DNA from: Lepidodermella squamata
Lineage: Eukaryota > Animalia > Gastrotricha
DNA length: 64,000 nt
NCBI GenBank assembly: GCA_047495785.1
Contig: JBLDXI010000017.1
Location: forward strand, 496,001-560,000
Direction of reading: 5' to 3'
The notes under the pieces are model-generated. The model worked only from the letters and a program-made list of their open reading frames with translations. It searched no databases and was not told where the DNA came from. Shown here piece by piece: positions 1 to 64,000 of this stretch (positions are counted from its first letter, which is position 1; the number at the start of each line of letters is the position of its first letter). The position numbers and the translations under genes were made by a program.

Positions 1-315
1 ATTGCAACTACGTCGGCTATCTCCCATCCAGGGAGAATTAGGAGGACATATTGTCTTGAAGTATATCAGTGCAATTTTCTTTCTATCTCTCTGGATCGCT
101 TTTGTTACCTTGACTGTCTTGAAAAATTACAGCCTTATACAATTTTAGTCGAAATGAAATAAAGGATTAAATGACGTGAACACTCAGAAGTTTTGGGCTG
201 CAGGCTAATAAACATAAATCGATGTGGTTTAATGGTTTGCCCAAAGGGTAGGGATTACAAAGCTGCTACTCACAAAATATATGTCATTGCCTCGGAGTTC
301 TCGATTTTAGCAAAA

Positions 316-3153
316 ATGATAGATGCCGATTTGACTTGCAATGTCTCGGATCATTATGACAATGGATCGTGCCATTCAGAGCGGCATTGTGAGGGAGGTC
401 TCATTCTACCCGTTTGGGGATTCTCAGAAGCTGAGGAGGAAATGAATCCCTACATCCCAATTATATATCATGCCTTAATTTACATAATATCACTGGGATA
501 TCTTCTCCTTGGCGTAAGCATCATTACTGACCGACTAGTATCGGCAACTGAGTACATGAGTGACCAGAAAAGAAGCATCGAGGTCACGCTCAGTACGGGG
601 AATTCTACCCTTATTAAGGTAACTCCTAAACAATTTTCGCAACCCGTTTTTTCACTCAGTTTCAGTTACCGATTTGGCACCCAAACGTGGCAGCACTGAG
701 TTTGCATGTTATTGGCACAAGTGCTCCAGAGATTTTACTGCCAGTTATTGAAATTTTCAAACTCCGCTTTGAAACAACACACGAGCTCGGGTCTTCACTT
801 ATTTTGGGAAGTGGAGCTTATCACCTCTTCATCATCACATGTAAGCAAGCGATTTGAAATTGCTACATTTAACCTAATTTTTGGACATTTTAGCTGTGTG
901 TCTAGCTACAGTGCGCGGAGAAGCTCCAAAGCCAATACGAGATCTAAGATTATTCTTCCTCACAGCTGCATTCGCAATTTCAGCCTATCTATGGGTGTTT
1001 CTTGTCCTTGACATCATTTCGCCTCAACAAATCGAACTGTGGGAGGCTTTGGTCACGCTAGCGCTCTTCCCTACCCTCCTCGTGCTAGCCTGGTTGCAAG
1101 GCAGAAGGACTCCAGTCAGCCTTCTTTCGAGGCTAAACCACGCTGTCCACAAAAGTAGGTCATCAGCTGCAAACCACTTTCGACAGGCAGAATCTGACGC
1201 TGCGTTGAAGCGGTGGAGCATTGTAAGCAGCCGTGTTGAATTTTTAAAGCAAGAATATCCTGGCAAGACGTCGGAGGAGCTACAGGAGATTGCTAGCATG
1301 GAACTTGAAGGTATCGGAGATAACCGGCGACCCTCTGCTTACCGGTTTACGCGACCGAAAACCCCTGCGACGAAAAACCGAACCTTAGCAGACATTCTCG
1401 AGACTCACAACAGGGTTGACCCGGATAAGATTACTCAAAGCGTCGGGTTCCCGATAGCAACAGTAAACTGTGATGAAAACTGCGAGAAAGTCAAGATTCC
1501 GGTCGAAAGATGGGGTACTGGCCTAGACGAAACTTCCCTCTTTGTCGAATTCGAAACCGTGCAAGGTACCGCTAAAGACGGGGTAAACTTCAAAGGCAAG
1601 TCTGGGTGCATTTCGTTTCCTCCTGGAGAAAGTCGGGCATACATAACCATCGAAATCTTGGACGACGATGTTTACAGCAAAGACCCTCGACGTTTCAAAG
1701 TTAAGCTTGCTAAACCAATAGTCAGCTACCCGCGAGTTGAACTTCCAGCTTCCTCTACTCAAACGGCACAAGTTCAGCGGATTATCTTTGAACGGAATGA
1801 ATTGAGCGTATTAATACTGGACAGCGACCATTTCGGCGTCTTTTCGTTTGAAACTTATGACATACCTATACCGGACAACATCGGAGTCGCGAAAATCAAG
1901 GTCAGGAGGACTATGGGTGCGAAGGGATCTGTAGCTGTTTCCTACAGGATCACACCAGGTACCGCAAGACTTGGCGAGGACTACGTCGCTCAACCAGCTG
2001 GTTACGTCTCATTCGCAGAGGGACAGATAGAGGGCACGATCGACGTTAGAATCATTGATAAGAATCGTTACGGCGATGTCTTCAACTTCTTCATAGAACT
2101 CCTGACGCCAAGAAAGGACTCGGCCTTAGATATCAAAACGTCATTACAAGCTCCATCGATAGGTAACCCTCACCTTGTCCAAATCGGAATTTGCGAATCA
2201 GAGGAAACTGAAGAGGCCCTCGATCGCCTTATGCGAACGCCTGATATAACCCCACGTTTAATCGTGAATTTATGGCAAGAACAATTCCAACGTGCAATCG
2301 AGTTGCCATTTGTTCAAGACTCAAATTCTAGACCGGGTAGTATTACTGGTATCTGGGAAAGTTATGCGAAACCCTGGTTGGTATACTTTCTATCGCTGCC
2401 TTGGAAAATATCTGTGGCCATGATTCCACCGGATCGAATTTTGTACGGCTGGCTATCTTACTGTATTCTTCTCGGGTTTATGGTGGTGGTTGCGATTCTA
2501 ATTGGAGATTGTGCTTCTCATCTTGCTTGTACTATTGGCCTCAAAGAATCAATCACTGCAATCACGATAATCCCATTAGGTAATAATTGAATTTTTCAAC
2601 TTTTATTTACATTCAATCAATATACTTTTCCTCTTAGGAATGGGTTTGCCGGATACGTTTACAAGTCGGAAGGCGACCATATTCGAGAAAACAGCCGATA
2701 TCGCCATCGGTGGAATTTTGGGCGCAAATGCTGTCAGCGTTTCCTTAGGAATCGGGCTGTCGTGGTCAATCGGGGCAATTTATCAAACTACTAAAGGAGG
2801 CGTTCTAAAGGTGAGCGGATAATTAACCCATTGGAGTTACGCTCAAGCAAAATTATATGACCATACAGCTGTGCCCAATTTCAATTCTTAAATGAGTATT
2901 TTTCATAGAATGTATTTTTGACTGTTTTCAGGTTCCATCGAGTAATTTTGGTTTCAGCGTCATGCTTTACTGCAGTTTTGCCGCTGTTGCCGTTGCCATA
3001 CTAATGCTGCGACGACTGCCACCAAACCGAGGCGAATTGGGCGGCAAAAAATCACTCAGAATGCTAACGGCCGCTAGTTTCGTGCTACTGTGGCTGTTGT
3101 TCGTCGGTCTGACAATTTTAGAGAATTACTCTGTCATTAGCGTTTTCAAATAA
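316..3153 (+). CDS. Na+/Ca2+ exchanger-like protein (NCX/SLC8 family), paralogue A; multi-exon
   Basis: Exons approx. 316-618, 666-840, ~893-2579, 2638-2810, 2932-3153, joined by GT-AG introns. Alpha-1 IGTSAPEILLP...GSGAYH, two Calx-beta domains (ILDDDVY, ILDSDHFG), alpha-2 GMGLPDTF...GANAVS, C-terminal RR..GELGG motif. Start codon uncertain. Confidence 0.92.
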
Positions 3154-3422
3154 CTATCGTTCCAGGTTCCAGGTGTGTAAAATGAAGCATCTTTCATTCG
3201 CAAATCAAGAAAAATAAAATGTACCACAAATCAGGTTTTCATTTCGAAAGGCGGCGCCAAATTGTAAAATTAAATGCTCCCATTTAAATAGGTATATGGG
3301 TTTATTTTATATCGGCTATTGATAAAAACTAGAGTTCGTTGATAAAGAAGACGCTAGACAGTGGGAGAAATTACTCACGATATCAGGCAACTGATAGGCC
3401 GAAGGGCCTTATCTTCCTAAGA

Positions 3423-6400
3423 ATGTCCTTCGCTCTGAGAAGAAGTGGTGTGTATTAAACACAGACGAAAAGTATTACATAAAAATATGTCTGTTGAAGC
3501 TAACATAGCTTCCATTTTCTGGGTGCCAGCCCTAAATGCTCTTGAACAAAATCGATCAGGTATACTCAATTTTTCCAAATTACTGAACTATCCCAATAAT
3601 TTTTAATTTTTCAAGGGAATAAACCTTTCAAAGAGTTATGGCCCAAAGGAAAGGAATTGCGACTCAGCATTGAGACATGTTCTGATCTGGATGATAAATT
3701 CAAGCGAAAATTGGCAATGTTTGCCGCAAGGTGCCGAATTTGGGAGGCTTTAGAACAACTGCTATCCACGAAAACCATCAGTAATACAATTTATATCAAT
3801 GGTATGAAAAAATGTTGATCAATTATTCCAGACGTGAATGTTCGATGTTCGGGTGGGCGGAGCTTACTGCACCTTGCTTGTATCCTCGAAAGCCTTGAAG
3901 GCGTTCATCTTTTACTATCAAACGGAGCCGATGTAACAGCGGTGGATGACAATGGCGAGACGGCGATCGATCAAGCTCGCGATCCTGAGATCTTGAAAGT
4001 CTTAACTAGTGCTCTGAAAACAGTACATGCTATGACAAAGGGCCCAGCGGTTGAAAAACGGAAACAAGATAAGCCGCCGAACAAATCTGCGGAGAAGCGA
4101 CTGAGTACGGATAAATCGAGTCAAGAGCTAGAATCTTTGTTCAATCTCGTCAAGTCGAGTTCTAGCAAATTTGAATTTGAAAATATTGTCATAAAAATCA
4201 AGGTTTCATCGATTTCCAAAGTTTTACCAACTATTTTATATTTCTATTATGAATGAAGGCCTTACCTGCTGAGTTGGTGCGAAAAGCTGTCGATGTTGCT
4301 TCTGGAGATTCGTTGTTCCATGCCGCTGTAAGAATAGGGATGCCAGCTGTTCCTTTGATGGTCCTTCTCGCTGAGCAATATAAGGTGGATTGTAATGCTA
4401 GGAACGGCCAAGGAGAGACGCCGCTGATCATCGCCATCCGGCAGGGTTTCTTTGAAATAGCTGACGTAAGTATTTCATTCCATTTAATAAAGAAGTAAAC
4501 ATTGAATTTCGGATCAACACACTTGTGATCATTTATATAATTTTTGAAAACTTTAGAATTTCAAAAATGCAATTTATTCAATATCAAAAATGTGCATAAA
4601 TGAAACATGATTTTTGACACTTCATTTCTGTTAGTAACATAAATTGGGCGTTGTCCAACAATGGGCACACGCCAGATGTCGCCTCAGATACTTGATTGCA
4701 GCAAAATTTTACGGAATTGACCGTTGCAGGGTTTATCTAGCTAATTTCCTAACTGAAGTTTTGTTTGTATTTGCTGATTTTCAGTTGTTGATTGTATGCC
4801 TTGGAGCTGATGTCAATCGATCTGGTCGAGATTCCCTCCGACCCATCCACGTCGCCTGCGCAGCCGATAATTACGACGCTCTCCTGCTTCTACTTCGTCG
4901 AGGCGCCAATTTAAGCACTAGCAATGGTCTTTTCGCCGATGAAGTCGACGGCATTGGTTCTGTTTGCAAATCAATCATTGCCAAAGCGAAAATCGAGCGA
5001 TACGAGCTATTGGCAGACTTAGCCGTTGACCCATTCGTGTCCCTATCGAAAGGCGATAAGACAAAGATAAATGGAAACATCCTATGTGCCGGTGACTTCC
5101 GATTGACAAATGACAAGGGCGAAACGATTTTGTTATCTCCGTCAGCCCTAACTAAGTATTTTACACAAAATTGTTGTTGATGAATTAAAGACTCTTGGTC
5201 TGTTCACAGCAAAAGCTTCATGCAAGTCGCGCTGTTTGTCATTCAAAAAACGATTCGAGATGCAAAGAAACGTTCGGAAATTTTGGATATGAAAAGTCCG
5301 TTAAGCGGGAAAACGGCTCTTTCGATCGCCTCTCGATTGGGAAATGTTGAAGTGATTCGATCACTGTTAGCTGCTGGTGCCGACCCAGCAATTCCTGATA
5401 ACGAAGACCTGTAAATGTTTCCTTACTTCATTGCTTTCCCGATCGCTCTCAATTCGAAATCCCTTTCCTTCTCACCTGAGCCTATACATAGCTTCATTAT
5501 TTCCCTCCTTTTTCATATAAATATTTCCTTTCCTTTCCTTTCCTTTCCTTTCCTTTCCTTTCCTTTCCTTTCCTTTCCTTTCCTTTCCTTTCCTTTCCTT
5601 TCCTTTCCTTTCCTTTCCTTTCCTTTCCTTTCCTTTCCTTTCCTTTCCTTTCCTTTCCTTTCCTTTCCTTTCCTTTCCTTTCCTTTCCTTTCCTTTCCTT
5701 TCCTTTCCTTTCCTTTCCTTTCCTTTCCTTTCCTTTCCTTTCCTTTCCTTTCCTTTCCTTTCCTTTCCTTTCCTTTCCTTTCCTTTCCTTTCCTTTCCTT
5801 TCCTTTCCTTTCCTTTCCTTTCCTTTCCTTTCCTTTCCTTTCCTTTCCTTTCCTTTCCTTTCCTTTCCTTTCCTTTCCTTTCCTTTCCTTTCCTTTCCTC
5901 TTTAATTGTTCTCAATTTCTCAAGATTGCCCATCCATCACGCATTGATGTGCTCCGATGTTGCTGTGGCAAGTGCTCTTTACGATAGCGATAGAGGTCTG
6001 ATCGGCTTCAAGCAATCTTTCTACTTGGTCACCAATCGCCAAGAAGCTACAGCCGTAGTAAATGAAGCTTTCTTCCGCCGTCAGGAGCACATCGTCCAAC
6101 CTTTGCTCATTAAAGCCGCTACAACACGATCGATCGAAGGCATAGCCGAGCAGCTTGAACCGGAAGACGTCATGGATTTGACGACGCTTTCCGCTGAAAA
6201 AGTCGACGTCAACTATCAATCCCCGGTTTTCCTAGCAGTTCAAAATGGAGCTATCGAAGTCGTCAAATTTTTCATCGAGGTATGGGAATCACAGCCTTTT
6301 AAACCTAACTGCTTCAAAAAGTATTTCAAAATTGACGTTCAGCATGGTGCAAACATAGCACGAGAACAATCAGTCACAGGGGACAGGTAACAGCATAGAA

Positions 6401-8294
6401 ATAAGTGAAAATTCGCCATATGTTCCAAATTTTCCAGCGTGTTGCACGTAGCTGTCCGTTCTGGGGATGTAGCGATGGTTGATTTTCTACTAAATCTAGA
6501 CGCAAGACACGACTTTCTGGAGCATATCAACTGCAACGGCCATTCAGCTCTTCATATCGCTGCCTTTCAAGGTAACTCGCTATTCATTAAATTGTCCGCA
6601 ATTTTTAAAATCATGAATTCAAGGTTTGAAGCCCATAGTGGAAAAGCTGCTAAAAGCTGGAGCTTCCCCGGTACTAGACGAAGCAGCAGGTTACCCAGCT
6701 ATAACGTCCCAATATTCGTCAATCCTATCCTTACTCGACAAAATTCGCCGAGATAGAAGCGCGATCGTTTTTGAGACTTTAAAAGCAATCGAGCCGAAAA
6801 AACTAGCTGCCGAAATCAAAACCAATGAACCAAGGCCGAGTGCAGCACGTAAGCAGAGTGTCATCGGAGGGGTGGCTTCCAGCTTCATATCCTCAGTTTC
6901 TATCTCGCTGTCTCGAGCTAAGTCGAAAGGAAGCGTTCTATCTCTTAAAGCGGCGGATTCTGTCAGCAAAATGACGTCATCGTTTTCGAGCCGATTCAAT
7001 GACTACGACGATAGTGCTAGTGTTGTTAGTGGCTACAGCACGATTAGTAAGGTGTCCACAGCCAGGTCGGTCGCGGCTTCGCAAAGCTCTCGGGTACTTC
7101 GCGCAACGCCAAACATGCGCCGGAGAATTTCATCCCACATAACTACAGCAGTTCAGGTTTGAGTTTATTAAATTTCTTATTTTTCATTATATTGGTAAAT
7201 TTATCCAAGATTTACGACTTTTACCTGTTCGACTTCAGTGGCGAGCCGTTGCTGACAGCTGCGGTTCGCCAGAAAACAGTCGTTCTAGTCGAAAATTTGC
7301 TGTCCTTGTACAAAAACTTAGCCGAAGAATTCAACCGATCGGCTCTGAAAAGGTCAGAATTCTTAATGAAAACATGCTTTACCTCATAACTTTGATCTGC
7401 AGGATATCTGCCTTCACCCAAGGTTCAGAAAACCCCCAAGAGTCGCATTTCTTTAGCGGAGTAATTTCGCCTAAACGAAGTAAGGGAATGGTTTTACAAT
7501 GCAATTTTCTTGCAACTATTACAATATATCTTAGCCGAGCTGGTTCATCCATGTCTATTGAAGTCGCCGAGAAATGGCTCGACCGCGCTTCATGTTGCGA
7601 TTCAGTTGTACGATAACAGAGAATTGGCGTTTCATCTAGCAGCCGCTTGTGAGAATGTCCTCTGCGTGACAGATTCGAACGGATTCAACCCCCTGCAATT
7701 GGCTGTCTCACTTTCACGTCGCCGTATTGTATCGGTTTTGGTGGTTAGTTCCCATTTTCCTTTTAACAAAGCAAGAGAAACATGATTGAATCTGGTCTGT
7801 AGTTTCGTGTTCACCCCTAAATTTTCGGAATTTTACTGATGATTCAATTTCATTTCTATTCAATTCAGAAATTTTCTACTGCTGATCTGGACTGTAAAAC
7901 TCCTGATGGAAGAACGCTGGAGCAATTGGCGACTAGCAAACGCATTCGAGCCCGGTTGCGCTACGCTCGAAAACGAAACAGCCAAGGTCTTGCGGCTGGG
8001 GGTGATGACAGTTACGAAAGCGACAGCGTATCTTCGAATTCAACAGCTGCGAGTGTCGCAACTCGAGCTACAGTTTTGTCGCGTTACGAACCCGGCGCCG
8101 ACTCAGCGTCATCGCTTTCGCTGGATGACGACATTGAAGCAAGCAGTCTGGCGAGTGGTTTGACGCGGAAACAGCTACGACACTTGAGCAAGCGGCTTGA
8201 TTTTGTTGGACTCATCAATAAGTACAACGACATAAGGAAAACTTTCATCGTCGAAAGCACAACCGCTAATTTAGAAAAGCAAATATTCCAGTGA
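3423..8294 (+). CDS. Multi-exon ankyrin-repeat protein with Ser-rich linkers
   Basis: Successive ORFs with ankyrin motifs (GRSLLHLAC, GDSLFHAAV, GETPLIIAI, RPIHVAC, GKTALSIAS, GHSALHIAA, GSTALHVAI, GFNPLQLAV) separated by short GT-AG introns. The 5' exons and start are tentative. Confidence 0.8.
5524..5899. repeat. Pure (TTTCC)n pentanucleotide microsatellite, ~75 units, intronic
   Basis: Directly visible. It lies between ankyrin-coding exons and generates the spurious FPFLS and KERKG ORFs. Confidence 0.98.
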
Positions 8295-8462
8295 AACACA
8301 TTCAGCAATCATTTTAGATATTACTTTTGCTTGATTATTTCATTGTTTTAGCATAAAAGGGTAAATTTTCAAAAAATCACGTTATCAAGTTGAAATAGGA
8401 TCTCATGAAGTTTATTTTTTCTCAATGTGACCATACAAGCCTTCATTCAGTCCATCGGATTG

Positions 8463-11400
8463 TTACCGAAAGTTGTCTTTTCGATAGAGAACTCTAATGT
8501 AACAGTAGTTTTCTAGGATAGACAGTACAACAAATATCAGCCAGAGGAGGATAAAGAAGGCTCCTGAAAGAACTTTCCACACCTGTGGACCGCCGAATTC
8601 GCCGCGAATAGGCGATACGCGTCGGAATACGAGCACCAGGACAGCGGCGGTAGCGAATACACAGTACAGCATAACACTGAAGCCAGCATTTTCTGGCGGA
8701 ACCTAAAAAAAATTAAATATTTGAGCCGTCCGGTACATTTTAAATAAATTCCCAGTCCCCAAATACGCCTCCACGGTCTCAAATCTGTAGCTTACTGATA
8801 GAGAAGACCCCCTTGCTTGGTTGTAAATTGCTCCAACAGTCCACGCCATGCCGATTCCCAAGAAAACCGAGGCCGCGTTTGAGGTAGTAATGTTACCAAA
8901 GGCTGCATCTGCCGTTTTCTCGTACATAGCTGCATGACGGCCAGCAAATGTATCCGGCAGTCCCATTCCAAAAGCTATGAGTGTAATCCCTGTAATCGTG
9001 TCTTTCAGGCCAACTAAACACCCTAGATACGAAGCACAATCGCCAATCAGCGCTGAGACGAAAGCGACACAGGCGAGCAATGATAAATAGGACACCCAGC
9101 CATGGAGTAGCCGAACAGGCGGGAGTAGAGCTACAAGCAGTTTCCAAGGGAGTGAAATCACATGGATGACATAACGCTTGATAATCCACTTTGATTTCGC
9201 CTTCACGATATTAGCCGAATCGGAATTGCCGTCGCTATCTGGCATTGTATTGGCATTGAAAACGGACGTGGTTTGTTGATGCTCGTCGTGATTAACGACA
9301 AACACGTCTCGAAGCTGATCGAACCAAGTAGAAGCAACCAACAACTCGGCCATATCGGTCATTTTGAGCAGGCGATCGAGAGCGTCACGAACCTCTTCGT
9401 CTTCACATATCCCCAACTGGACAAGCTTGTGTTCGCCCAGAGTAGGTAGGCCTATGCTTGACTTGACGTCATTTGAAAGCTTTTTCGGTTGCGAAAGTTC
9501 GATATAGAACGTGAACATGTCACCGGTTCGATTTTTGTCGATAATTTCAACCTATTGAGTGGGAAATGTACATCATTCATCAACACCGTTCGAAAATTTA
9601 CCTCGAGGAACTGCTCACTTTCGCCATCTTCGAAGTAAAGGACGCCTTTTGGGGAAGGGACGATGTAATCTTCGTGAAGCTTTGCCGTTCCTGGGCTGAT
9701 CTGATACGGGACTGCTACCTTACCTTTAGTGCCAGTGCCTCGAACCACCCGAATCTTGGCGACACCAACGTTATCTGCAATCGCTTGCTCAGTTTTCTCA
9801 AACGTGAAAACGCCGCAGTGGTCGTCGTCCAAAATTGAGACAACCGTCTCTGATAGCGATAATTCAACTTTGGACACTTTCGCGTTATGCTGCGAACCGT
9901 TTGATAGATTTGAACCTAATCGGCGTAAGACAGGTTGCGAACTTCTAACCATTACCGGGTTGGACAACCTCAGGCTAAAGTTTTTGGAGGCTTCTTCATA
10001 AATTCCGTCGTCGAGGATTCGAACGGTAATTTCAGCATTCTGCTGTCCGGGCTCGAAGGTCAGCGAACCTTTAGCAGGCTCGAAATTTATGTCAGCCTTG
10101 GCGGTTCCGGCTACAGTTTCGAAGTCGACAGTTGCTGAAGTTTCGTTGATGCCAGCGCCGTTTCTTATCACAGTAATTGCTGTTTTCTCGCAACTCTCCT
10201 GGCAACTGACGGCTGAAGCTACGAATCCTATGGTTTGCACATCGTATATATTAGAGTGCAGCTTGGTTCTTTGCTCATCCTAATGTAAAAGAAAAGATTA
10301 GCTGGAAAAGCACCTGATGGAATTCATAATCATTTTATGCGAATAGAGAGATTCTATCTATCCTCAAGGTTAACTCAGTGAAAGACTAAAGGTAATGAAA
10401 GTGAACTCAGTGAAAGAGACGAATCGACCCTTATGTCGATTCTCCTTATCCTAACCAGTTCTGCTTTTCTACTTCCCTCTCTGAAATGGTCCCCAAAATA
10501 AATCCCCTGGCTGGAAAGAGGGAATACCCAACTCACATATTTTTCTTTGATGCGCTCACGAGACGGAACATTGGCGCCGCCTGATATCGCTTTTGTAGCT
10601 TGCAATCTGCGGTTAAAATCAAATGGAAGCTAGTCAACTTTCGAACTATTTGCCCTACCTGTAAAACATCGCACTCTTCGGGGTGTCCTCCAACATCTGG
10701 ATTTCAGCCATTTCTGCAGAGATGCAAATAATAATAACAATTTAGCGACATTTCGTTAAGCTCTGAACCTTCTATTTCTAGATGAGACTTTTCTGGATGA
10801 GCCTCCTTCAGATGAGCCAAAATATGCGCCAACCTGCGGCGTTTGTCATCGTCCATATCTTCGCTGAACATACTACTTGAAGACGCGGTATCGCCCCGTT
10901 GCTCACCTTGAGACGTAGCCGGTTCAATTGAGCTGCTCTGAAGGAATTTTCCAACTGACGCCAACCATTTTTGTGGAAAGCGCCTGGCTACGATCCAATC
11001 AGTGACAACCATGATAGGGAAGAACAGTAAAGTCAGCACCGCCTCCCAAACTTCAACAGTACCCGGTGAGATTTCAGCTAGCATTAGGTAGACCCATAGA
11101 TAGGCAAATATTGCATAGATGACTGTTGCGAAGAAAAAATGCCGATCTTTGATGGGTTTTGGCGAAGTTTCTTCGACGCTCAAAAGGCATATAGCAGTGA
11201 TAATGAAGAAATGATAGGCGCCGGAGCCGACTATCAGCGACGGGCCCAGGTCGTCGCTGTCGAAGCCGCCTTTGATGACGCCGAAGACGGGGAGAAATAT
11301 CTCAGGTGCAGATGTTCCGACGGCGGAAACTGTCACTGCTAGAACAGTAGGGTGCCAGACTGGTACCTAAAGGAGCAAATCCGATACGAGTAAAACGAGC

Positions 11401-12215
11401 CTAGGTTGGTTAGGGTTCAGTGGTCGTTTTAGAGTTAGGTTTAAGGTTTTTCAGAGTTCAATTTCGCCCTTAAATTTCGCAGTGAAAAGGTTCAGTAAAA
11501 GGTATCAGTAAATAGGATTCAGGTTGGTTAGGGTTCCGGGTTCAAGCAGAATCTTTTCAAGCAGAAAAAATTATTGGTATCAAGGGTCCCAAAATCGAAC
11601 AGAAACCTGAAACTCACCCTAACCCTAAAATTAATCTTGAACCCTAAGTCCTAACCCTAACCCAAATTCTTATAATTTTATAACCTTTGAAGATCCTATA
11701 AAGTGGACAAGAAATTCAGCTTTTTCGCATTTTTTGGAACTTATGTAGGATCCCGAAAATCTTTTTCAAGCCGTCAAAATGTGCATTACCTTGATAGTTT
11801 TACTGCTACCATTTTTCAGCGTAACAGTCACGGGTCGTTTGTGCGCACCAATGACCTCAATAGCCGACACGATGCCATCGGTAATTACCGTAACGCCAAA
11901 CAGAAGGTAGCATAAAATTACAGCGTAGATTGCCGCTCGATACGCTATCGTCCCAACATCACCGTCGACAGGCGGAGGCGTCCATAGTGGCAAAATTAGT
12001 CCCTGGCTGCAATCCTTACTCGCAAAGCAGCGGTCGTTTGATTGAAAGAGCGACAAATTTCTGCTCTCATTAAAATTGGACAATTGATCGGACGAATCTG
12101 TGACCTTGGATTCATTCGTAACAGGATTGCACAAAGTCGAACCGAGGTTTAGGAAAATCAATGCAATCACATAGCAAATCAGATTTTTCTGATTTTGTAT
12201 TCGATTAGCTATCAT
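8463..12215 (-). CDS. NCX/SLC8-like paralogue B; multi-exon
   Basis: Minus-strand ORFs 12215-11766 (signal peptide, TM1), 11336-10704 (VGTSAPE, GSGAYH), 10240-9452 (Calx-beta), 9518-8703 (GMGLPD, AFGNITTSNAAS), 8672-8463 (RRVSPIRGEFGG). Confidence 0.93.
11400..11665. repeat. Degenerate TTAGGG/CCCTAA-rich inverted repeat in intron 1 of NCX-B (MITE-like)
   Basis: ggttagggtt motifs on the left face aaccctaaccc motifs on the right. No clear TSD. Confidence 0.45.
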
Positions 12216-13459
12216 AAGTTCATTCGACTATATTTTTTCATAAAAATTATTATTAATTTGATAATTAAATTCTAAAAAAATTGCAACTTGGATATTATGA
12301 TTAATTCATGTAACCAAGGAAGAGAGCAGCAATGTCGGCACGTGATATTTCGCTCTAGTCACCCGTCTCGACCCATCATGACCCTGGAAATAAGACGTCA
12401 TAAATCATGATTCAAGTTATGGCCGAAGTGAGATACAGGTAGACGTGAGTATTGAACATTGTGTACCTGCTGATTGTGAAGCACGCAAAAAATCTATCGA
12501 TTTTCGGCGTCATTACGTTTGATTAGGATTTTTTCAGGTGTGGGGAAGCACGTCGTGCGCATTTGAATATATACGCATTAACACGGCTTCAAGAAGACGT
12601 AGTAATATCAACTTTAGCCCCTGACAACGCTTCGAAGGCGCGTTATAGCTGTTAGTTTTTTAAGAGGCATCAAATTACCAGAGCACTCATCGCCTCGCTC
12701 TTGAGTAGGTAAGGACATTTCAATCTGTATGTTGAATTACGCCTCAAGCAGGTATTTTGTAATAATTCTCTGATTTTTCATTGTAGTGTTATGCGTGTAA
12801 ATCAGGAATAAGGAGAGCCTGAGGTGGGCTCTTTTTTATCGATTATTTTTTACGCGATCAAAGAGATAAAAATCACGAGTTTAATTTCCCTGTTATAACC
12901 CGCAGAATTTGGCTTGGAGCACGTGATCAAAACGTCAAGAATTTCTCTCACGGAATTATTCGAAAAAATTGCTGTTCTTGCTGTAACCCGAAAATCGAAA
13001 AATATTGTATAAAAAATATAAAAGAGTCGAATATAATTCAAATTTTCACAGGTCATCTCGCAGCTGAAGTTTTATTTCGCAACACCGGAGGGACTTTTTT
13101 CATGAAAAATCGTGTTTATCCTGGCGAACTTCATGCCAATTTTTCCTTAAATCCACTTTGTTGCAGCGAATCAAGTATCAAGTGCATCAATGAATAATGT
13201 TTATTTATTTATTTATTTTTCACTTTTCTTGTCCATGTCCAAGTTTCCAACGTCCGACGTCCGAAGTGCCCTTGACTTGACCCAGGTCATGTTTTACAAA
13301 GAGGTCAATTTCTATATATATATTTCGCTCATTTTGAACAATCTGCTGCATTTCAAACACTCGTGCTAGCGATTATGAGCGAGAAATTCTTTAAAGACCT
13401 CACCAAATTCATTATTTTAAAAATAACATTTCAGGAATTTGTGTTTAAAATAACAAAAA

Positions 13460-15924
13460 ATGAGTCCAGCCGTATCTGGCCCAGCGATGCGTGACGACTA
13501 CAACACGCACTCGTCAATCCAGCTGCAAGCTGTCCGCAAAATGAAGCCATTCATCGACAGCGGCATCGAACTCCACTCGGCTGATATCGCCCCGAACAGC
13601 CCATTCATCATCGCCGACTTCGGCTCAAGCACTGGCGCCAACAGTTCCGAGGCCATGTCGATGATCATCGACGGACTTCGTAACAAGTACGGCTTCGAGA
13701 AAATTCCATCGATTTTGACCGTCCACGAAGACATCCCATGCAATAATTGGAACATTTTGTTCAATTACATACAAAATGACGATCGGTCTTATCTGAAGAA
13801 GCACAAGGGTGTCTTCACCGTGGCGGCTGGTATCAGTTTCTTCGAGCAAGTTTTGCCGGAAAACAGCGTTCAATTCGCGTTTTCAAGCAGTGCAGTCCAT
13901 TGGTTGTCGAAATCTCCACTCGAAGCTGTCGCAAAACTGAGTAAGTCTTATTGTAACTTTTTACAAATGCTCAAATACGAAATTAATTATTAGTTGGCTG
14001 TGTCTTTTTTCATCTTGCCAAAACCTTTTTCCTTCTTGCCAAACATCTTTTTCTATCTAACCAAAATTTTGTTCTGGATAATCATTTAATTATAAAACCT
14101 AGTGTAAATTTGCAATAAATCTTTTTTCATCTTGCCAACGTCTTTTTTTATCTTGCCAACATATTTATTAATATTATACCAAGTAAATTGAACACATTTT
14201 TCAATCGGGCAATATTCCTTCGATGGTTTCTTGTCAATCTAAATCCTCGGGAAATTTTCAGCAACCATTAGTAGCACGGCGGCCACGGTCATCACGCCTA
14301 CGACTGCTCTTCCATACGCGACCATGATTGCCTCGTGCGAGACCTGGCGGCCGTCCTATCTCTTGATTCGAAGTTCCCAAAGATTAGGCCTTAATACACG
14401 GTATACGGTCCACGGATGGCCTTGGCCTGAGGAACCGAATCGAGACATTGATTTTCTCGATTTCCCGAAGCGAGGACACGATGACTAACCCCTTGGGTGG
14501 TAGGCTATTGAGGATTTCGTAGTCACCGCAAGAAAGCAATTGAAACACGTGGCAAAATGAAAAAAAGATGTTGGCAATATGAAAAAGGATTTTTCGTATT
14601 TTTCACGCGATAAAATGCTGGTTAGATAAATAAAAATGGAAATTTTTGGTTAGATAGAAACAGATTTTTAGGAAGATGAAAAAAGATTTGGGCAAGATGA
14701 AAAAAGATTAACCCTATTAGTTAGCAATTTTAGTTATTAAATTGATAAATTACTTTTAAATTATTTCAAATTATTTTTCGGAAAATTTCTAATATTATAA
14801 TTTAGACGCTCATCGGTGAAATTTAGCTCTACATTTTTATATTCTTTGAAAAAATTCTAAGTAAATTCAAAGTTTCTGAAAATCGTACCTGATGCTAGAC
14901 TGGACAAGTGCAAAAATCAAGTCTCTTCAAATGCCATGTTGACCGAAATGTCTGATTCGTTGCGGGGAATCGGAATTTGATGAAGTTCGAAAAAATCTAT
15001 TTTCGATTATCGATATCGATTGATTATCGATTTTCAGAAAATTGATTTGCCCGATCAGACAAGTGAATTCAGAGTCGGATTCCCCGCCACGAATTAGACA
15101 TTTTGGTCAAAATGGCATTTGACGAGACTTACTTTTTGTAGACATTAAATAACTATTTGTGATATATATTATCGACATTACACGATTGTACACTTAGGAT
15201 TTGACACATATTTGTTGACAAATTTGTTTTCTGATGACCAAATTTACGCCTGAAATATTTTGATCGACTAGGAATTTTTTGAAATTTTTGATGATTTAAA
15301 ATGGCTTCTTTCCCTTTAGACGAAGAATTTTTCGCACCGTGGTATTTTCCGGAGAACTCCAAGAGCCTGCAAGTCTTCAAAGACCAAGCTGCAGAAGACT
15401 GGGCAAATTTCCTAACAGCTCGATCGAAAGAACTCATGAAAGGCGGCGTCCTAGTCGTTAATTCGCTGACCACGCAAAGCTGCGACTCGGCCATGTACGA
15501 AAGCATGAAAATCGCCTCTGCGAAGCTTGTAGCAAGCGGCGTAATCTCTCAAAAAGAAGTCATTCGATTCCAAGTTCCTATGTTCTGGCGATCGCTTGAA
15601 GACATCACGAGTCGAGGTGATCTTTATCAACAACTCGGCCTGGAAATGATCAAGGCTGAACGGTTGCCGGATGACAACCACTGGATCTATCAACGATACT
15701 TGCAACACGGCGATGGTAAGCTATTCGCTGAAGAGTTCATGAATTTCATGGCGGCTGTTAGCGAGATTTCGATCCTTGGAGGCCTGGATAGCTGCCGAAG
15801 TGATGATGAGAAGAAAAAGATTGTTCAGCTGCTTTTCGCAGAACAGCGACATTATATCAGCGCTGATCCTGTCAAGTATGCTGCTTCTCTAGCTGCAAAT
15901 GCTTTCATTTTCAAGAAGAAGTGA
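13460..15924 (+). CDS. SABATH-family SAM-dependent carboxyl methyltransferase (Methyltransf_7), copy 1, 361 aa
   Basis: Exons 13460-13940 and 15320-15924 (phase-1 intron). Motifs IADFGSSTGANS, EDIPCNNWN, SFFEQVLP..SVQFAFSSSAVHWLS and DWANFLTARSKEL..GGVLVV correspond to SABATH motifs IADLGCSSGPNT, DLPxNDFN, SFYxRLFP, SSYSLHWLS and FLxxRxxELxxGG. Confidence 0.9.
14000..14712. mobile_element. Non-autonomous inverted-repeat element (MITE) in SABATH-1 intron
   Basis: Left arm tcttttttcatcttgccaaa...tctatctaaccaaaa is the reverse complement of right arm ttttggttagataga...ggcaagatgaaaaaaga. Exact ends approximate. Confidence 0.65.
14911..15138. mobile_element. Palindromic MITE (~230 bp) in SABATH-1 intron
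   Basis: ~65-bp imperfect inverted arms (caaaaatcaagtctcttcaaatgcc...gcggggaatc / gattccccgc...ggcatttgacgagacttactttttg). Absent at the homologous point of the copy-2 intron (~26010). Confidence 0.75.
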
Positions 15925-16056
15925 GCCTGAACGGTGTTTCGGGAAACAATTTTTAAAATTGTGATTCCTGAAGATCAAAAGCTTAATGTTGTCATTTCTC
16001 TGAAATTAATAAAATAAAAAATTATTACGAAAGTAATCAGCTTTATTAACTTCTGT

Positions 16057-16712
16057 CAACTGGGGTGACTTTACCCACTTTGGCGTACTAAAATGGAGTG
16101 ACTCAGAGTTGTCCACGGGCCGGGTTCGGGTCTGACTTTTGAAACCAGTGGTGGAATTTATAGGTAACCAGATGCCGCTGCTAAACGTCCGTTTTCACCT
16201 CAAATGGCAGTATTCAACGATATAACAATCTAACTTTTATTGCTTAGTGTTGGGCGCTGATTAAAATACAGCTAATTGTGACTACGGGCCGGGCCGCATT
16301 TTCACATTCGTTCTTACGGGCCGGGCCGGGCTCCGAAAATTCGGCCCGTGGACAACTCTGGAGTGACTTAGGCATAGGAAGATGCGTTCATAAGGTAAAT
16401 ACCCCGCGAGTATGGTACCGTTGGATAGCCGGGAGGAAATGCTATCTGAAAATGGCATACGATTTCTATTTCGATAAGACGGCTTCAATTGGGCAGTCAA
16501 TAAAGTGTTCATAAAAATTTCGAAAATTTCCCAAAACTTCGCCTGCTATTATATGTCCCTTGATGGGTTGTATTGATGTGCATTATACACAATCAGGCTG
16601 GCCTTTCCTTGGGTTATCCAACGGCAACCCTATCACTGAGTTTACCTATTATGCCTAAGTCGCCCCATTTTGGTACGTCAAAGTGACCTCACTGCCCAAA
16701 GTCACCCCAGTG
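16057..16712. mobile_element. TIR element (actggggtgacttt / aaagtcaccccagt) hosting a nested hAT MITE
   Basis: Inverted termini near 16059 and 16698. Its right part recurs at ~24180-24275. Confidence 0.6.
16104..16360. mobile_element. hAT-type MITE, 257 bp
   Basis: Perfect 19-bp TIR CAGAGTTGTCCACGGGCCG and 8-bp TSD GAGTGACT (16096-16103 and 16361-16368). Confidence 0.9.
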
Positions 16713-17346
16713 AAGTCACCCCAGTGACTTTGGGCAGTGAGGTTAAAGTTAGGTGAGTGAAAGTTGATGGTAGCATATAAACGCGGATAACAAGGATCAG
16801 GATAAGGATCCAAAAGAACCGCCGGGTCATGGCCTACACTTTGCCGTCGGCCAGTCGCAATACGACGCGTCGTTGACCAGAAAAAAAGACTTTTCGACAG
16901 ACCCAGGAATTGGATCTAAATATCGGATCTCGCTGTCTTTTTTGGCAGTTAAAGTGTTAAGTATCCTGCGATCGGGGGCGGACAAACATGAAATAAATGA
17001 ACGGTGTGATGACTTGCATTAAAACTTGACACAAAATATCGCAATTCAAAAGCATCAGAGCGGAATTTTTGAATGGCGAATGTTTTATCACCATAACGAA
17101 TGTTCCCAAACGTTACACACGGAACGCCTTTGTCTATCCGCCAAGAGTATCATGTTGTGATCAAACTTTTTTTCTTTTTAAAATGTGGCGGTTTCTAACA
17201 GCGTTTTATTGGATATTCATCAGCGATCATGCACGAATTCATCTCTCTCTGGTTTAGAATGAAATATTAACTGGACACTTGACTAAGATCATTCTCGTGA
17301 CTCATCAACTCTTTTTCTCCACGGATCGCTGCGATCTCGAGTTGAT

Positions 17347-17753
17347 TTACAGCTTGTAAACTACGAACACCGATGGAACAGTAGCATACGAAAAGCATGC
17401 CGTGTGAAGCCAGCAGAGTCCGTCTAAAGAGGCTGCGAATGACGCGCCTTTGCACTTATTCGCGCCTTCTTTCTCGCAGGCGGCGAGGCAATCGGTTAGT
17501 GATCCCACTTTTAGCTCCTTGTACAAATTATCGCACATGAGGCCGTACTTCTTGAACTTGCCAATAGCTGAAAAATGAGATTCGATATGAGGAACAGGAG
17601 CGTTGCAAAAAAGAGATACTCACTTTGAACGGGGGCTGATGACTGGATGGCAGCTGAAAAATACGTGATACAAAATCAGGAGCGTAACGAAAGGAGCTCG
17701 GCCTTACCAGCTAGAGTGAAGAGAGCAAAAGCGACGAAAATTCGACTGAGCAT
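17347..17753 (-). CDS. Small secreted Cys-rich PAN/apple-like protein, 98 aa, 3 exons
   Basis: Exons 17753-17708, 17653-17624, 17567-17347 with canonical GTAAG/GTGAG...TTTCAG introns in consistent phase. Translation: MLSRIFVAFALFTLAAAIQSSAPVQTIGKFKKYGLMCDNLYKELKVGSLTDCLAACEKEGANKCKGASFAASLDGLCWLHTACFSY...; has the CxxxC...C...CxL pattern of PAN domains. Confidence 0.75.
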
Positions 17754-18905
17754 GATTAGAACGAGAAATTCACGTGAGATGAAACAATGGATCTACTGTA
17801 TGGGTGAAACTGACACCCTACTCGGTGAATGCCTCCGGTCTTATAGGCTCTCTGGGTGCATTCCGCCCACCAACCGTTGGTTCAGCTGTTATGTCTAGAC
17901 ATCAAAGATCGATGAAAATTGCTCTCTATTTTTCGGATCTGCAAAATTAAGATGTGAGTTGACCTGGTAAACGAGACGATCAAATTCTACAGGTTTATTA
18001 CATGTTTGATAACTGTGAAAAAGTTTCATATATGGCATATATATCAGGTTTCAGAGGGGAAACGCGTTACCGCCAAATCAAGACGATGTTACCCTGATTA
18101 AAGCTGAATTTCGGCATCGCCTAGGCTCCCGACTGTTATAAATAACGCCCTTATTTTGAGGGTGTAGTCCACAGCATTTTTGCTGGGTATGGTTTGTTCC
18201 ATTCAGCGTTAGCTGTACGTTATATTCTAAGCATTGGATTAATCAATTAATCAAGTTTACGGACTGAGAGGCAAAATTGCTGGAATAAGAGGCTTGCCTC
18301 AAAACTTCTATACTTCTTTTTGTTGTACAACTGGCAGAATGCTAATTAGGTAGTGCACCTCCCACTTGATCGGGGATCGGCCATGTCGATTCAATAAAAA
18401 GCGGAGAAAATTATAGCACTTTAATATTCGAATCACTGTACGCCATTTCGATCTACGAAGAGAAGAAAATTTCGAGATTACGTTTTCGTCAACCCTAAAA
18501 TAGCAGTGATACTTTTAATGATTCATGGCTGGATGGAACTTAGGATCAAATACACATATGAATTTTCACCGATGCATGCCCGGTGATTATGACTACGGTC
18601 ATATCAAACATTAATAATTCGTGTCGATATTGAATTGGCAAATGACTATTTAGTTACAGGATATTCTTGAGCTAGAAAGAACCGTTCAAAGTCAGGCTTT
18701 TGAACCTCATGGGATTCTTTCTTACGTTACTAGACGTCATTTTGACGCACCAGATTCTGCTAATACGGAGGTTCGCCGGGAATTTCATGAATTTGGGCTC
18801 GATTAGAGCTTCGGATCGAATCAAACTAACCGAATTTCCTGGTTCTTCGGCTTAGCGCCTTTTTTTATTTACTAAAAGTTTTCGGCCACGTCACAATATA
18901 TCTAT

Positions 18906-19490
18906 TCAAAGACTCAGGCCTAGAACGTTCATCTTATTTTTGAAATATTCCACGTCGAATTTCAGAGGAAAACAGTTAGACGGCAACTCATTCCATTTCG
19001 CAATGATTTGCTGCAGCCTGTTGTAAGGTTCGATGTTGCTGACTGGTCGGCGGGCGGATGGTAATTTGGAAGCGGTGCTGTTTCGCGATTCCATATTTCG
19101 CGATTTTGAGCGCAATTTTTGGATAACGTGGAAGCGGTCTCGAATTTGTTTGGTTCCTCTCCTACCAACCACGATTTTGTAAATATACGTCATAACGCCA
19201 ACAAATCGTCTTTGGTTCAGGGGTGTTAGCGTTACCTTGGTCATCCTGGTGAAACGATCTTGGACTGATTGAAGTCGATCTAGGGTGTTTTTCGATGCGT
19301 GGGCGTATGCGACCATACCGCTTTCGAGGATTGGAAGCGCGTACGTTTTGAACGCGTTCGCCATTTGTCTCATGGATAGGTAGGGGCGCAGTCTGAGGAG
19401 CTGGGTTACGACTGTGTTTGCCGGTGCTGCGAGTTTGGAGACACACGTTTCCATCGACAACGCCGGGTCAAGAGTGAGGCCAAGTAGCAC
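18906..19490 (-). mobile_element. 5'-truncated non-LTR retrotransposon (CR1/L2-like) ORF2 3' end
   Basis: LLGLTLDPALSM, AFKTYALPILESG and LQSVQDRFTR match post-RT LINE motifs (YLGVxLD, LYKxxVRPxLEY, LExVQRRAxR). No YADD in the fragment. Confidence 0.75.
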
Positions 19491-21589
19491 TGCTGGAACC
19501 GATGTGATAAAGCAAACATGATCTGTGAAGTTTGAATTTTAGCTGATCCCATGTCGGATATTCAAGGTCACATTTTCGGTTGTAGGGTGAAATAAGACAT
19601 TGGCCGGATAAAAGAAGACATTGGTCTGATGGAAAAAGTTTTACCCATTATTATTATTATTATTTTTATTAATATAACGGAATTTTTCTCAATTCTTAAT
19701 TTGTTCTTTTTAGTAGTAAATTTTATCAAGTATTCCGCCGACTCCGCCCGTCAACTGCTGTATCAGCTGTTGTTTTGTTCCCGCGTTTAAAATAAACATT
19801 GATGATTCACAAGAATATTTTTCCATTTTTCAGTTTAGCAAGAAGAAAGACGACAGAAAGCTTAACTCGTTAATTAAGACGATGAAATTCTCGGATGGTA
19901 TACACATCTACAGCCCGTACCCGTACCGCATGTACAGCGTGTCCCATATGTAACACAAGCAAAGAAAATACACAAGAAAGGGTTCAGAAATTCCAAAATG
20001 AGAGACCAATTCGCATCTAATGGCCAGAAAACATTTAGAAAAATTCAAAAAAATTACGACAATGATAATCAAGTATGCCAGTTGTTAAAAGGATTAAAAA
20101 AGTCCGGAGAAATGTTGTCAACGGGGTAAAATACCGAAAATTACCGAACCAGTTACCATCGGGATTTTCCGGGTTTTCTCCCGGTAAATTTTTCATTTCT
20201 TCGGATGAGTCGCGGATAAAAGTCGGACTTCTCTCTCTGTAGGGATAATTGAAAAAAATTATCACTTGATCGGGGATCGGCGATGTCGATTCAATAATTA
20301 TTTTTCCATTAAAAGGCATCTATACCAGAAAATAGTTCATAAATCGCGACGCTAAAAATGAAAAATATATGTTTTACATCCACCTATTTACCGGATATTG
20401 TGAATAGAGAATAGATTATATAAAAAGTTTAAAGCCAGTTTTTTTACAACTGGTGAAACTGGCGTGTGCTTTTTTTTAGGGTTTTTTTTAGGAAAAAAGA
20501 AAATATTTCGAATCAAAAATATGAAATAAAATATGTTTCTTCAATGACAGTTAAGAGTTCAAGCAAGAGAATGCAAAGATAAGTGACTCACGTTTTCACG
20601 CAAGCTCTAAATACGTCTTCTATTTATCAAAATATTTCGGAAAATCGAGGTCGAGTTAGAGCTCGATTTGCCACGCGCCAGGATCACAGGTGTTGACGGC
20701 GATGACGGCAAAGTAGCGTCCTTTGTCACTCAAATATCTTCGGAAGAAAACTTTAACAACAACTTTCGAGAGCGAAACCCTTTGAAAGACAATGAACAGT
20801 ACGAGCGAGCCGATTACAGATGTATCATGGCAATTCCATTGCAAGGAAATTTGTAAATATGATTTTATAATTTTCTAAAAATTTTTAAATGATTGCCGGA
20901 AGGTAAAATTAATTATATCATTTTAATTTCATCAATTTCATTCAATTTCATCAAATTGCGGAATATTATCACAAATAATTTAAGGCTACTCTGATGATTA
21001 ATTTGGCAGTATCCTCCTAGAAGATTATACTCACTTATAATTTTATTGAAATTTTATCCTCCTTGAAGAATAGGTACAGTACAGAAATTTGAACTATAAT
21101 TTTCAGAAAAATTCAAAAAATCACATTAATATTTATCAAGTATGTCACTTGTTAATGCTGGGATTAAAAAGGTCTGGAGAAATTTGGTCCAATCGAATAA
21201 AATACCGAAAATAACCGAACCAGTTACCATCGGGGTTTTCTACGGTAGAAATTTCTATTTTTCGGTTAAATCACGGATGAGAGATGTAAGATTCTCTCGG
21301 GAGATTCATTTTATTAAATTGGGTGAATTTCCTACACATTTTCTAATTTAAAAAAATAGTGGCTAAACTTCTGGGACACGTTGTAATAATTGCACTAAAA
21401 TATATTCCGGCAATTCACAGAAATATTTGACCTCTCGACATCAGCCAATCGGGTTGTAGCCCTAAGCAATAAGAGCCTGAATAATTTCACTAAAAATTTC
21501 ACCAAAAATATTTTCAGAATTTTGATCAAAGAAACTCCGCTATGATTAATGATTAACGAAGTTTCAGCTTAAGTTTTTTCTCTTTTCAG

Positions 21590-21988
21590 TCAAGCCTGAG
21601 CTGCGGAAAATTATTCTAATAGATGGGAAACAAGAGTGTTGACAATGTTATCCCCGTGTTCTATGAAATCATCGCGAGACAGCGGGCCGACGGAATTCTG
21701 ATAATTCAAATGCCAAGTATTGGCCAGGCGACCTGCTGTTATCAGTAGAGCAACAACAAGGATTGCGGCTATTACGCTTTGGCAAATGTCGCGGAACTGA
21801 TTTGCAACAATGATCCGACCGAATTCAACTACGACAGCTCTAAGATCAGGGAACATCTTCTTTCCTGCTACGATTCGCGAAAAATCATTCGATTTCTTAC
21901 TTTGCCTGCGCTGAAGAAACGAGGACCAGCTCCGAAACCGAAGCCCAGAAAGATTTCCGTGTCAAAAACCGACAAGTCCACTGCTTAA
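21590..21988 (+). pseudogene. Degraded Ulp1/C48 SUMO-protease-like fragment, probably transposon-borne
   Basis: Reads YQ*SNNKDCGYYALANVAELICNNDPTEFNYDSSKIREHLLSC, i.e. the QQxNxxDCG catalytic-Cys motif with TAG at 21746-21748. Confidence 0.6.
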
Positions 21989-22083
21989 CAGCATTGCTTT
22001 CTTTTTTACCTAATTTATTTCTACTTCCTTGATAATAACGCGACAGTAATTCATTCCTCCACCTTAATAATGATTTCTGCGTC

Positions 22084-23596
22084 ATGCCAGACGAACGCCG
22101 TTCATATGTTTTCAAGGCAAATTCATACGTATTTCATAAGGTTGCCATATGAATTGATATCTGGTATGAAAAATACTGTAATTTTCATATGAATATCATA
22201 TTAGTATAAAAGTTGGCTAAAATTAATATTAATTTTGTAAGCTACATTCATATGAATTTCATATTGTCCTGATTCTTGTCCTGACATACGAATTAGTGTG
22301 AAATGTTGGAGTAGCGGTCATATGAATGTCGTATTACTAGCAACTATATGAAATGTTGCTTCTACGGTAATATTAATTTAATATGATCGGCTATTCTTAG
22401 AAGATCTAAGCATAGCCGCTTGTAATTCATATGAAATTTCATATAAAAGAAGATGCTTCTCTTCATATTAAAAAGATGCTTAAGTTTTTACAAATTTTCT
22501 GGTAGTAGTGAGATAAACCTCTGGGATCATGAGTCCTGCTATTAGGTCCAGTGGGTGTGAAATAAAGAAGTTCGCCTATGCCTCATTTCGCCATCAAACT
22601 TGGGTATTCGAAATTTCTTTTGTGTGCGCCAAGTCGCAATTTTCGCAGCGCATGCACTAATTTCTAAATGCTGGTTTTGATTATTTAGGCAATTTTTTAC
22701 ACCAAACTAATATTTGAACGATTCTGTAGTGAATACAATTAACACAAAAAGACTGATAAATATAACAATATCTTGTAGCGGAACCAAATTTGCCTGTTGC
22801 GGAACCTAATTTTAGAGAAGCTAAAGGTCGCTTTTCCAATATTTCTTCGAAAATCAGGCATTGTATGCATCTTATAGTGAGGAATGCGTCTTAAACAAAA
22901 TTTTACACTGAATTTAAAGCTGATTTATTTAATTTATTTAAAATTATGCAGATTGATCACTACATCTTGAAATTTTCCTTGAGTGTCTTTAGGCCTTAGG
23001 CCCCTTGGTAATATTGAGACCCGTTCCAACTGCTCTATGAGCAGTGCAAGCTACATGATTTGCCCTCTGAAGTTTGAAAACTGGAAAAAATCTTGAAACT
23101 TATATACCCCTATTGACATCCACCGTATAATAGCGACGACCTGGTCTAGTGGTAGCGCGTCGCACTTAAAGCCAAGGCGACCCGGGTTCGACTCCGACCG
23201 ACGACGTAAGTAAATTATCCCTTTCGATTTATTCATATTTAGTTCTGAGCCACCTGGAACCCATCTCAAGATTCCCTTCACCTCCTGATGACATGGGTGT
23301 CACCTTGGAGCCCCCAGGTAGGTGTCCCTTAGCGTGGCCCAGGTGGCGCGCACTTCTTTTGATTATTCATATGACAACCGTATGAAATTCGATTTTTTGG
23401 TTAATATGATTCTAATGGCGTGATTAATATGAAAGTCATGTGAATTTCGCGGCAAATTCATATGAATTTTTCCCGAAATTCATATTACATTCAGGACATT
23501 TTACTATATGAATGTAATATGTATTGTAAGACATCATTAATATGAATTTAAGCGTATTTTAATATGACAGTAATATGACCGGCGTTCGCCTGGGCG
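22084..23596. mobile_element. Non-autonomous TIR element with many CATATGAA subrepeats
   Basis: Left end ccagacgaacgccgttcatat versus right-end reverse complement ccaggcgaacgccggtcatat. Confidence 0.65.
23133..23355 (+). mobile_element. tRNA-derived SINE-like sequence with a GC-rich structured body
   Basis: Pol III A box TGGTCTAGTGG and B box GGTTCGACTCC. No pairable acceptor stem, so not a tRNA gene. Confidence 0.6.
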
Positions 23597-25039
23597 ATAT
23601 CGCCAGCAAAATTGGTCTGACTATTTCGAATTTTAGAATTTCGACTAAAAAATCGGAAAATCGAAAATCGTGAAAATTGACGATGAGCTGGCCATAATTA
23701 CCCATAATTCGGATGTATGAAATCACCCTTGTTTGAACATCGTCCTGTTTTCGGTTAGAAATTGAACAGTATTACCTGTATGATAAAATACATGTGACAA
23801 TAAAATAGTGTTTCTTGAAATTATCGTCGTTTTTCCGTTTAATTTCGTTAAAAAAAAACGGCTGAAATCAGCGGCGAAGAGCAGAAATGGGAGCATTTGA
23901 TTAAATTCGAAAAGCTGAAATGAAGCGGATGAAATTGCGGCCACCAAGCTAGTAATTCAGTACAAGCCAGTAATTCATAGGCGTGAAAACTTGGGCATGA
24001 ACTGAGTTCTTGAGATTTCACACACTAATTCATGATCATGGAATAAGTTTCGTATTTTGAGCATGAATTCAGATTAATTTTGAAAATCCGTGAATTGGGA
24101 TACTCACAGGGCCCTAATTGATGGGATATCACAAGCTAAAAGTCCGATTTTTCATCACCCAACTTAGGGTGATTTTTTTCTGGTTATCCAACGGCATCCC
24201 AATCACTGAGTATTTACCTATTATGCCAAAGTCGCACGTCGAAGTGACCTCACTGCCCAAAGTCACCCCAGTTGATGGTAGCATATAAACGCGGATGACA
24301 AGGATCAGGATGAGGATCGATAAAGATAAACACAGCAGGGCTTCAGTGTCTACAAAGGGATCAATTAAAGTCCAAAGGCCTCTAATCAATATTCAGGAGA
24401 TGGCGTTTAGTCACGTGCAGGTTTCGGCTACCGAGCGGATACCGAGTAGATACTTAATTATATGCACGTTATAGTCAAATTCCACAAAGGGATCATGGAC
24501 ATAGAACTCAAACAAATACGTAATCAAGTTTGCACCGGCTTCGAACAGGCTAGGTTTGCGAATATGTACATGCAAATAAATCAGACATTACCTATTGAAT
24601 AAAAACGGATTGGCAGAGAACTTTCATAAATTAAAAAAGACGTGTCGGCCCTCTCGCGAGCCATCGTCAGACTCACAAGCTAAACAAGAACAAATAGGTG
24701 CAAGGTTGCAATTAAATTGTCTAAACTGTTAAATTGCAATTGTCTATTGCGAATGCCGTGTGAATATGAATTGGGTTTTATTTATCAAATTAAACGATAA
24801 ATGGAGGGTAAGTACTTGGTCGACTTTACAGATTATATCATTTGAGGTTTTTGCAGCGACGTCAAAGTTCCTTACCGCCCATTTTGCGCATACGGGTTTT
24901 CCTCGACGCCTTCTTTGAGCCAGCTTAATCTTAGTGGTTTAAAAGGCTAGCAATTACAAACTGAAAATCATTTAGCATTCAGATCTTCATTATTAAACAA
25001 CATCAATAATCCAGACAAATTTCTTCGAAACTCTTGAAT

Positions 25040-26749
25040 ATGATCCCACCCGTCTCAGGCCCAGCGATGCGTGAAGACTACAACACGCACTCGAAGAATC
25101 AACTGCAGATTATCCACCTTATGAAGCCATTCATCGACCGCGGCGTCGAACTCCACTCGGCTGAAATCGCCCCGAGCAGCCCATTCATCATCGCCGATTT
25201 CGGCTCGAGCACCGGCGCCAACAGCTCCGAGGCCATGTCGATGATCATTGACGGGCTCCGCAACAAGTACGGCTTCGAGAAAATTCCATCGATTTTGACC
25301 GTCCATGAGGACATCCCATGCAATAATTGGAACATTTTGTTCAATTACGTGCAAAATGACGATCGGTCTTACCTGAAGAAGCACAAGGGTGTCTTCACGG
25401 TCGCGGCTGGTATCAGTTTCTTCGAGCAAGTTTTGCCGGAAAACAGCGTTCAATTCGCGTTTTCGAGCAGTGCTGTTCATTGGTTGTCGAAATCTCCGCT
25501 CGAAGCCGTCGCTAAACTGAGTAAGTCCTGAGCTAATTTTACTAAAAATTTCCCCTTGATTCAATCGCATACCTTATAATGAATGGAATCGGCTTGCAGT
25601 TGGAAATTACATAAATAAAGCTTTTTAATTTTTTCGAAGTGGATAATCGTACTTGGACATTTTTTGCTTAAAATATTCTTATTTTTCGAGCAGTGCCGTA
25701 CACTGGCTGTCGAAATCGCCACTCGAAGCCGTCGCAAAACTTAGTATGTCTTAACTTTTTTTTTTACTCCTAGTATTAGTAAGTATAAGTTTAAACTTTT
25801 TTCACTTATTTTTTTCACTTTTTCACAGTCCAACTGCATATACGAAGTATAAATTGCACGCTTAATTTTCGAATCATGCGAAATAAAAGTTTTATTTTAA
25901 TATGGAATCATTTGCTTATCAGTAAAATTTAGCTAAACAATGCCGATAATTTCTTTGTTCTTTGACAAATTCTAAATTTTCTGAAAATCGTACCGGTTGG
26001 TAGATTGGACACGTCAAATATTTAATATTGAAACATTTGACTGGAAATTCATTGTCTGATGACAGAGTTTGCACCCGGCAATTTTCGATGAACCGGGAAA
26101 TTTTCGAAATGTCGAGCTCCAAATTGCTTGTTTTTCCTTTTTAGGCGAAGAATTTTTCGCGCCTTGGTATTTTCCGGAAAACTCCAAGAGCCTGCTAATC
26201 TTCAAAGAACAAGCTGCAAAAGACTGGGAAGATTTCCTAACAGCTCGATCGAAAGAACTCATGAATGGCGGCGTGCTAGTAGTTAATTCACTGACTACAC
26301 AGCCCTACGACTTTGCCATGTACGAAAGCATGAAAATCGCCTCCGCGAAGCTAGTAGCAAGCGGCTTAATCTCGCAAAAGGAAGTCATTCGATTCCAAGT
26401 TCCTACGATATGGCGATCGCTTGAAGACATCACGAGACGAGGTGATCTTTACGAAAAAATCGGCCTGGAGTTAATCAGGGCCGAACGCTTACCGGATGAC
26501 GACCTCTGGGTCTATCAACGCTACCTGGAACATGGCGATGCTAAGCTGTTCGCTGAAGAGTTTATGAATTTCATCGGGGCAGCCTGTGAGATTTCAATAC
26601 TTGAAGGCCTGGATAGCAGTCGAAGTGAAGGGGAGAAGAAACAAATTGTTCAGCTGCTTTTCGCAGAACAGCGACATTATATCAGTGCTGATCCTGTCAA
26701 GTGTTCTGGTTCTATAGCTGCAAATGCCTTCATTTTCAAGAAGAAGTGA
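25040..26749 (+). CDS. SABATH-family methyltransferase, copy 2, 361 aa
   Basis: Exons 25040-25520 and 26145-26749. Exon lengths (481+605 bp) and motifs identical to copy 1. Confidence 0.9.
25683..25752 (+). pseudogene. Relic 3' end of a SABATH exon 1, with splice donor, inside the copy-2 intron
   Basis: tcgagcagtgccgtacactggctgtcgaaatcgccactcgaagccgtcgcaaaactta|gtatgt encodes SSAVHWLSKSPLEAVAKL. Confidence 0.8.
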
Positions 26750-28055
26750 GAAGATGTACAAGGGTTGGACCTTGATCAAGTTATTTCGCGCGAATAATTT
26801 TCAAAATTTTGCTTCCTGATGATTGCTCTGCCAAGTTTCATGTTGCAATTTTTTTTAATAAATAAAGCGAATTTCGACACAAGGTTTCAATAATCGCATG
26901 AAAAAATTATTTTTGAAATTTAATATTTGGACCATTATTCCGCATGCAAATCGACCGTCAAGCAGAGTCATGCCTTCAAAGCCTGCCAAAGGGGGATAGT
27001 TCCTGAAATTTGTTGACGCAGTGGTGAGGCGACAAAACTCAAGAACTTAAGCCCACGCTTAATCATAGCAACGGTCGTTAAGGAGCTCGGTCTCCTTACC
27101 TGGTCTCCTGGCTTGATAATTTCATTCAATTTCTTTCAGAGATAGCATTTCAGATTCTGCTTAAAAGTTTTCCAAAATTTCAAACGAAGGCGATTCCTGA
27201 TTTTGTGCAAATTTTGATAATCTTTCTATTTTCATCTGATTTTTGGCAAAATTAAAAACGCATCTGCCCATAGATTGCTTATCTAAAGAAGAGGATGATA
27301 CGTCATGGACGCCAGATGATTCATATAAGCGCTTTGAGGTAAAGCACACAATATTTTACGAAATTTTTGCTGGTTGCGATTTCGACTTTCCGCTGATTTG
27401 ATTCATGAATCTGGGACAACCCGAGGAACGCGCTAATAGTTATTCTATACTGGGAATACATCGACGAATAATGGCTTTGCAGTTAAATTCGATTATTGAA
27501 ATTGAAATGGAAGCAGTTTTCTAATGGTCAAAGTAGCTCGTATCACGTTACACATTTTCATGCTCAAGGCGACCTTGGAAGATTTTTCGCTGATTTTCTA
27601 GGAATTTTCGAAACATCGGTCAGGTGAATTTGCACTATTGAAACACGAGTCCAGCTACATCATGTGAGTGTGGCGCACGTGCTGTCCAGAATGAATCCTC
27701 TTACTTCTTTTCTAAAATGTGGGGACAATCAGCAAAAAATCATCCAAGCACGTGGTGATGATGCTAAAGAGGTTCATATTTTAGCCATGAATCTAGAACG
27801 CTAGCTAATTTTTACGACGTTATTCGCTATAACTTTGGAGGCAGCTCGTCAAGATGTTACTTAGTAATTTTGTCCGAAATAGTGGTCAATTTAAAGAATA
27901 ACGGGGTCAATTGCTCATTTTTGACCTCTAGACATCTGTTGAGTTTTGTAACAATTGCGACCTTTCTCTATTTAAGTGCATCCATTGTCCATTCGTCTTC
28001 ATAATTACATTCTTCATTCTAAACTATAATCGAAAGTTTTTTGCTGCTTCTAAAA

Positions 28056-29328
28056 ATGAGCCCGCCCGTCTCCGGCCCAGCGATGCGTGAAGACTACAAC
28101 ACACACTCGACGAATCAGCTGCAGATTATCCACCTCATGAAGCCATTCATCGACCGCGGCGTCGAACTCCACTCGGCTGAAATCGCCCCGAACAGCCCAT
28201 TCATTATCGCCGATTTCGGGTCAAGCACTGGCGCCAACAGTTCCGAGGCCATGTCGATGATCATTGACGGGCTCCGCAACAAGTACGGCTTCGAGAAAAT
28301 TCCGTCGATTTTGACCGTCCACGAAGACGTTCCGCGCAATAATTGGAACGTTCTGTTCAATTACGTGCAAAACGACGATCGTTCCTATTTGAAGAGGCAC
28401 AAGGGTGTCTTCACGGTCGCGGCTGGTATCAGTTTCTACGAGCAAGTTTTGCCGGAAAACAGCGTTCAATTCGCGTTTTCGAGCAGTGCAGTTCACTGGT
28501 TGTCGAAATCGCCATTCGAGGCTGTCGAAGAACTAAGTAAAAAATTTTAATTAAATTTCAAATTAAATTTTGAATTTTTTCCGATTTTTTAAGGCCAAAT
28601 TCAAATTTTAGCATTTTCATTCATCATCGAATTTCTATAATTTTTTTAGTTTTGTCAAAAATTGCTTAATTTTTTTATTTAATTTCGGTATTTCACTAAT
28701 TTTTTTATTGTCGCTTATTTCAGACGAGTCCATGTTCGCGCCCTGGTATTCGCCCAAAGAATCGAAAGGCTTCAAAATCTTCCAAGATCTAGCCGCCAAG
28801 GACTGGGAAACCTTTCTCACCGTTCGATCGAAAGAACTCGTCAAGGGCGGCGTTCTAGTCGCGAATTTGATGGCTCAACAATCGACCGATTCAGCAATGT
28901 ACGCCGGCTTCAAAATTGCGTCTGAGAAATTGGTCGAAACTGGCGTGATCACTCAAAAGGAAGTCATTCGATTCCAGGCACCCGTTATGTGGCGATCGAT
29001 TGATGACATCACGAGTAGAGCTGATCTTTACGAAAAAACCGGCATGGAACTGCTAGCTGTCGAACGGCTGCCTGATGAAGAGCATTGGCTGTATCAACGC
29101 TACCTGGAACACGGCGATTCTAAGCGATTCGCCGAGGACTACGTCAATTTCATTGCCGCAGCTTGCGAGCCGTCGATCCGAGAAGGTCTGGACAAGAATC
29201 GCACCGAGGACGAGAAGAAGAAAATTGTCGACTTGTTGTTTGGTGAACACAAGCGTCTCATCATCGCTGATCCTAGCAAGTTTTCTGGTTCTCTAGCGGC
29301 GAATGCTGTTATTTTCAAGAAGAAATAA
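28056..29328 (+). CDS. SABATH-family methyltransferase, copy 3, 361 aa
   Basis: Exons 28056-28536 and 28724-29328. Same intron position and phase as copies 1 and 2; exon 2 is more divergent. Confidence 0.9.
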
Positions 29329-29908
29329 GGGCAATAGACATTTTGAGACATTTTTTCTTATCTTTGAATAATATCGAATTTGCACATTACACAGACATGT
29401 TCGAATTTCGTTAATAAAATGGAAAAATGTGAAGTTCCTTTTTTTTCAAAATATTTTTAATGGGTCACAAAGTGAGCGGGCCAAATAATTTTTTATTGAC
29501 ATTGATAATTTCCAAAATGCGAAATTTCGATAAGAAAAACCCTAAATAATTTTAAAAATTTCAATTTTTTAAAATATATTTTTCCTATAATTCACTTTAA
29601 TGCGTATGCACTTTTCAACTTTTTTGAGTTCAAGCCGCTGATTCAATAACAAAAAAATCCTGCGATGGCATTACTATTTTATCCGAAAAAACACAACTAC
29701 GTCAATGTGACTTATGAGTCCTGTGTGGATCAACTTCAAATCAGGGCAAAATAGATAGCCCGAAAGGTATTTTCGCGCAGTATTACACTCGAGGCGCTCG
29801 AGAGTAGACGGATAATTAAAAGGGATTATTCAACAAAAAACACGTATCTAAAATACTTGAAAAATTCTACTTCTTTGACCGAAAGCCAAATACTACTACA
29901 TCTCGATT

Positions 29909-32900
29909 ATGGAACAAACGTGCTTTGAAAATTCTTCTTCAGCGAGGCAATGTTCGGCTGGTATTATCCTACCCTATTGGGCGTATCAGTTCACCTTCAA
30001 AAATATCGCAAATTCCTCGAATTTATCATTAAATTCGGAAATCGAAGCTCCGACTACAACGGACACCTTCGGTCATGGTTTCGCCTATTTCATCGCTTTG
30101 ATTTATTGCCTAATTGGAGCTAATATTGTCGCGAATCGATTAGTGCTAGCTGCCGAGGTGATAACGTCGCAAACTCGTACTTCGACCCTGAAATTGAAAT
30201 CAGGCGGCCTCAGGACGGTTCAAGTACCAATTTGGAACCGAACACTCGCCTTACTGACAATTCAAAGTTTAGCGTGGTGCTCGTTAGAAATTTTACTCCC
30301 AATAATCGAAGTGTCCTTTGATGGCCTTCAGGGTGACCAATTAGGCGCCGCCTTTGTACTGGGCTCGTCTTCATTTCAATTATTTTTCGGCTGTGGTTGC
30401 TATTTACTGCTACCAATTTTCCGGCTAATAGTGGTGAAACGGGTCGAAAATTTCCCATGCTTCGTCACTGCGTTAAGCTTAGGAATTTTGGCCTATTTAT
30501 GGGTCACCCTGTTATTAGGCCAGGTCACCCCGGGCAGTGTGACGATTTGGGGCGCTTTAGTCACCCTGGCTTTTTACCCAATTGTCGTTATTTCGGCGCT
30601 ATTAGGCGGCCGTGGGTTCTTCGATTGGGTCGTTGTAAATATGGTCGAGGAAACAACTCGGCGAAGAGCTAGTGTTGTGATTGATGGCGAGTTGTTGCCG
30701 CATGTTGAGAGTAAGAAGGAGCGCATGAAGCATCGCCGTAATTGGATCAAAGATTCGCGAACTTCGGCACAGCAATTTCGGAGAAAATTGGGCGGCCTGA
30801 TAACAAATATCAGCATGTCCCAGCCTCATCTTACCGATTCTGAAGTTGAAGGTATAAATCGGCTTTAACATAAATAATTGAAAAATAATCTGAATTTAAA
30901 TCTAAATTCCGATAAAATTAAAAATTTAAGAAATTAAATTAAAAGATTAAACAAATAAGGTGGATTTTTCAATAAAATTTCGAATTTTAGAAATTTATTT
31001 GAAATTCCTATTCTTAAGCGAATTTTGCATAATTACTTGGATTTTTGGAAATTTTTTACTTTCAGAGCTCGCCAAGTTTATCATTGACGGAGAATCCGAA
31101 AGATGCTGCTCCCTTTATAGGTGGGTGATTATTGAGATAAATTCTAATTAATTAATCAATTTTTTCAGGCTCGAAGCTATTGGATTTATTTCAGGCGATT
31201 GGGGTGGAAAATATCTGGGCGGAAACTATCAACTCCCGGCCAATCAAATCGCTGTTGGTGAAAATCGCGCCAACTCGATTCCAAAATCCGCGTCGCTGGG
31301 CCTTCAAACAGTCGGCTTTACTAACATATCAGCAAGCTGTTTCGAAAGCTGCTATACCCTAAAGTTATCCGTTGAACGAATCGCAACGGTCGAACAGCTG
31401 ACTACAACAATGGTTCAAGTCATGTATATGACAATAGGAGCTAGTGCTATGGCTGATAACAATTACGTGGCTAGTCGCGGCGTTTTAGTGTTCGATAAGG
31501 GCCAGCATCATGCCGAAATTCGCATACAAATATTGGACGGCGGAAATTGCGACAAAATAGCAACGCATTTTTCAGTATCCCTACTCGCGCCGAGGTTGAT
31601 TTTGCAGTCGAAATTCGTCGATAACGCCAAGGTTTTGAGGAAAGGGGTTGAGATAACTCCGAATCGTAAGATACTACCCATTTCCATCCTCCGCGATAGC
31701 CATAGTGGCGTTTTCATGTTCGAACGTTCCTACATACGAGTCGCGAGTGTTTTGGAGCAAGTTCGCGTTAAGGTGGTTCGAACAGTTGGCGCGCGGTCAT
31801 GCGTGACCTTACCATTCGAAATCAGCCAAAAATCAGCCCGACCTAATTACGACTATCATTTAATTTCGATCGGCCACCGAGGTGTCCTTGAGTTTAAAAA
31901 CGGCCAAATCGAAGCTTATATCGATATCGATATCGTAGACCGCGATCGGCCGCATAATGAAGAGTCGGTGCTATGTATCACCCTGCTACCACCCCTAACT
32001 GACGATCGAGATTCAATGAGCGAAAGCCAACTGTCGATTCCTCGTAATTTTACCGAGCCAACCTTAGGACAGCCTGGTACTTGCGAAATCGCGATTTACG
32101 ATGACGAAATCTTGAAATCAGCAATCGGCCGAGTTAGTGAGGCTAACGATTTCGCGCTTTTTCTACGCACTCATTCGAGTTTTGACGGTCAATTAAAAAA
32201 TTCAATCAATTTTCCTGGATCGAAATTTTACAAATCCTATTCCGAATTGATTCCGCTTCGAATTTTGCATATCGTCACGTTGCCCTGGAAATTAATTACC
32301 GCCTTAACGCCGCCGTTTGAAGTCGGTCACGGTTGGCTGAGTTTTGTGTATTTACTCGGCATTCAAGTACTTCTCGCCATTTTAATCCACGATTTATCGC
32401 TTCATTTCGCATGCTCGATTGGAATTCGAACTTCGATAGTTGCCCTATCAATAATTAGCGTTATTTGGGGGCTACCGCTGGTTGCGACAAATTGCCAGGC
32501 AATATTGAGGGGTGATAAAAAGGCGGCCGATCTCGTTCTCATTCGATTGGCAACGTATAATGTCGTCAATTTGGCGGTTGGGGTCGGTGTTTCATGGACG
32601 ATTGGATCTTTAGTTCAAAAGACACACTACGTCAATGAAAGCATGGTAAGGAATTTTTCAATAATTGCCTATCTAAGCATTTCAAAATTCCTAAAATAAT
32701 CAGGCAACATGAGAGTGCTCTTAGTTAATCTTCGCCGCGGAAAATATGGCCGGAGGAAATTCGTAAAAAAGTAGAAAAATGAAAGTAAAACAATATTTTC
32801 GTCTAATTTGAAAATTAGAATGATCAAGTTTGCGAGTTTAATCAGCCCAACTTTAAAATTTCGAAATTTTGAATTTTGAATATTCCTTGAAATAATCTGA

Positions 32901-33126
32901 AACATTTCTTTTTTTTTAGCTTCAATACAACGTTCGAATTCACATAATTTTCCTGGCAATATGGGCAGTCATTTTCCTGACCCGTAGGCTGCCGCCTATA
33001 CGAGGCGAACTCGGCGGACAGGCGGCTATCAGCGCCCCGATTGGCGCATTTCTCATCGCTCTATGGCTTTGTTTCGTAACAATTTCCATCCTCCAACACC
33101 TTTGCGTATTCAACTACCCATTTTGA
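29909..33126 (+). CDS. NCX/SLC8-like paralogue C, highly degenerate transport motifs
   Basis: Exons approx. 29909-30851, 31066-31120, 31169-32646, 32920-33126 form an open frame with NCX topology (PIWN, Calx-beta pair, TLPWKL, RRLPPIRGELGG). Confidence 0.85.
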
Positions 33127-34089
33127 CGTAGTCTGTATTATTCAATCACGTGCTCCTCGTAATTTTGTGAGAAATCTATCTTGGACAATAATGATGTAGT
33201 ATTATAATAAAAATCGATATTCCGAATGAGTGTAAATTTTTCCCAAGGTCATTACGGTAATGATCTCATCGCGCATCATCATACCAAGTTTCTCTCATAT
33301 AGGTATGTATTATTTTTTTATTGAACACGACTGGCGCTGTTGAGTTGCGGGCGTGTGTCTTGAAACGCGACACCTAAAAACAACACAGATCGACAAAAAA
33401 AATCGCAGTATATATAATTGAAAATCATACGTTCGTATGTGGGCTATCTAGCGATCTTTTTCCACTTCAAAATGAGATGTACGTATCGGAAAATTAGCCG
33501 TGCGAAATGTTCGTGAGCTAGCATCGAATTCAGGTGTATAACGGCGTCTTGTAAGGCTTCCTGTGGAAAATATTCGACATCGCTGTATCAAATTATGACT
33601 TTGTCATTTAACATATCGGCAAAAACGCAACGATTAGCCTCTATATTATGTTAGGATGTGATTCAGATTTATTACGCAGTGACAGCATATTTGACGAGAG
33701 AATCATTATCGGTGCCTTGAATTTTTAAAACCAGGGAATTTAATGCGCTTATTTAAGTTTTTAATCTTCGACCTCATGAAAATATTCTGGTAATAATTTT
33801 GTACTGAATTGCCATTTTTTTACCGCAATTAACGAGTGCAATCCACCTCAAAGCTCCATCTAATTAATCCCTCGTCCGGATTGTGACCCACATTCATATC
33901 TGGCGACCCACATTCGTGACCTGACCCACATTCAATAAGCGGTTAATTACTTTGTTGATTGTTGATTTTTATATAAAATATAAAAAGGAACATCATTACC
34001 TACAATTCTTTTTATTTTCAGGAAATTTTATATATTAATTACGAATATTTTATTGCAATAATGGTCGTAGTCACAACCTGAAATCATCT

Positions 34090-37000
34090 ATGGATTTTAG
34101 AAACGCAATTTCTGATAAATATTCCAGGAAAATTGCGACTTATGCCAGCTTAATTTTAACCCTAATCGACCTTGCGCTTTCAGCGGAAAAATTCCCGCCT
34201 CGAAATGTGACCTATTTACCGTCTAATCGAACAAACGCGACCTTCAATCCTTTTTCGAAAGAGCCTCAGGATGATGCTGCAGACGACGATAGGTGCTATG
34301 TATCTTCCGAATGTGGTCACGGTCTAATACTACCGCCGTGGTTACCAATTCCGCACAAAGACGATATTGTTACGATTACTTATCACGCTGCTGTTTATGT
34401 CATCGCACTGGCTTATTTGCTATTCGGAGTTTCGATTATTACAGATCGAATCGTATCGGCTATGGAGGTGATAGCGTCGCAAAAACGAACTGTAACAGTG
34501 AGATTAAAATCCGGTGGTACTCGCGTCATCAAGGTAAAAAATCCGGAATTTCAGGAATTGTTAATTTTTTAAGGAGGATTGTTTAATTTTCTAGGGGTGA
34601 TTTTTATAATATAGAGAATATTTGTTCGCGAACAGAAATTAAGGGGGAATTTTTTATAAATTATTCAAATTAACTGTCCCAGATTAATTTTTTCGATCTT
34701 CCTAATATTAGATAAATATATTTCTAATTTATCAGACCCCTATTTGGCATCCCTGCGTTGTATCGTTGACGGTATTCGCAATCGGGACCTCAGCTCCAGA
34801 AATTTTCCTCCCCGTGATGGAAACAATGAAAGCCGGATTTCACGGCGACGAGTTGGGACCATCCCTAATTGTCGGATCAGGTGCCTACAAACTCTTTATA
34901 ATAACCGGTGTTTGCATGATAAGCGTTCATGAAACAACGGCCAAGCCGATTCAAGATCGTTACGTATTTTTTACTACAACACTATTCGCTATATTCGCTT
35001 ATTTATGGATCTACGTTTTGGTCGGCGAAATTTCCCCAGGGGTTATCGAATTATGGGAGGCGTTGTTAACCTTGGCCTTATTTCCGGTTCTTGTACTAAC
35101 GGCGTGGGCGGTTTCGCGCCGATTTCCTCACAAAATTCTGTCGAGAATCGGCAAATTTCTGCATAACAGCATCGCGCCGATTACGTCTGGCCGGAATAGC
35201 GGCTTGGATTCTGCATCGACAACGAGTTCGTTCGACGAACACTTGGACGATGACAAGCGGCGAAAATTGGCGCAATTGCTGGCTCAGTTGAAAGAAGCTC
35301 ACCCTGAGATGACTCAGCTTGAATTAGAAGGTTCGGATATAATAAGCCTGCTGATTTTTTCGATTTTTTCATGATTTTATTTTAGAACTAGCCGAGATTC
35401 AAATGCTGGAAGATACTCCGAAAAATGCTGCTTTTTACCGGTATTTAATTTCAATTTAATTATAATTAAATTTACGATTTTTCTTTAAATAGGCTGCAAG
35501 CCACAAAAGCGATTACTGGAGGTGCTAATGTGATTTCAAAGGAGAAAATTAAGGAGAGGCTCGTAAGTAACTGGATTTTGAGTCGATTCTCGGGTAACGG
35601 ACCAAACCCACGATTTAATTTTAGATTTATTTTAAAGCAAACATGAACATCCATCCGACAGTCTTATAGTGATTTTAGTTAGCGTTGTATGTCAATTTCG
35701 AAAATTAAAAACTAACTTTGAAACCTAATTTAGACGAATGGAACTGAAACCTAAGAAGAGGACATAATTATCGATTTTGTAGGAAAATATCACAAATTAG
35801 CTACATTTTGACGTTACTAAAATGTTAGGGATCGGATTTTAAAAAGTGTGTCCAGGTAGAAAAAGATCAGCTTTTACCATATTATGTGGGAACGTTTCCT
35901 TTGTTTCGGACGAAATTTGAGACAATAAGAGATTTTGAAATCATATTGAATATCCCGTTAGCAAGTCGAGCAATGTCAAAAAACCTAAAATTGACCGATA
36001 TCCCAAAGCTAATGGTTGAATTTTCGTTATAGGAAGAGCAAAAGCGATTAGCAGCTCAAATGTCCGGGCCCTTCACCGAAATTCAAACTATCGGGTTCAC
36101 ATCAGCGGCTGTGAGTTGCCAAGAAAGCTGCGGAACCATGGTGATAAGCGTCGGCCGATGGGGCGCCGGATTAGGCGATACCGTCACCACAATCGAGTAC
36201 GAAACAGTCGCCGGAACTGCTAAACCGAATGCAAATTTCGAACCAGTCAGCGGGCGGCTAGTCATGATACCTGGCCAACAATTCGCGGAAATTCCTATTC
36301 AAATCCTTGACGATGGAATTTACGAGGAAATTTCGAAAGAATTCCGAGTCCGGTTATTCAAACCTGATATGAAACCGGCAAAAACGGATCATTTGCCGCT
36401 TGCTCGGCATAATCCTTCTAGAAACTCGGCGAACATAACTAAGGCGACTAAAATCGAAATGACGATAGGTGAAACTGTAGTTTCAATTCTGGACGACGAT
36501 CATTGCGGGGTTTTTACTTTCGAAAAAGCTGAAATGGCGATTCCTGATAATATTGACATTGCGAAAATTCGAGTCATTCGAGGCACTGGGACAAAGGGTA
36601 AAGTCGGGGTGCCGTATCGAATCAGCCCTGGTACGGCCAAACCGAATCAGGACTACGTTGTGGCGTCTCCGAAGGGTATCCTACATTTCGACGAGGGTCA
36701 AAAAGAGCTGTTTATTGAGGTAAAAAAAATCGAATTTCGCATTTTTCACTTATTAATAGCAATCAAACTACGGGACTTGGGCTCTAATTTGTGGCCACCC
36801 TAATCCGATATATCTAGAAATTACCAAATTTTTTAAATTGAACAGAATTTTTTAAATTGAAATTTCGAAATTATTTGAAATTCGCAAATGAATGAATTTT
36901 TCAAAATTTCGAAATTCAAATTCGAATTTCAAAATTCAAAAAATATAATTTTCCTTAAAAAATTATGAATAATTATGCTGGCTTTTAATTTTTTTTCGAT

Positions 37001-38563
37001 TTTTCTCTTTTTTAATTATAGGTTAAAATTATCGACAAAAACCGAGTCGGCGACATGTTTACATTTTATATCGAACTGCTGCAGCCGAAGAAGGAGTCTA
37101 ACGATCAAAAATCGACCGTCGGCCTGCCTACCCTGGGCGACCACAAATTAGTTCAATTAGGAATATGCGAAGATGAGGAAATTCGCGACGCCCTAGACCG
37201 GCTGTTGAAGATGACCGATCTCGCTGAATTCGTTGTTTCGTCAACTTGGCTCGACCAACTGCGCGACGCCTTCATTGTCTTCCACGACGAACATCACCAC
37301 CACACCGGACTGACGGCAGATGAATCCAATTCTACAGGCAGTGTGGTGAAACCAGCGTTTGGTTATCGGCTGAAAATGTATTTGATACATGGAATTTCCT
37401 TACCTTGGAAACTACTGGTCGCCTTATTACCTCCTGCTCGGCTTTTGCAAGGCTGGGTTGCCTATATCTCCTTGTTAGGTGAGAAAATAATTGACCTAAA
37501 TTAGGACAAATCAAACTTCGTTTGAATATAACTTCGATTTTGAACTAATTTCGGACATTTTTCAATTTCAGCTCTAATGGCCCTTATGTCGGCCCTAATC
37601 GGTGACTGCGCTTCGTACCTAGGCTGTACAGTGGGCCTTAAGGACTCGGTGACTGCAATCACCCTCATCGCTTTCGGAATGGGGGTCCCTGAGACATTCG
37701 CAAGTCGACATGCAGCCATGCGTGAAAAAACAGCGGACGCGGCTATCGGCCACATCACAGGCGCCAATGCAGTGTCAGTCTACCTAGGAATCGGCCTGGC
37801 ATGGACAGTTGGGGCGATCTACAATGCTATCAATGGATCAGAACTAATAGTGAGCATAGAAATTTCAGAATGAGAAAATAGTCTACTCTAATTTTCTAAA
37901 ATCTCACCTAGAAAGCTGAGATAACTTGGACTTTTCAAATTTGCTGGCAGAATCAGGAGTCTTTCGCTATTTTCATTAAGTTGGATCTAAGGTTCAGGAC
38001 CTTTTAGGTTTCCTAAGCTTTCCAACCGTAATTTCATGTTTTTGGAGGCAAATTTGACAGGTCCGAGTTATCTCAGCTTTCTAGGCGAGATATGATTCTT
38101 ACTCAGTTTTAAATGCTGAATATTATGGTCAAAAAATTTCGAATATTACGTAACCGGAATATTACGTAAACCGGAAAGTACAAATATCAAATAACGCGTA
38201 CTTATTTAAGTCATATAACGACCCAATTTTTTTCGATATTCATGAATATTCAATTATTTAAATTTTTAAATTTTCTAATTTTTTTAGGTTAAACCGGAGA
38301 ATGTTGGATTCAGCGTCATGCTCTACTGCTCATTCGCAACTGCGGGAGTTCTCGTCCTACTTCTGCGGCGGTTGCCGCCAATCCGCGGCGAACTCGGCGG
38401 GCCGCAATCCCTGAAAATTCTTTCAGCCATTTATTTCTTCATACTCTGGGTTCTATTCGTCGCGCTGTCCATCCTCGAAAACTACTGCTTTATAAGTGGC
38501 TTTTACCACCATGAGTCCCCGACATCCAGTCAGCTATCATCTTCCAGCCACGGGAAAAAATAA
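34090..38563 (+). CDS. NCX/SLC8-like paralogue D; multi-exon
   Basis: IGTSAPE...GSGAYK; Calx-beta ILDDGIYEE/ILDDDHCG; GMGVPETF...AIGHITGANAVS; RRLPPIRGELGG. Looks most similar to B. Confidence 0.93.
37901..38091. mobile_element. Palindromic MITE in last intron of NCX-D
   Basis: atctcacctagaaagctgagataacttggac versus gtccgagttatctcagctttctaggcgagat. Confidence 0.7.
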
Positions 38564-39051
38564 ACCAATTTCGTGAGCAGCGAGGGGCCGAAAAGATGCC
38601 GATTTAACCAGCTGCAATTCCGCAGAAATACTGGCCTCGCCATCTTAAAATAGTTTTGCTATTAATTAGACCTATTAGGAATTATATCTAATATTTTTTC
38701 AAAATTCTTCAGTGCATATTTTTCTAATGATGATGACAAGGTGGAGAGAAAAATAAAACAAATCCTATATGATGAGATGAGCATATTTCTGGCAGCTGTA
38801 CCAACGATCAGAAGTGTAGGTGGGTGTGGAAATAAAAAACACGACTCGTGCTTTACCCCCACTCACCCGCGCGCACCTCCACTCTCGCATCTGGTACAAT
38901 ACGCCTCAATATCTCCAGCTTAAAAAATGTTTTTATTGTCTTCCCAAGTAATTATTAGTAGCGAATTAAATTAATCAAAATACCTTAACAGCTGTTACAC
39001 TTATCCGTATTTTTTCTGCATTTTTTAAACTATTTTTCCCTCGTTTTTTTA

Positions 39052-42000
39052 ATGGCGGACTTTTTAGAGAACGATTCAATGGGCGCACACGGCCATGGGC
39101 CAAAATCGGGCAATCACGAGACCTGTGAAGTTGATGGCCTAATTATTCCTCGCTGGCTTCCTGATGCCGGCAAATTAGGTGTCCCTACAATAGTAACCCG
39201 GGCCATTATTTACTCCGCAATATTGTGTTATTTACTCTTCGGCCTGGCTATTATAACCGATAGAATCCTGGCAGCGATGGAGGTGATAGCTGGGCAGAAG
39301 AAAACAAAGAAAATTCGGATGAAAAACGGCACAATTCGGCAAATTAAGGTGTGATTCATCGCAAAGAAATTTTTTACAAATTTAAGGCGGAATTTTTATT
39401 TTCAGGCACCAGTCTGGAATTCGACAATAGTCGCCATGACTGTTTTTACCATCGGCTCGTCGGCGCCAGAAATTTTTATTCCTTTGATTGAAATTATCAA
39501 TCACCACTTTCAAGCCCATGACCTTGGCCCTTCTCTCATATTAGGAAGCGGCGCGTTTCACCTTTTTGTCATCACCGGGGTGTGCTTATTCAGCGGGCAT
39601 GAAACCTTCGCAAAACCCATTGTCGATCGTTGGGTTTTCACTGTTCAAGCAATTTGCGCTGTTATAGCTTACCTATGGATTTACGTCATGATTGCCGTTA
39701 TCACGCCTAATGTTATCGAGCTGTGGGAAGCTGTGTTGACTTTGGTATTCTTCCCAACCCAAGTTGCGCTGGTTTATGTGCTATCGAAGCGAAAACGATG
39801 GGTTGAACGCGGCGTTACTCATGTGTTCTGGTGTTGCTTCGAGCAGGTTCGACAGCCTGACGTTAACGAATCAACTAGTCTCATCGCAGATGCGGGATTG
39901 GTTGGGAATCAATCAGGTGCGGAATATGTGATGGCGAGAGATGGCGATGATGAGGATGAAGCGTTAGCTGAACGGGAGGAATCACTCAGGAAGCAATGCG
40001 CGAGTCGGTACCAACAACTGAAAGCTATTCATCCGGAAAAATCAAAGTTGGAACTCGAAGGTGAAACATTAAAATAATTAGATGTGGTCAATGGTTGTCA
40101 ATTATTTTTGAAAAATTATGCACATGAGCGTTCAATTATCCCTACCCGATAATTATCACAGGTTAATTTGTCATATTTCAGGTAAAATTAGAAAAATTCC
40201 CAAATTTTACAGGAAAATTAGGAGTCAACTTTTCAGAAATTGTCCAGTTTGATTTTATGGTATTTATTAGAAATGTTCACATTAGGCATAAATCCAACTC
40301 CGAATTTTGTAATAACTGTTGTAATACTTAAATTTCACCAATTGATGTATAAGATATTTTTATAATTTGTTTCAGAAATGGTCGAAATCGAAATGCTGCG
40401 AGAGACCCCCAAGACAAAGGCATTTTACCGGTACATTTAATTCTGTTTATTTTATTGTTTTTATGTACTCGAGAATGTCATACTCATTCACGCTTGTTTT
40501 TTCCCTAAAAAATGCTGATAATTCAGCTGTATTTTTCAGGCTTCGCGGCACTGGTCATCTCGACACGAACAACAAGGATAAACTACGAAAAAGATATGTA
40601 AGGAAAATGTGAGAAATTACGATGAAAATCTAAGATTTTTCTTTTTTTTTTAACCAGGAAAATGTTGCAGCCACAGATACTTTGGCGCAAAAAGTTGGCT
40701 TTGACTCACCTTTTCACACCTGTAGTGAAGACTGCGACGTAACCAGCGTCAGGGTGACTAGATCTGGCGCAAGTATCAAGCAAACGGAGCTCAGCGTTGA
40801 TTACAAAACAATTAGCGGTAAAAACGCTAAAGCTGGCCGGCATTTTCATGAAAGCATCGGCACGCTAATCATCCCAGCGGGGGAGAAATCGGCTGAGATT
40901 TCTATCAAAATTATTGATGACGATGTTTACGAGACAAGGAAGAAGGCGTTTACAGTCAAATTGACAAATGCGAGGCTTAGATCGACTTCGAATGACTTGG
41001 TTCAGGCTGAAATTCCGATTGAAATGACGTGCGATGAAGTTTCAGTTTCAATTTTGGACGACGATCACGGCGGGGTTTTCTCGTTTGAAAAGTCAGATAT
41101 GGCTGTTCCTGATGATTGTGGAACTGCGAAAATCAAAGTCATTCGCTTGGTTGGAAGTAAAGGTAAAACCTTGCACTAATTAGGACTATTAATGATAGGA
41201 ATTAAGAATTATAGGTAAATAGGAATAGGAATAGGAATAATAGGAATAGGAATCGAAATAGGAATAGGAATAGGAAAAATAGGAAAAATAGGAAAAATAG
41301 GAATACAGTAAAACCTGTTATCTCGAAGGCTCACGGTGCCATTCGACCCCTTCGACTTACAGAGAGATTCGAGATAGAGGGAGACCGATATAAAAGCATG
41401 GAAAATAGCCCCTGGGCCTATTACAACGCGTTTATTTCATCGTCAAAAGGTTTCAGAGCACGAAAATCAACAATTTAATTAATACTGACGCTGGATTTGA
41501 AATACTCGGTGATGCTAGGCTGCCTAAGGCAAGCTGCGCGCTTTTGATGAATTTGATTTTCAATGTTAACGAGAGTATCGCCTAATTGAATGCCAGAATG
41601 ATTGGAATAGCGCTGTAGTATGTCAATAGCCGCCAAAGCTGCCTCGACCGTAGGCGGCTCGAGAACAGGAACGCCGTCTAGTGTCTCTTCAAGCACTTCG
41701 ATCGCCCCAGCGTTTTCCGCGACGCTTTGAGCGGCCTCTTCTTCTCGACGTTCGAGTACGAAACGCGCGACATCATCGACGGTTTGACCTTCGGGCTCGT
41801 AATGAACTGGCAAATCGCGGTCGAAGTCGACGTTTTCAAGATTTAAATCAGCGGAAATCGCGGCCGGTAATTTATCGAGGCCAACTACGAGGCTTGACAG
41901 CGGGATTTCGTCCTCAGCGTCGTATTCCAGCTGACCCGCGGGCGATACGCCGCTTTTCGCAAAACACTTCACGAATGTTTCTTGCCTGACCAAATTCCAC

Positions 42001-44632
42001 GACGCAGTTATCCAATTTACGGCGTCGTAAACGGTGATTGTTTTTGTAAAATCCGACGCCGTCTCGAAGCCGTCGATGCGAGAAACGAGGCGCTGAAGCA
42101 AAAACTTGCGAAAGTGCAATTTAACATTGTAAATGAGGCCTTGGTCGAGCGGCTGGGCTTCACTAGTAGAATTAGGAGGCAAAAACACCAGCTTGACGTT
42201 CGACAATTCGATTTCGACATGGCTTGAACAGTTGTCTAGAAGCAATAAAATTTTGCGGTTTTGTTTGTTCATGGCGCTGTTCAGGTCCTTTAGATATTCT
42301 TCAAAAATAGCCGTCGTCATCCACGCCTTCTTACTGTAACGCCACGTGACCGGAAGATTACGCAAGTCGCGAGCCACGTTGTTTGCTTTAAACGCGCGAG
42401 GATACGCCGCGTGACCTGGAATGAAGTGTTTACACAAGATTATGTAACGCGAGGATTGTTTACCGATTACGAGCGGCTTTAATTTCTCGCCGAGAGCGCT
42501 GCAGGTAAACAACACGCTAACACGCTCCTTAGCCACTTTAACGCCTTTGCATGCGTCATCGCTCAAAACGTAAGACCGAGTCGGAAGTTGACGGAAAAAA
42601 AATCCTTTAAATCATAAAATTTATAAAAGAAATCGTAAAATTGAAAAAAATCAATTACCGGTCTCGTCGCAATTAAAAATATCTTTCATCGCATAGCCGG
42701 CAATTATAGTGGGTAGTTTTAGGAACCATGCCGCGAGCGATTCTTTCGGCAACTCCGCCGATTCACCGCTTAGTTCTTTCAATGAAATCCCTTCGCGATC
42801 AAGCCAGCTGCGAAGCCAGCCGTTACTCGCCGCGAAATTGGCATATCCCAGGGCATCAGCAAAGAATTTCGCTTTTGTTTGCAAAATGGGACCGTCTAGA
42901 GCAATGTTCTTGCTTCGACAAAGCACTAGGAACGCCAGAAGCATAGAATTAATGACTCCAAATTTACACTCTCGCAGCGAGCGCGATCGGCATTTGGTGT
43001 CATCGACTTTGCCTTCTTTATTAACAGCGAGTGAACTCAAGTAGAGAGCTTGTAATTTTTCGCGATCTTTCTTGATCTTAGAAACGGTAGACGGCGCGAT
43101 ATTGAACTCGGCGGCTATTTTAGGATAGGGAGTTTTCGCATCGATAAGCTCCAAAACCTTCATTTTATCTTGAAGATTTAATTCCGGCATCGTAAAACAA
43201 AAATTGTGAATGAAATTACTCTAGAATTTAGCGAAGAAATTTTAGGAATTAGCTTTGAAAATTCGACTTCGCAGAGTCAAAACAATGGGCCATATGGCTA
43301 CCGTTCCTTTCCCGCCCTTCGACTTTCGAGATAGACAGAGTTCGACTTCACAGAGTAAATATTATGTGTCACATGCTGAAAAACCCACGGTTCCTCGCCA
43401 CGCGTTCGACATACACGAGTTTTCGAGATACACAGAGTTCGAGATAACAGGTTTTACTGTAATAGGAAAAATAGGAATAGGAATTGAATTAGGAATGGGA
43501 ATAGGAATTAGGAATAGGAATAGGTTTATCGATTGAGCATTTAACAGTTTTCCAATATTTTAAGGAAACGTATCGATTCCTTACCACGTCAACTCTGGAA
43601 CGGCTCAAATCGATAACGACTTTATACCGATTGGCGGAGCCCGAAACGAGTTGAAATTCGAAAAAGGCGTCTACGAGAAGACAATCGAGGTCCAAGTTAT
43701 TGACAAGAATCGCTGCGGCACCATTCAGACCTTCTTCATCGAGTTATTCGACCCTTTAGTCCTCGATCACCACGCGTCATCTCAAGTTGCTCACCCTACC
43801 CTGGGCGATAACCGGCTGATTCAAATCGGAATTTGTGAAAATGAAGAAGTTAAAGAGGCTATGGATCGGCTGGTGAAGATGACAAGTCTATCCGAATACG
43901 TCATCACCGAATCTTGGTCGGATCAAATTAAGGAGGCGTGTTCGGTTACCTTTCACTGCGAACACCCTAGTCCATTCGAAAAATTTCGCGGTTACGCATT
44001 TTTTGTCCTGTCATTCCCTTGGAATTTCCTCGTCGCCCTTCTGCCACCCACTCGAATGATCCATGGCTGGGCGACCTATTTGTCCTTACTAGGCCTTGTA
44101 GCCTTAGTAGCTGCCTTAATAGGAGATATAGCCATCCATCTAGGGTGCACGGTCAAATTGAAAGATTCAGTCATGGCTATTACCCTAATCGCGTTTGGTA
44201 TGGGCCTTCCGGACACTTTTGCCAGTCGACATGCGGCTATGCATGAAAAAACAGCGGATGAAGCTATCGGGCATATTACCAGGGCTAATACCGGATCGGT
44301 TTTTCTCGGTATGGGCCTAGCCTGGACTGTTGGTGCAGCTTATCAAAAGGCTCACGGTCATAAACTCGAGGTAAAACGTGAAAATTATTCTGTATATTAT
44401 TTCTTTCCTGATTTTGCTCTAGATAAAAACTGATCATCTTGATTTCAATGTGATAATGTACTGTGTGCTGGCGAGTTTCGCCATCATTGTACTATTTATC
44501 AGGCGTTTACCTCCGATTCGAGGCGAATTAGGCGGACCGACTTGGTCGAAGGTTATATCTGGAATGTTCTTCCTCGGTCTCTGGGTTGTTTTTGTTGTCA
44601 TGGGAACACTAGAAGCTTACAATTTACTTTGA
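39052..44632 (+). CDS. NCX/SLC8-like paralogue E; multi-exon; intron 41163-43564 carries a Tigger element
   Basis: IGSSAPE...GSGAFH; IIDDDVYE/ILDDDHGG; GMGLPDTF...AIGHITRANTGS. Splicing AAAG|gt...taag|GAAAC restores GSKGNVSIPY. Confidence 0.92.
41190..41303. repeat. Degenerate (ATAGGA)n satellite, continuing at 43462-43524
   Basis: The same repeat flanks both sides of the Tigger insertion. Confidence 0.85.
41306..43459 (-). mobile_element. pogo/Tigger DNA transposon, apparently full length
   Basis: Perfect 22-bp TIR CAGTAAAACCTGTTATCTCGAA, TA TSD at 41304-41305 and 43460-43461. Confidence 0.95.
41475..43190 (-). CDS. pogo/Tigger transposase (HTH_psq + CENP-B HTH + DDE_1), spliced
   Basis: Exons 43190-42659, 42604-42464, 42415-41475. 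Triad FNCDETG / LLLDNCSSH / QPLDQG (DD29D); C-terminal PIP-box-like QPSITEYF. Confidence 0.9.
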
Positions 44633-45339
44633 CCAAATAAGTTATTATCTATGCCTAACAGCAATAAAAAATGCAACAGTTGTTAATATGCATTTTTGGT
44701 AGCTTTCAAATAAAAATAGAGGCCAATCTATTACTAATATAATATCGAACAATATTTACGCAATTTAGATGAAATATCTATGCTACTTGCGCAACGAAAA
44801 CTGAGCAAATTGGAAAGTCTGACAACAGCTGTCCGCCCGAAAAATAAGGGCTGTACATTATTAGGAAAACGCTGGAATCTCTTCGCATCCCATCGTCACT
44901 CCGGTTTTTAATTGAGCAATTAAACAAACTGGCAACAAAACAAGATTCGAGGCTAACGGCCTGGCCACATCAGATTTGATCGATTTCGAATGTGCTTTTG
45001 TCGCCAATCTTCAACTTAAGCGTTGGTTTAGTCTAAAGGCAGCATTCAGAACAAGAAATATGCTTTCAAATTGGCCCCTGGCGAAGACAACATTGGAATT
45101 TTCGGTTTTGTGGATGATATACAGGAACAGTAAATGTGCAAATAAGTTTGCACCCCAAACTTAGGGTGTTTACTCCGATTCCAGCAAAATATCAAAGCGA
45201 TTGAAGTTATAGAAAACGCAGTGGTTCAGTTTGTGAACGGCTTCACCATAATGAATGCCAGGACAGCTTTTCTCGACCGCCGATCGCACAAAAAATGTAA
45301 TTTAATCAATTATAGTCAGGATAACAGTCGGTTAGTTAA

Positions 45340-45893
45340 CACTTTAACTGCCATTTACTCATAGGTGAGTATTCTCGAATTTGCAGAATATAGCCATATA
45401 CTCGCATATGAGTAGCCTCAAATTCGCAGGATATCGCCATATACTCATATGTGAGTATGCGGGTGTGTTGCTTTTTTGCGATTTTTTTGCACGAGACCTG
45501 TGCTTCTAAAAATTCCGCCGGTGCTTCACCAAGATCAAATAACACCCGTAGAACTCAAATCTAAATACTCATAGGTGAGTATGGCAATTTTGAGCTTTAA
45601 GGCCGTATACTCATATGTGAGTATTCATTAAAAGAGCCTGATGCCATATACTCATGGGTGAGTATACACATTTGCAGGAAAACGCCGTATACTCAAATAT
45701 GAGTAAGCGTTTTTTAGCTATTACGTAATAAGGATGAGTCAGAAAAATTCGGGACATAGACCAATGATCTTAGAATTCAACGAACTTCAAGAAAATATAA
45801 TAATCAGGGGGTCGAATTTTTTGGTAGGTACATCGAAAATACCCCGGCGCTGCAGGAATGGTACACGTGAAAAAAACCCCGGCGCTTAAAGTG
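45340..45893. mobile_element. piggyBac-like MITE with internal palindrome array
   Basis: TTAA on both sides (45336-45339, 45894-45897), termini CACTTTAA / TTAAAGTG, and seven ATACTCATATGTGAGTAT-type palindromes. A matching solo end (ggcagttaaagtgttaa) lies near 16944-16960. Confidence 0.7.
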
Positions 45894-46457
45894 TTAATTG
45901 TATTGTGTTCAATGATTCCACTTCAGCAGAAATAACTTGAAATAAATTAACAGCACAAGAGTTGAAGTTCATCCTCAAAATTATGATCATTGTCTTTACA
46001 GGTATATATAAAAGCAATATCTAAATAAAATGGCATGAAAAGGCCTTTGCTGTATTCATTCTTATCTTCTTACCGGTTATCAAAATTCTGATAACATAAT
46101 AAAAGTTACCGTTAGAAAGCGCGGCAGGACGTTGCCTGACTACATATTTGGATAGACCGGAGGATGATTAGTATTCACTTTTCTGCCATGGTAATCTATT
46201 TTGCAAAATGAATATAACACACCCCCGCACATACTAACCGTCATGTTATCACCAGCGACAAATTTTCTTTTAGAAACAATAATTTTTTCGTTGAAAGCCA
46301 TATAGCACAAGTTATCAAGAAGCCGTCGCGCGCTTCTTATCATCGTAACCAACGGCAAGAGACATTTAATGCTGATATTGTCTGACGTTCACCTACATAG
46401 AAGAATTAGTTTATATCGCGCCTCGTAAATTTGGGAAAATTGTCTAACTGCTTGGAG

Positions 46458-49400
46458 ATGACATCCCCCTACTCGTTTGGATCAATAGCCGAGTTCACGG
46501 ACGTTGAGTCTTTGTTGCGTTCCGAGAACCTCCTTAGAAACGCATACACATGTAGAAGCAATGACTGTTACCCTTACAACTTCGTCATTAAAAAGGCTGA
46601 TCTGACCAAGCTGCACAAGGAATTCGAGCAAGACTTCGAAACAATTACCCGACTTCTTCGCGAAAAAGTAAGAAATCTTCGTGGAAACGGAGTTGATTAG
46701 ATACCATTGGGTATTATAACTTGTTTTCAGGATTTGAAAATGCTAAAAATTAACCACGTAAACATTGTTCGAGTATTTGGCATGTTTGAAGGTTCGCTTG
46801 AAGGGCACTCACGTAAATTTTATACCAAACATGTCTTTGGAAGAATATCTTGACAACCACTCGATGCGCCATCTAGTGATGGAGTTTTGTGGGGGCGGCA
46901 GTTTCAAAACTCTGATCGACGCTAGGGGCGATCCGATTCGCGAAGTTAGGCTTCGAAGTTGGTCTGGCCAGCTTGTTTCAGCTTTGCATTATCTACACAA
47001 TCAAGACATACTCCATCGTAACATAAAGCCGAGCAATATTCTGCTATCGAAATATCAAGGCACTGTGAAACTGGCTGAGCTAGGGATAATCGAAGCCTTT
47101 GACACGTAAAGCCTTCAGTTTACACTTCAAAATTAATCATTAATTTCAACCGTAATTTTCAAGAAATTCAAAAATGAATACTCTCTTTCAATTGATGTGG
47201 AGCTATTTGCCTCCTGAGGTATGGAACGGTGCGCCTATGTCACGTGCAAGTGACGTCTGGGCGTTGGGATTCACGCTTTACGAAGTCGCGAACTACAGGA
47301 GACCAGTATGACATGGACTTAACATTGGCATTTGAAAATGATTCATTTTGTTTAGTTCGAACCACAGCACACTATGATGACGTGAGTCAGATTAACTTTC
47401 TCATACTCCTTTCTATGCTTGCAAGGTCCAGTCTTAAATTGTTAAATAATGTCGAACATTCTCTGTTTAGAAAAGAAGCTCGGGCGTTCAACGAGTCTCT
47501 TGATTATTCAACAGATTTCCAGGAATTTGTAATGTCGATGCTAACAAAGAACGATGAGGCTCGGCCGAGAACTGATCAGCTGGAAAGACACAACTTTCTA
47601 CTGAACCCTCCAGCCAAAGAGGCTATGAAGGTGAGGTTAATATCCAGATCAGGATGAGTGACGACGTTCAGTAATACTGTATACGTACTAATTTTCGCGG
47701 TAATCTTGAATTCGCGAATTGCCCAAAAATGACCATTTTCTATTTTCGCGAAATTTTAAATTCGCGAGGGCGATCCTTGGATAATTGCGTAATAAAACAG
47801 TAATTTTCGCGAAAATCTTGAATTCGCGAGGATACGGCGATCTCGGTTAAAGTTATGTGCCTTTCGCGTAACAACTACAGTTCGCGCATGGCGATTACGT
47901 TGCGCGCGTGCGCTCTATTCCGGCCCGCTGATTGGTTACCAATCAGGACTTGGCTCGCGCGCACTTGTACTAAGTATTCCTCACAAGCGCGCGCATCAGT
48001 TCACTTTTCTTAGTCCTGATTTTTAACAAATTCTAGACCGCGCGCGCGGATTTCAAAGAATTACTTTCAAACATCGCGTCGGTTTTCATACTACAAAATA
48101 ATTCGAACAATTCGCTATCGAATATATATAGGGTTCTCGCGTGAAAAATTCATGGAAATAAGTTTTACGCGCACCTCAAAATTTGCGCACAGGATGAGAG
48201 CGCGCTCTCTCGTCTGAGAACGAAATTGAAGTCGCGCGTAAGATTTTCCCATTATTCTTTTCGCGAGAAACCTATATCCATTCGATAGAGAATTGTTTGA
48301 ATTTTATCAGAGTATAAAAACCGCCAAAATAATCAGAAATATCTTTCTGTCAATAGCGCGCGCGGTCCAGAAATGATCATTTGAGCTTGTGTTTTCGCAA
48401 AAATCCACATTTACCCTCTGATTGCGCAATCTAAGGAGGGCCCGTAATTCTCGTAACTCGTGCGCATGTCGTTCCGGTTATGCGAGCAATAGCGGCTGGT
48501 TGCGAAATTGATAGCTGTGTAGAGAAGCGGAAAGTGCGAAGGCGCGCTTAATCGACTACTCGATCTACAATGGCAACTAATTACGCGCGCGGCTCGATTG
48601 ATAACCACTTGATGGACAATCGACCACCAGTTAAGCGGCAGTGATTTGATTGGCTTAGTCGTCTCAGCCAATCAGCGGCTACCACTTTTAGCTCAAGCAG
48701 TTTGTCACGCTGCTAGGAAATGAGCATTAAATGACCAACTAGTCTCGCAGGTGCCTGGTGCCCAAGACCGCTTTTCAAATCGTTTAGAATTACGCAATCT
48801 CTGCGAGCGATTTTCTTTCACGAGGGATTTTTTTTCGCGTGCAATTAATTTTCACGAGGGATAAATTTTCGCGAATCTTGAATTCGCGAGCCGAGGTCGT
48901 CGCGAAATTTCGCGAAAATAAAATTACAGCGAAAATTTGTACGTATACAGTATTGATCATTCAAATTATCAGGGCTTATTTGACTGTGTATGGATGAAGA
49001 AAGATGCGTTCAAATTAGTGGATCTACTGTCGAACAAAGAGCTTGATCTGAGCCCCGACAGCAAAGACGACGAAGGGTTTCCATTACTGTACCTTGCTGC
49101 TCAGAAAGGCTACAAAGATATAGTGGAGATCCTGGCGAAGCAATTCCAGGCCAATGTTGAGGCGGCCGATAACAATGGCGCTACGCCATTGTACGTCGCT
49201 GCCGCGAATGGCCGCGTCGATGTGGTGAAGACACTGGCTGCCGATTTCAACGCCAATGTCGAGGCAGCCGAGAAAGATGGCGCTACGCCATTGCACATCG
49301 CTGCCCAGAATGGTCCCGTCGATGTGGTGAAGACATTGGCTGGGGATTTCAACGCCAATGTCGAGGCAGCCACTAACGATGGCAGGACGCCATTGCACAT

Positions 49401-51828
49401 CGCTGCCCAGAATGGTCCCGTCGATGTGGTGAAGACATTGGCTGGGGATTTCAACGCCAATGTCGAGGCAGCCACTAACGATGGCAGTACGCCATTGCAC
49501 ATCGCCGCCCGGGATGGCCACGTCGATGTGGTGAAGACACTGGCTGGGGATTTCAACGCCAATGTCGAGGCAGCCACTAACGATGGCAGTACGCCATTGC
49601 ACATCGCCGCCTGGAAAGGCCACGTCGAGGTGGTGAAGACCCTGGCTGGGGATTTCAACGCCAATGTCGAGGCAGCCGAGAAAGATGGCGCTACGCCATT
49701 ACACATCGCCGCCCGGGATGGCCACGTCGATGTGGTGAAGACATTGGCTGGGGATTTCAACGCCAATGTCGAGGCAGCCACTAACGATGGCTACACGCCA
49801 TTGCACATCGCCGCCCGGGATGGCCACGTCGATGTGGTGAAGACACTGGCTGGGGATTTCAAAGCCAATGTCGAGGCCGCCACTAACGATGGCTACACGC
49901 CATTGCACATCGCCGCCCGGGAAGGCCACGTCGATGTGGTGAAGACACTGGCTGGGGATTTCAAAGCCAATGTCGAGGCAACCCAGAAAGATGGCGCTAC
50001 GCCCTTACACATCGCCGCCTGGAAAGGCCACGTCGAGGTGGTGAAGACCCTGGCTGGGGATTTCAATGCCAATGTCGAGGCAGCCGAGAAAGATGGCGCT
50101 ACGCCATTACACATCGCCGCCCGGGATGGCCACGTCGATGTGGTGAAGACATTGGCTGGGGATTTCAACGCCAATGTCGAGGCAGCCACTAACGATGGCT
50201 ACACGCCATTGCACATCGCCGCCCGGGATGGCCACGTCGAGGTGGTGAAGACCCTGGCTGGGGATTTCAACGCCAATGTCGAGGCAGCCACTAACGATGG
50301 CTACACGCCATTGCACATCGCCGCCCGGGATGGCCACGTCGATGTGGTGAAGACACTGGCTGGGGATTTCGACGCCAATGTCGAGGCAGCCACTAACGAT
50401 GGCTACACGCCATTGCACATCGCCGCCCGGGATGGCCACGTCGATGTGGTGAAGACACTGGCTGGGGATTTCAAAGCCAATGTCGAGGCAACCCAGAAAG
50501 ATGGCGCTACGCCCTTACACATCGCCGCCTGGAAAGGCCACGTCGAGGTGGTGAAGACCCTGGCTGGGGATTTCAACGCCAATGTCGAGGCAGCCGAGAA
50601 AGATGGCGCTACGCCATTGCACATCGCTGCCCAGAATGGTCCCGTCGATGTGGTGAAGACATTGGCTGGGGATTTCAACGCCAATGTCGAGGCAGCCACT
50701 AACGATGGCTACACGCCATTGCACATCGCCGCCCGGGATGGCCACGTCGATGTGGTGAAGACACTGGCTGGGGATTTCAAAGCCAATGTCGAGGCAACCC
50801 GGAAAGATGGCGCTACGCCCTTACACATCGCCGCCTGGAAAGGCCACGTCGAGGTGGTGAAGACACTGGCTGGGGATTTCAAAGCCAATGTCGAGGCAAC
50901 TCAGAAAGATGGCGCTACGCCCTTACACATCGCCGCCTGGAAAGGCCACGTCGAGGTGGTGAAGACCCTGGCTGGGGATTTCAACGCCAATGTCGAGGCA
51001 GCCACTAACGATGGCAGTACGCCATTGCACATCGCCGCCCGGGATGGCCACGTCGATGTGGTGAAGACACTGGCTGGGGATTTCAAAGCCAATGTCGAGG
51101 CAACCCGGAAAGATGGCGCTACGCCCTTACACATCGCCGCCTGGAAAGGCCACGTCGAGGTGGTGAAGACCCTGGCTGGGGATTTCAACGCCAATGTCGA
51201 GGCAGCCGAGAAAGATGGCGCTACGCCATTACACATCGCTGCCCAGAATGGTCCCGTCGATGTGGTGAAGACATTGGCTGGGGATTTCAACGCCAATGTC
51301 GAGGCAGCCACTAACGATGGCAGGACGCCATTGCACATCGCTGCCCAGAATGGTCCCGTCGATTTGGTGAAGACATTGGCTGGGGATTTCAACGCCAATG
51401 TCGAGGCCGCCACTAACGATGGCTACACGCCATTGCACATCGCCGCCCGGGATGGCCACGTCGAGGTGGTGAAGACACTGGCTCGCGATTTCAACGCGAA
51501 TGTCGAGGCAGCCACTAACGATGGCAGTACGCCATTGCACATCGCCGCCCGGGATGGCCACGTCGAGGTGGTGAAGACACTGGCTCGCGATTTCAAAGCC
51601 AATGTCGATGAAGTTAAAAAAGACGGTTGGACCCCGTTAATGTGCGCTGCATATCGCGGCCAATACGCGGTTGTCGATTTACTGATAAATGAACTTCGAG
51701 CAGAAGTCAGCCCCGTTGATAATGATGGACATACCGCTCTCTATTTAGCCAATAACTGCTATGATAATGTTGCACCTGATAACAAACGTAAAACAATTGA
51801 AAACCTCAAAAAAGCGAATGATAGATAA
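46458..51828 (+). CDS. NEK-like pseudokinase fused by splicing to a 27-repeat ankyrin array
   Basis: Kinase exons from 46458 to 47630 (FVIKK, NHVNIV, MEFCGGG, LHRNIKPSNILL, KLAELG, YLPPE, SDVWALG). Phase-0 donor at 47631 and phase-0 acceptor ending at 48972 join it in frame to the ankyrin exon 48973-51828. Confidence 0.8.
47677..48950. mobile_element. Non-autonomous TA-targeting DNA transposon in the kinase-ankyrin intron
   Basis: TIR CTGTATACGTAC(t/a)AATTTTCGC(g/t)GTAAT, TA TSD at 47675-47676 and 48951-48952, TTCGCGA subterminal repeats. Confidence 0.85.
49177..51624 (+). repeat. 24 near-identical 102-bp (34-aa) coding tandem repeats (ankyrin)
   Basis: Unit GxTPLHIAAxxGHV(D/E)VVKTLAGDF(N/K)ANVEAxxxD, counted from the translation. 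Confidence 0.97.
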
Positions 51829-52533
51829 TTAATTTCAGAAATTTAGAAATTGTGCGTATAATTTCATATTAACGTCCAAGAGCGAAGTCTACTGAAGTTT
51901 TTACTTTAAAATCGGCGAGATACTTCATGCTTTTCTCAAACTATCTTTCACTAGGGCAATAAAAAAACAGCTGCTCTAAATTGTTCATTTTCCTAAAACA
52001 GCAAATCAGCCGTGCTATGGGCCTATACGAAGCTCTCGGCTATTGATTTTCAACAATGAGATATGCAATAATAGCAATAATAGCAAAATGCAATAAAACC
52101 AGACCCGACCCGGGCATGGGGCGTATAAGGCTTGTGACTGATACCACAATGATTGATGAGTTGTGTGTTGTGTCAACCATGAACTATATAGGTATCATAT
52201 TTCAGCCAATCTTATCGCATAACCGAGTAAGAAATGAATTACGCCGACAATACAGTGAATGCGACAAAACGGCAACTTTATCGCGACAATACAGCAAAAA
52301 CTGGCTATGTAAAAGATGCATTGTGTTCCTGCTTGTATGTCGCAAGTTGAAAAATTTGCTGTTATGTCGCGTTTGCTGTTTTGGTTATTTGCTGTTATGA
52401 CGGTCTGCCCTAGCTCCTCTGAATTCTGTATATTCGAAATTTCTTTCAATCACTGTGAACTACTTAAAATCCTCGATTCCTGAGAGACAACCGTGGCAAT
52501 CGGTGCAGACCACAGATTGCTAATACCTCTCCC

Positions 52534-54608
52534 GGCCTATTCCGCCCTGGAAGACCAAAAAATGTCATTTTTTTTGCTCGCCCTAATTCACCCGGACTCT
52601 ATCGCAAATTAAAGATAACATCCTCAGCTACTTAAAAATATATAACAAGCCGCATATGGCGCACACGGTATCACAGCTGCGCCATCGCCAAGTCAAGCGT
52701 TACGAATCTGGCGTTGGCCAGGGGACAAATGTTGCGTGACACCTCGGTACGAGTGTTTACTTGGCTCAACATGTAAACATCAAATAGTAAGCCTTAGTGC
52801 TGGATGAACATTCACGAAGCTCTAAATAATCCCCATCCGTCACGCTTTGGGTTAGATATGCGGCAAAGTTTTGATGATGTCCCCTAGCTAACGATTCGCA
52901 TGAATAAGTTTGTGCCTCTTCTTTGCCCTGCAGCAGCAATGTGCCATCTTTTATTTTCATGCGTGAGCTATCGAATGCACGCAATAATCACTCATTCTTT
53001 TTACTCTCAATCACTTGGTTAATAATACGGATGCCCTGAAACTATTATGTTTCCAGGGGACATTCTCGTTAGCCAGGGGACTTTTTTGTTCTAGCTGCTA
53101 GTTGTTGAGCCCTATTACTATTCAAGTCATATTTTTCTTCACCTCAAATTTTAAAGCATCAACCATCCAATACTGTTAGGTTGTGTAATTATGCCAATAA
53201 CAGTTAAAGAGCGATATGCCAGTTTTTTGGAGAATTTAAAGAAGGATCCTGAAGCTTATTCTGCCTTCAAGCTGAGACGCGCTGCGGCGGAGCGTAAGCG
53301 TTATGCTTTGCGTGCGGCTAAAATGACCGCTCGAGAAAAGAAAGCCAATCGCACTTATGAACGTGACAAAAAGCGGCGTCAACGAGCAAACAAAAAGATG
53401 GAATCGCTGACATCGGTCGAGACAGTTGAAACTTCGACATCTGTGTTGGTCACACCTGTTTACACGAGCCTGCTTTATTCGTCGCAGGAGATCGGCAAAG
53501 CATCCAAGCGCCTTCAATCAAACTTACCTGCGTCGCCTAAGAAGCGCGCTCTAGTTTTGGCTCGTAACGTGGCTGCCCTATCGCCTGAATTACAAAGCAT
53601 GGTGCTTGGGCGAAAGCTGCGTTTCGAAAAGCGTCCAACTGCGATAAGTGATGAAACTCGTCGATCTGTCGAAGCGTTCTTTCTACGCGACGATATTTCT
53701 CGCATGAAGCCCGGCCTTCGTGACTCCAAAATTGTGGCCAATCCCGATGGATCGAAGACTCGAATTCAAAAGCGTCTTATGTCCATGTATATTTGCGAGG
53801 CTTATCAGATTTTCAAATCAGAGTATCCCGACTACTACGGCGAAGGATGACCTACTCAAAACGTCATTAAATAACATTCTTTGCAAAATTTCTGATCCTC
53901 AGCCGCTCTCTTCTAGACGGCAAAACATCTTTACCTTGACCCGCTCAGATGTATTTCTTGCTGATTGCTTGCTGGCAGGCGCCGACGATGATTTGTAATC
54001 ATGTAAATTGCGATATGGCTATTCCGTTGTTTATGGTTCCACAGCTGGAACCCGGTACCAGTTCAGTCACATATTTACTGCTGACTGTAGCTATGCAACA
54101 GGGACTTTGTAAATACTTTTTAATTGAACTTGATAATGATAATAATTAGTAAAATTCGAATTTCTGGTTGCTACATAGCGAGCTAGCGTTAACAATATCG
54201 CATGTCCCCTGACCAACGTCCCCTGCCAACGAACATGACCTTGCCTATTGCGCAACGCTGATGATCGACGAGGTCATTAAGGCTTAAATGATTTTTTATA
54301 TCAAAGCGGGACCAGAGATCTTTGATTTGGAAACTTTTCATGATGATTGCTCATGAATTTGGGAAGAACCGCGTGATCAAATTTCATGAAGAATTTTCAG
54401 CGAATCTCCGAGTCCCCTGACCAACACAGTGAAATTTGCTGTTACGCAACAAGGTGAGAACAGGTGGGCCCAGGGTCAACTATTAATATTTTAGGGCTAA
54501 CAGTGTTTGTTCAAATGAGATAAATTTTACTGGCGATTGTCATCACTAGAGAGCAAGATCACTGCTAAAATATATGCCAAATGTCCCCTGGCTTCGGCGG
54601 AATAAGCC
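52534..54608 (+). mobile_element. Internally deleted DNA transposon with 4-bp TSD (possibly Sola-like)
   Basis: TIR GGC(C/T)TATTCCGCC, TSD TCCC (52530-52533, 54609-54612), inverted subterminal CCAGGGGAC motifs. ORF 53191-53850 (basic coiled coil, FFLRDDISRMKPG, QKRLM, YQIFK) resembles a transposase N-terminus without a catalytic domain. Superfamily tentative. Confidence 0.65.
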
Positions 54609-54967
54609 TCCCGCAGAAAATTTCGGTCAACCGGCCAGAATGTAGCCGAACGGTCATACCCAACCTGTTGACAATTCCTGGCACCTCAGGTATGTGGCAC
54701 AAAATACCATTCCCTGCTAACATAATCGATCAGTTGGAGAGAGCAGACCATTCATAGATGATACATTAACAATTAATTTATAATCCGCTTGTGTGTAACG
54801 TAATCAAAACTCTTACGCGGAAAAAATAAGCGTGCTCCGAATTCTCGCAAGCTGTTGCTTGAAATTATGATCGTACGTGACTAAAATTTGAATATCTATC
54901 ACAAATTTCCGACCAGAATATTGGCCGATTTTGAGTTTAACCCAACCTAGTAATTCAAGGCTGAAAA

Positions 54968-57900
54968 ATGCTACAGCCATCCAACCACTCAAACTGCCAT
55001 TCTGGTCTGTTGATACCCAAAAGATGGTTCCGAACCGATTTGCCACTGTTGGATCCATCGAATGTGAAACAAGTCGCAGTTATCGTCGTCCTTCTACTTT
55101 ACCTATTGTACGGCGTTTCTTTCATTACCGAACGAATAATTCTAGCTATGGAGGTGATTTCTACTCAAAAGCGGGCTAAAACCGTCAAATTAATGACTGG
55201 AGTAACGAAAACAATTAAGGTGAGACGATTGACCTAGTTTCAGACAATTTTAAAGAATTTTTAAAGGTACCATTTTGGAACCCATTAGTGATCTCTCTAA
55301 CGGCGTTTACCATCGGAACCCCCGAGACATTTCTACCTCTGATCGAGGTGGTTAACCGAGGTTTCGAGGCCCATCACCTCGGCCCTTCGTTGATCGTTGG
55401 AAGCGCTGCTTTTCACCTGTTCGCAATAATCGGGGTCTGCCTGTTAAGTGGCGACGAAACTTGCCCCAAACCTATCAGGGACCGAGCTGTTTTCACCACC
55501 CAAACAGCTTGTTCCATTTTGGCCTATTTCTGGATTTGGGTTGTCATCGATCTAATTTCACCTGGTGTTGTCGAGTTATGGGAGGCGATTTTCACGCTCT
55601 GTTTGTTTCCATGCTTGGTTCTAATTATCTGGAGCGTGTCGAAGAGCTACCCTCAGCGGTTTTTGGCGCGAATTAGGCGAAGATACCGCGGTGGAAGCGA
55701 CGAAGAAAATGCCCTACTTCTGCCGCCAGCTGATTATGAAGATCATATGAAAATCGATAGCATAGCTGGGAATAGTAGTAGCTTTTACTACCTGAGTCGA
55801 ACTCGAAAAGGCCGGGAATTTGCTAGTTTGGTCGAAAAATTGAAGTCGACTCATCCGGAAAAATCTCGAGCTGAATTGGAAGGTAACACAATTTAGCTCG
55901 ATTTACCGTAAAAACCGAATTTGGGTCCTAGTTCTATAATAGTGCCTCGCCTGGTATAAACCCCCAGTCTGAGCGATGATTGAACTAATAATATCTCAGG
56001 CCTAAATTAGTATCTTGGTTTCTTAATACATTTTTTTGCACTTGTCACATGACTGAAAATTACTAATTGCATTTCCGAATCCGATTTAACAAACATTCAA
56101 TTAAAATGATGCGAAGCTCAACTCTGATCTGGTGAGTATAAATGCCTGTTAGCTGAGATGAATTGTCATCATTTCCCGTCAGAAAAATTCCCCGGTGTTG
56201 TTGATAGCTAAGGGAGATGCGAAGGGGATTGAAGAAACATGAAAACAATCACTACGAAGAGGACATTTAACTGTTGTTTCATTTTAGACGCTTTTCCAAA
56301 TTAATTTTTCATCTCATGAAGATAGATTCAAATAAATAATACCACAGCCTACAATTGTACCTCGCCTGCAATAAACCCTCACTTTTCTCTTGGTTTGAAA
56401 CTATAAAAACACGGCACCCAATTTCGGTTTTTACGGTAATTCAATTTTTAATCAAAATTATTTAGAAATGGCTGAGGTCAAAATTCTGGCTGGAATTCCT
56501 CGAAATGCTACATTTTACAGGTAAATTTTATCTTCAATAATTTTCAAGTTTTTAAAAATTGGATCGATATTCGGGAATTGAGTGTTATTTTGAACTTTGA
56601 ATTTAAAATTTAAAATTTAATAAAATTTGAAATTTCAACTTTTTAAATTCAATTTTTCAGAATTTTTGGTCATATTCGGGATTGCCATGTTCCTCTGATT
56701 TCAACTCAAAAAGTTGGTTTCGTACTGGCCTATCACACCTGTTCAGAAGATTGCGGCCAAGTTACCATCAGAGTCGGCCGATGGGGCCCAGAAATCGCTT
56801 CAACCACCCTATTTGTCAACTACGAAACAGTCGAAGGCGAAAACGCCAAGCCATTCATCCACTACGAACCTACTGTTGGAACTATTACATTCCAACCAGG
56901 GCAGAAATTCGCCGAAATTTGCGTTACAATCATCGACGATAATGTCTACGACCCTCGGGAGCGCATTTTCAGCATTAGGTTGAAGCACCCGAGCCTTCAA
57001 ACCCACAGTCGGGTGAAACGAGTTGAAGTCACCCTGGGCGATGCTGTTATATCGATTCTGGACAACGACCACGCTGGCGTCTTCTCATTCGAAGATTCCT
57101 ATCTCAGCCTTGAAAGTTTCAGTGATCGAGCGAGAATTAAGGTGGCTCGTCATTTAGGCGCAAGGGGTTCCATCTCGGTACCGTATCGAATCAACAAAGG
57201 AACCGCCTTAATTGACAATATCCGAGGCGATTTGACCTTCAAAACTGGCCAATTAGAAAGCTACATCGACGTTGAAATTCCCGAAAAATCTGCCGAAGAT
57301 TCCGATGTTGTTCGAATGTTTTTCATCGAGCTTCTGGAACCTGAATATTTACCCGAGGATGACGACTCAGAAGATTTAAGCTCCGTGGCGAAACCTGTTT
57401 TAGGGTCGAATAAATTGGTTCAGATAGCGTTGTTGGCACCGGGCCAAGTTGCGGATTTTGCCGCTGAATTATCAGATTTTTTGCTGGTCGAAAGCTGGCT
57501 GGATCAATTTCGCGATCTAGTCACCCTACCTGATCGCAGCAACCGTTCAAAGCCGGTTTTTATCACCTGGATTTTCCTGATAATTTCATGGCCGTGGCAA
57601 TTTATTCTGGCCATCATACCGCCTGTTTGCTTTTTCAGCGGCTGGATCGCTTACATTTTGCTAATCTGCTTGATGGGTGTTACAACTGCCCTAATTGGTG
57701 ATTTAACGTCATTCCTAGGGTGCCTAGTCGGCCTACAGGATATTGTGACTGCGGTCACCCTGATCGCGATAGGGGCTGGCCTGCCGGATTTGCTAGCAAG
57801 TCGGCATGCGACTATTCATGAGAAATTCGCCGATTCAGCTATTGGCCATATTACCAGTTCGAATACCGGGTCGGTTTTTCTCGGTATCGGACTGGCTTGG

Positions 57901-58590
57901 ACAGTTGGAGCGGCTTATCAAGCTGCTCATGGCAGACACCTGGAGGTAAAAATTGAGAAATAATCAATTTTTTGTGCGTATTTTATCAGAACATTTCAAG
58001 AGTAATTTTTGAGAATGTCTCAATTTTTGAGAATTTCAATTTTTCAATTTTAAAATAATTGGTAAAGGAAGTCCTAAATTTGGGGATCCAGCACTGAATT
58101 ATGAGCCGATATCGATTTTGAGAATCAATTTAGCAAATCAGTGATTTTTCCAATATCGACATTGAATATTTTCTGGATAAAATTAAATAATTAAATTAAA
58201 TTAAAAACCCATGATTTAGGGTGCGTAGTTAGAATAGGATAGGGAATTTTGGCAATTAGCAAAGCTATATTGAATGCAAATTTATAATATTTGCGATAAA
58301 TTTAAATTTTAATCGTTAGATCCATAAGTCCGATGTCCGATGTCCGATGTAAATTTGCAATTTTTTTCATTTTTTAGATGCCGTCCGCGGAAAGTTTTGC
58401 ATTTTTCGTGCTCACCTATTGCATTATGGCCGTGATTGGCGTTTCAATTCTACTACTACGGCGATGCGCACCGATCAACGGCGAACTCGGCGGGCCTCGA
58501 TGGGCTAAAATTTTATCGGCCACGTGCTTTCTAGGCCTCTGGTCCGGCTTCGTTGTTCTATCAACACTGAACGCCTACTCTCTGCTCTGA
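54968..58590 (+). CDS. NCX/SLC8-like paralogue F; multi-exon
   Basis: FTIGTPETFLP...GSAAFH; IIDDNVYD/ILDNDHAG; GAGLPDLL...AIGHITSSNTGS; RRCAPINGELGG. Confidence 0.9.
55906..56436. mobile_element. TA-flanked MITE in NCX-F intron
   Basis: TA-CCGTAAAAACCGAA...TTCGGTTTTTACGG-TA. Confidence 0.8.
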
Positions 58591-59667
58591 GGCTTGATTA
58601 GTCATCAATATTACAGAAACCTACTGTACTCCCAACGCGACAGAAAAATCACATAAAATTATTACCTATTCTGTCAATCACGTGTTTCATTGATTTTGTT
58701 GAATAAAATTGAGTGACACCTAATTTTTCGAAGGTTTTTAAATTATTTATCTGCATCAATTCGATCAGAATCGTTACTGCCAGAAACTTCCCCTAACCTT
58801 GCCAAATTATTAGCCTTCGATAGTAGGAGTAACATTTCCTAAATTATAGGATTTTTCGTTTCATTTGCCTTGGGCAAGTGAAAAATTTCTAAAAGTTTGC
58901 GTGATTTTTTCAACGGTGCAGTTTTGTTCAGCTTGATTTAGCTTCACAATTCCCCTGCCCACGGGGGTTTTACTTTCCGATCGATTTTCATCCCACCTAT
59001 CCCTTGGAAATGCTAGATCAGGTTATAATCCTGACAAATATCGATAGGAAACATTTTCTCATTTTTTGCCGATGGCATTTCGCCTGTTTTTTCCAGGTAT
59101 TTCTTTCCGGTTTCAATAATATAGGAACCTCTTTTGCCTGATTGGTAAATATTTGCCGAGCTATTTCCGAGATATTGATACATAGTTTCGCACTCACGCC
59201 ATAGACGGCCTCTTTACAGCAGCGGTAAATTAATACCATGATGTCATAAAAAGAGTGTTTTTGTCAACCGGCCTTAATAAGCCATTATTAATGTTATAAT
59301 TATTTAATGACACTATCGGCTTTTCGGTTGAAACAATTGAGTGCCAGTTATCTCATTACATTACATTACGTGTATTATGTCCTGAGACTTATAATTGCGT
59401 GTAGTAATAATGCGCGCGATCACCACAGCGCTTATCGAGTGCCCCTTGTGAGCGAAAGTTTTTTATTGTATGCACACCCGCCTGACATGGTTGCATATAT
59501 TATGAAAAAAAATCAAAACTTCCCGCGTACCTACATGCATGATCAATAATTTCAGCATTAATTCTTTCGTACGTCAAACACTTATTTCATACCTGATTGC
59601 ATTAATTAATTTCCGACTGAGATTTTCTTTTTTTCCATTAAAAAAAATATTAAGATTTTTTAAATGT

Positions 59668-62600
59668 ATGGCTGAGCTGGATTTATTGTTTCAAACTAAT
59701 GTCAGCGTTGATACTGGACCAACAACAACAGCCGTCATGACTTTACTGCAAATTTTTCAGAGCCAAATGAACGCGTCATCATCGCTTCGAAACTCTTCCT
59801 ATCCAAGCTCAAAAAATGCGACGAATTACTACTCGAATCGGACGATTTACGGCAGTAAAACGGTTCATGACGATGACGACAGCCATGGCCATGGTCACGG
59901 CCACGGTTCATCGGATACGTGCTCTTCAAAACACGAAGGCTGTATCAGTGGTCTGTTGTTGCCAGCTTGGCAGCCGGTGAAAGATATCGATGAAATCACT
60001 CGAGCGTATCGGGCTGTTGTCTACATTCTAGCATTGGCCTATATGCTGTATGGAGTCAACATCATCACGGATCGACTTGTCTCAACGATTGAAGTTATCA
60101 TATCCGCTAAGCGGACTGTCAAAATTCAAAGTGATGGTGGGACTAAATTCGTAAAGGTAAATAAAAAATCCAGCTTAAATTTTATAAAATATCAATTTTT
60201 TTTTTAGAAAAAATTTTCATTTTCATTTTCGTGGTCAGACTTTTCAGCAGTGACACTTCAGCAAATGAGGTCAAATCAGCAGTTACGTTTCATCAGTGAC
60301 ACCTTGTCACTAAAAAATTCATAAAATCAACTAAAATCAACTCATCAATTTTTATTTATTTATCACGGGCACTTTTTGAACTTAACTTTAATGCATAGCA
60401 TAGTCCCTCTGCTGAATACGGCTGAAATTCAATTGACGAAAAATGTCTCCGCTGAAATGTCACTGCGCAAATGTCACTGAGATGAAAGTAATAAATTTGA
60501 AAGAAATATTCGACAAATTAACAAAAATCACTGCTGACTTGTTACTGATGATTTGTCTCTGCGCAAATGTCGCAGCTCAAATGTCACTTGCTCATTTGTC
60601 ACTGATGATAAGTCACTGATGATGTGATCCTCATTTGCTGAAATGTCACTGCTGAAAAGTCGTACAACTTTTAATTTTAATTAATTTTAATTTTAATTTT
60701 TAGGTTCCATTGTGGCATCCTGTTGTAGCCACCCTAACCGTATTCGTTATTGGCGCTTCTGCAGCCGAAATTTTCCTACCAACAATTGAAATTATAAAAC
60801 ATGGCTTCGAGACTGACGAATTAGGGCCGTCTTTGATAGTCGGCTCCGGAGCTTATCACCTGTTCCTCATCACTGGCCTGTGTATGATGAGTGTTAAAGA
60901 AACTGTCGGCAAGCCGATAGAAGATCTACACGTGTTTTTCGTCTCAACTGCTTTCGCCATTATTGCCTATTTGTGGCTCTACTTGCTAGCCGAACAAATT
61001 TCACCCGGAATCATCGAACTATGGGAAGCGCTCGTCACGGTAAAAAAAAACTTCTAATAAAAAAAAATATGTCCCCTAAAATTCAATAAAAAAAATGTGT
61101 TTGGATCATTTTCAAAAACTAATTTCTAAAATTTCTAAAAATTGAAATTTCAATTTATTTTGCCCCAATTCGGGTTCGATCTTGCCGAAATTAGGAAACC
61201 TCGATTAGTCCTGATTAGCTTGGACGTTATTTGAACCTAAACGTCATCAATTTTCTAAATATTTAATCCGGATAATTCTCTATAATTAAAAAGCTGGCGC
61301 TATTTCCGGGCATTGTTATCGTGGCTTGGATTGTCGAGCGGCGCCTGATTGCCATTCTATTCCGGCGCATTTGCTGTATGGCGAAACTGCCGGGGACAAG
61401 TTCTCATCTAGACGGCATCACAGACGTTGCCGGCTCGTCTATGGTCGAGCAGGAGCGGAGGCGGCGCCTCGGCGACCTACTTAAAGAGCTCAAAGCCGCT
61501 CATCCCGAGAAATCTCAAATTGAATTAGAAGAAATGGCTCAGGTGAATCATAGGGGCATTTTGAATTAATTTTAAATTTTTTTAAATTTGTTTTCAGCTC
61601 AAATTGCTGGAAGCTGCTCCTAAAGGAGCGGCGTTCTACCGTATGCAAGCTTCAAAAGCGAGCAGTGGTGGTGGAGCTGTGATATCAAAAGACAAAATCA
61701 AAAAGCGATTGGTAAAAAAATAATTTTCTGATAAAAATCTGGCCTTAAAACTTAATTTTCATTTCATTTTTTTTCGAATAATTATTTCACTAATTTTTTA
61801 TTTGTATTGATTGATTAGGATGACATACGAGTATGTTTTATGAGGGCCTAATTAAAGCGTAGTATTAGTTGAAATTCTCTATTTTTTTCTTTTCGTTTCT
61901 CACCTTGGATTCGAAAAATATGTTCACTCAATTTTCCATTGGATGCTGAAACTTTCCCGAAATGTCCCCTACAGCCCAAGGAAATTTCATTTTAGTTGCA
62001 TGATACCCTGAAGTATGTAGAATAATTCTCGTAATTAGCTTCGTAGCCTGATAACTGGAAAAATACCGGAACTTCACATTTAGGTGGGCACTTGGCAGAT
62101 CCATGAAAAAAGTTATAATCAAATTTTAATTAGTGACCAATAGCCTTTTTAGCTGAGGAATTTCTTCCCTTAAAATGTTACTCTACAAAGGTCATAGAGA
62201 AAAAAGTGACTCAATTTTTTCCCCTATCCCATATCGGTACCGGTTAGTCGAACCAAGTCGAACTAGTTTCAGCTTGCTCGAACCTAGCCGAACCTAGCCG
62301 AAGCTATTTTAGCTTGGTCGAACCTAGCCGAAGCTTTTTTAGCTTGGTCGAACCTTTCGACACCAGATGGTCGAACCTATAATCTAACGTCTTGAGATGT
62401 GGTCAAACTTTTTCGGGCGTGGAAGAACTTGGCCGAACAATTTTCGACATATAAAAATTGCCGTCCGAATCGTTGGCCGAGCCAAGCCGAACATTTTGTT
62501 CGACATTGTTCCTAGAATAGTTCTAGGAAGTCCTCCTTATGACCTAGAATAGGTTATAATCCTCACCTTATTGAGCAGCAAATAGCACGCTTAATTATAG

Positions 62601-64000
62601 GTCCTAGGTCTATAATATCTATTAGGTTTATACGAACTTCAGTTTAGGAAGAAACCAAATAATTTTCATAATTTACCAGTCAAATAATCACTATAAATGT
62701 TTATATCCTCGAATTTATTTGCAGCAACAAGAACATCACGAAGCAGACGAGAGGAAAAGCGAATATCACGACCCGAACGCGCAATACGTCGGGTTCATTG
62801 AAGCGAAACACACGTGCATCGAAAGCTGCGGCGCCTACGTGCTGACAATCGAACGAACCGGCGGCGGCATCGAAGACACCGTCCTAGAGGTCGACTACAC
62901 AACCGCCGATGGGACATCGATAGCTGCTAGTGATTATGAAGAAACAAAAGGCACTCTCATCTTCTCATTGGGCCAAAAAACGGCCGAAATTTCTGTCACC
63001 ATCATCGATGACGATGAATTTGAGGAGGATAAGGAATTTTATGTCCGGCTGTCGAATCCTAGGCTGACGTATAGCAAACACCCTGCAGTCACCCTACATG
63101 TCCCTGAGATGAACGGCAAGAAACGGGCGTCTCAGTCTGAAAGTAGGCGGACTTCGTCGAGCTTGAAACCATCGTCCGGTTCAAACAGCCGGCGGCCAAG
63201 TCACGCTCCATTTCCTTTCGTCGGCGAAGACCACGAATATTTCGTCAGCCTTTCAGTACCTGAAGCAACTGTGATGATACTAGACGACGACCACTGCGGC
63301 ATTTTCCACTTTGAAGGCCCCGAATCGGCGATTCCTGATAACATAGGAATCGCGCATATCAAGGTAATTAGGTCAACAGGTGCGAGGGGCCGGGTTAAAG
63401 TCCCGTTCCGGGTCAACCCTGGTACGGCTAAGGAGACGGAGGACTACATCCCGCCAACGGAACAGGAGTTAATTTTCGAAAACAACCAACCCGAAGCGTC
63501 GATTCCGGTTGAAATCGTTGATGCGAATCGGGTCGGCGAGTTGTTTACATTTTTCATCGAATTATTCGACCCGGTTATTATGACGCAACCTCCCGCTAAC
63601 CCGGCTGGCAATCCGTCCCTAGGCGATCCTAAGGTGATAAAACTCGGCATTTGTGAAGACCACGAACTGACCGAGGCCTTGGACCGGTTACTTAAAGTTG
63701 GCGATATGGCTGAGCTTATTTCATCCACAACATGGCTGGACCAGTTTAAGGAGGCGTTTCAAATATCATTCGACAGCGATAATGAAGACGGCAGCGAAGA
63801 TGAGGACGAAGAAACGCCTAGTCGTAGTGAAAACAGCGGAGAAAATGGCAAGAGCAAATGTTCGAAGTGTAGATCTCATTGCGGCAAAGTGAAAACGGTT
63901 CTACTGTGGGCGATTTCGCTGCCGTGGAAGCTGATTGCGGCGGCGTTGCCTCCAGCGCGTTACCTTGGCGGGTGGTTGGCGTTCGTTCTACTTCTTGGCC
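59668..64000 (+). CDS. NCX/SLC8-like paralogue G, 3'-incomplete in this window
   Basis: N-terminal His-rich segment, IGASAAEIFLP...GSGAYH, Calx-beta IIDDDEFEED/ILDDDHCG, and SLPWKL near the window end. Start uncertain. Confidence 0.9.
60238..60661. mobile_element. Inverted-repeat MITE with CAGTGACA/TGTCACTG subrepeats in NCX-G intron
   Basis: gacttttcagcagtgacacttcagcaaatgagg versus cctcatttgctgaaatgtcactgctgaaaagtc. Confidence 0.8.
62245..62510. repeat. Degenerate tandem repeats (tcgaacctagccgaa-like) in NCX-G intron
   Basis: Directly visible ~10-bp subunits; probably MITE-internal. Confidence 0.6.

What the first reader, a model, noticed from the sequence alone, without database searches (positions are those of the whole stretch)
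316..64000. Seven-gene NCX cluster with a rewritten ion-binding site: candidate exchanger subfamily that is not Na+/Ca2+
Established: canonical animal NCX has GSSAPE (TM2), GSAAFN (TM3), GTSVPD (TM7) and GNVTGSNAVN (TM8); these supply the ligands equivalent to NCX_Mj T50/S51/E54, S77/N81, T209/S210/E213 and S236/D240. Seen: no paralogue here keeps the set. TM3 Asn is His in A, B, E, F, G (GSGAYH, GSGAFH, GSAAFH), Lys in D and Gln in C. TM7 GTS is GMG in A, B, D, E and GAG in F. The last TM8 Asn is Ser in A, B, D, E, F (GANAVS, TSNAAS, GANAVS, RANTGS, SSNTGS). The preceding GN is GH in D, E, F. The central carboxylates and the open frames are kept. Inference: the changes are shared, so they predate the expansion and look like a specificity switch rather than decay. 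Losing Na+-ligand hydroxyls and gaining His/Met suggests proton coupling or soft-metal (Zn/Cu/Ni/Mn) transport, with each copy tuned differently.
Basis: partly seen in the sequence, partly recalled or inferred. Interest (0 to 1): 0.82.

Follow-up and report, generated by a model that had tools for sequence, protein, structure and literature searches.

The report
Exchanger gene array, rebuilt ion pocket
This stretch of an invertebrate genome holds seven old, intact sodium/calcium-exchanger genes (plus the tail of an eighth) in which ion-binding residues that are otherwise unchanged from algae to humans have been replaced, so the proteins probably move ions in a different ratio or of a different kind, which nobody has tested.

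Summary
The window carries seven SLC8/NCX-type genes with Calx-beta domains (A-G) and the last exon of an eighth. All have open GT-AG gene models.

There are three corrections:
- Copy C has lost the TM7 carboxylate.
- Copy F has a two-residue deletion inside the TM2 motif.
- The array runs past both window ends.

In an exhaustive search, 125 canonical NCX representatives, from a green alga to vertebrates, keep the classical ligand set almost without exception. The His / Gly-Met-Gly / Ser signature occurs only here and in nine unnamed proteins, eight from metagenome assemblies and one from a read-run assembly; most lie in two tandem arrays of a second organism.

The 16 divergent proteins form one clade (support 100/100) with cross-species orthologue pairs, so the rewiring and the subtypes predate the species split. 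Synonymous sites are saturated. All 29 listed coding differences in gene D are synonymous. D is spliced as predicted in a probable RNA run. This is a maintained change, not decay.

Which ions are moved remains untested. I favour loss of one Na+ site plus a titratable His/Lys in the pocket. The scan earlier described a differently rewired 12-gene NCX array about 200 kb downstream in the same genome.

The parts
2..139 (+). Last-exon fragment of a further NCX copy that lies upstream of the window
   Evidence: tblastn to P0001 residues 801-846, 57% identity. It shows that the array continues to the left.
232..3153 (+). NCX paralogue A, 880 aa, 5 exons, introns of 47-121 nt
   Evidence: Gene model. 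Pfam finds Calx-beta and Na_Ca_ex. Motifs: TM2 GTSAPE at 714-731, TM3 GSGAYH at 807-824, TM7 GMGLPD at 2579/2638-2654 (first codon split by an intron), TM8 GANAVS at 2721-2738. Orthologue P0004, support 99/96.
8463..12215 (-). NCX paralogue B, 940 aa, 7 exons
   Evidence: Gene model. Motifs: TM2 GTSAPE at 11318-11301, TM3 GSGAYH at 11228-11211, TM7 GMGLPD at 8969-8952, TM8 TSNAAS at 8885-8868. 63% identical to D.
29909..33126 (+). NCX paralogue C, 872 aa: a divergent 'C type' that lacks the TM7 carboxylate and the acidic cluster of CBD1
   Evidence: Motifs: AWCSLE at 30272-30289, GSSSFQ at 30362-30379, IWGLPL at 32463-32480, TYNVVN at 32553-32570. The CBD1 motifs are degenerate. Orthologue P0141 (FWGLHH), support 100/100. 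The intron in the loop region (30852-31176) is uncertain.
34090..38563 (+). NCX paralogue D, 953 aa, 8 exons; transcribed and under purifying selection
   Evidence: Motifs: GTSAPE at 34784-34801, GSGAYK at 34874-34891, GMGVPE at 37676-37693, GANAVS at 37760-37777. Run X2 covers the exons but not the introns, and its joint 37849>38288 (GT..AG) equals the predicted last intron. All 29 listed exonic differences are synonymous.
39052..44632 (+). NCX paralogue E, 861 aa, 7 exons; a 2.4-kb intron holds a DDE_1 transposase ORF (41475-42566, minus strand)
   Evidence: Motifs: GSSAPE at 39454-39471, GSGAFH at 39544-39561, GMGLPD at 44197-44214, RANTGS at 44281-44298. The first exons are covered by run X2. 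The start codon is uncertain (no upstream Met in frame; first Met taken).
54968..58590 (+). NCX paralogue F, 806 aa, 5 exons; two-residue deletion inside the TM2 motif
   Evidence: Motifs: IGT--PET at 55312-55329, contiguous within one ORF, GSAAFH at 55399-55416, GAGLPD at 57772-57789, SSNTGS at 57856-57873. Sister of E, support 100/98.
59737..64000 (+). NCX paralogue G, cut by the window end after TM6 (745 aa seen); His-rich N-terminus
   Evidence: Motifs: GASAAE at 60752-60769, GSGAYH at 60842-60859. The CBD1 acidic motifs are fully canonical. Orthologue P0003 (GASTAE), support 100/99. HGHGHGHG lies at residues 49-57.

Best explanation
These are working members of a lineage-restricted offshoot of the classical bilaterian SLC8 (NCX) exchangers.

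What they keep:
- the ten-helix core with two alpha repeats;
- the central divalent-cation site: Glu in TM2, Asp/Glu in TM7, and the TM2 hydroxyls;
- the two Calx-beta domains, with the CBD1 Ca2+-binding acidic motifs largely intact in B, D, E and G.

What has been rebuilt is the alpha-2 side of the pocket:
- The two hydroxyls of the outer Na+ site (NCX1 Thr810/Ser811, NCX_Mj T209/S210) are Met/Gly.
- Their hydrogen-bond partner on TM3 (the NCX_Mj N73 position) is Leu.
- The two residues of the middle site (NCX1 Asn143 and Asn842, NCX_Mj N81/D240) are His (Lys in D) and Ser.

Inferred mechanism: the proteins still bind and carry Ca2+ or another divalent cation, but they can no longer load three Na+. 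One Na+ site is filled by hydrophobic side chains. A titratable base in the pocket supplies or shuttles a positive charge. Exchange therefore runs with fewer Na+ and/or with H+, probably close to electroneutral, and most copies are still gated by cytosolic Ca2+.

Shown here: anatomy, ancestry, conservation, and for D expression and constraint. Inferred: everything about ions and stoichiometry. The subtypes, conserved between two species, would be tuned variants. The C type, which lacks both the TM7 carboxylate and the CBD1 acidic cluster, is probably not a transporter of this kind.
For: - Family: Na_Ca_ex and Calx-beta domains; E about 1e-143 to human NCX1 structures, with the motifs aligned residue for residue.
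- Invariance elsewhere: in 125 canonical representatives, including an ancyromonad, a green alga, oyster, rotifers, nematodes, arthropods and vertebrates, the changed positions are 98-100% conserved.
- Conservation of the new state in the non-C-type clade members: His 8 of 10 at the Asn143 position, Met 9 of 13, Gly 11 of 13, Ser 10 of 13, Leu 9 of 9.
- TM2 ligands and both carboxylates are kept in A, B, D and E.
- One clade, support 100/100, stem 1.06 substitutions per site, nested with classical bilaterian NCX.
- Orthologue pairs across two organisms. The same GMGLPD and GSGAYH strings recur in the second organism's arrays.
- Selection and expression.
- CBD1 motifs.
- Literature: these positions are ion ligands; in NCX1, mutating the ligand positions E113, D814, S109, S110, S140, T810, S811, S838 and N143 abolished activity (PMC3679957, sections 17 and 20). 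Site assignment and the N73/N232 roles are in PMC4753433. Ligand changes in NCLX and NCKX go with changed stoichiometry or selectivity (PMC9820601).
- Lys at the TM3 position in D, paired with Glu instead of Asp in TM7, fits a charge-substituting role.
Against: - No functional data of any kind exist.
- In NCX_Mj, single alanine changes at N81, S210, S236 and T50 hardly alter kcat/Km, and T209A or D240A leave 10-25% of it (PMC4753433). The substitutions need not abolish Na+/Ca2+ exchange.
- The middle site may not bind ions at all in NCX_Mj (PMC9820601).
- The mapping of the N73/N232 equivalents assumes no indels between the archaeal and animal helices.
- Not every clade member has every change: P0004 has GTG, P0003 has GMS, and B keeps Asn before TM8.
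- I could not examine side-chain geometry.
- Expression is shown only for D and the start of E, from contigs of a run whose RNA nature is a guess.
Confidence: 0.5

Rival explanations
1. They are still ordinary Na+/Ca2+ exchangers, 3:1 or close to it, with altered kinetics, affinity or conformational equilibrium. The substitutions tune rates rather than specificity.
For: - The NCX_Mj alanine scan shows that N81A, S210A, S236A and T50A are nearly neutral, and that the N73/N232 mutants mainly shift the inward/outward equilibrium (PMC4753433).
- Both carboxylates, the TM2 hydroxyls and the TM3 Ser are kept in most copies.
- The Ca2+-sensor motifs are kept.
Against: - The five to seven changed positions are 98-100% invariant across eukaryotic NCX, which argues that they matter for the canonical cycle.
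- NCX1 mutants at T810, S811 and N143 were inactive (PMC3679957, citing Nicoll et al.).
- Met, Leu and Gly remove three polar groups of one Na+ site at once.
- A His or Lys is placed between the two carboxylates.
Confidence: 0.2
2. They are transition-metal exchangers (Zn2+, Mn2+ or similar, perhaps against H+). His, Met and the two carboxylates form a softer site.
For: - His, Met, Glu and Asp are ligand types seen in ZIP, CDF and Nramp transport sites (my own knowledge, not tested here).
- His-rich stretches occur in G (N-terminus) and D (loop before TM6), against 1 of 136 canonical representatives.
- Plant MHX shows that an NCX-derived protein can carry Mg2+/Zn2+ (PMC3679957).
Against: - His-rich stretches occur in only 2 of 16 clade members.
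- D has Lys and C has Gln at the His position, and F has Ala at the Met position.
- The CBD1 motifs still look like Ca2+ sensors.
- MHX made a different change (Glu113 to Gln) that is absent here.
Confidence: 0.12
3. They no longer transport. They act as regulatory or scaffolding 'pseudo-exchangers', for example as Ca2+ sensors or as partners of active copies.
For: - The C type has lost the TM7 carboxylate and the CBD1 acidic cluster, yet it is kept as an open frame in two organisms.
- F has a deletion in the TM2 helix break.
Against: In A, B, D, E and G the carboxylates, the helix-breaking Gly/Pro and 77 of 120 canonical invariant columns are kept. The new pocket residues are themselves conserved, which fits a working site.
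Confidence: 0.1
4. They are decaying duplicates, or artefacts of the gene models.
For: Some loop-region splice sites and the start codons of C, E and F are uncertain.
Against: - Seven open frames across two to seven introns each.
- Saturated synonymous sites with dN well below them.
- 29 synonymous and 0 non-synonymous differences in D.
- A spliced transcript junction exactly as predicted.
- Orthologues in a second organism.
Confidence: 0.02

Closest known systems
SLC8A1-3 / Drosophila CALX / nematode NCX-1 to NCX-3 (classical NCX)
   Same: - Two Na_Ca_ex repeats and two Calx-beta domains in the large loop.
- E about 1e-143 to human NCX1 structures (8SGI, 8JP0).
- The TM2 motif G(T/S)SAPE, both pocket carboxylates and the CBD1 DDDH motif are kept in most copies.
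- The clade nests with classical bilaterian NCX.
   Different: - NCX1 Asn143 is His or Lys.
- Thr810-Ser811 is Met-Gly.
- Asn842 is Ser.
- Ser838 is Ala in A, D and E.
- The Asn before TM8 is His, Ser or Gly.
- The Thr before the TM3 Gly-Ser is Leu.
- NCX1 Asn96 is His in most members, and Asn101 is Ala, Ser, Thr or Gly.
- The CBD2 acidic cluster is replaced by DKNR.
- There are many tandem copies, whereas invertebrates are reported to have a single gene (abstract of PMC2408596, as listed).
NCLX / CCX (SLC8B1)
   Same: A CaCA exchanger in which most Na+ ligands differ from NCX. It is thought to exchange with a different stoichiometry (2 Na+ or Li+ per Ca2+, electroneutral; PMC9820601). This is the kind of outcome proposed here.
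   Different: - NCLX has no Calx-beta domains.
- Its motifs are different (GNGAPD / GNSIGD in the alignment).
- It is only a distant sequence match (E about 1e-6).
- It belongs to another branch of the superfamily.
Plant MHX (Mg2+, Zn2+ / H+ exchanger)
   Same: It descends from NCX and has changed ion specificity through a few substitutions near the alpha-1 repeat (PMC3679957).
   Different: - MHX changes Glu113 to Gln and keeps the Ser/Thr ligands at 109, 110, 140, 810, 811 and 838.
- The present clade does the opposite: it keeps Glu and loses Thr810, Ser811 and Asn143.
- MHX is limited to plants.
Second rewired NCX array in the same genome (scan finding s1-401875, about 200 kb downstream)
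   Same: It lies in the same genome and is also a tandem array of old intact NCX genes with ligands replaced. The earlier agent reached the same general conclusion.
   Different: That array is described as Ser to Cys in TM2, with Ser to Ala and Asn to His in TM8. That is a different site and a different set of substitutions. I did not examine that DNA.

Membership tests
SLC8 / NCX exchangers (CaCA superfamily) | Two Na_Ca_ex membrane repeats (PF01699) | tested here: met
   Pfam matches in the exons of A, B, C, E and F. Full-length alignment of all copies.
SLC8 / NCX exchangers (CaCA superfamily) | Tandem Calx-beta domains (CBD1, CBD2) in the central loop, diagnostic of NCX against CCX (PMC4232491) | tested here: met
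   Calx-beta matches with two stretches each, E down to 1e-32. CBD1 motifs aligned.
SLC8 / NCX exchangers (CaCA superfamily) | Sequence and tree placement with classical NCX | tested here: met
   E about 1e-143 to human NCX1 for the clade member P0001. The clade groups with bilaterian NCX at 100/100 in a tree rooted on protist NCX.
SLC8 / NCX exchangers (CaCA superfamily) | Alpha-1 signature G(S/G)SAPE | tested here: inconclusive
   E has GSSAPE. A, B and D have GTSAPE, which is also seen in a few canonical representatives. F has a deletion, G has GASAAE and C has AWCSLE.
SLC8 / NCX exchangers (CaCA superfamily) | Alpha-2 signature GTS(I/V/L)PD | tested here: not met
   The motif is GMGLPD, GMGVPE, GAGLPD or IWGLPL here, against GTS[LVIM]PD in all 125 canonical representatives.
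SLC8 / NCX exchangers (CaCA superfamily) | The twelve ion-coordinating residues of NCX1 and NCX_Mj | tested here: not met
   Four to five of the twelve differ: the N143, T810, S811 and N842 equivalents, plus S838 in A, D and E. Two second-shell residues, the N73 and N232 equivalents, also differ.
SLC8 / NCX exchangers (CaCA superfamily) | Electrogenic 3 Na+ : 1 Ca2+ exchange | not testable with these tools
   This needs flux or current measurements.
NCLX / CCX | No Calx-beta domains; GNGAPD and GNSIGD-type repeats | tested here: not met
   Calx-beta domains are present. The match to NCLX structures is only E about 1e-6, and the motifs differ.
Plant MHX | Gln in place of NCX1 Glu113, Asp at the Asn101 position, plants only (PMC3679957) | tested here: not met
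   Glu is kept in TM2 in all seven copies. The Asn101 position is Ala, Ser, Thr or Gly.

The most novel reading that the evidence does not exclude
The clade is a new functional class inside the SLC8 family. It would consist of Ca2+-regulated exchangers whose outer Na+ site has been filled in and whose pocket carries a titratable His or Lys. They would exchange a divalent cation against H+, or against fewer Na+, or carry a transition metal. The class has diversified into at least four or five subtypes that have been conserved between species, one of them a carboxylate-less pseudo-exchanger.
Probability: 0.4. Interest if true: 0.8.

Novelty: new variant of a known kind. Interest (0 to 1): 0.62.

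Why it matters
How the twelve pocket residues set ion selectivity and the 3:1 stoichiometry of NCX is still debated, including what the middle site does. So far it has been probed mostly with engineered mutants of one archaeal protein.

Here nature supplies a family that has kept the whole NCX scaffold and its Ca2+ sensors. It has replaced a coherent set of pocket residues that are invariant from algae to humans, and it has then maintained the new set under selection in many paralogues of two species.

Measuring what these proteins carry would test directly which ligands define the Na+ sites. Swapping the residues into NCX1 or NCX_Mj would add to that test. Together these experiments could reveal a new coupling mode in a medically important transporter family.

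The finding also contradicts the textbook picture of one NCX gene per invertebrate.

Tried and rejected
- **Pairwise dN/dS between paralogues.** Synonymous sites are saturated (pS 0.73-0.82), so no ratio can be given. The result only shows that the duplicates are old and that dN lies far below saturation.
- **DNA pattern scan of the JGI metagenome collection.** I scanned for a degenerate pattern encoding GMGLPDTFxSR. It gave two hits, both chance matches with no NCX context. This says the clade is rare there and nothing more.
- **Word-based protein searches.** They found only three and two relatives. The exhaustive search was needed.
- **ESM Atlas look-up.** It returned only generic NCX clusters.
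- **Literature search for the motif strings.** One irrelevant hit. A search for NCX1 residue numbers gave nothing useful.
- **Rfam.** Nothing on the window, and only a tRNA on the related loci. This was no help with the organism.
- **His-rich stretches as a clade-wide mark of metal handling.** Rejected: they occur only in D and G.
- **The organism.** I could not establish it myself. Run names are coded. 'Probably the gastrotrich Lepidodermella squamata' is an earlier agent's unchecked note.
- **Structure prediction.** Not run. The tool returns no coordinates, so side-chain geometry could not have been examined.


Full report
**What is in the window**

The window is animal DNA with about 0.36-0.47 G+C outside one G+C-rich stretch, and many GT-AG introns of 47-60 nt. 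A six-frame motif scan, Pfam and tblastn with a full-length homologue locate seven genes of the Na+/Ca2+-exchanger (SLC8/NCX) type, with two Na_Ca_ex repeats and two Calx-beta domains. They also locate the last exon of an eighth copy at 2-139.

I built gene models by choosing, at each junction, the GT-AG pair that keeps the frame and best fits the homologue. I then corrected five places where tblastn had read through introns. The models are:

| Gene | Coordinates | Strand | Length |
|---|---|---|---|
| A | 232-3153 | + | 880 aa |
| B | 12215-8463 | - | 940 aa |
| C | 29909-33126 | + | 872 aa |
| D | 34090-38563 | + | 953 aa |
| E | 39052-44632 | + | 861 aa |
| F | 54968-58590 | + | 806 aa |
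| G | 59737 onward, cut at 64000 before TM7 | + | 745 aa seen |

All frames are open. Some splice sites in the variable loop, and the start codons of C, E and F, are uncertain. The alpha-repeat regions are not affected by this.

**The observation**

| Helix | Motifs by copy |
|---|---|
| TM2 | GTSAPE (A, B, D), GSSAPE (E) |
| TM3 | GSGAYH (A, B, G), GSGAFH (E), GSAAFH (F), GSGAYK (D), GSSSFQ (C) |
| TM7 | GMGLPD (A, B, E), GMGVPE (D), GAGLPD (F) |
| TM8 | GANAVS (A, D), TSNAAS (B), RANTGS (E), SSNTGS (F) |

The preceding GN is GH in D, E and F.

Corrections:
- Copy C reads AWCSLE / GSSSFQ / IWGLPL / TYNVVN, so it has lost the TM7 carboxylate.
- F has a two-residue deletion inside the TM2 motif (IGT--PE), within one uninterrupted ORF.
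- G has GASAAE, without the helix-breaking proline.
- The array is larger than seven. There is a stub at the left edge, and G runs off the right edge. Other first-stage notes of this scan describe NCX copies 17 kb upstream and in the window that overlaps the right edge.

Alignment to the human NCX1 structures (8SGI, 8JP0) places the motifs exactly on GSSAPE, GSAAFN, GTSVPD and GSNAVN.

**How unusual the substitutions are**

I ran an exhaustive HMMER search with P0001 against 1.84 billion cluster representatives. P0001 is an intronless 856-aa relative from a metagenome. The search returned 150 best hits, which I aligned with the window's proteins.

The 125 canonical representatives include a green alga, an ancyromonad, an oyster, bdelloid and seisonid rotifers, nematodes, a horsehair worm, a mite, flies and fishes. 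They read GSSAPE / GSAAFN / GTS[LVIM]PD / GSNxVN almost without exception. The positions of NCX1 Asn143, Thr810, Ser811 and Asn842 are 100% conserved among them.

The His / Gly-Met-Gly / Ser signature appears only in the window's proteins and in nine unnamed proteins, eight from ENA metagenome assemblies and one (P0137) from a Logan run assembly (P0001-4, 11, 12, 19, 137, 141). Most of these come from two contigs of one sample set. One contig of 35.5 kb carries about seven NCX genes in tandem (L004 and L001). Another carries at least three (L005). GMGLPD and GSGAYH recur along those arrays.

No paper in the searchable library contains these motif strings. A survey of nematode NCX reports only the canonical repeats (PMC4232491). 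[quoted passage not shown]

**Ancestry**

In a careful maximum-likelihood tree rooted on protist NCX, the 16 divergent proteins form one clade. Ultrafast bootstrap and SH-aLRT are both 100, and the stem is 1.06 substitutions per site. The clade sits inside a 100/100 group with classical bilaterian NCX. A larger quick tree agrees.

Within the clade there are cross-organism pairs:
- G with P0003 (100/99)
- A with P0004 (99/96)
- C with P0141 (100/100)
- B, D, E and F grouping with P0011 and P0019 (82/93)

So the rewiring happened on the stem, before the family split into subtypes. The subtypes predate the separation of the two organisms, whose orthologues are 32-58% identical. Subtype-specific oddities are shared across the organisms: GAS[AT]AE in the G type, and Trp at the Thr810 position with no TM7 carboxylate in the C type.

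**Not decay**

Between all paralogue pairs the synonymous sites are saturated (pS 0.73-0.82), while dN is 0.31-0.87. The copies are old and constrained, although no ratio can be stated.

I laid contigs of two public runs on 34000-39900. All 29 exonic differences among the 40 best-supported ones fall on third codon positions of gene D and are synonymous. None is non-synonymous. Only 40 of 164 differences were listed.

Run X2 is probably RNA. It covers the exons of D and the first exons of E but not their introns or the intergenic spacer. It also contains the joint 37849>38288 with GT..AG ends, which is exactly the predicted last intron of D.

**What changed, in structural terms**

Twenty-six columns that are at least 90% invariant in canonical NCX have switched in the clade, and 77 of 120 are kept. 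The switched columns cluster in TM1-3 and TM6-8.

I use the published equivalence of NCX_Mj and mammalian ligands (PMC9820601, PMC4753433) and the positions in the NCX1 alignment.

| Position (NCX_Mj / NCX1) | Role | State in the clade |
|---|---|---|
| T209, S210 / Thr810, Ser811 | outer Na+ site | Met, Gly |
| N73 / Thr before the TM3 Gly-Ser | hydrogen-bonds T209 | Leu in all nine non-C-type members scored |
| N81 / Asn143 | middle site | His, or Lys in D |
| D240 / Asn842 | middle site | Ser |
| N232 / Asn before TM8 | hydrogen-bonds T50 | His, Ser or Gly |
| S236 / Ser838 | inner Na+ site | Ala in A, D, E; Ser in B, F |

In most copies the clade keeps the TM2 ligands, the TM3 Ser and both carboxylates, which are the elements that bind Ca2+ in NCX_Mj. 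NCX1 Asn96 is His in most members. NCX1 Asn101 is Ala, Ser, Thr or Gly. A cysteine mutant at Asn101 loses ionic regulation (PMC3679957).

The mapping of the N73 and N232 equivalents is my inference from helix register.

**Regulatory domains**

The CBD1 acidic motifs are fully canonical in the G type and largely kept in B, D and E. They are weakened in A and F and degenerate in the C type. The acidic cluster of CBD2 is replaced by DKNR in most copies.

**Mechanism**

The best-supported reading is as follows.
- Most copies are working exchangers that still bind a divalent cation at the central site and are still gated by cytosolic Ca2+.
- They cannot load three Na+, because the outer site has lost three polar groups at once.
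- They carry a titratable base between the carboxylates.

I therefore expect exchange with fewer Na+ and/or with H+, probably near electroneutral. The Lys of copy D, paired with a longer TM7 carboxylate (Glu), fits a built-in charge better than a metal ligand. I put this reading at about 0.5.

The rivals are:
- ordinary Na+/Ca2+ exchange with altered kinetics (0.2). The main argument for it is that single alanine mutants of several of these positions in NCX_Mj are almost neutral (PMC4753433).
- transition-metal transport (0.12). His-rich stretches in D and G give weak support.
- non-transporting pseudo-exchangers (0.1 overall, but likely for the C type).
- decay or artefact (0.02).

None of the ion assignments is tested.

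**Comparison with known systems**

By architecture, sequence and tree position the proteins belong to the SLC8 branch. They fail two of its defining sequence features, the alpha-2 signature and the twelve-ligand set.

They resemble NCLX and plant MHX only in principle, as CaCA proteins whose ligand changes go with new coupling. The substitutions are different, and those families lack Calx-beta domains (PMC3679957). I therefore class the clade as a new variant of a known kind.

**Relation to earlier findings of the scan**

An earlier agent described a 12-gene NCX array about 200 kb downstream in the same genome. It has a different rewiring, with Cys, Ala and His at another Na+ site, and the agent reached the same general conclusion. 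I did not examine that DNA.

Another agent's note says the genome is probably the gastrotrich Lepidodermella squamata. I could not check this. It would fit the absence of named relatives and a 2015 transcriptome-like run.

**Limits**

- There is no functional test and no side-chain geometry.
- Expression evidence covers D and part of E only.
- I do not know whether the genome also keeps a canonical NCX.
- The taxon is unverified.

Noticed in passing
window 13460-13993, 15301-15924, 26069-26749, 28708-29328 (+): Exons matching Pfam Methyltransf_7 (SABATH-type SAM-dependent carboxyl methyltransferase, best known from plants). They amount to two or three gene copies between NCX B and C.
   Followed up: no
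window 48937-51828 (+): An uninterrupted 963-aa ankyrin-repeat ORF in a stretch of 0.50-0.55 G+C, against about 0.40 around it. Another note of the scan calls it a pseudokinase fused to a DARPin-like array.
   Followed up: no
window 41475-42566 (-): A DDE_1 (pogo/Tigger-like) transposase ORF of 363 aa, lying inside the 2.4-kb intron of NCX E.
   Followed up: no
window about 37900-38330: A high-copy repeat in the last intron of NCX D. Word depth in DNA run X1 is 750-7000, against about 50 around it.
   Followed up: no
window 4001-6000: A strongly skewed stretch (GC skew -0.19, AT skew -0.23) with a weak ankyrin-like ORF at 4644-5180.
   Followed up: no
NCX G residues 49-57 (exon 59737-60156) and NCX D residues 703-715 (exon 37022-37478): His-rich stretches: HGHGHGHG in the N-terminus of G and HDEHHHH in the loop before TM6 of D. 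Only 1 of 136 canonical NCX representatives has a comparable stretch.
   Followed up: partly
L004 + L001 (one 35.5-kb ENA metagenome contig) and L005: A second, unnamed animal with nearly intronless genes carries the same NCX clade in two tandem arrays. One lies next to trypsin/Sushi and nuclear-receptor genes, the other next to CFAP65, SAM50-like and TRIC genes.
   Followed up: partly

Follow-up and report, generated by a model that had tools for sequence, protein, structure and literature searches.

A predicted pseudokinase joined to a shuffled array of 27 ankyrin repeats with variable groove positions in an animal gene

Analysis of a 64-kb stretch of animal DNA (the window) showed that positions 46458-51828 of the + strand hold a gene of seven exons and six introns, all GT..AG, according to a gene model made from the sequence. 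Its coding sequence of 3,717 nt is translated into 1,238 aa without internal stop. The protein consists of two parts joined in phase 0, namely a 287-aa degenerate NEK-like kinase domain and an ankyrin exon with 27 repeats. Gene structure, splicing, fold, pattern of variation and recombination are established here. With moderate confidence, we propose as the best explanation of the whole that this is one real, spliced and expressed animal gene for a soluble 1,238-aa protein, in which an ankyrin array with a shuffled groove and a dead kinase together make a non-catalytic binding scaffold or adaptor.

Gene model and splicing

All exons lie on the + strand, and several are covered by contigs from X2, a probable RNA run. 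Exon 1 (46458-46667) encodes 70 aa from the ATG and was found both in the model and in X2 contigs at 46459-46659. Exon 2 (46731-46791) carries the alpha-C or 'HVNIV' segment; its ends were derived from the reading frame and the splice signals. In the model a 52-nt GT..AG intron follows directly, the joint of which was absent among the read-contig joints listed. The kinase core is encoded by exon 3 (46844-47105; Pkinase E 4.2e-19; X2 contigs 46877-46953 and 46995-47108). In the case of exon 4 (47164-47305; X2 contig 47188-47305), the sequence runs from the activation segment to 'DVWALG' and reads 'SYLPPE' at the APE position. Exon 5 is a micro-exon of 26 nt (47356-47381), supported by an X2 joint 47381>47471 with GT..AG; in paralogue contigs its counterpart consists of 25-36 diverged letters between 47297/47305 and 47470/47473. 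Exon 6 (47471-47630), from the model and an X2 contig at 47466-47628, completes the kinase C-lobe.

The ankyrin exon, exon 7 (48973-51828), was defined by its open reading frame, Pfam, AF2 and Foldseek, and encodes 951 aa plus the stop. A short helical linker precedes the repeats, which comprise an N-cap, 25 units and a C-cap, and the exon closes with a short tail. The open reading frame itself spans 48937-51828 (963 aa), and a product with ankyrin repeats only may start at the in-frame ATG at 48994. Neither a signal peptide nor a membrane segment is present in the protein. Pfam on the exons gave the Pkinase and Ank families only, with no NOD, TIR, death, HET, NACHT, NB-ARC or other signalling domain. 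The introns are short (50-90 nt) and of the GT-AG type, apart from the last one of 1,342 nt.

The joint between kinase and ankyrin exon had been predicted in the preliminary description as a phase-0 splice, with a recommendation to verify it in transcripts. The prediction held up: the last codon of exon 6 is complete at 47630, position 48973 follows it in phase 0, and this junction was present in two X2 contigs (joint 47628>48971, GT..AG). Depth in X2 was 30-140 over the exons versus 0.15-16 over the last intron; in the DNA run X1, depth across this intron was in the hundreds to thousands. Relative to the window, the junction contigs show about 4% divergence (7 differences over the 163 letters of the listed contig) and therefore may derive from a paralogue or another strain instead of this copy. 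Close paralogues or alleles were detected in the X1 and X2 reads, and spliced contigs of at least three paralogues follow the same exon plan.

The kinase domain

The kinase domain is predicted to be a pseudokinase. Exon 1 encodes a degenerate N-lobe without GxGxxG, with a possible VAIK-like 'VIKK' at 46584-46595; it gave no Pfam family and no kinase match among PDB sequences (phmmer). In exon 3, HRN is found instead of HRD (cat-cgt-aac, 47014-47022, residues 148-150), and ELG instead of DFG (47077-47085, residues 169-171). These are the defects from which the preliminary description had deduced an inactive kinase, and all of them were found again when exons 1 and 3 were re-read. An active kinase would need a glycine-rich loop and two Asp residues, the catalytic one in HRD and the Mg-binding one in DFG; because all three are lost, no phosphorylation is predicted. 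Despite this, exon 3 is still recognised by the Pkinase family with 69.4 bits versus a curated cut-off of 31.7 (Pfam).

To place the domain among kinases, individual exons were used as queries. The best single-domain PDB match was NEK1 for both exon 3 (45 bits) and exon 4 (E 1.1e-3); the NEK hits are weak, and STE20, MAP3K5 and ULK kinases score nearly as high. RIP kinases did not appear in the top 60 PDB matches to exon 3. An exhaustive search of an 86-aa kinase exon against 1.84 billion representatives gave a best identity of 49%, and the top-ranked matches were multi-kinase proteins with summed scores. Ankyrin repeats were absent from the ten matches scanned by Pfam and occurred in only one of the 150 best matches (P0109). 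The protein atlas returned generic kinase fragments only for the kinase exon. Similarly, a word search with residues 1-100 encoded by the ankyrin exon, covering its linker, cap and first unit, gave generic ankyrin proteins at no more than 48% identity and no orthologue. As a whole, no close relatives of the protein were found in public protein sets.

Repeat structure and fold of the ankyrin array

TRF detected a period of 102 nt with 24.1 copies, 90% matches and 0% indels at 49150-51608. Anchoring on TPL gave 25 units spaced by exactly 34 aa at 49147-51696 which, together with the N-cap and C-cap, amount to the 27 repeats counted in the preliminary description. Its 24 residue pairs after TPLHIAA were also recovered exactly. 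Its wording that the repeats are 'almost identical in DNA' was correct in that the array is homogeneous, but overstated, as units 2-24 share on average 89% of their DNA letters (range 78-100%). This homogeneous core (49249-51594) contains 18 distinct units at the DNA level and 14 at the protein level; its mean pairwise protein identity is 85.0%, with 48% of the pairs at or above 85%.

The array is modelled as an ankyrin fold. Pfam matched Ank with an E value of 7.7e-212 in 25 stretches. AF2 with an alignment of 20 rows produced a canonical ankyrin solenoid in five out of five models (pLDDT 94.7), with helix pairs every 34 residues. Foldseek superposed the array model on the repeats of AnkB (5y4d) with a TMq of 0.90 and an rmsd of 2.3 Å, and DARPins were among the top matches; structure prediction had been among the checks proposed beforehand. 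AF2 without alignment gave an all-beta solenoid (pLDDT 77), which was discarded as a single-sequence artefact, given the ankyrin fold in all five models of the aligned run.

Variable positions and selection

In DARPin libraries, six positions per repeat are randomised. Five of these six positions vary in the array, versus 6 of the 28 other positions (Fisher p=0.008), and the six carry 57% of the amino-acid diversity (permutation p=0.0005). Thus, the earlier claim that variation is focused on these positions is borne out. Further variable sites are unit codons 1, 23, 25 and 32.

A comparison of dN/dS across repeats, also suggested beforehand, gave a mixed result. The ratio was 2.0 at the six codons chosen a priori versus 0.29 at the remainder, with dS about 0.17-0.18, and the ratio of nonsynonymous to synonymous changes differed clearly (16.5:2.5 versus 6:10, p=0.002). 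However, the excess over 1 at the binding face was not significant alone (binomial p=0.08), and relaxed constraint at surface positions would be expected to give equal enrichment. Judged from these substitution patterns, the likely binding face seems to change fast on a fixed scaffold.

Unit subtypes and recombination

Variation in the array arrives in linked blocks and not at free positions. There are few unit subtypes, tagged by linked synonymous markers, and several units are identical (7=12=16, 4=19, 9=14 and 2=15). The four-gamete test was failed by 43 of 153 site pairs, indicating recombination within units. Exact internal matches are scattered over offsets of 1-19 units, the longest being 173 nt, which rules out a higher-order repeat.

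The residue pair after TPLHIAA shows three common states (QN, RD and WK) and a single RE. Every QN occurs together with Pro at +2 and with two synonymous markers, GCT and GGT; WK is coupled to Glu at +4. As linked subtypes recombine within units, repeat shuffling among them is supported, as the preliminary description had proposed, and its TALE-like diresidue code is not. The likeness to TALEs consists of the 34-aa unit and of an adjacent residue pair that varies between otherwise similar units. In contrast, fold and family differ (Pfam Ank, AF2 ankyrin fold), the pair has three common states tied to other changes in the unit, and there is no sign of DNA binding in this array. TALE identity of the repeats was consequently rejected.

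Proposed mechanism

On this reading, the array grows and its few unit subtypes are reshuffled through unequal recombination or gene conversion. The repeat framework is kept by purifying selection. Fast change is seen at the tip of the beta-hairpin and where the inner helix ends, the two elements that form the canonical ankyrin binding groove. Such a protein would most likely serve as a non-catalytic binding scaffold or adaptor. In detail, the groove would capture protein ligands and could thereby contribute to the recognition of variable targets, and the dead kinase might be a module for docking or allostery whose plausible partners are active kinases from this expanded family.

Comparison with known systems

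RIPK4 and ANKK1 of vertebrates are RIP-type kinases with intact catalytic motifs and about 10-11 divergent repeats. Like the protein described here, they are soluble, with an N-terminal kinase and C-terminal ankyrin repeats; here, however, the kinase is dead, the array is long and homogeneous, and RIP kinases are missing from the 60 best PDB matches. In the case of AnkB and AnkR, the likeness is in the predicted fold (see the TMq to AnkB above), and the array is roughly as large as the membrane-binding domain found in canonical ankyrins, which has 24 repeats in these two. The array lacks their spectrin-binding and death domains. Its unit has 34 aa versus 33 in canonical ankyrins and DARPins, and the additional residue sits in the loop that follows helix 2. 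While the variable positions match five of the six randomised in DARPin libraries, the natural array is built from few recombining subtypes and not by free randomisation.

The same architecture is known from Giardia lamblia, where Nek domains, most of them dead, precede ankyrin arrays and together with them position proteins at particular structures; this Nek-ankyrin / Protein 21.1 family is large and fast-evolving, and the association was reported from no other species (Manning et al. 2011, PMC3218828). Signal peptides and membrane segments are lacking in both cases. The Giardia repeats are divergent and carry TALM, whereas here a TALM motif at the repeat start, as defined in PMC3218828, is absent and all core units read TPLH, the 34-aa repeats are about 85% identical to each other, and the host is an animal. 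Fungal NLRs of the HET-E type have highly internally conserved ANK, TPR or WD repeats, the criterion being at least 85% identity over at least 100 aa; in animals such repeats are rare (0.8% of repeats; Dyrka et al. 2014, PMC4986451). With its mean of 85.0%, the array described here is borderline by this criterion. Shared features are internally conserved, reshuffled repeats of 33-34 aa and a concave face (inner helix and beta-hairpin) that carries the variable or positively selected sites. Unlike the fungal proteins, this one has no NACHT or NB-ARC and no fungal-type N-terminal effector, only a dead kinase.

Alternative explanations

By analogy with fungal NLRs carrying internally conserved repeats, or with plant resistance proteins of the tandem kinase-pseudokinase type, the gene could encode a variable intracellular non-self receptor for innate immunity or allorecognition, whose groove would sense variable ligands from pathogens or conspecifics while the pseudokinase transmits the signal or acts as decoy. 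Recombining units and a surplus of replacement changes on the binding face point in this direction, as do an internal conservation near the 85% threshold for fungal NLR repeats (PMC4986451) and the close paralogues or alleles in both runs. However, the Pfam scan of the exons gave no known immune signalling domain, the dN/dS above 1 is not significant, and the locus is a single copy lying among NCX genes and not in a receptor cluster. We therefore regard this explanation as rather unlikely, and an immune role for the gene as a guess. In a second analogy, the protein would resemble the Giardia Nek and Protein 21.1 proteins and serve as a scaffold for cytoskeletal or ciliary localisation, with array variation reflecting birth and death in the family and not the recognition of foreign targets. 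Giardia shares the N-terminal, mostly inactive Nek-like domain, 1-26 ankyrin repeats and similar family dynamics (PMC3218828), and two exons have NEK1 as their best PDB match. Nevertheless, this NEK assignment is weak, the Giardia repeats form the distinct TALM subclass, and an excess of replacements in the groove is not expected with a fixed partner, so that we consider such a localisation scaffold unlikely.

Alternatively, the gene might be a decaying or neutral young duplicate, or an artefact of repeat assembly, the dead kinase then being a sign of pseudogenisation and the array pattern inherited without selection. This would fit the lost kinase motifs, the unrecognisable exon 1, the transposon inside the last intron and the fact that the array is known from the assembly alone. 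Yet the splice signals of the seven exons are intact and the frame of 1,238 codons that they share is open, dN/dS in the framework is 0.29 (dS 0.17), spliced transcripts of the family exist (X2 contigs, probable RNA), and exact internal repeats of at most 173 nt are easily spanned by long reads. Decay or artefact is thus highly improbable, and a binding scaffold or adaptor remains our preferred reading.

Kinase-ankyrin fusions (Giardia Neks, RIPK4/ANKK1) and reshuffled arrays of conserved ankyrin repeats with variable faces (fungal NLRs) are known separately. To our knowledge, their combination is undescribed in animals. A broader proposal, which we find doubtful, is an animal germline family of intracellular variable receptors in which a recombining ankyrin array is combined with a NEK-like kinase, either dead or present as a live-and-dead tandem. 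If the variable-receptor reading were true, it would be an animal counterpart of the fungal NLRs with internally conserved repeats and of the plant tandem-kinase resistance proteins, in a system using neither a NOD domain nor LRRs. Should the family recognise variable targets, it would represent a novel class of recognition molecule in animals and a natural counterpart to DARPin libraries. For now, the gene counts as one more member of a lineage-specific family.

Surroundings of the gene

Within the window, tblastn showed no second kinase piece, so that a tandem kinase-pseudokinase layout was discarded for this copy. An inserted element, about 1.28 kb long and bounded by terminal inverted repeats, fills most of the last intron (47631-48972); the repeat arms (47673-47718 and 48909-48954) are 87% complementary. 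Coverage of the element was very deep in X1, which also contained copies without the insert, and almost zero in X2. A neighbouring gene matches animal NCX clusters in the protein atlas.

Gene model and transcripts

The pseudokinase-ankyrin gene is real, with the features that a preliminary description had read from the sequence. It is a single gene on the plus strand (46458-51828), with exons, located by sequence reading and by script, at 46458-46667, 46731-46791, 46844-47105, 47164-47305, 47356-47381, 47471-47630 and 48973-51828. Each of the six introns is of the GT..AG type; five measure 50-89 nt and the last 1,342 nt. The joined reading frame comprises 3,717 nt (1,238 codons) with 0 internal stops, and exon 6 terminates on a complete codon, which puts its junction to the ankyrin exon in phase 0, as proposed.

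Reads of X1, a DNA-like sequencing run, and of X2, which is an RNA run by guess only and comes from a differently coded organism, were placed on 46300-49250, i.e. the kinase exons, the last intron and the start of the ankyrin exon. The depth of X2 was 30-140 on exons and 0.15-16 on the 1.3-kb intron; that of X1 across this intron reached hundreds to thousands. X2 contigs carry the joint 47381>47471 (GT..AG). Moreover, their joint 47628>48971 coincides exactly with 47630/48973 once the cut is shifted rightwards by two positions (GT..AG, two contigs), so that the predicted kinase-to-ankyrin junction was seen in this probable RNA run. The junction contig that is listed disagrees with the window in 7 of 163 letters (~4%) and may stem from a paralogue or another strain. 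Because of this difference, the kinase-ankyrin fusion is established at the level of the family, whereas its presence in this copy is only very probable. Other X2 contigs contain the 26-nt micro-exon that separates exons 4 and 6 in diverged forms, indicating that at least three paralogues are expressed with an unchanged exon plan. At 46440-46459, one X2 contig beginning at the ATG bears about 25 extra letters unlike the window, immediately after AG; these might represent a trans-spliced leader or divergence between paralogues.

Most of the last intron (47631-48972) is filled by an inserted element of ~1.28 kb, whose terminal inverted repeats (47673-47718 and 48909-48954) have arms that are 87% complementary. 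The element is highly repeated in X1, and gene copies without the insert are also present there (joints 47657>48958 and 47661>48951).

Ankyrin array

ORF finding delimited a large plus-strand ORF (48937-51828) holding an indel-free tandem array with a period of 102 nt (24.1 copies, 90% matches). Pfam Ank matched in 25 stretches (E 7.7e-212), and anchoring on TPL gave 25 units at exact 34-aa spacing, plus an N-cap and a C-cap. The array sequence and unit order are those of the assembly, the placed reads covering 46300-49250. The 24 diresidues listed earlier after TPLHIAA were reproduced exactly. As to the repeats being almost identical in DNA, their homogeneity stood and their near-identity did not: among units 2-24, identity averages 89% in DNA (78-100%) and 85% in protein. 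There are 18 distinct units by DNA and 14 by protein, and identical units are found at non-adjacent places (7=12=16, 4=19, 9=14, 2=15).

AF2 without an alignment folded the protein of 48973-50064 into an all-beta solenoid (pLDDT 77, pTM 0.82). With a 20-row alignment, all five models showed paired helices every 34 residues (pLDDT 94.7), and Foldseek matched the aligned model to ankyrin-B, ankyrin-1 and DARPins (TMq up to 0.90). The solenoid was thus rejected as an artefact in favor of the canonical ankyrin fold. Single-sequence folds of near-perfect repeat proteins can look moderately confident and yet mislead.

Variation among the units

Binz et al., in 2003, reportedly randomised the DARPin module at positions 2, 3, 5, 13, 14 and 33. 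The 34-aa unit was mapped onto this module by these six positions, here called the face. A related library paper likewise randomises beta-turn and helix 1 positions (PMC4308713). Variation was found at 5 of the 6 face positions and 6 of the 28 others (Fisher p=0.008), and the face accounts for 57% of all amino-acid diversity (permutation p=0.0005), confirming the concentration of variation at DARPin-randomised positions. Pairwise dN/dS was 2.0 at the six face codons and 0.29 elsewhere, with dS of ~0.17-0.18 in both; as minimum changes, replacement to silent was 16.5:2.5 on the face versus 6:10 elsewhere (p=0.002). The low framework and high face dN/dS imply that the framework is under purifying selection and the face is changing fast. 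The excess of the face dN/dS over 1 is no more than suggestive (p=0.08), and relaxed constraint at surface positions would produce the same enrichment.

The units group into a small number of subtypes that carry linked silent markers, e.g. QN-G-P with GCT and GGT, or WK with CCC, TTA and ACC. Hairpin and helix blocks are mixed in various combinations, and all four gametes were present in 43 of the 153 informative-site pairs. Both observations support the repeat shuffling proposed before, and fit unequal recombination or conversion inside units. The TALE-like code suggested alongside it does not fit, because the diresidue, with its three common states, depends on its neighbours, and because the array has an ankyrin fold.

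Kinase domain and possible function

Pfam Pkinase scored 69.4 bits on the upstream exon-sized ORFs (cut-off 31.7). HRN replaces HRD (47014-47022, residues 148-150) and ELG replaces DFG (47077-47085, residues 169-171). Exon 1 (70 aa) contained no glycine-rich loop and gave no kinase match among Pfam and PDB sequences; 'VIKK' at 46584-46595 could be a remnant of VAIK. Judged by these motifs, the kinase is predicted to be dead, as claimed previously. The best single-domain PDB match was NEK1 (exon 3, 45 bits; exon 4, E 1.1e-3). STE20, MAP3K5 and ULK kinases score just behind, so that 'NEK-like' is a weak assignment. A tandem kinase-pseudokinase layout was rejected for this copy: tblastn of the window with the spliced kinase found no second kinase piece, leaving one kinase-like domain.

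No close relative was found in public protein sets with either the N-terminal part of the array or the kinase exon as query. The closest described architecture is the Nek-ankyrin expansion of Giardia, in which the Neks are mostly dead and precede 1-26 ankyrin repeats of the TALM subclass, an association its authors report in no other species (PMC3218828). In its mode of evolution, the present gene comes closest to the fungal NLRs whose ANK repeats are internally conserved, which have variable sites on the concave face and polymorphic repeat number (PMC4986451); unlike these, it lacks both a NOD and an effector domain. The mechanism with the best support is that of a non-catalytic scaffold, in which the ankyrin groove would bind proteins and the dead kinase would dock partners. 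A variable immune or allorecognition receptor, to which the evolutionary pattern alone points, appears unlikely.

Genomic setting

The gene stands alone, flanked by two NCX-type exchanger pieces (Na_Ca_ex plus Calx-beta). At least six such pieces lie on both strands, at 881-2587, 8703-10237, 29909-32696, 36060-36800, 43651-44430 and 56980-57960. The GC content of the window is ~41%; together with the short introns and the neighbouring exchanger genes with their Calx-beta domains, this composition indicates an animal genome. A DDE_1 (pogo/Tigger-type) transposase domain was detected in a 363-aa minus-strand ORF (41475-42563, E 7.5e-38), and 5524-5899 holds a microsatellite in which TTTCC is perfectly repeated 75 times.
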